A stretch of 61,363 bases of DNA, the filler included. It is 5 parts of 5 records of this genome, joined end to end, with 100 filler letters (N's around TTAATTAATTAA, not from the genome) between each part and the next. Parts side by side here need not be neighbours in the genome. Positions count along the whole stretch, not along the records: positions 14,127 to 22,242 come from SRR2962707_689; positions 22,343 to 31,645 come from SRR2962707_690; positions 31,746 to 55,257 come from SRR2962707_693; positions 55,358 to 61,363 come from SRR2962707_729; 1 more part is not named here. One strand, written 5' to 3'. Position 1 is the stretch's first letter. Every line of letters begins with the position of its first letter. Positions 1-61,363 of the stretch are shown one piece after another. The notes beneath the pieces are model-generated. The model was not told where the DNA came from. It saw nothing but the letters and a program-made list of their open reading frames with translations, and did no database searches. The position numbers were made by a program, and so were the translations under genes.

Positions 1-1
1 C

Positions 2-997
2 ATGGACTACGGCAAGAAGGACCCGTCACTGGGTTGGCGCTTCACAGACGCCTGGTTCTCCATGGCTGGCGCTGGCGACAAGGGCCTGCCGAATGGTTTG
101 CCGGTCGACGAGTGGGGCATCCGTGTTGACGAATGTCATCCGGTCGGCGCCAGCGTCAGCCGCGGCGGTGCAACCAATGGACCCGCCGCTGTGTATGCAA
201 CCACCAAGTATGTTGACTGGTTGGAAAAGTACGCGCCGCCGGAGGCACCGGGTATGACATTCTCTGAAGCTGGTCCCGTACCCGCTCAGGGCGCTGTTGC
301 CCAGCAAATCTTCTGGTATACCGCCTTCACTGCCAGCATGATCGAAGACGGTCTGCCGGTGGTCAACGAAGACGGCACCCCGAAGTGGCGCATGGCCCCC
401 TCACCACGTGGGCCCTACTGGGAAGAAGGCATGAAACTGGGTTATCAGGACGTGGGCTCCTGGACCTTCATGAAGTCTACTCCTGAAAAGCGTCGCCTTG
501 CGGCCTGGTTGTATGCACAGTTCACGGTGTCCAAAACCGTATCCCTGGAAAAGACCATCGCTGGTCTGACGCCGATCCGCGAGTCTGATATCGAATCGGA
601 TGCCATGACCGAAATGGCGCCCAAACTTGGTGGTCTTGTGGAGTTCTATCGCAGCCCGGCCCGCGTTCAGTGGTCGCCGACGGGTACCAACGTACCGGAT
701 TATCCGAAGCTGGCTCAGCTCTGGTGGCAGTATATTGCTCAGGCTGCAAGCGGCGAAGCAACGCCGCAGAAAGCACTCGACGGACTGGCGCAGGCGCAGG
801 ATCGTGTCATGGAGCGTCTCGAACGTGCCAGTGTCCAGGAAACCTGCGGTCCGAAGCTGAACGAGCCGCGGGATCCCCAGTACTGGCTGGATCAGCCGGG
901 CGCACCCAAACCGAAGCTGGACAACGAAAAGCCGAAAGGCAAAACCGTCCGCTACGAAGAGCTGCTCAAAACCTGGGAAGAAGCTCGCGAGAGCTGA
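2..997 (+). CDS. ABC transporter extracellular solute-binding protein, glycerol-uptake (GlpV-like) family; 5'-truncated by window edge
   Basis: Open from base 2. Segments MDYGKKDPSLGWRFTDAWFSMAG, DEWGIRV, AQQIFWYTAF, GMKLGYQDVGSWT and WSPTGTNVPDYPKLAQLWW resemble proteobacterial glycerol ABC binding proteins. Confidence 0.8.
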   Translation: MDYGKKDPSLGWRFTDAWFSMAGAGDKGLPNGLPVDEWGIRVDECHPVGASVSRGGATNGPAAVYATTKYVDWLEKYAPPEAPGMTFSEAGPVPAQGAVAQQIFWYTAFTASMIEDGLPVVNEDGTPKWRMAPSPRGPYWEEGMKLGYQDVGSWTFMKSTPEKRRLAAWLYAQFTVSKTVSLEKTIAGLTPIRESDIESDAMTEMAPKLGGLVEFYRSPARVQWSPTGTNVPDYPKLAQLWWQYIAQAASGEATPQKALDGLAQAQDRVMERLERASVQETCGPKLNEPRDPQYWLDQPGAPKPKLDNEKPKGKTVRYEELLKTWEEARES

Positions 998-1048
998 TTT
1001 CTGAGGCGGCTCGAGTAGTCACTCAGTAAATCACTTACCTGTAGTGCC

Positions 1049-1083
1049 CTGCCGTTGTCCCGGGTTTCCTGGGGCAGCGGCAG
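1049..1083 (+). terminator. GC-rich stem-loop after the binding-protein gene (terminator or mRNA stabiliser)
   Basis: CTGCCGTTGTCCC ... GGGGCAGCGGCAG forms 13 bp including G-U pairs. There is no clear U-tract. Confidence 0.4.
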
Positions 1084-1266
1084 ACCTAACACCGTCAGGT
1101 CGGTGGGTCTTGGCCGGTTGCTTTCATTCCCCCCCTATTAGCATTTCAGGTGTTCCTCCGTGTTTAGCGGGTTGACCCTGCCGGCCCTTTTTCCGCCTTT
1201 TTGCACCTGATCCTTCCTTTCCAAATTCCGGGCCTGTCCAGGGCTGGCAGTAGGGGTTGATAGGGC

Positions 1267-3273
1267 ATGAGAAAAATTTCAGTTATCCATCGTCTATACC
1301 TGGGCTTCGGTTTGCTTTGTGTGATCATCGCAGGCTGGGGACTGTTCAACGGCAATATGATGACATCCATTTCCGAGGGTACGTCTGCGGTAAAGGAGAG
1401 AATCTTCCCGTTTCAGCGTGCTGTCCAGGCTGTCGAGGCAACGACAGGTGGCAGTGGCATGGCAGTCATCTCGCTCGCCAGGGTGAGGGACAACCAGGAA
1501 CTGGAATCCCGCTATGGAAGGCTGATAGATAAAATGACCGCGCTGGATAAGCAGGTGACGTCACTCGCTGCTGAAGCCGGCGAAATCCGCTTGCTTACTG
1601 GGTTCGAGGAACCCGCGCAGCAGTACCGGGAGGCCCTTGGCACGCTGCAAAAACAAGCGGCCAGGCTTAGCGAACACCAGGCGGAGGTCATCCTGGTATC
1701 TGAGTCAGTGAACCGTGATTTATCCGACTTTCTGGCCAAAGCCTCGGAAATGAAACAGTTGTTGCTTCGTGAAGCATCAGCGCCCGCAGGGTCTGACATT
1801 TATCTGAAAGACCTGCTCATGACGGTCATGGGGAACCTGTCCAATATTGAACTGCTAATTATGCAATTGGTCAGCACCGACGATGCCGAACGGCTCAAAG
1901 CCGTGGTGGAAAACCTGCGATTCAACACCGTGACGGTTGAGCAGGATATTGAGGCCATCATTGGCGAGATTGCGTTGCTGGAGTCGCTTGCGCCTATCGC
2001 AAGCGATTTCTTTGAGTCGGTCAACAGTGAGGCCGGCATAGTCAGCCAGTATTACGATTACCGCAGCAACCTGCTGGCGGTGAACAGCACCGTCGCGGAC
2101 ATAGAGGCCGGGCTTGATAACCTCAACAGCCATATTGACCGGATGGTCACGGCAGCCGGAGAGGCCGCTGTACAGACCGTCGACAACCTGGATGCCACGG
2201 CGCGTTTCTCGGAACAGCTGGTGTATTACCTGGTGCCGCTAATCCTGTTTATTGCCGTTGTGATCTCGGTGTGGTTGGGGCGGTTGATCAGTATTCCTTT
2301 GCGCGCCACCGTCAATCACCTCTCGGCGATGGCTGGGGGTGACTATAGCCGCGAGCTGACGTTCCGCGCCAACGGCGAGTTCATTGAACTGAAAGAGTCG
2401 GCCAATAAGCTCGCAGCGGCCATGCGGGAGGTGTTGGGCAGCTTGCAGAAAGCCGGCGGTGAAATTACCGGTGTGGCGGCGTCCAACGCGGATTTTTCCC
2501 ACGACCTGAGCCAGCGTATTCGGGGGCAGGCCGATGACCTCAATTCGATAGCGACCGCCATGACGGAGATGGAAGCGTCCTGCCATCACGTGGCGGAATC
2601 CGTCAGGGACACCCACCAACTGGTGGAGTCGGTGAACAGTCGGGTTGATGAAAGCAAAGAGACCGCCAACGCCAACATGGAGTGTGTGAATGAACTGGAA
2701 GAGCAGATACAGCAGACCTCCGGCAAGCTGAAAAAGCTGGAGAGTGCGTCCCACGACATCGGGCGCATCACCGAATCCATCGATGAAATCGCCAACCAGA
2801 CCAACCTGCTGGCGCTCAACGCAGCCATTGAGTCCGCCAGGGCTGGAGAGTTTGGCCGTGGGTTCGCAGTGGTGGCCGACGAAGTCAGACAACTTGCCCA
2901 GAAAACCACCAGTAGCACGGACACCATTCGTGGCCTCGTCAACCGTCTCCAGGGGGATGCGGCCGAAGCCGTGAGTTCCATGGAAGACAGCTTCCAGCGC
3001 CTGGAATCGGTCAAGTCCCTGATCACCGATGCCTCCAAAGGCGTTGAAACCATTCGGGAGGCCGTCGACCAGATCCGCAATAGCGCGGAACATGTTCGTA
3101 CCGGCATGGACGAGCAGGAAGACGTCAGCCGTTCGGTGTCGCGCAATGTTACCGAAATCAGCGGGTCGTCATCGGAAAATTTGGCGGAGATCGAACAACT
3201 GGTAGCGACTAGCGACCAGCTCAAGGCATCAATGAGTGATATCGAAGCGTTGATCGGGCGATTCCGGGTGTAG
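1267..3273 (+). CDS. Methyl-accepting chemotaxis protein (TM, large helical periplasmic sensor, TM, HAMP, MA domain)
   Basis: N-terminal TM ([18 protein letters not shown]), second TM ([17 protein letters not shown]), HAMP region and the signalling-tip motif [37 protein letters not shown]. Confidence 0.95.
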
Positions 3274-3313
3274 TCGAAACCGTTTGAAGTTCCTATTGGG
3301 GTTTTCCATATAA

Positions 3314-4747
<1,434 letters not shown>

Positions 4748-4780
4748 CACGTCGATACGAGGAATCACAGGAGACAAACC

Positions 4781-5569
4781 ATGAGAAAACCCATTCTGAT
4801 TGCGAACTGGAAAATGAACGGCAGCCTGCACTCCAACCAGGCGTTGCTTGTGCGGATGTTGGCAAAGCTCCGCCCCTTTCGCAAAACCATTGATATGGCC
4901 ATTTGCCCGCCGTTTCCCTATCTGTTCCAGGTGCGGGACCTGCTCGGGTACACCGGCATTGCACTCGGGGCGCAGAATGCCAGCCGTGCGACGTCCGGTG
5001 CACACACCGGGGAAGTAAGCGCCACCATGTTGCATGAAATGGGGTGCCGTTACGTATTGGTCGGGCATTCGGAGCGACGCGCGCTTTACCACGAGTCCGA
5101 CGATGAAGTTGCTGCCCGGTTTCAGCAGGTGCTCTCAGCTGGGCTGATACCGGTGATGTGTGTTGGCGAAACGTTGGAAGAGCGGGAGCAGGGGTGGACG
5201 ATGAAGGTCGTTCAGCGACAGCTGCAGACGGTGATTGACCAATGCGGCATGTCCGGCCTGGCTGGCAGCATCGTTGCCTATGAACCGGTCTGGGCTATTG
5301 GCACCGGCAGGACCGCTACCCCGGAGCAGGTGGCGGACACCCACCGGGCTATCCGCCAGTTTCTGGAAAACTGTGAGACAGGCGCAGGGCAGTCCGTGCG
5401 CATTGTTTATGGTGGCAGTGTGAAAGCGGCCAACGCGGCAGCTCTGTTCTCGTCACCCGAAGTGGATGGCGGCCTGATCGGCGGGGCGTCCCTGCAGGCT
5501 GACGAGTTTTCAAACATTGGCGCGGCGCTGGCAAACACGGTTAACCCTGTGACATCGACGCTCACCTAG
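4781..5569 (+). CDS. tpiA: Triosephosphate isomerase
   Basis: ANWKMNG, GAHTGEVS, VGHSERR, AYEPVWAIGTG, YGGSVK and GGLIGGASL. RBS AGGAGA upstream. Confidence 0.97.
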   Translation: MRKPILIANWKMNGSLHSNQALLVRMLAKLRPFRKTIDMAICPPFPYLFQVRDLLGYTGIALGAQNASRATSGAHTGEVSATMLHEMGCRYVLVGHSERRALYHESDDEVAARFQQVLSAGLIPVMCVGETLEEREQGWTMKVVQRQLQTVIDQCGMSGLAGSIVAYEPVWAIGTGRTATPEQVADTHRAIRQFLENCETGAGQSVRIVYGGSVKAANAAALFSSPEVDGGLIGGASLQADEFSNIGAALANTVNPVTSTLT

Positions 5570-6816
5570 AGGTTGAGCGGCTGTCCGGCTTCCTTGCGTC
5601 TGGCTTCCCATTCCTGCCGGGTCTGGGCGGCCTCATCGCCGGGCATTGAGTCGATGATCTCGAAGTAGTCAGCCGAGTACTCGTCTTCCATGATCTGATT
5701 GCGGGGCTTAACCCTCACAACGTAGACCGTCTGGATGTTCTGGTGGTCGAAGTCGCGCCAGTACTGCTCGTCCTTCAGGAAAGTGTACCGGTGGCCTTCC
5801 AGGGCTCGAATAAGCTGGCGTGTGTCCGTGGTACCGGTCCTTTCCACGGCATCCTTGTACTGGTAGACGATGCTGTAGGCAGAGGCTGCCGCGGTAGAGG
5901 GGCGCATCTCGTAGCGGCTTGAGAAGGCCTCTACGAATTCCTTACCGCGGGCGTAGTTGTACTGGTAGGGAACGCTCCACACCCAGGGCGATCCGCCAAC
6001 GACCCCTTCCATAATGGTCGGGCCTACCTGGCGGGCCATGCCGAGCGTGAGGTTGGGTACCACCACCTGCATTTTCTTCGTCAAACCCATTTCGTAGGCG
6101 ACGTTCAGCGCACGCACCATGTCGTCGCCAAACAACACCATCATCAGGACCTTCGCGCCACTTTGTTCCGCCTGTTCCAGAGCCTGGCGAAAATCCGTAA
6201 TTAACGCGCGAGGGAAGGGTGTCTTAACGCCCTTGTGAGCGTCGGTGTTTTCGGTATTGGTGAATTTCCGGACCGATTTCTCTACCGACCAGCCCCAAGT
6301 GTAGTCTGCCGTGATGTAAAAGTATTCGTCGCCGGCATGCTGGGTATTGAGGTATTGGCTCAGTACCTTCGCCGTCATCCAGGCATTATAGGGTTCGCGA
6401 AACATGTGACTGTGGCCGGCGGCGCCGGTGGTGGCGTTGGAGTAGGTCAGGGTTCCGAAGTAGATGCGGTTTCGGTCCCTTGCAGCTCTGCCGGAGGCAA
6501 TGGCTACTGCGCTGGAAACGCCACCGAATACCATTTGCACCCCTTCGCGGTCGATCAGCTCAGCGGTGTTTTTGGCGCCCTTGTCCGGTTCGCCGGAGGT
6601 GTTGCGTATCACCAGTTCCACTTCGCGGCCCATGATGCCGCCGGCCTTGTTGATTTCATCGACGGCCAGGAAGGCGCCCAGGCGTTGTTGCAGGCCCTGG
6701 TCCTTGTAGCGGCCGGTCTGCGGGTAGTTGAGCCCGATTTTCAGGGTTTCCGCTGCAACGGGAGCCGTCGCCAGCAGGGTCAGTAACAAAGAGAGAAGCA
6801 GCTTCTTGCAGAGCAT
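5566..6816 (-). CDS. Periplasmic binding protein, branched-chain amino acid/amide (LivJ-like) family, with no adjacent permease
   Basis: Signal peptide MLCKKLLLSLLLTLLATAPVAA, then ETLKIGLNYPQTG, AVDEINKAGGIMGREVEL, GGVSSAVAIA and ADYTWG. AAGGAGG lies 9 nt upstream of ATG 6816. Confidence 0.85.
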   Translation of the reverse strand: MLCKKLLLSLLLTLLATAPVAAETLKIGLNYPQTGRYKDQGLQQRLGAFLAVDEINKAGGIMGREVELVIRNTSGEPDKGAKNTAELIDREGVQMVFGGVSSAVAIASGRAARDRNRIYFGTLTYSNATTGAAGHSHMFREPYNAWMTAKVLSQYLNTQHAGDEYFYITADYTWGWSVEKSVRKFTNTENTDAHKGVKTPFPRALITDFRQALEQAEQSGAKVLMMVLFGDDMVRALNVAYEMGLTKKMQVVVPNLTLGMARQVGPTIMEGVVGGSPWVWSVPYQYNYARGKEFVEAFSSRYEMRPSTAAASAYSIVYQYKDAVERTGTTDTRQLIRALEGHRYTFLKDEQYWRDFDHQNIQTVYVVRVKPRNQIMEDEYSADYFEIIDSMPGDEAAQTRQEWEARRKEAGQPLNL

Positions 6817-6982
6817 TGGCACAGGCCTCCTTGGTCGCGCCGGGCCGGTAACGCGGGCCCTGATATTGTTGTTGTGGATCAGGACCAGTGTCGCGGCTGT
6901 CTGCAAAAGCAACAATCGGACGAAGGTGGAAGTTGTGTAACGAATTGTCAGGCGTTGACGGACGTCACAACGCACTTCCGGG

Positions 6983-7870
6983 TCAGGCAACTGCGGTATT
7001 GCGAACCGATTCCAGAAGCCGGTACCAGAGGCCCCGTGGCATAGGGCTTCGAGCGCCATTGAGCGCTGAGTGAATACGCTCGGGATTCATGGAGCCCAGC
7101 ACGGGTATGGGCGTTCCGGGAATCTGTCGTAACCAGGCGATAGCCAGGCCGGTGTCATCCAGACCGGTTTCTTCCCGAGCCTCTTCCATCAGCTCTGCCG
7201 GGATTCGGTCCGCCAGGCCACCACCACCCAGCGGAGACCACGCCAACCAGCGTAGTCCATCCGCAAGATGAGCTTCAAGGGTGCCATCGAACAACGGATC
7301 GGTGTGGAGCAGGGATAACTGGCTTTGATTGCACACCAGTGGTAGCGCGGTGTTCCGGGCCAGCCATCGCCATTGCTCGGGCAGGAAGTTGGAGACGCCG
7401 ATCTGGCGAATCTTACCCGCGGACACCGCCGCTTCCAGCACTCGCGCGACGTCCTCGGCCTGCATCAACGGATCAGGACGGTGAATCAGAAAGGTGTCAA
7501 TCTGTTCTACCGCCAGTGAGGCGATGGCCTTGTTGATCGCGTTCTCCACATAATCCGCTTCGGCCCGGTAGTGTTTTACCCGCCACTGCGAGGTGTCCCG
7601 GTCGGCCGGAACAATGCCGGTTTTGGTGATCACCTGCAGGTTTTGGGCTAGGGCCGGGTGAGCACGTAATGCATCCCCGAACAGCCGTTCACACTCGCCA
7701 CCACCGTAGATGTCGGCATGATCGAACACGTTCAGGCCGTCATCCAGCCGCGCGGCAATCCAGTCCGCAAGCCGGGCCGGTTGCGTGAGGCTGGGATGGT
7801 CATGGAGCCGCATCATTCCCAGAATCAGGGGTGTTTCCGGTGTGAATCCTGCTGTTTGGGTGTTTTGCAC
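6983..7870 (-). CDS. Aldo/keto reductase (YdhF-like)
   Basis: LILGMMRL, FDHADIYGGGECE, ITKTGI, LIHRPDPL, GKIRQIGVSNF and AWSPLGGG. GTG start 2 nt after the amylase stop. Confidence 0.9.
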   Translation of the reverse strand: MQNTQTAGFTPETPLILGMMRLHDHPSLTQPARLADWIAARLDDGLNVFDHADIYGGGECERLFGDALRAHPALAQNLQVITKTGIVPADRDTSQWRVKHYRAEADYVENAINKAIASLAVEQIDTFLIHRPDPLMQAEDVARVLEAAVSAGKIRQIGVSNFLPEQWRWLARNTALPLVCNQSQLSLLHTDPLFDGTLEAHLADGLRWLAWSPLGGGGLADRIPAELMEEAREETGLDDTGLAIAWLRQIPGTPIPVLGSMNPERIHSALNGARSPMPRGLWYRLLESVRNTAVA

Positions 7871-7872
7871 GA

Positions 7873-9696
7873 TTACTCCTTGCCGAAGGCGATCACCACC
7901 CGGTCGTCGCCGTGGGTTCTTGAAAAGACGTAGGGTTTGGTACTGAGTTGTTTGTGTTCCCCGGCACCAATTGCCGGGTGACGTGCCCGGAACTGGCCCA
8001 GCTTTGTCCAGTGGGACAGGACCGGCTGTGCCGTGCCATTTTCGATGTCGGCCCAGTTCATGTCTGAACGGGTGCCCTGGTGGCCGTCAGAACCCGTGGG
8101 CCCGAAAGCGCGGCCGGATTCGTCTCCGTAGAATATCTGACTGGTGCCCGGTGTAAACAGCAAGGCCGCAGCGACCCGCTTCTGCATCGCCGGTTTGTTG
8201 TCGGCAATGCGGCTGAAAAGCTGGGTGTCGTGGGATGAGATATAGCTCATGACGTTGAAGGGGGTGTCGCCGTGCATCTTGTCGGAATACTCGCTGTAGA
8301 TGGGCTCCATGGCGGGCAGGCAAGCTGCACCGGCCTGGGCTTCCTCCTGCAGGTCAAAGTTGATGACGGCGTCGAATCCGGCATCAAAGTAGCTGCTTCG
8401 GGTCACAGTATGGGGGAATACCTCCGCGACCATCCAGAACTCTTCCGCTGGCAACGGCTGGCCGGGATTATTGGCGCGATAGGTGTCCAGTGCATCCTGA
8501 GCTTTGGTTTTCAGTTGTTTCCAGGCTTCCGGCTCCACGTGCTTGGCGGTGTCCACCCGGAAACCATCAACACCGAACTCGCGCACCCAATCGGTTAGCC
8601 AGGTGACCAGATAATCCCGGGTGGTGGCGTCTTCAAGCTGTGTGGCGCGGGTGTTTTCCTTGTTCTGCAGGAAAATGGGCAGGTCCACTGCCTGGGTGGA
8701 TTCCGTCTTGAAATCCGGCAGGAAGGCGAGGGAGCCCCGTACCGGATCAATGGAGGCTTTGGGTGGCGTGTCGTAGTCGCCGATGCCGGCGCGAACCCAG
8801 TCCTTGCCCCACCAGTTGGCCCAGCCCGGATGATCGTAGTCGATCAACGCATGGTAGGCGTGGAAGTTCTCCCAGGATTCCGGTCGCCAGTCGCCCCATT
8901 GTTCGGGCAGGTGCTTTTCGAAGCCTCCGCGCAGCCCGCCAACGTTGAAGGTCTGCATATCCTGAAGGGTGGCGTAGCCCGGGTGGTTCATAACCACGTC
9001 CATAACCACGCGGATGCCGCGGGCATGGGCTTCTTCCACCAGGGTGCGGAATTCCTCGCGGGTGCCGAAGTTGGCGTCAGGGCGGGTGAAGTCCAGAGCG
9101 TAATAGCCATGGTACCCATAGTGTTGGAAGTCCCCCTGGTCACCACCGCCAACCCAGCCATGAATCTGTTCGAAGGGTGGGGTGACCCAGACAGCGTTGA
9201 CGCCGAGATCCTTCAGGTAGTCCAGCTTCTGTGTCAGGCCAGCAAAGTCCCCGCCGTGGAAGGTGCCGATTTCATCCTTGCCGTCGGGCTTGCGGCCGTA
9301 GTTCAGGTCGTTGTCGGTGCGGCCATTGGCAAAGCGATCTGTCACGGTAAAGTAGACGGTTGCGCCCGCCCAGGTGAAGCTCTGCTCCGGAGCGTCCACG
9401 GCTTCCAGCAGTAACAGGCCTTCGGCGTCCGGGGCCGGGGTGAGTGTGACCTGGCCATTTATCACCTGTGCCTTGTTGCCACTGTAGTAGTCTCGCACCC
9501 AGTCGCCGTCTTTGAAGGCATTGCCGACGGTAACGATCATCTCTGCCTGGGTGGCGGTGCACATCCCGCCGGTTGAAACAGCGCGGTTGTCCGAGGGTGG
9601 GGCGGCGGTCTCGAACTGGCCACCGGCGCAGCCGGCAAGCGAGAGGCACGTCACAAGGCTGGCGGTAAACCTGATTTTTTTCGGGGTCTGGCTCAT
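7873..9696 (-). CDS. malS: GH13 alpha-amylase, MalS-like, predicted lipoprotein
   Basis: TDRFANG, GTFHGGDFAGL, YGYHGYY, DVVMNH, DGFRVDTAKHV (nucleophile), AEVF (acid/base) and SSHDT. N-terminus MSQTPKKIRF...SLAGC contains a lipobox. Confidence 0.88.
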   Translation of the reverse strand: MSQTPKKIRFTASLVTCLSLAGCAGGQFETAAPPSDNRAVSTGGMCTATQAEMIVTVGNAFKDGDWVRDYYSGNKAQVINGQVTLTPAPDAEGLLLLEAVDAPEQSFTWAGATVYFTVTDRFANGRTDNDLNYGRKPDGKDEIGTFHGGDFAGLTQKLDYLKDLGVNAVWVTPPFEQIHGWVGGGDQGDFQHYGYHGYYALDFTRPDANFGTREEFRTLVEEAHARGIRVVMDVVMNHPGYATLQDMQTFNVGGLRGGFEKHLPEQWGDWRPESWENFHAYHALIDYDHPGWANWWGKDWVRAGIGDYDTPPKASIDPVRGSLAFLPDFKTESTQAVDLPIFLQNKENTRATQLEDATTRDYLVTWLTDWVREFGVDGFRVDTAKHVEPEAWKQLKTKAQDALDTYRANNPGQPLPAEEFWMVAEVFPHTVTRSSYFDAGFDAVINFDLQEEAQAGAACLPAMEPIYSEYSDKMHGDTPFNVMSYISSHDTQLFSRIADNKPAMQKRVAAALLFTPGTSQIFYGDESGRAFGPTGSDGHQGTRSDMNWADIENGTAQPVLSHWTKLGQFRARHPAIGAGEHKQLSTKPYVFSRTHGDDRVVIAFGKE

Positions 9697-9775
9697 GCAA
9701 TGGGCTCCGGTTCCATTTATTGTTGTGGTTATCCAATCAAACCAGACCTGAACGGTGGGTGGTAGACGGAATTCA

Positions 9776-9807
9776 CTACGCCTCACTACTCCCCCGTTCT
9801 ACGCCTC
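9776..9807 (-). promoter_or_regulatory. Three tandem MalT-box-like direct repeats in the amylase/malE divergent intergenic region
   Basis: The minus strand reads GAGGCGTAG (9799-9807), GGGGAGTAG (9786-9794) and GAGGCGTAG (9776-9784). These resemble the MalT consensus GGGGA(T/G)GAGG. Confidence 0.55.
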
Positions 9808-9958
9808 AGGGAATGAAATCAGGGCTGATGCCAGCAACAGCAAATTGCAACACAGTTCGGTTACTCGCAATAAAAAGATTTGCGTTCAGCCCGCCCGGCC
9901 AACCTCGTGTCAGGGCGGACAACAAGAATAAGGCAGGAACAAGCAGAGGAAACACCTG

Positions 9959-11158
<1,200 letters not shown>

Positions 11159-11167
11159 TGCCCCTGA

Positions 11168-11205
11168 TGGGAGTGCCGTCGGCCGCCGTGCCGATGGTTC
11201 TCCCA
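11168..11205 (+). other. Intercistronic stem-loop between malE and malF
   Basis: TGGGAG-T-GCCGTCGGC-cgccgt-GCCGATGGT-T-CTCCCA folds into a long GC-rich hairpin with no U-tract. Confidence 0.55.
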
Positions 11206-11276
11206 GCCGTGCTGACCTGTTGTTGTAAACCTGCCCTCGCCAGACGTTGGCGACGGCTTTAAACGGGCTGACTACA

Positions 11277-12818
11277 ATGATAACGGAAACCCTGTCCTCC
11301 CCCGGAACCGAAAGCAGACTTCCAATGACCCGAATAATTCTAAAGTGGGGTGCCCTGGCCGCATTGGTAGGCATGGCGCTCTACCTGATACTGGCATTGT
11401 ATGCCCAGCAGGAGTTCGTGTTCGCGATGCTGTTCCTGGTGCTGACGGCATCGGCGGTGTTTGTGTTCGTGAACAAGAAACTCTACGCCCATCGCTACAT
11501 TTTCCCCGCAGTAGCCGGTATGGGGGTGTTTGTTATTTTCCCGCTGATGTACACGGTTGGTATTGGCTTTACCAACTACAGTGCCAGCAACCTGCTGAGT
11601 TTTGAGCAGGTGAAGGACAACCTGATGGACCGGACCTACCAGTCCGATTCCGTCCGCTATAACTATGAGCTTTTCAACACCGATGCCGGTTATGTGATCT
11701 ACCTTGAGGGTAAGCACCAGAACCTGGTTTCGGCTCCGCTGGCGCTGGACGGTTCCGACACCAGCGCGCCGGTCTTACCCGCTTCGGATAAGCCGGCTGG
11801 CGAGCCGCTGGCCATTCGCGACATTATCCAGTTGCGATCGGAACTGTCGGAGCTGGACCTGCTGACCGAAGACGGGCGCGAACTGAGCATGGCCAGCCTG
11901 CGTGCCTTTGCGGCCATCAACGCCCAGTTCACGTTGCACGACAACGGCAGCATCACCAACAACCAGACGGACGTGACCTACTTCCCGGACCACGACACCG
12001 GCTTCTACCGCAGTGCGGAAGGTCAGACACTGTCGCCGGGGTGGACCGTGAACATCGGCTGGGACAACTACCTGAAGGTGGTGTCCGACCCGAGCATTCG
12101 CGGGCCGTTCTTTGAGATCTTCGTATGGACGCTGTCCTTTGCCGTGGCAACCGTGGTGTTCACCCTGGCGCTCGGGCTGTTGCTGGCGAACCTCCTGCAG
12201 TGGGACCAGATTCGCGGAAAGGGCTTCTACCGCACCATGCTGATCCTGCCTTATGCGGTACCGGCGTTTATCTCGATCCTGGTGTTCAAGGGCCTGTTCA
12301 ACCAGAACTTCGGTGAGATCAATCTGGTACTGGAAGGCCTGTTCGGATTGCGGCCTGACTGGTTCAGTGACCCGGCGCTGGCGCGAACCATGATCCTGAT
12401 CGTTAACACCTGGTTGGGCTACCCCTACATGATGTTGCTCTGCATGGGCTTACTGCAGGCGATACCGAGGGATCTCTACGAGGCCTCCGCGATGGACGGG
12501 GCAGGGCCGGTGAACAACCTGTTCAATGTCACCCTGCCGCTGATCATCAAGCCATTGATGCCGCTGCTGATCGCAAGCTTTGCGTTCAACTTCAATAACT
12601 TCGTCCTGATTGCGCTATTGACCGGTGGCGCGCCCGATATTATCGGCGCAAGCACACCTGCGGGCACCACAGACCTGTTGGTGAGCTACACCTACCGCAT
12701 CGCGTTTCAGGATTCCGGACAGAACTTTGGCCTGGCGGCTGCGATTGCCACAGCCATCTTCCTGGTGGTTGGCGCCCTGTCGCTGATCAACCTGAAACTG
12801 TCCAAAGTCAAAGTGTAA
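11277..12818 (+). CDS. malF: Maltose ABC transporter permease MalF
   Basis: Three N-terminal TMs, FTNYS, large periplasmic P2 loop, [21 protein letters not shown] loop [16 protein letters not shown] and TDLLVSYTY. The start codon is uncertain. Confidence 0.95.
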
Positions 12819-12828
12819 GGAGCTACCC

Positions 12829-13719
12829 ATGGCAATGGTTCAACCCCGCTCCACCAAGTATCGCGTTCTGGCGTCCCATCTCGGGATGCTGGGCTTTATC
12901 GTGATCATCCTGTTCCCGCTGCTGATGGTGATCTCCATCTCCTTCCGCAGCGGTAACTTTGCAGCCGGCAGCCTGCTGCCGGAGAACCCTTCGCTGGAAC
13001 ACTGGTACCTGGCGCTGGGCATTCCCTACACCGGGGAGGACGGCACGGTCACCCAGCCGCCGTTCCCGGTATTGTTGTGGCTGTGGAACTCCATCAAGAT
13101 CGCAGTGATCTCCTCGGTGATGATCCTGGCCCTCTCGACCACCAGTGCCTACGCCTTCGCCCGCATGCGTTTTGCAGGCAAAGGCTTTGTGCTCAAGTCG
13201 ATGCTGATCTTCCAGATGTTCCCGCCGGTGCTGTCCCTGGTGGCGCTGTATGCCCTGTTTGATCAGATAGGCAACCACGTGAGCTGGTTGGGACTGAACA
13301 CCCACGGCGCGGTGATCGTGGCCTCGCTCGGCGGTATGGCCTTGCACATCTGGACCATCAAGGGCTACTTCGATTCCATCGACCGCTCCCTGGAAGAAGC
13401 CGCCATCGTGGATGGGGCAACCACGTGGCAGGCGTTCCGCTACATCCTGCTGCCGTTGTCGGTACCGATCCTGGTGGTGGTGTTCATCCTGGCCTTCATC
13501 ATGACCATCATGGAATACCCGATGGCATCCGTGTTGCTGGTGGACACCGACAAGCTGACCCTGGCGGTCGGCGCGCAGCAGTACCTGTACGAGCAGAACT
13601 ACCTGTGGGGCGATTTTGCCGCTGCTGCCGTGCTCTCCGGGCTGCCCATTACGCTGATCTTCCTGTACTGCCAGAAATGGATTGTTGGTGGGCTGACAGC
13701 CGGCGGCGTCAAGGGTTGA
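12829..13719 (+). CDS. malG: Maltose ABC transporter permease MalG
   Basis: [52 protein letters not shown] and [18 protein letters not shown]. Confidence 0.97.
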
Positions 13720-13816
13720 TGCCGCTGGACTGAATTGAACGTTCTCCTACGCCGCCACGGAGGATCCCGGGCGGCCCTTCCGCGAGAAATGCGTCTTCCT
13801 TTTCCGCACTTCGCGA

Positions 13817-13855
13817 CCCGGTCAGGCTAATCCCCCCTACTGACCGGGCTTTTTT
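13817..13855 (+). terminator. Rho-independent terminator after malG
   Basis: CCCGGTCAG / CTGACCGGG 9-bp stem followed by CTTTTTT. Confidence 0.7.
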
Positions 13856-13920
13856 GATCCCCCTGCCAAGTCTCCAAGCTAACTCAAGCGCTATTTGACT
13901 GCTGAACAGTGACGTAGGGT

Positions 13921-14026
13921 CTCCCGAAACACGCTGTGAATAACCTCGGTCTTTGCGGTCACCACCTTGATAGCTGAACAGGCTGGTAGGTCCTCACGAA
14001 ACCGTGCGGAGCCATGGATGGCGGAG
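13921..14026. repeat. Fragments of a dispersed intergenic repeat at the contig end (Marinobacter-type)
   Basis: GAAACACGCTGTGAATA (13926-13942) and, on the minus strand, CTCCGCCATCCATGGCTCCGCACGGTTTCG running off the contig. Both recalled as parts of a multicopy Marinobacter intergenic element; not verified by search. Confidence 0.5.
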
Positions 14027-14126
14027 NNNNNNNNNNNNNNNNNNNNNNNNNNNNNNNNNNNNNNNNNNNNTTAATTAATTAANNNNNNNNNNNNNNNNNN
14101 NNNNNNNNNNNNNNNNNNNNNNNNNN
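14027..14126. other. Artificial contig linker 1
   Basis: 44 N + TTAATTAATTAA + 44 N, giving stop codons in all six frames. Confidence 0.99.
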
Positions 14127-14153
14127 CTCACTCACTCACTCACTCGCTCGCTC
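14127..14153. repeat. (CTCA)n/(CTCG)n microsatellite at contig start
   Basis: ctcactcactcactcactcgctcgctc. Confidence 0.85.
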
Positions 14154-14521
14154 AATCGCTCAACCTCTGCTTGGGGTCCGGGTGTCGTGCGACTTGAATG
14201 CGTGTGGCCTCTTTGGCTTCGCAGCTCGTGTCGTATCTTTGTTGTTACTGTTGTTGTTGTTGTTGTTTTTCCTCATTTTTTTCCCGTCTGTCACTGTGGT
14301 GACTGTGTCCCACACACAAAGTGCGTGGATCTGCGGTTTTAGACGCCACTCTGGGCACTCTCCAGCTTGCTCGCTTCTTGGCCTTCTCAATTTTTGTGGC
14401 TTTTAGCTGCGCAGTCTCTTCATTCCAGACCGCCTCCTTATCGGTTTGTGGTCGGTCTCTCCGCTGCCTTTGTAGTTAGTGCATTCGCGACTGTAGCAGA
14501 GAAACAAAGAATAACAAAAAA

Positions 14522-17500
14522 ATGTCCTCACTCGAGCGGCCTGGTGGAGGCACAGCAGCAGCTGCCACCGCGAATGACATGGATGTCTACACGAGTGAGT
14601 ACCTAGCCGACGTGCTTGAGATCATTGCCCAGTGCTCGCCGCGTGACTCAGACGACTCACCTTTGGTGAAGCGTGTGGAGGCGATGGTCAGGGGCGCACC
14701 GCTGAGGCCGAAAGAGGCAGCTGTGTTGCTGCACTGGGCTGCGCAGGTGCGACGCGAGTTTGTGTTTTGCTTTTGAATGCAGTGATCACGGGATTTAGTT
14801 GTGTCTTGCGTGAGCGGGTAGCGGAAGTTGAACCATTGCATTGCGGCAACCAGGTGGGCAATGTGCCTCTGATGCGGTGCGTGCTGCGCCACTTCCCCAC
14901 GTCGAAGAATTGCCCTTGCGCTGCTGCCGATGGAAACACTGCCCTGCACATTGCGGCCGCTGAAGGCCACCTAGCTGCGGTTCGTGGCTGGTGATTTGTC
15001 CACAACGAATGATGTGGCGGGCGACAGTGGAACAGTGAGGGGCGCATTTGGTGATTGTGCCGCTGTTGCCACGTGCGTGGTCAGGTCAAGTTTTTGGTCG
15101 AGAAAGCGAGGGTGAAAACGTCAGCGCGCAACGATCGGGGCGAATTGGCGATCTCAGTTACTCGACAGTACGCTGTCGCCATTTACCTTCTGCGAATGAT
15201 GTCGCTGGTGCGCGCTGCGTCGCAGCCAGGGCGCGCGTCCATGAAAGCTTCGCACGCAAACAATTTGCATGGGACAAGAGGAGGTTTGTGCAGGTCCTCA
15301 ACTGGATTAGTCGTTGCTTTCAGTGGAAATGCCATCTGACTTTGAACAATCTGCCTTGCGACAGGTCGGCTGTTTGATTACCTGGCCTTCGTCGAGGTCG
15401 GGGTGGGGCCGCCGCTGCGTAAACGGCAAATGGCCCAAGGGTGGACTCCGGCGCGAGTTTTGACGCGGTGCGTGTCATCCCCATGTTTGGTCGCATCGGT
15501 GCCTCATGTGCTTGGAAGTAAACTGCTATATGTGCACTGCTGCTTCTGGCGCAGCTTCCCAAGCGACGACTGGCCGGACTTTCGCGATGATGAAATAGAT
15601 TGGTGTGCGGCAGCACAATTTATTCCCCACCCTGAACCAGGGAATCCTTTTTTTCGCCATTTCCGAAACAGCAGTGTCAGCTCTCGTTCAACGCCCGACG
15701 ACCTTGCACCTCCGGAAAGCTCTGAGGTTCTGCCAAGTGTCGCTGATGTTGACGGTTTAGTTCCAGATCGGCAGCGGTAGGCAATTTATATTCTGTTTGT
15801 TTGTTTGCACAGTCCCATCGTTGTGCAAGGTGCTTTCATAACACTGGTCCGTTTTTCGGGCGGGTAGATACCGAGAATTGACAAAGGCCGCTGCCGAAGC
15901 GGTCACACGTACCCGCAGCGACGCAGAAAACGCGTCCATCATCGCGGACATGCTGGTGAGTCCATTGCGGATTTCTTGATATTTTCTGCTCTCGATTACC
16001 ATGCTCGTGGAGTTCATAGTCGTGCTGCCTGCTGGTGCTGCTGCGACTCTGGAAGCTTGATGCTGAAGTCGAGCTCACTCAAGCTCGAAGTCGCGGCCTT
16101 AACGCGTCCGCGACGAACGCGCGGCAGGCGCTGGCGGATAGATTACGCACGGAGTTGAAGCAAGCCAAGCGCCAGTCACAGAGATCCGCGCAGGCGGCGG
16201 CAGATGCTGCGCAAGCTGTTCGCGACTTTGAGCGGTACGTACTGCTGCCTCGACTGGACTCATTTTTTGATGATTCTACTTTGACACGCCATCTGATCGA
16301 TTCATGCGTGCGTTTCAACAGGACATACCTTTCGCACGGAAATGACGATAACCATCGCATGCGGACAGCCACGCGCCAACGCGCTTCAAGCAATTTCGTT
16401 GCGGCGTTGCTATCCCCGCCGAACGAAGGGGCTCCTGTGCATTCAGAAGCAGCTTCTGTGCATCATGCTGAGTCAAGTGTTGCCGATCTTGCGTCGGGGC
16501 ACAACACGTGGTCTTCCGGGGTGCGTGCGCTGTATGCAATACATTTGTGGTTGCAGTGCTTGCCAAATGCACCAACGCCTTGTGAAGCCTTGTAGGTGAT
16601 GTCTGTGCGTAAATCCGACACTGCAGGCAATTAGCTGGGTCAGCACGGATGCCCATGGGGACACATACTACTGCATGGCCGTGTATTTTCCGAGTCCCGA
16701 AGGCCGTTCTTCATCTGCTCTCATTTTAGTGTCTCATTGCCCTGTGTTCACACTGGGTCACTCGTTACTTCAAGCTCTTGTTGAACTCACGAATTTGCCC
16801 CACTCTCCACAGCATGGCCGACATATGTCGTCCGAAGCGAACGCCACAGGCAATGCGCCACGCGACACATTACACCGCATTAGCACCATGTCGTTTTTTT
16901 CCTTCGAATCCGCGGCTGAGCGACTGCGCCGTGCAATACCAGCCATTTTCCAACTCTGCGGACTCAACACAAAACTCCCGCTGGTCGACCCGGGAGCTGT
17001 AGCGAAAGTTGCGGCATCTGCAGATTCTACCGAAACCGCCATCAGCATGCTTGTGAAAGCAGCCGTGTACGTGCTTAGACTGCAATTTGCTGTGTAATCT
17101 GCTGAAGCGCCACTTCAACCAGTGTGGATCACCGCATGTTCGTTGCACAGATACTCACCGATGGCCAAGCTTTTGTTTGCAGCGGCCCCTGACGAGTTAC
17201 GGTCGCTCCCGGAAGTAGTCGGGCTCGCCAAACCCCCCAGACGTCTCTGCTGGAACTTCTTTTCAGTGAGCGAAGGCCAGTACTTTTCAGAACATCACAC
17301 AGGTACGGGCGGCACGAGCTTCGAAGTGCCATTGATTTCAAGTGTCATGGCTGACCTGTGTCTGTTGCACCTGCAGGGAGGCGCACGAAACTGTCTGTGT
17401 TGTCGGCTGACCTTCCTCCCGAAGCGTCTCTGCAAGCAAATGCCTTGCCGTTTTTGGAACATCACGCCCTTGAGTTGCTCATGCGATTCCTGTCGCCTTC

Positions 17501-20500
17501 CAGCATTGCTTCGTTGATTGGCGCTTTACTGGTGGAGCACAACGTACTTCTCCTTGCTCGGGACATTGAGGTGAGCTTCAGCTTATTCGCCAACTTTGCG
17601 TTGGGATGCCTGGCTTTGCAATGAGACTTCAGGTGAAGCCATGTCCCTCCCGTGCCCACCTGTATGTCAGCTTTTAGCCCCGGTGGCCGAAGCATTACGC
17701 AGTTTGCTCTTTCCACTTCGATGGGTGCAAGTGTACATACCTCTGCTGCCACGACCATTTTTGTCGATGGTGCAATCCCCCGTTCCGTTCATAATGGGCA
17801 CACACATCGACAACTATTCCATAGTTTCGCAGCATCTGTCAGCGCTACGATCCGCAGATGCCCATGGCACTTACGTGGTCAACCTGCATCGTGACGAAGT
17901 GGTACCTCCAATATTGTACAGCTCACAGGTTTGCCTTCGTTGACATGCGTCGCGGCTGTGTGAATGTGTTGACAAAAGAGTCCCGAACTTACCATTGGTG
18001 GTTCGTGCTGAATTGAAACAAGGGAGCTCCATCTCCCCCAGAAGCACTGCGGTTGACCATTATGTGGGCTCTGCAAGACCGTGGAAGCATTCAGCACTCT
18101 ATCGACACTCTGCTGGCAACTGCAGTGGAGCACTCAATGCCCCGAGAGCCGGCAGAACCGCGTTTAGAACCGCGTTTGCATGCATCCGCCCGGCACGCAC
18201 AGCATGTGGTGCTCAGCGATTCAAACCCGTTTGATGACCGTTCCCGGTGGACTTGTTTCGACCTAAGCTTGCCGCTGAACGGCAAAGGCAAACTTGGATT
18301 GGTGCTTCGTCGGGCAACTGCTCGCAGGTATGGACCCGCTTTCGTTGCACGTGCCTGCGGCACCCACCAACACGCTGCCTCAACACGCGCCTTGCAACCG
18401 ATGCGACTGCAGCGACCGACCGACCACCGCCAGCCGCGCATCCAGCGATACAGTGTTTCCGGCCTACTTGATGATCAATGGTTTTCGCGAAGATGCTGCG
18501 CCCGAAGTACGATGCCATGCAACAATTGCGCAGCGTAGAACGAAGTTTGAGGTTGACAGCCCTTACAACACACTACGCATGTTGATCAATTGTTGCGTTT
18601 GCTCAGGCACCCAAGGTGCTGAATGTTGGGGATGTAATTGAGTCCATAGATGGCCGGAGAACATGTTGCACGCAAGATGTTAAAGCGGCGTTGGTGTGTT
18701 GTGGCTGCTTCTTCCACCCAGTTGCAGTGCTTGGGTAGCAAGCACCACCACGCGTTCATTGAGCTTGTGTACTTGTTCGCAGAAAGCTGGGGGAAGTTCT
18801 GTGCGCATTCGTGGGTTTCGCGCTGTCTCGAAGCGAACACGTCGGCGCAAGGCCGGCCCCACAGGTGCGCACACCACACTCGACACCGCGCAAGCAGCAC
18901 CGAAAAGCTCCCGGTGGAAAGGGGGCATGTCTCGAAAGGAAGCTGTTCGTCTGCGCGGTCGCATGGTAAGTCCTGGGACACTTTTGCATGAGATCTGCAA
19001 CCACACAAGCTGAGCAGCAACGTTGTCGCTTAGCCTTTTTGTCCTAACACGTCGAATCATGTGCTCCGTGCGCCGCAGCTGGAAGCCATGTATCTGCTCT
19101 TGGGCCCAATGGACTTTGCGTTTATGTTGATAGAATCGCCGTCTGATAAGGACCGCCGGCGCGCATTGCGGCATCACCCACTAGGCTCAGCCTCGTCGAA
19201 GCCGGACGTGGAGACCGATGAACCAATCCCAACGCCAGACACAGGAACAGGCAACATTTTTTTGAATCAATTTTTGTGCACGAGTATGTTCCAGCGCTTC
19301 GGAACACAGTGTCTGTGCATAGACGATGATCAAGCAACCGACCTTCAGGTGAAGCGTGGCGTCGGATTTCCAAGCTATTTGTGTCGTTTTATCTGGGTCT
19401 ACCGTTGTTTATTGGTTTTCACCTTTTGTCGCGATCTGCATTGGTGCGCCCATTCAAGGCTCAGCTGAACTTGTTTTTGCGCTATGCACAAATTCGGAAT
19501 TCTGGGAACGGTTAGTGTGAATGAATGAATGGGTCGAAGCTGGAACTTGCTTGCGTGTGCGTGGTGAGACGTTGTATTAAGCAGTTCCGAACTGAATGTG
19601 GTGCTAGGTCGTGACAGTGCGCTCATTCAATGTTTCCCGGGTATTTTCGACAGCGACGGAGCCGCGTGGGAGGATGCTCCCGTGATGCATTCCGGTATAC
19701 CTCATCACTTGTTCACAGATTTGACTACGTTGTGGCGAGGAGTCTCTCAGCTTCGTTTTACTGCTTGGCTGCAGGGCGTTGGTATTCGGAAGTCGGCCAG
19801 TTTCTCTTTCACAACCAGGCAGACGCAAAAGCACTTCCTGCTTTGCAGTTTGCTGGGCGTTACCGTTTCCATGCCGGCTGCGCTGGAGACGAGCAAGCTG
19901 TTGCCAATTGCGTCAATGCGTTTCAATCTTTGGTCAACGTTCGGCTTCGGCGGATGGATTCACCCGGCAGCGAATCCGATTCTGACGATGAAAACGGCAA
20001 CGATTCACGCCGTGTTTGCGACGCCGACTTTTTCTGGCAGGCATCGGCGCCACCAATACTTCCTGGGAATCCCGCAATGGTTTCTGTTTCTGCGGTGCAT
20101 GGCGTCAACAACGCGAAAAGTGAGGCAGGCGCGGGAAGCGATGGTGACGACATTGATTGTGGCGTCGATGATGACAACCACGGCGACGCTGATAACGATG
20201 ATAGCGACTCTGAGTGGGTGTGGAGTGGGCGCGGGCGCGGGGCACAGGAATCTCCTGCGCACATGGAAGTCTATGACACAACGCTGACAACTACCAGCGA
20301 GGACACTGCCGAAAGCGACAACGAAAGCGTGGACAGTGTTAGTTCGGCGGAGATTGTGCCCCACTCTCCTTCGAAGTACGTTTTTCTCCGTTCGGTAGTA
20401 TATTTGCTAGGCACGCAGGAATGTATGTTGTTTGCACTTTCCTTAAATGGCTGGCACGATGTTCATGGCAGGCCTCCGCCTCCAATTCCCACGAATCCAC

Positions 20501-21739
20501 TTGACGCGCTCAATGCAACTGGGTCAGTTGAGGAGATCGCAGCACGTTTCATTAGTCCGGGCTTGTTTGATCAGGTGAGTGCATTCGTGAGTGTGGTGTC
20601 TTGACGGGACAGAGTGCATTTGTGGGACGCGTTCCGACTGTCGCTGTAAGCCTGTTGTAAACTCTTCCCTTCCGTTGCGCAAAAACTGGTGACGACCTGT
20701 GCAGACGCCCATGGCGCCAGATGAAATGGGCGTCGTGCAGCGTGGTGTGGCACACCTAGCGCAGTCTCTGTGCAACACTAGTCGTGGTGCGTCGCATGCG
20801 GCTTGCATGCACATTGGTGGCCTTGGCTCGCAAATGAATTTCCAAGCTGCAAATGCTTGTTGACTACTAAACATGTTTACATGTTTTGCTTCGGTTTGGT
20901 GCATTGCAGGGCGGGCTGCGCTGCACGCGCAAGCCCAAGAGCTTCGCTGTAACGACGAGGTTTGTGTCTTGCTGACTGCCGCATTCCGTGTTCAAAGTAG
21001 TTCGATGGTCCCATGCCGTTGCATGTTTTCATCCGGAAACAAAATAATGACCTGGATGTTTTCCGCTCCGCCCCTGTCACAGAACGCGCTGCGTTTCCTA
21101 GTTCAGCAAGTCGAAACCCGCCTCGTGCGCAAGGTGACCTCGCTTAGGTTTTGTTGCAAGCAGCGTCAGTTTTTATTGTTGCATGGCGCTCGCCTCACGG
21201 CAGCCTGGTGTGTGTGTCGATACAACCCACTGCTGTAGGTTTTGGCGTCGAGAGCGGACCCGCACCGTCATTGAGGGTTGATGCTTCCTCATTGGTGAAT
21301 AGTAGAACGTCGGTTGTTGCCTTCGAGCTGGCAGTCGTTTTATTGTTTGCCAGTCCTCGGTTAGACATCGGCACTTCACGGCCGTGCCAAGAGCAGCGAT
21401 TCGCAAGCGAGCTGGGGCACAGTTGAACTTGCTATTGTCGTAAAGTGTAACGAGTTGTGGCAGGAGCGTAAATCCGGTGATGACGGGTTCAAAAGGGATG
21501 GATTGAGAATGAATGCGAGGTCAGAGCGAGAGAATACACGGCAATCCGAAGAGGTGTCGTGTCATCCCCCGTTTCCCCGTTTCTGCAGCGAGGAAACGAA
21601 ACCCTCAGGTCCAAAGAGAGGTATATTGAGCCGTGCTTCACTCCGGGTCCGAATTCACGAATATATGTTTTTAATAACCTGCCTCAAGTGCATGTGTTCG
21701 CCGATCACGACTCACGAGCTGCGCTTCCAGTTCGTTTGA
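14522..21739 (+). CDS. Multi-exon eukaryotic gene: N-terminal ankyrin repeats, DENN (Rab GEF) module with an inserted PDZ domain, acidic C-terminal region; 3' end approximate
   Basis: Ankyrin motifs LLHWAAQ and DGNTALHIAAAEGHLAAVR. cDENN signature LIGALLVEHNVLLL / LLAPVAEALRSLLFPLRWVQVYIPLLP..SPVPFIMG. dDENN-like FLNQFLCTSMFQRF. PDZ elements GKLGLVL and LNVGDVIESIDG. Short GT-AG introns, e.g. 15777-15867 and 17067-17150. Confidence 0.7.
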
Positions 21740-22047
21740 CTGCGTTGCAGAGCTGCAGTCACAGATAGTCCTTGCCACCCCCAAGAATTGGTAGGTGCGG
21801 CTGTGGCAGGCACATTTTTCTGCATATATCCAATGGTCATTCGCGAGCAGCATAAACAAGCAGCTTGATGCCGTGCTGATCGCCAGCTTGTGCAGCCATC
21901 ACAGCGTGCCAACGACGTTGATAAGGCTCGGTGCCCGCATGGCATCCGCTTCCCTCCTTGCTCTCTCTCTCGCTCTTCTTGTCTCACTGCCAGATCTCTC
22001 GCTCAGCCTGTACAACTACTACCGGTATTTTCCGGTCGTTTATCTAG

Positions 22048-22242
22048 TGAGTGGGTGAGTGAGCGGGTGAGTGCGTGAGTGAGAGGGAGTCCATGTGGTT
22101 ATTAGCCCCTATGCAGATGTGTCACCGTCAGCCCGCATGAAATTCGGTATGTGCTTTGAACTGGGTCCTCACAGAAACCGTCGAAGCCAGCTGCCGTTAA
22201 CTCTCACCCTCGCACTCACTCACTCACTCCCTCTCACTCACT
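22048..22242. repeat. Degenerate (GAGT)n tract followed by a complementary (CACT)n tract at the contig end
   Basis: gagtgggtgagtgagcgggtgagtgcgtgagtgagagggagt at ~22049-22090 and ctctcaccctcgcactcactcactcactccctctcactcact at 22201-22242. Confidence 0.7.
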
Positions 22243-22342
22243 NNNNNNNNNNNNNNNNNNNNNNNNNNNNNNNNNNNNNNNNNNNNTTAATTAATTAANN
22301 NNNNNNNNNNNNNNNNNNNNNNNNNNNNNNNNNNNNNNNNNN
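22243..22342. other. Artificial contig linker 2
   Basis: 44 N + TTAATTAATTAA + 44 N. Confidence 0.99.
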
Positions 22343-25300
22343 GAGGACGAGCAGGAATGGGATCGGCTGGTCCGCACGAAAGTGAACGCTTTGTTCGCGT
22401 CCTCTGACGACGACGACGAAATCAGCGACGACAACGACGACGACGACGGTGAAGAAGAAGGCACTGCGAGTGGCACAATGTGGCTCTTGGAAGTGGAAGC
22501 CAAATCTGCCGCGCGGGGCGCCCTTCGCGCGTTGCCCCGCGATGTGCACATCCACCGTCGCGCCAATAGCTCAACTGTTTTCGCCATGGCGTACTTGTCC
22601 ACGCAAAGCGCTCGAGCCTTTGCAGCAGCGTGGGATCCCGTTGCTATCTTCCCTGCCCCTGATGAATTGAAGATTGCCCCTTCCGTTTACCTGTTGACGC
22701 ACCCAGAAGCAGTGGCATCTTTATTGAGCAGCAGTGGTGGGGCTGGTGAATCCACTATCCGACGCACATCGCTGCTCGATGAGGACGTCGAAATTCTGGT
22801 CATTCTCCACGACCCCGTTGATGCCGATTCTATCGCGAACGACCACGTTGCTGAGCTTCTCCGCAAATGCCAATCATGGTTGATGGCGCAAGGCATTAGC
22901 GGCAAAGCCGTTCGTGCCGGGGCTCGTCGACTCATTGTCTCAATGCGTCGCGGCGTTGCTGAGGTAGCATTGCCTGACTTGTTGCACAGAATTATATTAC
23001 CTCAACCCGAAGTGCTTTTTGTGGAGGCCCGCGAGCGATTCAAACTGCACAACCAGTTCGTACTCACTCAAGCTGCGTACTTTGTGTGCTCGATCTTGTG
23101 CGTTGCGTTGACTGTTGAGTTCAATTCTTTCACACATGCACGGCAGGTACTCCGCTGCGATCACTCAAAATGGGACGCTCACAAATGGAGCAAAACCCAT
23201 GTACGACAAGGGCTTGTCGGGTGCTGGACAGATTGTGGGCGTTGGTGATTCTGGCTTGGATGTCCGTTCCTGCTTTTTCTACGAGGCAGCAAACGCTTTT
23301 CCTCAGGATGGGGTGAATAACCTGTACGTTGGTTGCCGCCAGTGATTTGGACGACCAAATCGGTGATTTTACTCGGCACTACATCATTTTCCTCATACGT
23401 ATGCATTGAACCCTGCACGCGTGCTTGCCCTGATAGGTATCCCGACGCTGAAAAAGTGGTGCAGTACGTGGCTTTCGCCGACAACGTGGAAGGTGAAGCG
23501 AGCGGACATGGAACTCACGTTGCAGGATCCGTTGCCGCTTTTGGAGGATCGTCCACCGCTGTCAACCAAGGATCGCAGGATGAGATGGAGGATTACCGTG
23601 GCGTGGCGTACAATGCCAAGATTGCTTTTTTCGACATGGGTTACGCCGGCTCCTCTGGCTTGGCTGTCCCTGGTGATTTGTACGTTGTTTATGGCCAGTT
23701 GCAATCTGTTTTTGGGTGCAATCCGTGCTCGAATGTGTTGAGAGACTGAATCCGAACCGCGTGTATATCGTTCAATGTAGATACAATGACTTCCTGGGAA
23801 TTGCGTACGAGGCCGGGGCGCGTATCCACACCAATTCTTGGGGGACGGACGTCAATGCCTACACAACGACCAGTCGTGATATGGACCGCTACTCTTACGA
23901 CCACCAGGATTTCCTTGTGCTGGTTGCTGGTGGGAATTCAGGCGATGCTGGTTTCTACACGATTGGATCGCCCGCAACAGCCAAGAATGTTTTGGCAGTT
24001 GGTGCCTCCATGAGCAATGCTCTTGGATTCTCAGACGACACAACAGGGCCTTACTGCGGATCTGTCGCCAGTTGCACGAATTACTTCGTGGATTTAGCCG
24101 ATAATCTCGCTTCATTCTCTTCTCTAGGGCCCACTTTTGACGGTCGGATGAAACCCGACGTGGTCTCTGTTGGCTTCTACATTTCTTCCGCTTACAGCTC
24201 AGCGAACCCCAATTCGTTGACGTGTGCCGTCGAAGCAAAGGCTGGAACCAGCATGGCAACTCCAGTTACCGCGGGGGCAGCTGCTCTCATACGTGAATAC
24301 TTCGAAAACGACGGCATTGTTCCAATGGGTGCCCTAATAAAAGCGGCTCTCATTCATTCCGCCAGTCCACTTTCAGACCCGGACTGGGAACGAGGCATGG
24401 GCAATGACAACGTGCAACTTGATGGGGAAGTGGACACCAACCAAGGCTACGGGCTTATTGGTCTGCATCGTGTATTGTCCTTCGACGACTCTCCCTTTCA
24501 ACTCAAGTGCGTTTATGAGTCACTTTCATTGCATGCGTTGGTCGTTGTATTTGCATGTGGGATGATTCACCGCTTGACTGTTGGTTCATTGCAGATACTA
24601 CGGTGCTTGCAGTGGGAACTGCGAGGAGGAAGACTTCGCTGACCTTCCTAATGTCGAGGAAGACGGCGTTTTTGAGCGGGTGTTCCGGGTAGCTTCAGCT
24701 GATCAAGGTGGCGGTCGTGTTGCCCTTGCAGCGACCCTTGTTTACCACGACCCCGCTGCCAGCTCGTACACACAGAATTTGGCTTTGATTAACGACTTGG
24801 ATCTGGAAATTGTTGCCCCTGATGGAACCATTATCCTTCCACTTGCTCCCGGTGGAGGCACAGACGTCAACACCTACGACAACGCTGAAAAGGTAATCAT
24901 TCCTGTCGACGCGCTGGAGTTGGGCATGGAGTACAAAGTACGGGTGCGTGGCACCTCGGTTCCCATCGGGCCGCAACCGTTCGCGTTGGTTGTAACAGGA
25001 AATTTTGCACCAGAGGAAGTGGAGGATATTGTCGACGACATTGTGGCCGACCTCACGCAGTCGGGTGATCTTCAAGGCGAGGTTCAGGAAGCCAGCCCCG
25101 GCATCGCTGCGGGAATTGCCGTGTCAGGGTTTGTCATAGTCGGTCTCCTGATTGCCGTCGTTGTTTTGTTCTTCAAACAAGGAAAGTGGGCTTCCATCGA
25201 AGTCACACCGGCGGTCGTCTACGCCAGCGCCGCTTGCCGCATTGGGGAGCTTGTTTTTGCTGCTGTAGCAATGGCTTTGGTAGTCCGCGACACGCGCATC

Positions 25301-26044
25301 ATCATCTTTGCCAACGACCCTCCCCTGGCTTTTTCTGCTTGTGGCGGTGCTGGGCCTTATCTGGTGGCTCTTACAACGCTGGTGATTGTTACAGTCACCG
25401 GTCAAGTGGCACTTTTGCTGAAGTTCATGCTCGATGCGCCACTGTGGGTGGACCGTTTCATTGTTGCCGTCGATGCTATAATGATCGTGCTTGTCCTTGC
25501 GGGGATTGTGGTGGGGGCAGTCGCCACCTGTGGAATCTACTCGCTGTATTACCTGCCAGCGGCCATGTGCATCTTCGTCCTTCTCTTGCTTGCAGTGTCG
25601 TTCTGCCTTGCATTAGCTCGTCTTGTGGCAGTGGATGATGTGTTTAAGCCCGCGGCGGCCAAGAAAGGTGAACAGGCACAACAGCAAGACCCAGCAGCTG
25701 CGACGGGAGCCGCAGCAGCGCCAGCGGCAGCGCAAGACGACGCTGAAACCGGCGCGGCAGCCTCAGCGGCAAAATCGCCGCCAATGAAAAAAGAGGAACC
25801 AGCGAAATCGAAAGCCAAGGCTGCGCCTCCGCCAATTCCTGACGCACCGGCCACAAGCAAAAAGCCAACAGTTGCAGCCTTGTACGACTATGAAGCTGCG
25901 AATCCCGATGAGCTAACCTTTGGAGAAAGTGACACCATCGAGGTCACAAGCGTCGTCGATGAAGGCTGGGCCAGCGGTCGCAACACGCGAACTGGTAAAA
26001 CCGGGCTGTTCCCACGAAACTACTGCGACCCGTTCTCCATGTGA
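22343..26044 (+). CDS. Eukaryotic membrane-anchored S8 subtilisin (KP-43/TagC-like) with five predicted TM helices and a C-terminal SH3; 5'-truncated; inferred introns 23056-23146, 23324-23436, 23680-23780, 24507-24594
   Basis: Catalytic triad VGDSGLD, GHGTHVAGS and AGTSMATP; IHTNSWG, SPATAKN and GRMKPDV; C-terminal beta-domain INDLDLEIV..GPQPFALVVTG; SH3 ALYDYEAANPDELTF..EGW..GLFPRNY. The four GT-AG introns restore one continuous frame. Confidence 0.88.
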
Positions 26045-26279
26045 TGAAGCTGCGCTGTCCACGATGGGCCAGTTTCGATGCATTCGGCAACTGCACTTCG
26101 AAAAGACACAACCACGGATAATATTTAAACAACACAAGGCACACAGAACTCACTTTCTTATATTATTCATCCACACTTTTCGAATGTTGCTGCCTTAGCG
26201 CGAAAAATAACGGAATCAGAACATCGAGCAGGATGTTGGACATGCGAATCAAGTGAATCCAATTGGGGAACAATCATCT

Positions 26280-29200
26280 TCACCACGTCGCTGCATTCAC
26301 GGGCGGGTGCTTCCAGTCGTCGTCAGATTGGGAGTGTTTAGGGTTGCCACTCAGTTCCTGTGACTCATGTCTGACACCAGTGTTGGTGGCGTTCTGCTCC
26401 CCGGGGCCACCGCCCAATCTGTGAACCCCTGCCAGAGCAGCGAGGCCCGACGAAAGGTCCAATCCGGAAGGCAGCCAGCCCTCAACGTCTTGGTCGGCGG
26501 TCGCCGTGGGCGTCTCGCTACTCCTCCAAATACTGGACAGCACACCCGACGTAGTTGCAGGCAGCAACTCTGGGTCTCGAAAACTGTCGTTGGCGGATAT
26601 TTTCGCAGTGGAATTCCCAGTGCTGCGACTTCCCAAAACTTGTTGATGGAGGTGGAGCAGCTCTGGCGGCGGTAGCTCAGTGTTTTGAGGGCTTCCTTCT
26701 GATCCACCGACAAGTTCCTCACGGCGCGGGACGGGAGCGGACAAAGGACTGCGATCGCTGCCACGCGACGATCCGCGCTGTCCCCGTTTTGGTGGTCTAC
26801 GCGTTCTGTTTGAGTTAGAAATTCCATCGCGGCTAGTGGCAGCTTTTCCGGAAACACCTTTCTCTCGCTGCTGCTTCTTTGGGTGTTTCAAAGGTTTCGT
26901 TGAAATAGCACCAACTGTCGGGCTGTTGTCGTTGCGTCCTGTACTACCAGTGGCGCCCGCCACGCTTGAGGTAATATTCCGGCGTTGTGGGTGGTGTCGT
27001 TGTTGGGGCTGGCTCTTAGCCGTTTTTCGAAGTGTTTCGATTGTCGACCGTGCTACCGCCAAGGCAGACTCAAATCTTTGCCGATCCTGTTCAGCCTCAC
27101 TGAGAGCGTTTGCCAACTTGGCTTCGGTTTGGGCCAGCAGTGTTTGACGTTGTTTTTCATGTTCTTCAGCCCCGCCAGAGAGTTCTTCCAGCTTCTTTGC
27201 GCGTTGCTCAGCTATTTGCTCAAGACTAGCATTGCGCTCGATGGCGCGCATGTGTAGACTTTGGAAGCGTTCAGCTTGCTTCTTCTGCCCCACAATAATA
27301 GCTTGCAGCTCGGCAATGCGCTTTGAGTGGGCCTCCACCAAAGCATCGACGTCGCGCTGTCGCACCACACGATTGCTGCGCGGTGGGCCTTGTCCGGTCC
27401 CGTCTGCACTGCCTCGACTTCCCCGGCTGGACTCCGACTCAGAACGAAATCGCAGCGACGCCCGCGGTTCCACAACACTTGCCCCGCCGCCGCCAAGGCT
27501 ATCCGGCTGGTGTTTGAAATCTGAAGACCCGCTCCCGAGAACAGCAGCTACGTCTCGAACTACATTCTCAAGCAAAGCACTTGCACGACGAGACGGTTCG
27601 TCGGCGCCTGCGCGCGTGTAGCGGGATTTAACCATGGATGATAGGCGCCGCGCAGCCTCCAATACTTGACCTTCGCTACAACCGGTCGAGCTGTTGCTGT
27701 TTGAACTTGAATTCCCAGGCGCGTCACCACTGTTGCGATGTTTTTTCTTGTTGCCTTTTCCTTCCTCACGCTCAATGGGGGAAAACGCTGACAATGTGCG
27801 GACAGCTCCCAAAAGCAGATCAGGGCGCAAGACCCAAGCGGCGTAAAGGGCGATGATACCAACAAAAACCCCGGAAGCAAACGCAGTCACAGTCGATATA
27901 ACAGCTGGTGCAGTTTCAGTCCAATCGAAATGAGGTGATGGAGTAACTTCGTGCTGACTGCGGTGAGCTCCGTCAGCGTAGTTGACTCCTTGAAGTGTAC
28001 CCATGCCCGCGGTGCCAACAACAGGGCTACCCCCGCGAGCGGGGGTTCCAGACACACTACCAAGATCCTCCAATGCAGCAGCAACTACCTTCGCCACCGG
28101 TTCTTTACCTAGACGATTGTTTGCGAGGTCACTGCCAACATGATCTGCACCAAGCACCGTGGAAGCCCCCTTCCCTATGCCTGACGTGTCCCAAGAGGAG
28201 GTGCCGTTGGTCACAGCCGCCCCTCGAACGGATGCACTCGCCGTGCCTGTCAATGTCAACACGTGAGTGTCCTCCACCAAAGATCCTTGCAGCGCTTGAT
28301 GCAGCACAGCAGAAACGTCTGCCGCAAAGTCGTCGTCACTCGCGCTCTGAATACCCTTCACAACGCGATCATGCTTGCCCTCGCCAATGGTCTCTGGCGA
28401 AGAACCTCGATGAAGCTTTTTGGCAAGTCCAACCAACATCGAAGTCGCCTCCTCAGTCGCAACTTCAAGGCAGGTCAACGGCACAGCAGCAGATACGCTC
28501 GCGGTGGTGTGTTCGTTCCGAGAGGTGGGTTTAGCATCAGGCACCAGCCATGTGCTGTGTGGAAGCTTAGTGCAGGACCCGTGCACGATCAGCAGCTGCA
28601 AAATGCCAATATCAGACGCGGCGACAGCAACATCGATAGGGCTTACTCCAACGTCGATTTGCATAGAAATTCCGTGGTTCATGAGGTGCTCAAAGCGGCG
28701 CGTCGATGGAGCATCCGGCTTGGCTCCGCGAAGCACTAGAAGTCTCGCCACTCGCGCAGCGAGGCTGATCTCACGTTCTTCAGGCGGCGCGGCTAAGCTG
28801 GGAGCACTCCCGGAGCTGCGAGCATCTGTGTTCAGCGGTCGTAGCTGGTGTCGCAAGCCAACAGCGTATTTGATGACCATTGCGAGGGCTGTCGTACCCA
28901 CCTGGGTCTCGTATTCATGCCTGGGTTGAAAGAGTCCTGATTCTAAAAGAGCTGCTGCCACTTCTAAATGCGACGACGCGATGGCGGCAAATATGGGATC
29001 GACAATCCGGCCATGTTCCATGTCCACCAATTGAAGTGGAAGCAATGACTTTTTCCGGACAACGCTTTGCTCGCTCTCCGACAGCGGTGCGACACGCGAA
29101 CCACCGTTGGTGCTATTGACGCGCCGCGGCAGCCACTGGGCGGAGTCTTGTGATTCAGACGCCGGCGGGTGCAACATTTTCCCATCAAGGAGATAGCGCA

Positions 29201-31521
29201 CAACATCAAGGTGCCCAGCGTGCGCGGCAAGCGTCAGCGGCGTCGTGCCATCCAACGCAACAAGGTTGGCACTGTTGTTTGCCTTTTCAACCAACATTTT
29301 CAAGACTGAAACGTGACCACGAAAGGCGGCAAGGTGCGCTGCAGGGTAAACATTTCCAGGTGTCACAACGTCTGTGGCAAGACTCGGCCCAACTCGAAGA
29401 AGCTGCTTCTGACTTGCACGAAGCGTGGACTTTGTGCGTTGAGCGACTGCCTCTTGATGTGAACAATTCACCCCGTCCGCAAGCGACAGCGATTTGCCCT
29501 CACAATGGCCAAGGACCATGTCAACGCCGTCGGTCGTCGGTGGGGTTATTCCGGCAAGGGATGAAATGTTCAGCAGCCTGGGAAGCTGCCGGTCTGGCGG
29601 CGGCCCGCTGCTTGCAGCGTACGCAAGAAGCACACGCACAACCTAAAGCACGACGATCACACAACGCCAGAAAAATGTCACCACATTCAAAAGGCATCAT
29701 GGAATCTCACTCCAAAATTCCGCACGCGCGAAACAAACAATGCGCATGCAAATTGAATCACTGCAAACCTCCAGGTGTCCATTCCAGGCAGCATCATACA
29801 GCAATGTATGTTTTGCCACTCCTTCTGGCCCACCAAAAGGGAGGCGGTCGTAGGTATCAGACTGGCAGATCATCTCGACAAGAGCAGCATTGCCTAGACG
29901 TGTTGCAAGGAGGGCTGGTGTTGTGCCTGTGCCGGGAAGTAGGTTGTGAACGTCGGCCCCATACTCCACCATCATTTGGGCTGCCCCGAGATTTCCGTGC
30001 ACAACAGCTAAATGAAGCCCAGGCATGCCGCGACTATTCAACACATCGTCAGGGCCCATTGAGGTGTCCTCAAGAAGGCGTCGCACGCGTGCATTTAGGT
30101 GATTGACGATTGCCTCTTCCAGTAAATGCTTTTGACCAGGCCTTTGGTTGTCCTCGCACTCCGCTGGCGCTGGGGATTCATTCGCACTGCCACCTGGTGT
30201 TGGGAGCACATAGCCTACAGTGCTAGCGTCTGCTGCGTTGGATGCACCTGGCACACTTTCGCCATCTTGGTATAGCCCGAAAGGCATTCCAGGCGACCAT
30301 GCCTGATACGCTGCCAAGGAACGAGCCACGCTGACGTTTCGCGACGCAGCCGCTCTAGTCGCGCATGCTGCGGCCCTCTCCTCCGGATCGAGAGCAGCAA
30401 TGCTGTCGGGGCCAGGTTGCGCCGCCGACTCTTCCAGGCCATCAAAGTTTTTCAGACAAGCGGCTGCCTCCATGACGGTACTTTCCGCAGCGTTGAAAAC
30501 CTCCCAAGAAAATGTCGAATGGTTCCGGCGTTGCTCTCGCTCCATGCTCGTGGTTGCCAGCTCCAGGGCTGTTTGACAAAGCTTTTTCCCCACGTTGTCG
30601 CGATACTCAAAGTAAGCGACCATCCCAAGCGTGTATCTGCGGATATGTCAGCATGGCAGTATTAGAGTGTGAACATGTGTTATGGACATACGCAGTGAAA
30701 AGGTGTACCACCCCACCCTCTCTTCAACCGCCCGCCCGGTGCGAATGCAATGTTGACAGAACTAAAGAAAGGAGGAAGACAATGATCGTCCGAAAGGTCC
30801 ACAAGGCCATGTCACTTACAAAGCACGGGCGCGAAGATGCAAGTGCGAGTTCGTCTCCGCAGAAATGTTCTGCAGCGCGTCCTCGTACTCCTGCGTGAGC
30901 AACAGTGGCGGCTCGAGAATGAAAAAGTTGCAGAACATAAGCACCGCGGTATTCTTCAATTTTGGGTCTTCGAGCAGGTCCAGGCTCTGCCAGAAGTAAC
31001 GGGCGGACAGAGAGTAGTTCACACCCAGACCATCGTCAATGCTGCCGAGCGCGTATATCGTCGCCAACTGGAAGCAGGCTTGCCCGACCAGGTCTGCTTC
31101 CTGCGCCGAGAGGCCCGACGTATCGGCAAGCGTAATGTCGTGGTAAATGGCGAGAGCCTCGTTGGTGCGGTATCTTCAGGATCAGCAAGGGGCACAGGTT
31201 GAACACACACAAGACACGTGAAGAGAATGCCAAACCAGCCACACTACACACACACTTACACTTACACTTACACACACACACACACACATGCGCGCACGCG
31301 CGCACACACGCACACACACTCAGTCTCTAGGTGACGCACTGCGAGTACAGCTCTTGCGCATCTTCTATTCGAGTGATCAACTGCATGAGATCCCACTCGT
31401 CACTCTGGAGTTTGAGGCGCTTTTTCTTGCGCTTCTTGGGCTTGCCCTCGGTCGACGCTCCCGGCGTGCCAACCAGCATCAACACGCTGACCAGAAGGCA
31501 CGCCAACCACAGTCGCGCCAT
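26280..31521 (-). CDS. Eukaryotic type-I membrane-like protein (~1588 aa): signal peptide, TPR/Sel1-like helices, ankyrin repeats, TM helix, coiled coil, disordered tail; inferred exons 31521-31340, 31173-30820, 30636-29769, 29642-26280
   Basis: Hydrophobic N-terminus MARLWLACLLVSVLMLVG. Ankyrin motifs GLHLAVVHGN, TPALLATRLGN, LLYDAAWNGHLE, AAHLAAFRGH and TPLTLAAHAGHLDVVRYLL. TM VTAFASGVFVGIIALYAAWVL. Three GT-AG introns join the frames. Confidence 0.75.
31242..31320. repeat. Compound (CA)n/(CACTTA)n microsatellite inside intron 1 of the ankyrin gene
   Basis: cacacacacttacacttacacttacacacacacacacacac...gcacacacgcacacacac. Confidence 0.85.
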
Positions 31522-31614
31522 CGCGCTCGCTCACTGACAGAACGGAACGGGCACCAGCCCTGCCACCGCTTCTGTCTGTTTGGTTTTGTGAATCCTTGCC
31601 GTTGACTCGCTCTC

Positions 31615-31645
31615 AAACAACAACAACAACAACAGCAGCAGCAGC
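31615..31645. repeat. (CAA)n(CAG)n microsatellite at contig end
   Basis: aacaacaacaacaacaacagcagcagcagc. Confidence 0.85.
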
Positions 31646-31745
31646 NNNNNNNNNNNNNNNNNNNNNNNNNNNNNNNNNNNNNNNNNNNNTTAATTAATTA
31701 ANNNNNNNNNNNNNNNNNNNNNNNNNNNNNNNNNNNNNNNNNNNN
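31646..31745. other. Artificial contig linker 3
   Basis: 44 N + TTAATTAATTAA + 44 N. Confidence 0.99.
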
Positions 31746-31746
31746 C

Positions 31747-32097
31747 ACCGTCATCACCCGCAAAGCCTATGGCGGTGCCTATGATGTGATGGCGTCCAAA
31801 CATATCCGCGCCGACATCAACTATGCGTGGCCAACCGCGCAAATCGCTGTGATGGGCGCAAACGGCGCATCCGAAATTCTTTACCGCTCAGAGCTTGGCG
31901 ATCCGGCAAAAATTGCCAAACGCACCAAGGATTATGAAGACCGCTTCGCCAATCCATTCATTGCAGCCGAGCGCGGCTTTATTGATGAGGTGATTATGCC
32001 CCATTCAACCCGCCGCCGCATCATCCGCTCTTTTGAAATTTTGAAGAATAAAGTCGTGACTGGCCCTGCCAAAAAACACGACAATATTCCTTTGTAA
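31747..32097 (+). CDS. pccB: Propionyl-CoA carboxylase beta subunit, C-terminal fragment (5'-truncated)
   Basis: TVITRKAYGGAYDVMASKH, AWPTAQIAVMGA, FANPFIAAERGFIDEVI and KKHDNIPL. Confidence 0.92.
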   Translation, partial: TVITRKAYGGAYDVMASKHIRADINYAWPTAQIAVMGANGASEILYRSELGDPAKIAKRTKDYEDRFANPFIAAERGFIDEVIMPHSTRRRIIRSFEILKNKVVTGPAKKHDNIPL

Positions 32098-32136
32098 AAA
32101 TGAACTCTGACGACAAACTTCAAGGAACCCGACATA

Positions 32137-32514
32137 ATGGCTAACCTTCCCGACATGACCAAACATCGCGGTTTTCCTTCTGGCCTGCGTGGCACGGGCT
32201 GGCAGTTTACCGTGCGCCGTGCCAACCCCAAGGGCATCGCGCCGATTACCGAGCGCCCGCGCCACCAAAGCAAGGATGCGACCGAAGGCGTTGCCGACGC
32301 AGCGTTTCTTCATGCGATTTGGCATTATTTTGGCGCAGAACCGTTCGAGCGAGGCAATCTAGACGCAGGCCGTCTATCGCGCCTTTTTGGCCGCGAGATT
32401 ATCCCTGCCGAAAAGCCGTTTAATCCGGCCCATTATGAAGCCATGCTGCAAGTCGATGAACGCGTTGCGCGCAAATCCTTCCCCGAAGCGTTTGAAGATG
32501 TGATGGAAGTCTAA
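32137..32514 (+). CDS. Hypothetical protein (125 aa) inside the pcc operon
   Basis: ATG with AAGGA upstream. Fills the pccB-pccA gap and ends 4 nt before pccA. Globular-looking motifs QFTVRRANPKG and FGAEPFERGNLDAGRL. Confidence 0.8.
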   Translation: MANLPDMTKHRGFPSGLRGTGWQFTVRRANPKGIAPITERPRHQSKDATEGVADAAFLHAIWHYFGAEPFERGNLDAGRLSRLFGREIIPAEKPFNPAHYEAMLQVDERVARKSFPEAFEDVMEV

Positions 32515-32518
32515 TCCC

Positions 32519-34518
32519 ATGTTTACAAAAATTCTTGTCGCAAACCGTGGTGAAATTGCCTGCCGAGTGTTCAAAACAGCCAAACGCATGGGCATTGCAA
32601 CGGTCGCTGTCTATTCAGACGCCGATAAAAACGCGCTGCATGTATCGATGGCCGATGAGGCCGTACATATCGGCGCATCGGCAGCTTCAGAGAGCTATCT
32701 TGTCATTGACAAGATTATCGAGGCCTGCAAACAAACGGGCGCCGAAGCAGTGCATCCAGGTTATGGCTTTTTGTCTGAACGCGCTGAATTTGCAGAGCGC
32801 CTAAAAGCGGCAGGCATCGCCTTTATCGGCCCGCCTGTGGGCGCAATTGAAGCCATGGGCGACAAGATCACCTCCAAAAAACTCGCGGCGGAAGCAGGCG
32901 TTTCCACGGTGCCGGGCCATATGGACCTGATCGAAGATGCAGAACACGCCGTCACGATTGCTAAGCAAATCGGCTATCCGGTGATGATTAAAGCCAGCGC
33001 AGGCGGCGGCGGTAAAGGCATGCGCATTGCATGGAATGATGACGAAGCGCGCGAAGGCTTTGCCCGCTCAAAATCAGAAGCTGCTTCTTCCTTTGGCGAT
33101 GACCGCATTTTCATTGAAAAATTTATTGAAGAACCGCGCCATATTGAAATTCAGGTGCTGGCCGATAGCCATGGCAATTGCATCTATTTGGGCGAGCGCG
33201 AATGTTCCATTCAGCGCCGAAACCAAAAAGTCATCGAAGAAGCACCATCACCTTTCATCGATGAAGAGACCCGCAAAGCCATGGGCGCTCAATCGGTCGC
33301 ATTGGCCAAGGCGGTCAATTACGCCAGCGCTGGCACGGTGGAATTCATCGTTGATAAAAACCGCAAATTCTACTTTTTGGAAATGAACACACGTCTGCAG
33401 GTGGAGCATCCCGTTACCGAGCTTATCACCGGCATTGATCTGGTTGAGCAGATGATCCGCGTTGCCTATGGCGAAACGCTTTTGCTGCAACAGCATGATG
33501 TAAAGCTAAAGGGCTGGGCGATGGAAAGCCGCCTTTATGCCGAAGACCCATACCGCAACTTTCTGCCGTCGATTGGCCGCCTCACCCGCTACCGGCCGCC
33601 GCAGGAAGGTGAAACCAACGGCACCATCATTCGCAATGATACCGGCGTTTATGAAGGCGGCGAAATCTCCATGTTCTATGATCCCATGATCGCAAAATTA
33701 TGTACATGGGCACCAAACCGCCTCGCCGCGATTAACACAATGTGCGAAGCGCTTGACCGTTTTGAAGTCGAGGGCATCGGCCACAATCTGCCCTTCCTAT
33801 CGGCTGTTATGAGCCATGATCGCTTCCGCGCTGGCAACATCACCACCGCCTTTATCGCCGAAGAGTATCCAGACGGCTTTGAAGGCGTGGAACTGACAGA
33901 AACAGAACTCACTGCAATTGCCGGTGTCGCCGCCGCCATGCAGTACACAGATGCACAGCGCCTGAGCCAACGCACGGACAAAGGCGCATTTTGCGCCGAG
34001 CAGATCGTTATGATTGGCGACAAAAGTTGGGCCTGTTCCGTTTCTGAAAGCCGCTCAGGCTTTACCTTGATGATCGATGGTGATGAGCATGACTTTGCCT
34101 GCGATTATGCGCCGGGCAATAAACTTGTCAGCGCTGAGGCCAAGGATTTTCCAGGTCTTGCAGGCAGCCATTATTATCTTAAAATTGCACCTATCACCGG
34201 CGGTTATCGTATTGCCTGCCGTGGCGCGGATTTAAAAGTCCGCGTGCTGCGCCCCCGCATCGCAGAACTCTACGCCATGATGCCAGAAAAAGTGCCCGCC
34301 GATACCTCCAATCTGTTGCTATGCCCAATGCCCGGCTTAATTGTTTCAATCGCGGTTGAAGAAGGCGATGAAGTCCAAGAAGGTCAAACACTGGCCGTTG
34401 TCGAAGCCATGAAAATGGAAAACGTGCTCAAAGCTGAGCGCAAAGGCATCGTGTCAGCCATTCCGGTCAAAGCAGGCGATAGCCTCGCGGTGGACGCGGT
34501 GATTATGGAGTTTGCACG

Positions 34519-34522
<4 letters not shown>
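32519..34522 (+). CDS. pccA: Propionyl-CoA carboxylase alpha subunit (biotin carboxylase + BCCP)
   Basis: [53 protein letters not shown] and biotinylation site EAMKME. Confidence 0.95.
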
Positions 34523-36654
<2,132 letters not shown>

Positions 36655-36663
36655 GATGAGCGA

Positions 36664-36692
36664 AGGCGGCGTTGCTAGACTAAACGCCGCCT
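36664..36692. terminator. Hairpin between convergent mutase and nucleoside hydrolase genes
   Basis: AGGCGGCGTT / AACGCCGCCT perfect 10-bp stem with a 9-nt loop. Confidence 0.65.
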
Positions 36693-36707
36693 ATGTCGCT
36701 GTAACTA

Positions 36708-37613
36708 TCAGAAAACGGATAAAAACTGCTTACGCACGCCGTCCAGATCACCGCCCACACAGACTTTGATCATATGGCCTGCATCGCCTGAATTTGGTAT
36801 CGTCTGACCGGATGTTTCACCGCTCTCTGAGACCAAAATTGAGACTTCCTGCATCTCAAAAAGATGCGGATAAAAACAAGCAATCACAGCCGCTGGATCA
36901 TGCAACGAGCATGCGCGGGTGTTGGTTTTGGTAAAATAAAAGTCGATGTAAAAATCAGTTGCTTGACGCAAGAACCCACCCATTTTTGGCGACTTCTTCT
37001 CCAGCATCGCAAAATCATCTTCCGAGCAAGAAATCCGGTCCGTCACATCAAGACCAACCATGGTGATATCTGCGCCCGAGCCCAAAACGACATTTAGCGC
37101 ATGGGGATCATGATAAGTATTGGCTTCAGCAAAAGGCGTGATATTGCCCGGCGCGAAGGCCGCACCGCCCATGAAAACGATCTTAGCAACATTTGTCGCA
37201 AATTCAGGATCAAGTTTAATGGCATCCGCAATATTGGTGATAGGCCCAATCGGACAGACAACGAGTTCGCCCTTTTGCTCGCGCGCCATACGGCAAAGAA
37301 AAGCCGCCGCGCTTTCATCAATTGCTTTGCCCTTTGGTTCAGTCGCTGGAATATCACCAAAGCCTTCTTCACCATGCACATGCGCGCTTGGCATAAACGG
37401 CGGCAAAACACTCGGTTTGCTAGCGCCGTGCGCCACCGGAATATCCAAACCTGCCATTTCAGCAAGGCGCAGCGCATTGCGCGTTGCCTTATCGCGCGTC
37501 ACATTGCCAAAAACACTTGTGAGCCCCAGCAATTCAATATTTGGATCGAGCGCGGCATAAAAAATCGCCATGGCATCATCAACGCCAGGATCCGTATCAA
37601 TAATCAATTTCAT
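36708..37613 (-). CDS. Inosine/uridine-preferring nucleoside hydrolase
   Basis: IIDTDPGVDDAMA (DxDxxxDD), VFGN, HVHGEEGFG, GPITNIA, MGG..GNITPFAEAN and LHDP. Confidence 0.93.
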   Translation of the reverse strand: MKLIIDTDPGVDDAMAIFYAALDPNIELLGLTSVFGNVTRDKATRNALRLAEMAGLDIPVAHGASKPSVLPPFMPSAHVHGEEGFGDIPATEPKGKAIDESAAAFLCRMAREQKGELVVCPIGPITNIADAIKLDPEFATNVAKIVFMGGAAFAPGNITPFAEANTYHDPHALNVVLGSGADITMVGLDVTDRISCSEDDFAMLEKKSPKMGGFLRQATDFYIDFYFTKTNTRACSLHDPAAVIACFYPHLFEMQEVSILVSESGETSGQTIPNSGDAGHMIKVCVGGDLDGVRKQFLSVF

Positions 37614-38485
37614 GCTTGTTGCTCCTGAAAAGCCAAAACTTCATCGAGCAAAGGAATGGCCGTGGCTGCGCCTTTGCGCGTTACCTGTATAGCAGAGGCT
37701 GCCGATGCGCGTTTCAGCGCATCAATAATCTCAAGCCCCCCATCAAGCGCCGCAAGGAAATAGCCTAAGAATGTGTCGCCCGCACCCGTCGTATCAACCG
37801 CTTTGACTTTTAAAGCTGAAACCGAAACCGTATCGCCCCCAGCCACATATTCAGCTCCTTTTGAGCCTTTCGTCACCAGCAGTGCTATCTCGTTAAGCCG
37901 CGCGTCAGCATCGGGCAATTCAGCGCGAATTTCTGCCGCTTCAATCTCATTGACCGCCAATAAATCCGTATAGGGCAATATCTCTTCAATGGCTTGCTTG
38001 GAAAATGGTGCAGCACAGTAGACAACTTTTAAGCCCATCTCTTTGGCCCGTTTCGCAGCCTCAACACCGCGATTGGTCTCGTTTTGTAGAAGTAACCAAT
38101 CACCAGCTTGTGCATTTTCTAGCGCTTTTTCAATTTGTTCATCAGTGATTTCACGGTTAGCACCGGCAAACAACACAATCGCGTTTTCTGCCTCATCATC
38201 CACATTGATGATCGCATGGCCGCTCGGCATATCAAGGCTAACAACATGCTCGATATTCACATTGGCGGCGCTCAGCGTATCTAGCGTCCAATCACTATCA
38301 CGGCCAACCGCACCAATATGGTGAATTGCACCGCCGCCGCGCCCAACGGCAATAGACTGGTTAGCGCCCTTGCCGCCCAGCCCTGTGCTTAAATCATGCG
38401 CGGTTACAGTTTCACCTGGCCGAGGCAAAGCCTTCAGCCGGTACACGTGGTCAATATTGATCGATCCGAGATTATAAATAGCCAT
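37610..38485 (-). CDS. rbsK: Ribokinase (PfkB family)
   Basis: GSINIDHV, GGKGANQS, LLQNE, VNEIEA and DTTGAGDTF. ATGA overlap with the nucleoside hydrolase. Confidence 0.9.
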   Translation of the reverse strand: MAIYNLGSINIDHVYRLKALPRPGETVTAHDLSTGLGGKGANQSIAVGRGGGAIHHIGAVGRDSDWTLDTLSAANVNIEHVVSLDMPSGHAIINVDDEAENAIVLFAGANREITDEQIEKALENAQAGDWLLLQNETNRGVEAAKRAKEMGLKVVYCAAPFSKQAIEEILPYTDLLAVNEIEAAEIRAELPDADARLNEIALLVTKGSKGAEYVAGGDTVSVSALKVKAVDTTGAGDTFLGYFLAALDGGLEIIDALKRASAASAIQVTRKGAATAIPLLDEVLAFQEQQA

Positions 38486-38567
38486 GGCAAATCAAATAAA
38501 CCAACTTCAACGCGCTGCCTACTGCTCTGTTGCAAATTCTGCACAGAACTTAAAGCAGCGCGCCTAA

Positions 38568-41500
38568 TCAGACCGCAGGCGCTTCGCCGCCAAGCAGCTC
38601 AGCATTGCCACCAGCCGCCGTTGTATCAACGCATACATGGCGCTCAACAACCAAACCTTCACCAAAGTTTTTCTGCGTGAGCAACGGAATGATTGCACCA
38701 TAACGCGCAGCCAATGCTTGGCGCAAATCAGCAACGTCATCACACGAGATCACAACCGCATCCAGATCAGATACCGTGGTGAGCGCTTCAGCGCTGACTA
38801 CTCCGTCAAGCCCATCAGTCACGCCGGGCGCAACGGCCAAAGCAATACAGCCAATTTCATGGGCAACTTGCGCTTGTTCCATCGCCAATTCCGCCGTTGG
38901 ACCAAGACACAAAACGCGCTTGCGTGGGTGCAAACTATATTGGTTTGATTCACCTGTCGGTCCCGGCATTGAAATCGGCGGCATTTTGGTTTTTGGCAAC
39001 GGCTTTTGGCGCGCAAAGGCAGCATCAATTTCTTTAGCGCTGATTTCTTTGCCAGCCTCAGCGGGTGCAAAATCATATTCGTTTTTGACGAAGCGTTTGA
39101 GATACCGCGGGCCACCGGCTTTCGGTCCTGTGCCGCTGAGGCCCTCACCGCCAAATGGCTGTGAGCCTACAACTGCGCCAATTTGGTTGCGGTTGATGTA
39201 AATATTGCCCGCTTTGACACGGTCCACAATATACTGAACACGGTCATCGATACGGCTGTGCAGACCAAATGTCAGACCAAAGCCCTTATTGTTGACGGAA
39301 TCGAGAGCCTTGCTCAAATCACGGCTTGCGAAGGTCGCGATGTGCAACACGGGCCCGAAAATTTCTTCGGCCATGTCTTCAATGCCGTTAACACTGACAA
39401 CGCACGGACCAATAAAATGACCCGCAACGGGCTGCGGAATGCTTTTCAGCAAGCGGTCTTCACTTTGGGCCACATCAACATAGTCTTTAATTTTCGCCGC
39501 TGCTTTCTCGTCAATGATCGGGCCGACATCGGTTGTAAACAGGCGTGGATCACCGAGTTCCAATTCATCCATCGCGCCGTAGAGCATTTTCAAAAAGCCA
39601 TCAGCAATGTCTTTTTGCAAGTACAAAATGCGCAGCGCACTACAGCGTTGACCGGCCGATTGAAACGCCGAGGCAATCACATCGCGCACCGCCTGTTCGG
39701 GCAGAGCCGTGCTATCAACAACCATCGCATTAAGACCGCCGGTCTCCGCAATCAGCGGCGCATGCGGCGCAAGATTTTTTGCCATTGAGCGGTTAATGCG
39801 CTGCGCGGTAGCCGTTGATCCAGTAAATACAATACCGTTAACCGCAGGATTTTCGCTCAAAACAGAGCCAACTTCTGCGCCCGTTCCGGCCAATAATTTC
39901 AGCGACTTTTTAGGCACGCCCGCTTTAATGAGCAATGACACGGCAAAATCAGCGATCAAACAGGTTGCTTCAGCAGGCTTGGCGACAACGCCATTGCCCG
40001 CAGCTAATGCCGCCGCAATTTGGCCGGTGAAAATAGCCAGTGGAAAATTCCACGGCGAAATACAGGCAAAAATGCCGGCAGCTTCGCCTTTTTCAATTTC
40101 AGCTTCAACCGCATAGTAGCGCAGAAAATCGACCGCTTCGCGCAGCTCGCCAATACAATCGGCCAGTGTTTTACCTGCTTCACGCATCAACAAAGCGCAA
40201 ATCTCAAACACATTATCTTCATAAAGATCAGCGGCCTTGCATAGAATTACAGCCCGCTCGCTCTCTGACTTGCCGCTCCATGGTGTCACAGCTTTGCAGG
40301 CTTTGGCCGCTTCCTCGGCCGTGGCATATTGTACTGTCCCAACCAATGCGCCGGTCGCCGGATTGATCACCTCAACCTTTTCGCCAGAACCTGACTTGCA
40401 ATGCCAATTCTTGTCATCAAAAGCAGCGATGCCTGCTTCCAATTCAGCCAATGTGGATGGATCATGTAAATTCCAACCGCGCGAATTTCTGCGGCTTGGC
40501 TCAAATAGTTCCTGCGGCAATTGGATCGCATTATTATGCGGCGCATCCAAATAGGCTTTAACCTCTTCAATTGGGTCAGATGCCACTTCTTCGGGTGGCA
40601 CATTCTCATCAACAATCTGGTTGACGAAAGACGAATTGGCACCGTTTTCCAAAAGACGGCGCACGAGATAGGCTAGCAAATCCTTGTGCGCACCCACAGG
40701 GGCATAAATCCGGCAACGTGTATTTTCCGCTTCCAGCACATTGGTGTGCATCGCTTCGCCCATGCCGTGAAGACGCTGGAACTCAAACGCTGATTTGTCG
40801 TCTGCCAATTCCAAAATTGCGGCAACCGTGTGCGCATTATGCGTGGCAAACTGAGGGTAAATACGGTCTGTCATACCAAGCAGTTTTTTCGCGCAGCAAA
40901 TATAGCTGACATCGGTGGATGCTTTGCGCGTGAAAACTGGGAAGCCCTCATGGCCTTCAACTTGCGAAAGTTTGATTTCTGTATCCCAATAAGCGCCCTT
41001 GACCAAGCGCACCATGATGCGTCGATCAAGCCGCTTTGACAGATCATAGAGCCAGTCCAAAACATAAGGGGCTTGCAAGCCATAGGCCTGAACCACAACG
41101 CCAAAACCATCCCAGTTTTTAAATGCTGGATCGCGCAGAACTGTCTCAATCACATCCAGCGAAAGCTCAAGACGCCCCTGCTCTTCAGCGTCAATATTGA
41201 GGCCAATTCCTGCCGATTTAGCCAGCACGGCAAGCGAATGGGCGCGCGGCACAAGGCTATCCATCACATCTTGTTTTTTACCTGTTTCATAGCGCGGGTG
41301 AAGGGCGGACAATTTGATAGAAATGCCGGGATTAGCGCGAATATCATTGCCCCTAACAGACTCAGATAGAGCGCTGATCGCATCGCAATAGGCGATATGA
41401 TAATGCTTGGCATCAGCTTCCGTGCGAGCCGCTTCACCCAGCATATCATAGGAATAGGTAAAGCCTTTGGCCTCCATACCTTTGCCACGGCGCATAGCGC

Positions 41501-42017
41501 TCTCAATGGTTTGACCAAGCACAAATTGGCGACCCATTTCTTTCATCACACGCGATACGGCTTGGCGAATAACCGGCTCACCAAGGCGTTTAATCGCACT
41601 GCGCAATGTGCGCGCTACGGACGGCGTTTCGCCATCATCCAGCACTTTACCAGTGACGAAAAGCGCCCAAGTTGAAGCGTTCACCAGCGATGAGTGAGAT
41701 TTGCCCAGATGTTTGCCCCACTCGCTGGGTGCAATTTTATCGTCAATCAGCGCATCCATTGTGGTGTCATCAGGCACGCGCAAAAGCGCTTCGGCCAAAC
41801 ACATAAGCGCAATCCCTTCTGCGCTCGAAAGGCCATATTCACCAAGGAAAAGCTCCATCACACCTGGATCACTATCCTCGCGAATACGGCGCACAAGACC
41901 AACGGCCCGTGTACCAATTTTCTCCCGCAATTCCGGCGAAATTTCATTCGCTGAAAGGAGGGCTTCAAGAGCGTCAGATTCAGTCAATTTAGCGCGGGAT
42001 TGATAAGGATTAAGCAT
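38568..42017 (-). CDS. putA: Bifunctional proline dehydrogenase / glutamate-semialdehyde dehydrogenase (no N-terminal DNA-binding domain)
   Basis: SYDMLGEAA, SIKLSALHPRY, IDAEE, VRLVKGAYWD, QFATHNAHT, FEFQRLHGMG, YLVRRLLENGANSSF, ISPWNFP and SAGQRCSA. ATG 42017 with GGAG RBS. Confidence 0.96.
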   Translation of the reverse strand: MLNPYQSRAKLTESDALEALLSANEISPELREKIGTRAVGLVRRIREDSDPGVMELFLGEYGLSSAEGIALMCLAEALLRVPDDTTMDALIDDKIAPSEWGKHLGKSHSSLVNASTWALFVTGKVLDDGETPSVARTLRSAIKRLGEPVIRQAVSRVMKEMGRQFVLGQTIESAMRRGKGMEAKGFTYSYDMLGEAARTEADAKHYHIAYCDAISALSESVRGNDIRANPGISIKLSALHPRYETGKKQDVMDSLVPRAHSLAVLAKSAGIGLNIDAEEQGRLELSLDVIETVLRDPAFKNWDGFGVVVQAYGLQAPYVLDWLYDLSKRLDRRIMVRLVKGAYWDTEIKLSQVEGHEGFPVFTRKASTDVSYICCAKKLLGMTDRIYPQFATHNAHTVAAILELADDKSAFEFQRLHGMGEAMHTNVLEAENTRCRIYAPVGAHKDLLAYLVRRLLENGANSSFVNQIVDENVPPEEVASDPIEEVKAYLDAPHNNAIQLPQELFEPSRRNSRGWNLHDPSTLAELEAGIAAFDDKNWHCKSGSGEKVEVINPATGALVGTVQYATAEEAAKACKAVTPWSGKSESERAVILCKAADLYEDNVFEICALLMREAGKTLADCIGELREAVDFLRYYAVEAEIEKGEAAGIFACISPWNFPLAIFTGQIAAALAAGNGVVAKPAEATCLIADFAVSLLIKAGVPKKSLKLLAGTGAEVGSVLSENPAVNGIVFTGSTATAQRINRSMAKNLAPHAPLIAETGGLNAMVVDSTALPEQAVRDVIASAFQSAGQRCSALRILYLQKDIADGFLKMLYGAMDELELGDPRLFTTDVGPIIDEKAAAKIKDYVDVAQSEDRLLKSIPQPVAGHFIGPCVVSVNGIEDMAEEIFGPVLHIATFASRDLSKALDSVNNKGFGLTFGLHSRIDDRVQYIVDRVKAGNIYINRNQIGAVVGSQPFGGEGLSGTGPKAGGPRYLKRFVKNEYDFAPAEAGKEISAKEIDAAFARQKPLPKTKMPPISMPGPTGESNQYSLHPRKRVLCLGPTAELAMEQAQVAHEIGCIALAVAPGVTDGLDGVVSAEALTTVSDLDAVVISCDDVADLRQALAARYGAIIPLLTQKNFGEGLVVERHVCVDTTAAGGNAELLGGEAPAV

Positions 42018-42136
42018 GGCGATCTCCAAGAATTTTCCTGTGTAACATCAAATTACTTGCATTTTCATCTAAATATCGTCATTCATTAGGACTATTCTAC
42101 TTTAAATAGCCCAGTAATTAGGAAACTAGATAAATC

Positions 42137-42604
42137 GTGGAAAATCAACTTGACGCTTTTGACCACAAAATTTTAGCTGCCATTGGCGCGGATGCACGAA
42201 TCACAATAACCGATCTATCGGCCATTGTGGGATTGTCTAAAACACCCTGCCACGCCCGCCTAAAACGGCTAGAGGCCGATGGATATATTTTAGGATACCG
42301 CGCACTTATCGATCCAGTCAAATTGGGGCTAGATCACATCGCTTTTGTGGAAGTAAAATTATCTGATACGCGCGCCAAAGCGCTCGATGATTTTAACAAA
42401 GCAGTTTGCAAATTACCCGAAGTTGAACAGTGTCACATGATCGCGGGCGGCTTTGATTATCTGCTAAAAGTACGGTCACAAAACATGACCGACTACCGCC
42501 TTCTGCTGGGCCAGAAAATTTCAGCATTGCCGCATGTGGCGCAAACCGCAACCTATGTTTCTATGGAAGCGGTAAAAGAACTGGCAGTCCTAGAACAACC
42601 TTAA
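42137..42604 (+). CDS. putR: Lrp/AsnC-family regulator divergent from putA (PutR-like)
   Basis: LDAFDHKIL..VGLSKTPCHARLKRLE HTH and CHMIAGGFDYLLKV. Divergent arrangement with putA. Confidence 0.88.
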   Translation: MENQLDAFDHKILAAIGADARITITDLSAIVGLSKTPCHARLKRLEADGYILGYRALIDPVKLGLDHIAFVEVKLSDTRAKALDDFNKAVCKLPEVEQCHMIAGGFDYLLKVRSQNMTDYRLLLGQKISALPHVAQTATYVSMEAVKELAVLEQP

Positions 42605-42607
42605 AGG

Positions 42608-43966
42608 TCAGCTCCCAAACAGGCGATCTAGGCTCTGCTGCTGCATGGCCTCATAAAGCGCAAATTCATCATGCGGCGTGCTGCCGAGCGCCTCGATAAA
42701 GACTGATTTGCTGGATGCCTGCGTGCCCGTATCGCCCATCTTATCGCCAAGATTAGACTGGAAAATTCCAGCCGCACTCACTGGCAAAAAGTCTTCATAG
42801 ATTATCGGCGTAATCGTAAAAGCACCGCTATCTAAAAGATCACCGAGCGGCAAATCGGCAACATCGCCCTTAGCGTGATAAGTAAAATAGCCAAGCCCTT
42901 GATCATGGATCTGGCGCCAATCATCGGGAAATGCGCTAAAAACATCTGCCAATATAGTCTCGTAGTCTCGCGCATTGCTGCCATCAGGCGCAGGCACGCT
43001 TTTCTCGCGCACGGCGTCTAATAATTCGTCATAAAGCGCACGGCCTTTTGGCGTTAGCGCAATACCGCGTTGTTCAATCTCACCAAAGCGAGCCGTATGG
43101 CTGCCCAAAGCGCCGTCTTCTTGGCCGATAAATTGCACCGCTTCCTCAAGCGCCTTAAAGCTGGTCTGGCGCAGCAAAATTGGACAATTGCGCCGCGGCG
43201 GACCTTCAATCACCGCTTTGGCTGGAAGGCCAAAGGAAACCATTTTTTCCTGCGCGGCATCAATATGCAAGGTGCGCGGCGTCAAATGGTTGATATGCGG
43301 CCCAGCAAAGCCAACGATATCGGCAATCAGTCGGTGCGCATCATGCAAGCGTTGATACGTCTCAAGATCAACCCGCGCTTTTGTTTGCCAGCGAAATGTT
43401 TCGAGCACTTCAGCGATAAATTCAGCTGCCTGCGCACCATCTAATCCGCCCTGCACTTCCGCCAATGCGGTAAGTTCCAGCGCTCTATCGCTGAATATAT
43501 CCCGCGAGGCCAAAATTTCGGTCGCCTTTTCGCGCATCACATCATCGCTGATCAGCTCAAGGCGTAGCAAAGAGGTGAACACGCGAAACGGATTTTGCTT
43601 AAGTGCGGCACGGTCAACGGGGCGAAACGCCGTAGAATGAACCGGAATGCCCGCAGTGCTTAAATCATAATAGCCAACCGGCTCCATACCCATAACTGCA
43701 AAAACGCGCCGCATATTGGAAAGTTCTTGTGCAGTACCAACACGGATAGCGCCGTGCCGTTCAGCAGATATGCGCTCAATGCCATCATCGGCATCAAGCC
43801 CAAGCGCCTGCGCATCGCTCGCAGCTAGAACGGCGTCATTCACACCTTCAACAATTGAAATGAGATCGCCATAGGCTGGCACTTCATCGCGGTACATCAC
43901 AGACATTGCCTGCGCAAATTCAGCGCGAATGCTATCGCTAGAAACCAGTTTTTCCATATCAATCAT
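42608..43966 (-). CDS. hglS: DUF1338 2-oxoadipate dioxygenase/decarboxylase (HglS/YdcJ-like)
   Basis: MYRDEVPAYG, ERHGAIRVGT, FRVFTSLL, PHINHLTPR, HTARFGEIEQRG and YEDFLPVSAAGIFQSNL. Confidence 0.88.
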   Translation of the reverse strand: MIDMEKLVSSDSIRAEFAQAMSVMYRDEVPAYGDLISIVEGVNDAVLAASDAQALGLDADDGIERISAERHGAIRVGTAQELSNMRRVFAVMGMEPVGYYDLSTAGIPVHSTAFRPVDRAALKQNPFRVFTSLLRLELISDDVMREKATEILASRDIFSDRALELTALAEVQGGLDGAQAAEFIAEVLETFRWQTKARVDLETYQRLHDAHRLIADIVGFAGPHINHLTPRTLHIDAAQEKMVSFGLPAKAVIEGPPRRNCPILLRQTSFKALEEAVQFIGQEDGALGSHTARFGEIEQRGIALTPKGRALYDELLDAVREKSVPAPDGSNARDYETILADVFSAFPDDWRQIHDQGLGYFTYHAKGDVADLPLGDLLDSGAFTITPIIYEDFLPVSAAGIFQSNLGDKMGDTGTQASSKSVFIEALGSTPHDEFALYEAMQQQSLDRLFGS

Positions 43967-43974
43967 CTTTTCAA

Positions 43975-45348
43975 TTAACGCCGTGTTGAAAGCGTAACGA
44001 TCTGACTTTCAAGATGTATAATCAAGGCTTCGGCGATGTCTTTTTTGGTTGATGCCTCAATACCCTCTAAACCAGGCGATGAATTGACTTCCAAAACCTT
44101 CGGTCCGGTTGAGCTTTCGAGAATATCAACGCCGGCAACCGACAGACCCAGTTCTTTCACCGCTTTAATCGCCACGGCTCTGACTTCCTTGGTCAAAGGA
44201 AAGCGTGTTGCCGTACCGCCGCGGTGGAGGTTCGAGCGAAACTCGCCCTTTGCGCCTTGCCGTTTCATCGCGCCCACAGCGCGCTTGCCAATCACGAAAA
44301 CCCTGACATCAGCACCCCGAGCTTCGGCAATATATTCCTGAACCAGAAAGTTGGCGTCTAAGCCGCGAAATGCTTCAACAAGGCTCTCGCCCGCTTTGCG
44401 CGTTTCGGCCAAAACAACACCGCGCCCCTGCGTGGATGATAAAAGTTTAACGACCACCGGCGCACCGCCGACGAGATTAAGCAAATCCTTATTGTCTTTC
44501 GGCGAATTTGCAAAAGCGGTAACCGGCATACCAACACCGGCCCGTGACAAAATCTGATGCGCCAACAATTTATCGCGCGATGCCCCAATCGCTTCAGCTG
44601 AATTCAAACAATATGTGCCTGTAATCGCAAACTGGCGCAGTACCGCCATGCCATAAGCCGTCATCGAAGCGCCGATACGCGGTATCACCGCATCATAGCG
44701 CGGCAGAACTTTGCCATCATAATGGACCTGCGGATCGCCGTCGCCCATTTGCAGATAGCAACGACCCGTATCGATCACATCAATCGAATGGCCCCGCGCT
44801 TCGGCCGCTTCCACAATGCGCTGACTTGAATAATTCGCTGCCTCACGCGTAAGCAATGCCAAGCGCAAGGGCCGTTTAATCGGCTTGCGGCGCGGCAAAT
44901 CCTTATAGCTATCAAAAGATAGAACTGGCTGCACGCAAGACACATTCGGATCAACGATCATATCATCACTAATCGCTGCGCGGCCAAGCAACATGCGATA
45001 ATTCATGGATGTGCGGTCTGTGAGTGTCAGATCAACCGGCCAAGTGCGATCGCCCATTTTTAGGTCCGCACGGATGACATAGCGCAATTCGCTTTCGCCA
45101 TTGGAACTTGTCACCATGCGCCGGTCTATGACAGGCGCAGAACACACAACACCCAATTCCAAATTGGCAGGATTGGGCTGAACCAAGAAGCGGACTTGCG
45201 GCTTTTTGGCAGTGCCAAATGGCTCGATCACCGACGCATGAAGCGCAGACGTACGCGCGCCGGTATCCACCTTCGCTTTAAGCGCAGGCAGGCCAAGCTC
45301 TGGAAGCGAGAGCCATTCCTCCCATCCCAAGGTCATTTGTTTGTCCAT
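43975..45348 (-). CDS. rimK: Fusion of a retropepsin-like protease (RimB / so-called ATP-dependent Zn protease family) and RimK alpha-L-glutamate ligase
   Basis: N-domain LGWEEW..AKVDTGARTSALHA..TSSNG..MLLGR. C-domain AVIPRIGAS, RDKL, GGAPVVVKL..TQGRGV, LVQEYI, FRSNLHRGG and LEVNSSPGLEGIE. Confidence 0.9.
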   Translation of the reverse strand: MDKQMTLGWEEWLSLPELGLPALKAKVDTGARTSALHASVIEPFGTAKKPQVRFLVQPNPANLELGVVCSAPVIDRRMVTSSNGESELRYVIRADLKMGDRTWPVDLTLTDRTSMNYRMLLGRAAISDDMIVDPNVSCVQPVLSFDSYKDLPRRKPIKRPLRLALLTREAANYSSQRIVEAAEARGHSIDVIDTGRCYLQMGDGDPQVHYDGKVLPRYDAVIPRIGASMTAYGMAVLRQFAITGTYCLNSAEAIGASRDKLLAHQILSRAGVGMPVTAFANSPKDNKDLLNLVGGAPVVVKLLSSTQGRGVVLAETRKAGESLVEAFRGLDANFLVQEYIAEARGADVRVFVIGKRAVGAMKRQGAKGEFRSNLHRGGTATRFPLTKEVRAVAIKAVKELGLSVAGVDILESSTGPKVLEVNSSPGLEGIEASTKKDIAEALIIHLESQIVTLSTRR

Positions 45349-45404
45349 TTTAACAATATCCTAGGCGGGAATATCACGCATTTGTATCATGAATATATAT
45401 GTGA

Positions 45405-46154
45405 TTAGTCGCGCTGATCGCCATCAAATTTATAAGATGGGAGCACTTTGAATGCACTGCGCAAAGCATCGCCCCAACCAGACGAAATAGACTGATAGTA
45501 AGGATCTTCAGCCTCTATCCGCGCGGTGTAACCAACTTCCAAAGAGTCTACTTCATAGACTTGAACATCAACCGGTAAACCAACAGACAAATTAGATTTG
45601 ATGGTGGAATCAAAGGAAACCATCATCAATTTAATGGCTTCAGCAAACCCCATATCCGGCTCTAACGCGCGGACCAAAATTGGTTTGCCATATTTTGCTT
45701 CTCCGATCTGAAAGAACGGCGCTTCTTCAGTAATTTCAACAAAATTGCCTTCTGGATAAACAAGAAACAGGGTCATTTCCCCGCCCTTAATCTGCCCACC
45801 AATAATAACGGACGCGCGAAACTCTGATGCGCTGTCCTGTCCCGCAGGCGAGCTTTCGGCAATCACTTGCTTCAGCGTCTTACCGACCAATCGCGCGACC
45901 TGAAACATCGACGGTTGTTCTAGAATTGTAGGATGGCGATCAACAGCCGCCTTTGGGCGCTCATCTAAAAATCCAACAAGCGCCTGTGTCGTCGCCAAAT
46001 TACCGGCAGTCATAAGCGTAACAACACATTCACCGGGCACTTCCCAAGTGAACATTTTTTTCGTGCGAGAAAAATTATCTACGCCCGCATTGGTGCGGGT
46101 GTCAGACATAAAGACCAAACCATTGTTAAGCCGAAGGCCAACGCAGTATGTCAT
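45405..46154 (-). CDS. Anbu proteasome-type Ntn (Thr) protease
   Basis: MTYCVG (Thr1 after Met removal), SDTRTNAGVD, AGNLATTQ, GGQI, YPEGNF, QIGEAKYGKPIL and SNLSVGLP. Confidence 0.92.
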   Translation of the reverse strand: MTYCVGLRLNNGLVFMSDTRTNAGVDNFSRTKKMFTWEVPGECVVTLMTAGNLATTQALVGFLDERPKAAVDRHPTILEQPSMFQVARLVGKTLKQVIAESSPAGQDSASEFRASVIIGGQIKGGEMTLFLVYPEGNFVEITEEAPFFQIGEAKYGKPILVRALEPDMGFAEAIKLMMVSFDSTIKSNLSVGLPVDVQVYEVDSLEVGYTARIEAEDPYYQSISSGWGDALRSAFKVLPSYKFDGDQRD

Positions 46155-46199
46155 TTAGGTATCCATAATGAGAGCGCTGAGGGATCGAATCTCAGTATT

Positions 46200-46997
46200 T
46201 TACTGTTGAACTTGCAGCGATACAATCATCGATTCGACCGCGCCACCAATTCTTACACCAGAAATAGGTGCTGTGTCGCGTGAATCCATGCCTGATGCCA
46301 AACGAATATAGCGTTCATCAGGGGAAATGCGGTTTGACACGTCAAAACCAACCCAGCCCAAGCCGTCAATATGTGCTTCTGCCCATGCGTGACTTGCGTC
46401 TTGATCAATAATGTCGTCGATCAGCAAGTAGCCGCTAATATAACGCGCTGCAACACCGGCATGACGGGCAGCGGCTAAAAATATCTGCGTATGGTCCTGA
46501 CAAACGCCCATGCCTGCCGTAATTGCCTGCTCTGCCGTTGTGCCAGCAAAAGTATTACCCGTTCCAAATGGAACAGCTTCTAAAATTTCCATAGAAAGGC
46601 GATGAAAATCTGCAATTGGATCATCAGTGCTGCCAATAATTTTTGACAGATCACGAATGGCTTTATTGGCCGTCGTGCGCTCGGTCGACTTTTTATAATA
46701 CCAAAGCGGAATGGCGCCATAAGATTGACCGAAAATACCAGCGGTATCCATCGTCTGCACTTCACCAGCAGCGGTAAATTTAAGCGACTGAATACCCGGA
46801 TCTGCTTTAATCAGTAGAACATGATTGCCGTTATGATCTTTATATTGAAGCTCCAATTGCCCGCCAGTGACGTCAATTTTCCAATCCAGAACCTTCTGCT
46901 GCACCGTATCTAGCGGCGTCAGCCGAACCTGCTGTAAAGCGTAGTTCACCTCAGTGTCATAAGCATATTCTGTTGTATGACTAATGTTCAGTTTCAC
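46200..46997 (-). CDS. Bacterial transglutaminase-like protein
   Basis: N-terminal ISHTTEYAY..RLTP. Cys-His-Asp triad GVCQDH, SHAWAE and GFDVSN. GTG start. Confidence 0.92.
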   Translation of the reverse strand: MKLNISHTTEYAYDTEVNYALQQVRLTPLDTVQQKVLDWKIDVTGGQLELQYKDHNGNHVLLIKADPGIQSLKFTAAGEVQTMDTAGIFGQSYGAIPLWYYKKSTERTTANKAIRDLSKIIGSTDDPIADFHRLSMEILEAVPFGTGNTFAGTTAEQAITAGMGVCQDHTQIFLAAARHAGVAARYISGYLLIDDIIDQDASHAWAEAHIDGLGWVGFDVSNRISPDERYIRLASGMDSRDTAPISGVRIGGAVESMIVSLQVQQ

Positions 46998-47009
46998 GGC
47001 TTTATCAAT

Positions 47010-47951
47010 CTATGCGTTAAATCTGTAGTCATTCTCGATCTGCAAACCAATAGCATTATTTTGAGTTATAAACTCACCAATAAATTCATGCAAACCAATG
47101 TCGAAGATCGTCTCAATATCATAGCTCTTAAGCTTTGCGCGATGCGCGTCAGCCATATCATGCGCACGTGTACGCGCCTTATAGTCCAAACTCAAAAAGC
47201 CGAAATTAGCGACAATCTGAGTTGTGCAGAATAAAAGCGAACGCGGGAACCGCGCATCAAGAATAAGGAAATTAGCAATTGATGCAGCCGTCATCTCATC
47301 TTCATTGAGCCAGCGAAACGCACGGTGGGCAGAAACTGATCGCAAAACAGTTTCCCATTGCACATTATCGAGCGAAGAGCCGACAAATTTTGCCGAAGGC
47401 AACAACGTATAATATTTCACATCGATAATACGCGCTGTATTGTCTGCACGTTCAACGGCCGTGCCAAGCTGCGAAAAGAAATAAATGTCATTGCGCAGCA
47501 TCGTGCCCATAACAGCGCCGCGCACAAGTGCGCTTTTTTGCCGAATGAGGCTCAAAATATCTGGCAAGTCTTTTTCTTTAACCGGACGCTTCATCGCTTC
47601 GTTGAGCGCCATCCAGTTTTCATTGACAGATTCCCACACTTCCGTCGTCAGCGCCGTGCGCACGAGACGGGCGTTGGTTCTCGCATTATCAACGACGCTC
47701 AAAACGCTGGAAGGATTGTCACGATCACGCAACAAATAATCGATTACATTTGGCGCATCATAGACATCATATTTGGTGTTAAATCCGTTCTTTGCGCCAG
47801 CAGTCGTCAAAACCGAAGCCCATTCAGAACTTGAATCTTTGGACCGCGTTAGCGCAATCCTAAAGCCCGCTTCAAGCAAGCGAGCGGTATTCTCGCTTCG
47901 CTCCAAAAAACGGAACATCCAATATAATCCACCTGCTGTTTTTCCAAGCAA
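47010..47951 (-). CDS. Alpha-E domain protein (DUF403)
   Basis: LYWMFRFLERSENTARLL, ARTNAR, EVWESVN, second ER motif VERADNTARI, and FPRSL. TTG start 3 nt after the ligase stop. Confidence 0.92.
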   Translation of the reverse strand: MLGKTAGGLYWMFRFLERSENTARLLEAGFRIALTRSKDSSSEWASVLTTAGAKNGFNTKYDVYDAPNVIDYLLRDRDNPSSVLSVVDNARTNARLVRTALTTEVWESVNENWMALNEAMKRPVKEKDLPDILSLIRQKSALVRGAVMGTMLRNDIYFFSQLGTAVERADNTARIIDVKYYTLLPSAKFVGSSLDNVQWETVLRSVSAHRAFRWLNEDEMTAASIANFLILDARFPRSLLFCTTQIVANFGFLSLDYKARTRAHDMADAHRAKLKSYDIETIFDIGLHEFIGEFITQNNAIGLQIENDYRFNA

Positions 47952-47954
47952 CTG

Positions 47955-49382
47955 TTAATCCTCCAGAACCCAAGTGTCTTTGGTTCCGCCGCCCTGACTA
48001 GAGTTCACAACAAGTGACCCTGGCTTTAAAGCCACGCGAGTCAAACCACCGGGCGTGATGTTTATTCCATTTGGCGAAACGAGCACAAATGGACGTAAAT
48101 CGACATGGCGCGGGCTTAGCCCTTTCTTCGTGAAGATAGGTACTGTCGACAAAGAAAGTGTCGGCTGCGCAATATAATTTTTAGCGTTTCTCTTTAGCTT
48201 TTTGGCAAAGTCAGCGAGCTCTCTTTTATTAGCCGCCGGTCCAACCAACATACCATAACCGCCTGAACCATGAACTTCTTTGACAACAAGGCTCGACAGA
48301 TTATCGAGCACATATTGCAATGAATCTGGCTCAGAACAACGCCACGTATCAACGTTTTTAAGGATCGCTTTTTCGCCCGTATAGAACTCAACGATATCCG
48401 GCATATAAGAGTAAATCGCCTTATCATCCGCAATGCCGGTGCCCGGCGCATTGGCGATTGTGATATTGCCCGCGCGATAAACATCCATAATGCCTGGAAC
48501 GCCCAGCATAGAATTTGGATTGAAGTTGAGCGGGTCTAAATAATCATCATCAATACGGCGATAAAGAACGTCAATGCGCTTATAGCCAAGCGTTGTGCGC
48601 ATCGCGACATGGCCGTCAACAACCTGCAAATCATGGCCTTCAACAAGCTCAACGCCCATCTGGTCGGCTAAGAATGAGTGCTCATAATAAGCCGAGTTAT
48701 GAATTCCGGGCGTGAGAACAGCAACAGTCGGTTTGCCAGCGCAAGAATGTGGCGCGCAGGCCGCAAGCGACATTTGCAAGTTCTTCGGATAATCTGAAAC
48801 CGGCAGAACTTTGTTTTTGCTAAACAGCTCTGGGAACATGTGCAGCATCGTCTCACGGTTCTCAAGCATGTAAGAAGAGCCAGACGGCGTGCGCGCATTG
48901 TCTTCAAGAACGAAGAAGTCATTTTCGCCCGTGCGCACAATATCTGTGCCCACAATATGGGTGTAAACATTGCCGGGCGGTGTCATGCCAACCATTTGCG
49001 GCAAGAAAGCATCGTTATTGGCAATCAACTCAATGGGAATGCGCCCAGCGCGCAAAATTTCCTGACGGTTATAAATATCATGAAGAAAGGCATTGATCGC
49101 GACAACGCGTTGCTCAATGCCTTTTGACAGACGTGTCCACTCACGGTTGGACATAATCCGCGGCACCAAATCAAACGGGATGAGGCGCTCTTGAGCAGCA
49201 TCTTCGCCATAGACATTGAACGTGATACCCGTGCGACGGAAAAACGCCTCAGCCTCTTTTGACTTTTTGGTGATGTCGGCAGGGTTCTCATTATCAAACC
49301 ACTGACCGTATGTTTCGTATGGTTTCCGGACGGCATCGCCGTCCAATAACATCTCGTCAAAATGCTTACGCTCTTGGTCCAT
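47955..49382 (-). CDS. Circularly permuted type-2 ATP-grasp peptide ligase
   Basis: FDEM, GITFNVY, ERLIPFDLVPR, LEDNARTPSG, NSAYYEH, LYRRIDD, GIADDK, GSGGYG, RHVDLRP and NSSQGGGTKDTWV. Start placed at ATG 49382. Confidence 0.93.
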   Translation of the reverse strand: MDQERKHFDEMLLDGDAVRKPYETYGQWFDNENPADITKKSKEAEAFFRRTGITFNVYGEDAAQERLIPFDLVPRIMSNREWTRLSKGIEQRVVAINAFLHDIYNRQEILRAGRIPIELIANNDAFLPQMVGMTPPGNVYTHIVGTDIVRTGENDFFVLEDNARTPSGSSYMLENRETMLHMFPELFSKNKVLPVSDYPKNLQMSLAACAPHSCAGKPTVAVLTPGIHNSAYYEHSFLADQMGVELVEGHDLQVVDGHVAMRTTLGYKRIDVLYRRIDDDYLDPLNFNPNSMLGVPGIMDVYRAGNITIANAPGTGIADDKAIYSYMPDIVEFYTGEKAILKNVDTWRCSEPDSLQYVLDNLSSLVVKEVHGSGGYGMLVGPAANKRELADFAKKLKRNAKNYIAQPTLSLSTVPIFTKKGLSPRHVDLRPFVLVSPNGINITPGGLTRVALKPGSLVVNSSQGGGTKDTWVLED

Positions 49383-49440
49383 ACCGATTACTGTAACCAG
49401 CTGTAAATAAAGCACAAGGGGGAATTTTAGCTAAATATCA

Positions 49441-49480
49441 CACGCCGCATTAAACCAAAGTTTATAGCTCATGCGGCGTG
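49441..49480. terminator. Inverted repeat downstream of gcvP
   Basis: CACGCCGCAT / ATGCGGCGTG perfect 10-bp arms with a 20-nt spacer. Confidence 0.5.
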
Positions 49481-49502
49481 CAATCAATCTGAGGGCTTTC
49501 TC

Positions 49503-52298
49503 TTACCCTACGGCATAATCCGCCATTGGAGGGCATGTGCACACCAAGTTTCGATCCCCATGAACATTGTCCACGCGGCCAACAGGTGCCCAATATTTCG
49601 TAGCAATATCAACGCCCTGCGGATAGGCAGCAAGTTTGCGCGAATAAGGATGCGCCCACTCATCTGCAATCAAAACCTCAGCGGTATGTGGCGCATTATG
49701 AAGCGGATTATCATCCTTCGGCCACACGCCGTTTTCGATCTGATTTGCCTCTTCAGCGATCGAAATCATCGCATTAATAAATCTGTCAATTTCTTTCAAA
49801 GGTTCAGATTCAGTTGGCTCCACCATCAATGTGCCTGCTACAGGCCACGACATCGTTGGCGCGTGGAAGCCATAATCGATCAAGCGCTTGGCTACATCAT
49901 CAACGCTCACATCCGCGCTGTCTTTGAGCACGCGCACATCGACAATACATTCATGGGCGCATTGACCATTTTTGCCCGTAAACAAAATCGGATAATGATC
50001 TTTCAAACGCGCAGCAATGTAGTTCGCGCTTAAAATAGCCACCTGACTGGCAACACGAAGACCATCGCCGCCAAGCATTCGAATATACATCCAAGAGATC
50101 GGAAAGATAGACGCAGAACCTTGCGGCGCGGCACTCACGGCGCCTTTGCTGCCGTCATATTCGTGACCCGGCAGATAAGGCACCAGATGGGCTGCAACGC
50201 CAATCGGGCCAATACCAGGACCACCACCGCCATGCGGAATACAAAATGTTTTATGCAAGTTCATATGGCAAACATCTGCGCCAATATCGCCCGGACGCGC
50301 AATGCCAACCATCGCATTGAGGTTTGCACCATCGAGGTAAACCTGCCCGCCATGCGCATGGATAATCTCGCAAATTTCAACAATGCGCTCTTCAAACACG
50401 CCATGAGTCGAAGGATAAGTAATCATGAGCGCCGCAAGATTTGCGCTGTGCTGCTCTACTTTTTCTTTCAAATCACGAAGCGACACGTCGCCTTCGTCAT
50501 TACATTTGACAACCACAACCTGATAATCGGCCATCTGCGCAGAAGCTGGGTTTGTGCCATGTGCCGAAGACGGAATAAGACAAATATTGCGGTGGCCCTG
50601 ACCATTGGCCTCGTGATAGGCGCGGATCGTGAGCAAGCCTGCAAATTCGCCTTGGCTGCCGGCATTGGGCTGCATCGTGCATTTAGCAAAGCCGGTAATT
50701 TCAGAAAGCCAATTATCCAGATCATCAATGATCGCTTGATAGCCAATTAAATGTGAAGCGGGTGCAAAGGGATGAATATTGCCAACATTTTCCCATGTTA
50801 CCGGCATCATCTCTGCGGCGGCATTGAGCTTCATGGTGCATGAACCCAGCGGGATCATCGCGCGGTCTAGCGCCAAATCCTTATCCATCAATTTACGCAG
50901 CAGACGCATCATGTCGGTTTCGCTTCGGCATGAGTGGAATATTTCTTGGCTCAGAAAATGGCTAACATCGCGTGCGCTTGGCAGCGCCGGTTCAGCGGCA
51001 ATCGCCAGATCAGCACCAAAAAGTGCACATAGAGCCGCCAGATCTGCCTCAGTCGAGGTCTCATCAAACGCCACCGAAATCGTGTCGCCATCTATCACCC
51101 GCAGCAAAATATCCTGCGCCAGTGCGGCATCGCAAATGGCGTCAGCACCGCCAGCAACATTGACAGTAATCGTATCGAAGAAGTGGTCGGCCACATCAAA
51201 GCCTTTGGCTTCAAGTGACTTTGCAAAACGCGCGGCAAACCCGTGAACACGCATCGCAATGTCATAAAGGCCCTTTGGTCCATGCCAAATCGCATAGGCA
51301 GCAGCCATATTGGCAAGCAACGCTTGAGCGGTACAAATATTGGATGTCGCCTTTTCGCGGCGAATATGTTGCTCGCGTGTTTGCAAGGCAAGTCGGTAAG
51401 CGGGCCTTCCCTGAGCATCTATAGACTGGCCAATAATGCGGCCCGGCACCATGCGCGTCAGCGCTTCAGTCACAGCCATATAGGCAGCATGGGGACCACC
51501 ATTGCCCATCGGCACGCCAAAGCGCTGCATCGAACCAACACAAATATCTGCGCCCCAAGTCGCTGGTGTATCAAGCACAACGAGTGACAATGGATCGGCA
51601 GACACGATCACTAATGCGCCCGCTTCTTTGGCTTTTGCGACGATTGAAGTTGGATCAGACAACACACCTTTGGTGTCTGGCAATTGCAAAATAACAGCGG
51701 CAACATCGCCGTCGATGTCTCCCATATCAATGGAATAGTCCGCCGCGCCTGCGCGGGTGTTGAGCACATCAAGCGTTTGCGGATGCACCTCATTCGCAAC
51801 CACGATGCGGCTCTTCTTGCCCCTAAAGTGACGGAACGCCAGACCCGCAGCTTCAGCAACAGCGGTCGCCTCGTCCAGCAACGATGCATTGGCAATCGGC
51901 AGGCCGGTTAGTTCTGAAACCAGCGTTTGGAAATGAAACAACATTTCCAAACGGCCTTGCGAAATTTCAGGCTGATAAGGCGTATAGCTCGTGTACCAAC
52001 CTGGATTTTCAAGCATGTTGCGCTGAATAACCGGCGGAAGGAATGTGCCGTGATAGCCTTGGCCAATCATCGCTTTGGCAATTTTGTTTTTGCCCAGCTT
52101 CTCGGCAATCTCAGCCAACGCTGCTTCTTCACTCACGCCGTCTGGCACATTAAGAGCGCCCTTCATGCGGATATTTTCAGGCACTGTTTGCCCAATAAGA
52201 GCATCCAAAGACGTCATGCTCAACTTATTGAGCATATGACGTTGGTCGGCATCGCTTGGTCCAATGTGGCGCGCAAGAAAGGGAGAAAAAGTCGACAT
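49503..52298 (-). CDS. gcvP: Glycine dehydrogenase (glycine cleavage P protein)
   Basis: [48 protein letters not shown] and the PLP site [18 protein letters not shown]. Confidence 0.97.
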
Positions 52299-52393
52299 AA
52301 TTTCGTTCCGATTATTAAGGGCGTTGGTAGAAAAGCCAAATGGCTTTTCCGTTCAAACGCGACAAAACAAAGATTTGAGCTAACTAAAACCGC

Positions 52394-52762
52394 TTAGCTG
52401 ATGAGCGCTTTATAGGCTTCAGCATCCATAAGCGCTGAAACTTCGCTTGGATCAGAAAGCTTCATCTTATAAAGCCAGCCCTCGCTTTCAGCGCTGCTCG
52501 TCACCAATGATGGATCGCTTGTCAGCACATCATTAACGGCAACCACTTCGCCGCTCACTGGCGCGTAAACATCTGACGCAACTTTCACCGATTCAACAAC
52601 AACGCCGTCATCGCCCTTGGCCAAACTCGTACCAATTTCTGGCAGTTCAACAAACACAAGATCGCCCAATTGTTCGCTTGCATAATTGGTAATACCAACC
52701 GTTGCGACATCGCCGTCTACAGTTAGCCATTCATGTTCGTCCGTATAATAAGTCGTGCTCAT
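52394..52762 (-). CDS. gcvH: Glycine cleavage H protein
   Basis: [26 protein letters not shown] and lipoyl-Lys in [13 protein letters not shown]. Confidence 0.96.
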
Positions 52763-52773
52763 AGTCTGCCTTT

Positions 52774-53850
52774 CTAGCGCTTGTAGGAATGAGGGACAAA
52801 GGGAGGTTTGACCCGTTTCATTGGAATTTTCTTGCCGCGCATGTCCGCGAAAATATCGCCGTCAGCGGCGCTAACATCAACAAGACCAAGCGCCATTGGC
52901 GCTTCCAGTGATGGGCCAAAACCGCCCGATGTCACAACACCGATCTTGTTGCCATTTGCATCTTCAAGCTCAACGCCGCCGCGCACGGGACGACCTTCCG
53001 GCAATAGGCCAACACGCATACGCGTTCTGCCCGCCTCAATCTTTTTGGCCAAAGCGGCCGCACCTATATAAGGCCCAGCTTCCCGCAAATCTTTTGCGAT
53101 AGCCCACAACAGTCCGGCTTCATGCGGTGTAATTTCTTCACTCAAGTCTTGACCGTAAAGCGGCAATCCTGCCTCTAGGCGCAATGAATCGCGAGCGCCA
53201 AGACCTATCCACTGAACCTGCTCATCGCTCAAAAGTTTTGTGGCAAATTCCGCGCACTCATCTTCCGGCATGGCAATTTCAAAACCATCTTCACCCGTAT
53301 AGCCAGTACGTGAAACGAACCAGCCTTGCTTAGGCTCTGTGCCTGTCATGAACGCCATCGCGCTCACATCAAAATGATTAGATAAAACCTTCACTCCATC
53401 AGGCCCTTGCAACGCTAAGAACCCGCGCGGGATTACCGTAACATCAACATCAAAGCCACCGGCAACGCTTTGCGTATGCTCGATGTCTTTTTGCGCACAG
53501 CCCGCATTGGCAACAATCAAATAGCGCTGCGTATCAAGCCGCGTCACGATCAGATCGTCTTTAATGCCTGCTTCTTCATTGAGGAAAAATGTGTAGCGCG
53601 CCTGACCAATAATTTGCGAAGCCGCATCATAAGGGCAAAGCCGCGCGATAAGCTTAGCTGCTTCTGCGCCAGAAACCTCAATATGAACCATATGAGAGAT
53701 GTCAAAAAGACCGGCAGATTTGCGCGTATGCAAATGTTCTTTCATCACGCCAAGCGGATAGAACAGCGGCATATCATAGCCTGCAAATTCACCCATTTTG
53801 GCACCGGCATCTAAATGCATTTGGTGAAGTGGAGTTTTTTTCAAGACCAA
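52774..53850 (-). CDS. gcvT: Aminomethyltransferase (glycine cleavage T protein)
   Basis: [33 protein letters not shown] and [16 protein letters not shown] start at 53850 or 53844. Confidence 0.95.
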
Positions 53851-53890
53851 TTCCAGACAATTTGAGGCACAGATCCGCGACTGCAGAACT

Positions 53891-54100
53891 GCCCCCTCTG
53901 TCTTTGGCCTGAGAGACTCGTCCTCACGATAGATGCGAGAACTTACACCGTCGGCGCAGGTCTGTGGACCTGACTTTCCAGAGCGTTCCAGATCTTGCGA
54001 TCTACCATCAGCGGTCCTTTTGCCTGAGAGATTTCGGGTATTTCACCTTCGGCGGCAACCTTGCGGCTGCACTCTCCCACTGAATGGCCTAGACGAATCC
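53891..54100 (-). ncRNA. Tandem glycine riboswitch upstream of gcvTHP
   Basis: Aptamer 1 (~54087-54005): GGGAGAG..GCCGAAGGTGAAA..CTCTCAGGCAAAAGGACC. Aptamer 2 (~53984-53891): CTCTGGAAAG..CGCCGACGGTGTAAG..CTCTCAGGCCAAAGACAGAGGGGG. Confidence 0.95.
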
Positions 54101-54226
54101 AGACAACTAAATGTCGTATACAGGCGATCCCAATTCTTGTCACGCCAGATTCTGCGTTTCCAACAGCGAAAACGGGCGCTGAACCATGTCCAGCGCCCGT
54201 TACGTAACCAATTAATTGGTAATCGC

Positions 54227-55255
54227 TTATTTTGTAATGATTTCCGGCCCCATCATCGTGGTTGGAAGCCATGTCGAGATAATCGGCACATAAGTGACGA
54301 GCAGCAAGAACACGAACATGATCCCAACCCATGGTGCTGCGGCTTTCACCACATTAATCACCGACATTTGCGCCACACCGGCGGTCACGAAGAGGTTGAG
54401 CCCCACCGGCGGCGTAATCATCCCAATTTCCATGTTCACAACCATGATGATGCCTAAGTGAATTGGGTCAATACCAAGCTCAATCGCAATCGGGAACACC
54501 AACGGTGCAACGATAACCAACAAGCCTGACGGCTCCATAAACTGGCCGCCGATCAGCAAGATCACATTGACCACAACAAGGAACATGATCGGACCAAGTC
54601 CTGCAGAAAGCATAGCCTGCGTAATGGCCTGCGGTATCTGCTCATCGGTCAGCACATGTTTCAAGATCAACGCATTGGCGATGATGAACATGAGCATGAT
54701 CGTCAGCTTGCCCGCTTCAAACAGCGCCTGCTCCGTATCTTTATGGAAAAACGCGGTGACAAGCGCCATTGGCTTCTGCAGCAAATTCAAATTCTTTTGA
54801 CCTTCTTCTTGCTTGAGCGGCCCCATATCGCGGTAGACAAAATTGGCAACAATAAAAGCATAAACCGCAGCAACCGCAGCTGCTTCTGTCGGCGTGAATA
54901 TGCCGCCATAAATGCCGCCAAGGATGATGATGATAAGGAATAGACCCCAAAAAGCTTCACGCCCCGCCGACATTATTTCGCCAATACCCGCAAATGGCTG
55001 TGATGGCAGACCTTTAAACTTTGCATAAATATATATGCCGAGCATCAACATGAAACCCGCAATCAAACCCGGGAACACGCCGGCCAAGAACATGCGGCCA
55101 ACCGATACGTCTGTCGCAGACGCATAAACAACCATGACGATTGAAGGCGGAATTAGAATACCAAGCGTACCTGCATTACAAATAATACCAGCCGCAAACT
55201 CCTTAGTGTATCCCACTTCACGCATACCCGCGATGACGATGGAGCCGATGGCAAC
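54227..55255 (-). CDS. dctM: TRAP transporter large permease (C4-dicarboxylate DctM type), 5'-truncated
   Basis: AGTLGILIPPSI, SVGRMFLAG, GIYGGIFTPTEAA, LGIDPIHLG and GMITPPVGLNLFV. Confidence 0.92.
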   Translation of the reverse strand, partial: VAIGSIVIAGMREVGYTKEFAAGIICNAGTLGILIPPSIVMVVYASATDVSVGRMFLAGVFPGLIAGFMLMLGIYIYAKFKGLPSQPFAGIGEIMSAGREAFWGLFLIIIILGGIYGGIFTPTEAAAVAAVYAFIVANFVYRDMGPLKQEEGQKNLNLLQKPMALVTAFFHKDTEQALFEAGKLTIMLMFIIANALILKHVLTDEQIPQAITQAMLSAGLGPIMFLVVVNVILLIGGQFMEPSGLLVIVAPLVFPIAIELGIDPIHLGIIMVVNMEIGMITPPVGLNLFVTAGVAQMSVINVVKAAAPWVGIMFVFLLLVTYVPIISTWLPTTMMGPEIITK

Positions 55256-55257
55256 AA

Positions 55258-55357
55258 NNNNNNNNNNNNNNNNNNNNNNNNNNNNNNNNNNNNNNNNNNN
55301 NTTAATTAATTAANNNNNNNNNNNNNNNNNNNNNNNNNNNNNNNNNNNNNNNNNNNN
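55258..55357. other. Artificial contig linker 4
   Basis: 44 N + TTAATTAATTAA + 44 N. Confidence 0.99.
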
Positions 55358-55358
55358 T

Positions 55359-58300
55359 GGTGCTGGTGCTGGTGCTGGTGCTGGGACCGGTGGTCGTTCA
55401 GTGGGGCCCGGAGCTGGCGCTTTGACTGAGCCTAGCAATAGCCACTCACCGCCATTGGACCGCTTTGATCCAGAAACCGCGCAAGTGTTGGCACATTTGC
55501 GTGAAAGAAAAGCAACGGCCATTCGTCTCGAAGACTATGACGAGTGCAAGCGATTGAGACATGCTGAGTCGTTGGTCGAGCGCGCGGGAGGCGCACTGGC
55601 ACAGCTTGAAGCGCAGAAGATAGCTGCAGTGCGGGCGGAAGACTATGGGGCTGCAAAAGATCTGAAAACCCGCGTCTCCCTCCTTCGGCAGGGCATGCTC
55701 CAGGATCTGGATTCAATTCTGAATGGACAGGGAGAGGTGGGATCAAGTAGGCCAACGATGCCGCCCATGCCGCCAAGCGAGCAGCACAATAGTCGCGCGG
55801 AAAGCGAACGAGCAGGGGCTTCCAACCACCTGTCGCGTGGAACGAGGGGGGCGGTTTCGCCGGATCCCCGTGGGCCGGGAGACACTGGCGGCCTCTCAAG
55901 TCATGGGAGTCCAGAGGGGCCGCAAAGGCAGGGGCGGGCCCTCGAAGTTTCTGGCCCAACGCTTAGTAATAGTCAAGTGGTGCATGAGGATGGAGATAAC
56001 ATTCAGCAGTCACGGCCCCTGCTTCCGGTTCCAGAACTGCCCAAGGCGAGAAACGGCCACCCAATCGAAGAGCGGCCGCTCCCAGGGACTGGGACATACG
56101 ATCGCGACACGGCCAACCCATTTGGAACTGGAGCTTCTTCATCAGAAACTCCAAATGCGTTACGTCGTCCACAAGAACATTTCCCCCCCGCAAAGGCATT
56201 GGGCCAAGCTCCCGCAGCAAGGCCAAGCTCACAGCGCGGAAGTACGGCCATGGACAATGACAATAACAACAGAAAGTCGACTGAACCTGATGTGAAATTA
56301 ATCGGCTCCATTGGGCGCGAGCACCCCCTCTTCGGCACACCTGGTGTTGATAAGCTACCAGAGCCGAAATCACTGAACGCTGCAGATCGAGAAGCAATGG
56401 TGGATGTGATAACGTGTTTCGGACCGTACTTGACTCGCTGCTTTCGAGACAAGACATCATGGGGCCTCCGTGTCGCGGCACTGGGGAAAATGCGAGAGGC
56501 GTTGCTTCGGCAGACCGAAATACACCCATCCCTTGTTGCTGCTTTGAAAAAAATCTTCCACGCCACGGTCAATGACTCAGTCGTTCATGTGTTCATGGCG
56601 TCTATTGACTTCGCCAATGCTGTTCTCGACGAAGGTGCGAAACACTTAGTCTACAATGTCGCTGGTCGTCAACTGTTTGCTTTAGACTTTGCATTTGCTC
56701 ATGCTTGGATGCGTGTTGCTTGCGTGTGTGGGGTGCGACTGCTTGTACACAGGTCCAACTCTGTCGCAGAGTCAGCTGCGTTCAGCCCTTGGTGAATTTG
56801 CATCACATTTGCTGGCTAAGCGAGCTGGGGACAACAACAGTCGATGTGCCTCCAGCGCCCTGGACACTTTAAAACTGATGACAGAACATGCGGTACTTGG
56901 GCCAACGTACATTCCAGGGCTTGCTCTGGGAATGCGTTTGAAGCCACGTGCACCAAAGAAGCACGTGCTGGCTCGCCTGTCATACTTGGAATGGCTGCTT
57001 CGCCATGGCGATTTCAAGGCAGCCTGTGGCGGAGGCGCAAATGGCTTCCCAGGTGACTTTGTGGTATTTGTGTGCCGAAACAACCTCGTCACGCACGCGG
57101 ACAAGGCTGTGCGTCAGGGGTCGAAACAGCTTCTTGTTGACGTTGCAGAACGTGCGGGAAGTGCGGCAATAGAACAATATCTAACCAACCTTCCCAAAAA
57201 GGCACGCGCTGACCTTGAACGACGCTTCCAGGAAGCTGGTGTTGGTCCCGAAGCATCTCCGAGTCAGCTTCGACAGCCGCCAACAAAGCCACAAGGCAGG
57301 AAGAAGAATACTCGAAGCGATGCCAACAAAGATGTCGCCGACAGCCAGGATGCTGCTCACCCACAGCCTTTGAAGACGGCTGCGTTTTCGTCTCGTTCGC
57401 AGCCTTCGCGACAGCCTGAGGATGGCGAGGACGGTCAGCAGCACCCAGCACTTCACCAGAGTCGTGTGCAAAGTGGTGCAGATCGCGTCGATGCAGCCAT
57501 TCGAGCTGCAGTTCAGTTGGAACGACAGACTCAGGGCCCCACTCGCTCCCGCAATCGTGATGCTGGTGACGAAGAAGATGTTGCTGGATTGGAGAGTGAC
57601 CACATGGACGAGTATTCGGAACCAGACAGACCGTCTGACCGTGGGACTGGGCGAAGGGAGGGCGGCCGACTTGAGCCCCCTTCCTTTGATGACACTGGTC
57701 CGCTCGAGGAGGATATCGGCGAATGGCGCGAGGCCTACAACAATACGGGGGCTGATCCAATGGATGACTTCGACGATGAAGATTCTGTGGAGAAGCCCTT
57801 TACCTGCACTTTCTGTCTCCGACACGACCCGTCGTTCACGCCAGAAGAGTTGGACCATCACTATTGGGCATCGTGTCCAATGTTGCTGGTAAGCACATCG
57901 CATTTGCATTGAGGACTTGGAATGCTCGGCAGGAGTATGGTGGCGGCCTTGTACTTTTTTTTCATTCTCAATCCACTATTTGGATAGTTCCTTCATCTGC
58001 TTCTGGCAACTGCTGCCGTTTTGTGCAGGCCTGCCCGTTCTGTGAAAATATTATCGAGGTTGCTGATCTCGAAGACCATATTCGTGAAGATGAATGCGAA
58101 AATGCCAAGGTTGGAGTGGAATTTGATCCCCGTGCTTGAAATGCAAACAGTGTCCGCTGTTTTACACCGGTTTTTCATGCTCAAGTTTTGTCTTTACGCT
58201 GGCAGGCGACAGTTGAGTGCGACGAATGTCGATTTTTCATTTGGAGTGATTCCGTCGAAGAGCACCATCGAAATGGTTGCCCCGGAGCTGCGCGGCGTCC

Positions 58301-58528
58301 AGGTGACCATTTTAGGTTCGTGGTTGAATGGGAGACTCGTTTTGCAAGCTTGGGTCCATTGGGTGTGTTTCTTGGGAAGTTTCACCGGCACACCGGCTTC
58401 TTGCGCGCAGGTGTCCTCTTTGCTTTGAGGAGTTTCCGCAAGGTTCGACGGACCAGAACTGGCAAGCTTGGCACCACCATTTACATCAATGTCGGGCCAA
58501 TACGCGTCTTCGACCCGTGCAGCAGTGA
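55359..58528 (+). CDS. CEP104: CEP104/FAP256-like ciliary-tip protein, 5'-truncated; inferred introns 56635-56752, 57889-58028, 58110-58205, 58316-58410
   Basis: Paired coiled-coil repeats (KATAIRLEDYDECKRL / KIAAVRAEDYGAAKDLK), TOG-like region (LPEPKSL..SWGLRVAAL) and four C-terminal Zn fingers (CTFC..HYWASC, CPFC..H..C, CDEC..H..C, RCPLC..H..C), in the CEP104 order. Confidence 0.85.
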
Positions 58529-58982
58529 TTTGCATAAACGGAATATTATATTTGGGCATTCTCTGGACTGACGTACTTCTTTGCGACGACAGAAATAACT
58601 GTTGGGTCGTTGTTGTCGCCAGTGTGTTTCGTCATTTTGGTGCATAAGATCCCTGTTTTTGAAGCTGCCCTGAGATTATGGTCGAGTCTTGAGGGGCACG
58701 TTTTCAAAGCAAAGAGCTCGCACGGAAGACCCGGAGGCTCACTGTTAACGCCACACGCCCGCCAGAACAATTTTAATAACATGTCGTGTAAACACCCCAG
58801 AATTGTGGATGTTGGTACATTTTTTCATTTTTCATTTTTTTTTTGTTATTTTTTTTATTTGAAGCAACGATAGATGATGCGCGAGTGCCTCTTTTTCACA
58901 GGTTTGCAGCAACGAGTGTATTGTTTGTTGTTTGAGGATGAGAAATTCCTTTCGTCGCATTTCTCACACAGAACCTGTTTGC

Positions 58983-61361
58983 CTATTGCCCATTTTTCGT
59001 GCCTGAGCGCCTAAATTCCTGACCGAGCGCCACGGCAGTCTTCACCAGCTCCGCTGCGTCTTTAAGAGATAATTCTTTCATGGCACGCACTGCACGATGC
59101 TTTGCGTAAGGGTAACTGAAAAAACACGAAGTCGTATAGAAATGAGGAAGGAGCACGATACATGAGGGTTCGCTGCAAACAAGCGTAGGACATTCATTGA
59201 AGGAACGTGAGTGCGTACGCTGCAGTGAATATGTCAAACTCCGGGTTGCCAGTCAACGCGATCCCCTCAAGCACGACAAGTGCGCGAGTCACCAATGCAA
59301 AGTACTCTGGAACGGTGAAAGGGTACCTGCGCCACCGGCATTTGCACAAATGACGCACGTGTTCGAAGCGCGTGGCACCGTTTTTGAAATAAAAGAGTGT
59401 CTACGAACCGGAAAAATATGTCGTTCAAATCTTGGCTAACAGCTCCGAATTTCTTGCGCCGGCGGGAGATCGCGGAGTACTCTGACGGCGGTGCACTGTC
59501 TCCACTAATCGCAGCATTTTTAATTGCGACTCGGCCTTGATTCAAGACTTCTTCGAGAGCAGGCCTGCCGAGATTGAACAGCAAGAAAGTGATGGTCCTG
59601 TTCGGTGCAGCAGCACAATGAGCATCACAGAGTTAGTCAAAAATAAAACACAAACGGACTTAAGCGTGTCCAAATCCGCGTCGCTGCCAAGAAAGCCGAG
59701 CGCAATTCCATCTTCCAGAAGCGACTGAATGTCGTTATCCATTAAGTGCACCAATGCAGCCGTTAGGCGTACCATCGATAACCTACAGAATGAGTACCAA
59801 TCAGATTCGCATGTGTGCTGCAAGCTCGCACACAGAGGAAGAGCTAATTCATTTCACGTACTGTCCGAGCGTCGCACACAGGCCAAAATCTAACAAAACC
59901 AGCCGTCTTTTACCTGAAGGACAATCAGGTGCAACTTCGTCCTCCACGAAAAGATTCCCTGGCAGCAGTTGTTCGAGTGAGTCACTTTCGAGCCGAGTGA
60001 AGCAGTGTGTTGCAGCAAGCACGAGTCGAGCCGGATGACACAAAACCCAAACCTGGATGCGGATCGGAATGAAAGCGGCCGAGCTCCAACAATTGTATCA
60101 GAAAACACTCAACGCCGATTGGAACAAGGCGCTCGATTTCTTGCGGAGCAGAAGATGCCAGTGGAGTGCCCTGAATCCATTCAGTGCACAGAACTTTGGA
60201 AGAGCTTGCCGACCACATAACTTGTGGAACGTACACATCTCCCTAAAACAAAGTTCAAAGTCAGTGTTACTGGTCGCCAAAAAAAGCAGGCGCGCAGGGC
60301 CGCCAGAAAAAATGGACAGCGGGTGCTCGGCAAACCAAGCCCTCAATTAACGCACGCACCGGCATACGAGCTCGTAGCTCGCGGGCAAAGTAATCTTGAT
60401 TTTCACCTTCGTGCACATAGTCAAGCTCGTGGAGAGAGGCTCGTGCGAAAGTATCAAGCAGTTGAACGTCGAACTGCCGCCGTCTGGCAACCCACGTCGG
60501 AAAATTCGTCATCAAGAATTCTTTGAAAGATTCGACAAACCGAAGATACCTGGTCAAAAACACAGCAGCGCAGCCAATGTCGGAAGTTTAAAATTTGAAT
60601 TTTGGAAACGGCTGGCAAACGAACAATCATGCCTGGCGTGCTTTCAAGCCTATGGCGTACCGGCGAATGAGGAAAAGATCCAACGTGACGCTACGAAGCA
60701 TATCTGGTCGTTGCACCTTCACTGCAACTGTTTCGCCTGTGGAGCGCAGCCGGCAGCGGTACACCTGACCAAGCGATGCAGCGGCTATAGGTAAAGTGCC
60801 GGGCCCCAAGTCAAGAAACACTTCCTCAACCGGGCGTTGAAGCTCTGTCTCGATCAGTCGCAGGGCATCGGTTGTGCTGTACGGAGGAACCGAATCGCAC
60901 AGCTTTTGCAGCTCCGCGAGGACGGGTGTTGGGAGAATATCCGGCCGAATGGAGAGCATTTGGCCGAACTTGATGAATGTTGGGCCAAGGTTGGTCAGAA
61001 TCTGTCGAAACTCTCGAGCAGCGGCAGTTTGGCGGCTTACCGTCTTTTCCGCAGACTCGTCACCCGCACTGGGCGGGTTGATCTTCGCCGTCCACACCAA
61101 CTTCAGCGCAAACGGCAGGATCGCCAGTGCGATGCTCACGAGGCGCTGTGCCGCAACCGCCTTGTGCTGGGTCCAGAATGCCTCCAGCGCAGCGCTGTCG
61201 TAGTCTGTAGACAGTCCTTCATCCGTCAGTGTGGCCAGATCGTGCAGTGCGTATCGATGCACTGCGAAGCCACTCACAGTTGCCAGGCCCAGCACCTGGG
61301 CTGCTCTGCGAGTCCACTTCCAAGAAGACTCCGGGTTGTTGTGGTTGTTGTTGTTGTTGTT
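58983..61361 (-). CDS. ABC1/UbiB atypical kinase, multi-exon, 5'-truncated
   Basis: LGPTFIKFGQMLSIRPD, AAASLGQVY, VAVKVQRP, ELDYVHEG, TEWIQG, HSDPHPGNL (spliced), LLDFGL and VPEYFALVTRALVVLEG. GT-AG introns include 60550-60660, 59327-59408 and 59116-59218. Confidence 0.88.
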
Positions 61362-61363
61362 GT

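Follow-up and report, generated by a model that had tools for sequence, protein, structure and literature searches.

Why do introns in the protist genes of one stretch of DNA so often split a codon after its second base (phase 2), directly before a Tyr codon, and can such a pattern tell where the introns came from? The window, meaning the whole stretch of 61,363 nucleotides that was analysed, consists of five parts of one genome joined end to end. An earlier note had read the pattern as the possible footprint of a TA-targeting, intron-generating transposon. This touches on the open question of what drives bursts of intron gain and of the share of the present intron load that they explain. Introners are recognisable only while their copies are still similar to each other.

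The analysis covered a small sample of 30 verified introns from four genes; these genes lie on three protist pieces of the window that together measure about 23 kb. All 30 introns have GT..AG borders and a G at donor position +5. Seven are skipped by a spliced contig, and 16 are missing from a transcript-derived protein. By their borders and their removal from RNA, all 30 are U2-type spliceosomal introns. Our own gene finder was unreliable, with three of seven introns wrong in the ABC1 gene and bacterial genes merged, and no intron was counted on its word. Left out of all counts were the gene-finder introns 19511-19718 and 20376-20471 (within 19466-20601; both phase 2, not before Tyr). Two candidates in a CEP104-like gene were also left out, namely 56635-56752 (phase 1, seen by eye) and 57889-58028 (phase 0, gene finder and by eye). 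A further protein search yielded only P0123, an ORF predicted in the assembly of the window itself; it runs through a predicted intron and was not used as evidence.

The DENN-domain gene (14522-19465, plus strand) has 17 exons and 16 introns. Its junctions follow from P0121, a transcript-derived protein of 1147 aa (100% identity; eukprot label INCI16041.1.p1) whose spliced alignment to the window is exact. This label suggests that the host organism, a marine heterotrophic stramenopile, is a relative of Incisomonas. Two introns of the gene are of the Tyr class, here meaning phase 2 with NTAY at the start of the next exon: 15777-15867 (CG|A TAC) and 17067-17150 (GT|A TAC). Three other phase-2 introns of the same gene break the rule: 15468-15554, with the next exon starting C TTC; 16235-16321, with G ACA TAC; and 18328-18412, with C GAC.

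The second piece, 22343-31645, holds two genes. The subtilase and SH3 gene (22343-26044, plus strand, still open where the piece begins) has four introns, and all four are Tyr-class: 23056-23146 (CA|G TAC), 23324-23436 (CT|G TAT), 23680-23780 (TT|A TAC), and 24507-24594 (AA|A TAC). The ankyrin-repeat gene (26280-31521, minus strand) has three introns, with 31174-31339 (CA|A TAC) and 30637-30819 (TT|A TAC) in the Tyr class and 29643-29768 in phase 0. A metagenome scan found no relative for the large exon of this gene. All seven introns are skipped exactly by a 9039-nt contig of the public run X1, a run that was compared with this piece only and whose type, "RNA?", is a guess. Among the seven are all six introns that the earlier note had listed on this piece.

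The fourth gene encodes an ABC1/ADCK-type kinase (58983-61361, minus strand, 5' end cut by the window) and has seven introns. Its junctions were taken from homologues of about 50% identity, with no gap at any junction. The spliced model aligned with P0006 as a single segment (aa 30-544, 52% identity, 0 gaps at 7 junctions). In the protein search the host's own protein was absent from the matches, and the top match was 58% identical. Three introns are Tyr-class: 60550-60660 (CG|G TAT), 59327-59408 (CG|G TAC), and 59116-59218 (GC|T TAC). Two are phase-2 rule-breakers, 59783-59861 (next exon G TTA) and 59565-59659 (G CCT). The Tyr is conserved in homologues at the first and third Tyr-class sites, and P0006 has Phe at the second. 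The idea that insertion made the Tyr codon was rejected because the Tyr is conserved at two of these three sites.

The earlier note had listed 11 phase-2 introns before N-TAY in four genes on three contigs, with about five exceptions. A sequence check found a GT..AG intron at each of the 11 intervals, all 11 junctions were verified, and the exceptions number exactly five among the 30. The exons after the 11 begin with ATAC (6), GTAC (2), GTAT (2), and TTAC (1).

By phase, the 30 introns divide into 11 (phase 0), three (phase 1), and 16 (phase 2). Eleven of the 16 phase-2 introns precede TAY, where 2.1% would be expected (p = 1.5e-15). Counted over all 13186 positions in the four coding sequences, the combination of phase 2 and NTAY has a share of 0.0071, and it is seen at 11/30 introns (p = 1e-16). 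None of the other 19 introns is followed by NTAY. Chance, or the choice of cases by the earlier reader, who had picked them by hand, was considered as a source of the pattern. On the piece 22343-31645, however, every intron was read from the spliced contig, with no selection of cases, and 6/7 are Tyr-class; the p value of 1e-16 likewise holds over all 30 verified introns. This explanation is refuted for this window and retains next to no probability.

The junction bases set the 11 Tyr-class introns apart from the other introns as a class of their own. G stands at exon -1 in 3/11 Tyr-class introns vs 16/19 others (p = 0.0045), and A stands at exon +1 in 6/11 vs 1/19 (p = 0.0045). The exon +1 base in the Tyr class is A (6), G (4), or T (1), whereas the general preference of the host at this position is G (13/19 other introns). 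At Tyr codons with no intron, A occupies the same wobble position in only 8/82 cases (p = 0.0012 against the 6/11). Some of the codons that the A at +1 completes are rare: TTA, found twice, makes up 6% of Leu codons, and GTA makes up 7% of Val codons. For the amino acids encoded at these sites, the expected number of codons ending in A is 3.0, against 6 observed (p = 0.035). TA stands at exon +2/+3 in 11/11. The C:T ratio at exon +4 is 9:2, the same as the TAC:TAT codon usage of 83:17 in these genes, and the specific signal is therefore only the in-frame TA. Intron length and G+C content do not differ between the Tyr class and the other introns.

On the donor side the signal is weaker. Donors reading GTA, with TA at intron +2/+3, occur in 7/11 Tyr-class introns vs 6/19 others, a trend that is not significant (p = 0.13). 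The earlier note had seen an echo of the exon start in five GTAC donors. These five donors do read GTAC, but 5/11 vs 4/19 is no higher than background (p = 0.23). The resemblance of the downstream exon start to the aag|ATAT pattern of Physarum raised the thought of U12-type, minor-spliceosome introns. Against this, 0/30 donors match RTATC[CT], 30/30 read GTNNG, and no TATCC motif is present. A U12 identity was rejected as extremely improbable.

We propose, at a little under an even chance, that these 11 introns, U2-type today, go back to a mobile element that inserted into coding DNA at an in-frame G|TA (NNG TAY). The element would duplicate TA, or would have TA on its flanks. The G before the target and the first T would form the 5' splice site, so to speak borrowed from the gene, and the element would bring ...YAG plus one extra base, mostly A. 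The spliced mRNA would then read NN, the element's base, and TAY. The net exchange would be a single exonic base, G to A, with the last base of the element taking the wobble position. The G "lost" from exon -1 would now be the first base of the intron. Phase 2 would be forced because the exchanged base is harmless only at the wobble position, and the next codon would be Tyr because TAA and TAG are stops. The element interiors would have decayed since, and only the junction footprint would remain. We infer the insertion itself, the TA duplication, and the kind and age of the element.

A process that reads DNA or RNA sequence alone is blind to frame, whereas a one-base exchange is frame-sensitive because of selection. 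After the 11 introns, NTAY is in the Tyr frame in 11/11 cases, whereas across the four coding sequences 48% of all NTAY sites are (p = 3.4e-4). When only RTAY is counted, the figures are 10/10 vs 51% of sites (p = 1.2e-3). For the exact 4-mers ATAC, GTAC, and GTAT, 61% of sites lie in the Tyr frame (p = 7.5e-3), and the frame test is weaker if the real target motif is longer than 4 bases.

These frame data bear on a class-specific splicing requirement, by which introns that do not have the AG|GT...AG|G context would need an exonic R-U-A-Y immediately downstream of the 3' splice site. Pairing of the motif with the GUAC start of the intron is one possibility, and binding by a factor is another; introns would be kept only where the motif is fixed. 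The invariant +2/+3 bases (11/11) agree with this, GUAC is self-complementary, compensation is plausible in introns that do not carry the usual G at exon -1, and no transposon hallmark was found in the introns of the window. The requirement nevertheless leaves the frame unexplained: about half of the RTAY sites are off-frame, yet 11/11 introns sit in the Tyr frame and 0/19 others precede NTAY. The A at +1 also runs contrary to the host's general G, and GTAC begins only 5/11 donors. We regard this explanation as unlikely. The junction statistics partly support the insertion model, which they fit, over a general spliceosomal preference, which does not predict them.

The same data bear on introners of the Symbiodinium type with an exact 4-base target-site duplication (TSD), GTAY. 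The 5' copy would be the donor, the element would give AG, and the mRNA would be restored exactly. Dinoflagellate introner-like elements (ILEs) with a 4-nt TSD GHNN have been described with the arrangement NNNN|gtac...ag|GTAC (10.1101/2020.10.14.339549, as far as the source was available), and the available text of PMC9860276 / PMC12130899 gives the same structure for Symbiodinium introners. Such an insertion would leave exon -1 unconstrained, as is observed. However, this explanation predicts G at exon +1, where A was seen more often than G, and drift from G to A there is not expected because the host otherwise prefers G at +1. Exact restoration would also leave the frame free, yet the frame is fixed in 11/11. 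This explanation appears improbable.

Traces of the element that the G|TA insertion model supposes were then searched for. When the 30 introns were compared with one another by blastn, all against all, the top-scoring pair reached 24.0 bits vs best scores of 19.7 to 26.8 in 20 shuffled sets, and the earlier remark that the introns look unlike each other was borne out, with no similarity above shuffles. A sequence family of the kind that defines introners or introner-like elements was not found among the introns of this window. Terminal inverted repeats were found beyond shuffles in 0/11 Tyr-class introns, with a threshold of at most 5% of 200 shuffles reaching the observed score. The ends that the model implies for the element, CGT... 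and ...YAGA, do not form an inverted-repeat pair. T, A, and C recur at both intron +2..+4 and exon +2..+4, and a 2-base TA duplication is indistinguishable from consensus. No locus-specific duplication was found beyond this common TA(C), and matches within introns equal matches between introns. No transposase was seen in the scanned ORFs of the window, in a scan that was not exhaustive. The NNG-TA-Y insertion model of the earlier note thus stands on the phase and Tyr excess, the exon -1/+1 bases, and the frame, and does not stand on a family, inverted repeats, a locus-specific TSD, or a transposase.

Tc1/mariner and other TA-target DNA transposons, and their MITEs, use TA as their target and duplicate it. 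The earlier note had named Tc1/mariner-type elements for their TA duplication. The 11 introns could not be assigned to this group: they carry no inverted repeats, no DDE transposase was found in the scanned ORFs, and the implied ends match no nameable terminus.

An insertion that does not duplicate TA would leave an identical junction footprint. It could be a recombinase-type crossover in a short TA(C) core, in which the base before the second TA(C) copy would come from the element, or reverse splicing at sites that pair with the 5' end of the intron. Introners come from many transposon orders, and some have no TSDs, according to the text available from PMC9860276 / PMC12130899. On the other hand, nothing points to any particular element, and reverse splicing into RNA would be blind to frame unless one base were also exchanged. 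We consider this variant rather unlikely.

Relatives of the ABC1 gene were compared at the intron positions. Three intron-bearing relatives from metagenome loci have 0 introns at the readable Tyr-class positions. By position, site 1 has no intron in L002, L003, and L021, and sites 6 and 7 have none in L002, L021, and L022. All of these relatives are distant, about 50% identical and intron-poor.

Under the G|TA insertion model, about one third of the host's introns might come from an old burst of a TA-targeting element that borrowed the wobble G and left its own last base, an extension that we hold tentatively and below an even chance. If true, a codon-level footprint (phase 2, A or G plus a Tyr codon, no G at exon -1) outlives all element sequence, and ancient introner bursts become recognisable from junctions alone. 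If the pattern is genome-wide, the specific geometry of insertion imprints itself durably on the coding frame, as phase 2 before Tyr and a wobble base derived from the element, and old bursts could be counted even long past the decay of the elements themselves. A bias to phase 2, opposite to the usual bias, would then have a mechanistic reason. A mechanism proposed so far only for U12-type introns of a slime mould would extend to U2-type introns of a stramenopile.

Searches of literature text returned no description of a phase-2, pre-Tyr intron pattern; the per-family TSD tables in introner supplements may bear on it. Compared with introners in general, the similarity lies in intron-making transposon insertions with varied recruitment of splice sites, some altering neighbouring codons (PMC9860276, PMC12130899, as far as available). 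Introners are defined there by sequence-similar copies, whereas the Tyr-class introns have no such similarity. In the available text of these two papers, supplementary tables aside, neither contains the word "phase", and "codon" is absent from PMC12130899. The introner elements of Amoebophrya, in the available part of PMC7789003, have direct repeats of 3-5 nt across the exon/intron borders, inverted repeats of 8-20 nt, and mostly non-canonical splice sites; here all borders are GT..AG and 0/11 have inverted repeats.

Class 1 of the dinoflagellate ILEs has a related geometry, in which the 5' splice site is made up of the base before the TSD together with the first base of the TSD (10.1101/2020.10.14.339549, in the part available). 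As in the present model, splice sites are drawn from the TSD or the base before it, and phase bias comes from the needs of the insertion site. The ILEs differ in that their many copies fall into families that can be recognised, with TSDs of 3-8 nt; the introns here lack family similarity, and their bias is to phase 2 before one specific codon.

A close parallel is found in the U12-type introns of Physarum polycephalum (rtatctt...aagATAT), for which a TA-target element was proposed (10.1101/2020.10.12.336362). The passages of this preprint considered here do not mention the Tyr-codon and phase-2 consequence, and "phase 2" appears in the paper only in a supplementary figure legend on U2-type introns. 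The Physarum introns are U12-type, with rtatctt donors and inverted ends TCTT...AAGA, whereas the present introns are U2-type with GTNCGT donors and no inverted ends left. In both systems, as far as those passages go, the exon begins with A-TA-Y after ...AG, and in both proposals TA is duplicated, the purine before the target is lost, the 3' A of the element is gained in its place, and the frame is kept.

The preference of phase-2 introns for positions just ahead of a Tyr codon is real and striking. Thirty verified introns in four genes were counted, with 11 in phase 0, 3 in phase 1, and 16 in phase 2. Tyr-class introns, defined as phase-2 introns whose next exon starts with NTAY, make up 11 of the 30. 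The background for this arrangement is 0.71% of the 13186 positions in the four coding sequences, and chance is excluded (p = 1e-16). Similarly, Tyr follows 11/16 phase-2 introns against an expected 2.1% (p = 1.5e-15). The earlier note had put the rule-breaking phase-2 introns at about five, and another codon indeed follows in 5/16. On piece 3 (22343-31645), where the introns are set by a contig and not by analyst choice, 6/7 are Tyr-class.

In the subtilase/SH3 gene, 4/4 introns are in phase 2 ahead of Tyr. The ankyrin gene has Tyr-preceding introns at 2/3 positions; its phase-0 intron (29643-29768, minus strand), seen in the X1 contig described below, leads into GTTG. The seven introns of the ABC1 kinase gene are in phases 2, 0, 1, 2, 2, 2, and 2, and three precede Tyr; those outside phase 2 are 60243-60359 (phase 0) and 59959-60052, both on the minus strand. 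The 16 introns of the DENN gene are in phases 0, 0, 1, 2, 2, 0, 2, 0, 2, 1, 0, 0, 2, 0, 0, and 0, with two preceding Tyr. Its non-phase-2 introns are 14747-14853, 14980-15084, 15284-15364, 15956-16055, 16521-16626, 17303-17376, 17571-17670, 17929-18022, 18507-18606 (phase 0), 18694-18782, and 18966-19078. Four candidate introns were left out of the counts, and none precedes Tyr: 19511-19718 and 20376-20471 (gene-finder predictions), 56635-56752 (CEP104-like gene, read by eye), and 57889-58028 (same gene, gene finder and by eye). Two phase-2 introns are followed by Phe codons, the verified 15468-15554 (next exon C TTC) and the predicted 19511-19718 (next exon A TTT). Phe is one base from Tyr, and decay from the Tyr class could explain both introns.

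The junctions of the 11 claimed introns were borne out, with GT..AG borders at all 11 intervals. On piece 3, a 9039-nt contig from X1, a public sequencing run that we guess to be RNA, omits exactly the six claimed intervals and also 29643-29768. With these seven GT..AG intervals removed, both reading frames stay open, as expected from spliced RNA. The same contig spans the convergent subtilase (+) and ankyrin (-) genes (26041-26283), with some 240 nt between the two stop codons. Either the genes meet or overlap at their 3' ends, or the assembly has fused two sequences into a chimeric contig. On piece 2, the transcript-derived protein P0121 (1147 aa) matches exactly from the first to the last residue and defines 16 introns, the two claimed ones among them. 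The ABC1 gene structure on piece 5 was resolved from homologues at about 50-58% identity. The spliced model, including the three claimed introns, aligns with the protein P0006 over aa 30-544 as a single segment (52% identity) and is gap-free at all seven junctions.

At the 3' end of the DENN gene, the C-terminal part of P0121, beginning near ...FLCTSMFQRFG and ending with the stop at 19465 (19284-19720 region), may be translated from an unspliced intron. Removal of a canonical candidate intron (19284-19464, phase 1, GTATGT..CAG) would connect the gene to an additional open frame, ELVFALCTNSEFWER... The FL-T-MF--F stretch of P0121 resembles a dDENN motif, which counts against the unspliced-intron reading. 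The neighboring P0123 (19615-20604), the sole match in a further protein search, is an ORF call of the window's own assembly with a non-ATG start. It reads through the predicted intron 20376-20471, as happens when genes on a eukaryotic contig are called in the prokaryotic manner.

The 61363 bases comprise five pieces, 1-14026, 14127-22242, 22343-31645, 31746-55257, and 55358-61363. The spacers (14027-14126, 22243-22342, 31646-31745, and 55258-55357) each consist of 44 N, TTAATTAATTAA, and 44 N. The linker is artificial, with stops in all six frames, which indicates that separate contigs were joined. The eukaryotic part consists of pieces 2, 3, and 5 (23.4 kb together), and its introns are short with GT..AG borders. 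P0121 is 100% identical to piece 2 and carries the eukprot label INCI16041.1.p1, whose prefix we take to denote the heterotrophic stramenopile Incisomonas marina. Bacterial rather than protist DNA makes up pieces 1 and 4. Their long ORFs, free of introns, encode a methyl-accepting chemotaxis protein, periplasmic binding proteins, MalF, propionyl-CoA carboxylase, methylmalonyl-CoA mutase, GcvP, and PutA, and a CP-ATPgrasp/Alpha-E/transglutaminase gene row is also present. This PutA is 64-68% identical over its full length to those of Rhizobiaceae. The assembly is thus mixed and contains, besides the protist, one or more alphaproteobacterium-like organisms. One bacterial piece contains a tandem glycine riboswitch at 53888-54089 (-), with its two aptamers scoring 61.9 and 52.7 bits. 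It lies on the same strand as, and upstream of, ORFs leading to the glycine-cleavage P protein (49503-52352).

The two groups of introns were compared at their junctions. The other introns (n=19) show the usual exon context, with A at -2 in 10/19, G at -1 in 16/19, and G at +1 in 13/19; NTAY follows none of them. In the Tyr class, G at -1 is found in only 3/11 (p = 0.0045), and +1 is A in six, G in four, and T in one (n=11). A at +1 is thus seen in 6/11 Tyr-class introns versus 1/19 others (p = 0.0045). The four genes have 93 Tyr codons; the wobble base before them is A in 14, G in 32, T in 21, and C in 26, and introns lie at 6/14, 4/32, 1/21, and 0/26 of these, respectively. A therefore precedes Tyr at 6/11 intron sites versus 8/82 sites without an intron (p = 0.0012). 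Among the codons completed by the +1 A are the rare TTA, seen twice (6% of Leu usage), and GTA (7% of Val usage). At +4, the C:T ratio of 9:2 matches the TAC:TAT usage of 83:17, which indicates that the specific signal is TA at +2/+3 and that the pyrimidine is imposed by the code. GTA donors are found in 7/11 Tyr-class and 6/19 other introns (p = 0.13). The GTAC donor said to echo the downstream exon amounts only to a trend (5/11 versus 4/19, p = 0.23). Median length (101 nt Tyr-class, 95 nt others) and G+C (0.48 and 0.51) do not differ.

The Tyr-class sites are restricted in frame. NTAY occurs 93 times in the Tyr frame and 99 times in the other two frames of the four coding sequences, and all 11 Tyr-class sites are in the Tyr frame (p = 3.4e-4). 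The same holds for RTAY sites (10/10, p = 1.2e-3) and for the exact observed 4-mers (p = 7.5e-3). Frame is invisible to a process reading only DNA or RNA and visible to selection on the protein, which is the main argument for insertion at an in-frame G|TA with duplication of TA. In such an insertion, the exonic G ahead of TA would become the first intron base, and the last base of the element would replace this G in the mRNA. The exchange would be silent only at a wobble position, which requires phase 2 and leaves Tyr as the only permissible codon starting with TA. Under this geometry, G at -1 would also be lost, A at +1 would be in excess, and the donors would be GTA with some drift. A class-specific splicing requirement for RUAY just after the 3' splice site would account for the invariance of the motif, but it leaves the frame and the +1 A unexplained and is considered unlikely. 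An exact 4-base GTAY duplication in the Symbiodinium style would give G at +1 and no frame limit, and is improbable. Other insertional routes are thought rather unlikely. Insertion with an element-derived wobble base is our tentative reading, held at not quite an even chance. The interpretation in the earlier note, with its putative transposon, is partly supported: it accounts for the data better than the alternatives do and is paralleled in print.

Traces of such an element were sought in the introns and the window, and the outcomes count against a transposon. The introns look unlike each other, as had been noted; the best pair scored 24.0 bits versus 19.7-26.8 in 20 shuffled sets. The envisaged TIR families did not appear, with inverted ends above shuffles in 0/11 Tyr-class introns, and the implied element ends are not mutual inverted repeats. 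No locus-specific repeat beyond TA(C) was found at Tyr-class introns, and no transposase domain among the ORFs scanned in the window. If a burst occurred, it was old, and Tc1/mariner is only one candidate for the element family. Close to its ends, the phase-0 DENN intron 18507-18606 has an inverted repeat of 10 nt (GCAACAATTG / CAATTGTTGC), whose score was reached by 0/200 shuffles; it is the only such intron among the 30. Two neighboring subtilase Tyr-class introns start alike at 16/20 bases (23324-23343 and 23680-23699); past the donor hexamer 10/14 are alike, which is not above chance over all pairs. The intron 31174-31339 (-) contains a (GT)n / (GTGTAA)n microsatellite and is among the two longest as a result.

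ABC1 relatives at 30 metagenome loci were compared. Twenty-five read through in one frame as transcripts or intronless genes and are uninformative on introns; frame changes are present in five (L002, L003, L021, L022, and L027). The first Tyr-class site, ahead of Tyr in LIRR|Y, is unbroken in L002, L003, and L021, and the sites of introns 6 and 7 are unbroken in L002, L021, and L022. This lends weak support to a possible lineage-specific gain of these introns, weak because the relatives are only about 50% identical. Tyr is old at two of the three ABC1 sites (consensus Y, and alignment), which indicates that the introns lie at pre-existing Tyr codons. Creation of the Tyr codons by the introns is thereby ruled out. 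In L021, a phase-0 intron lies two codons away from 60243-60359 and possibly marks the same ancient position.

A text search of the main texts of openly accessible papers returned no link between phase 2, Tyr codons, and intron gain or introners. In the available portions of two reports, introners recruit splice sites in many ways, some of which alter neighboring codons (PMC9860276, PMC12130899). For dinoflagellate introner-like elements, insertion-site requirements are described as setting the phase bias in the accessible text (10.1101/2020.10.14.339549). U12-type splicing is excluded in our set because the donors match in 0/30 introns. In Physarum, an origin by TA duplication was proposed for thousands of U12-type introns (rtatctt...aagATAT), as far as the accessible part of that report goes; the pre-target purine is lost, the 3' A of the element is gained, and the frame is kept (10.1101/2020.10.12.336362). 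As outlined there, this scheme has the same geometry as that proposed here for the Tyr-class introns.
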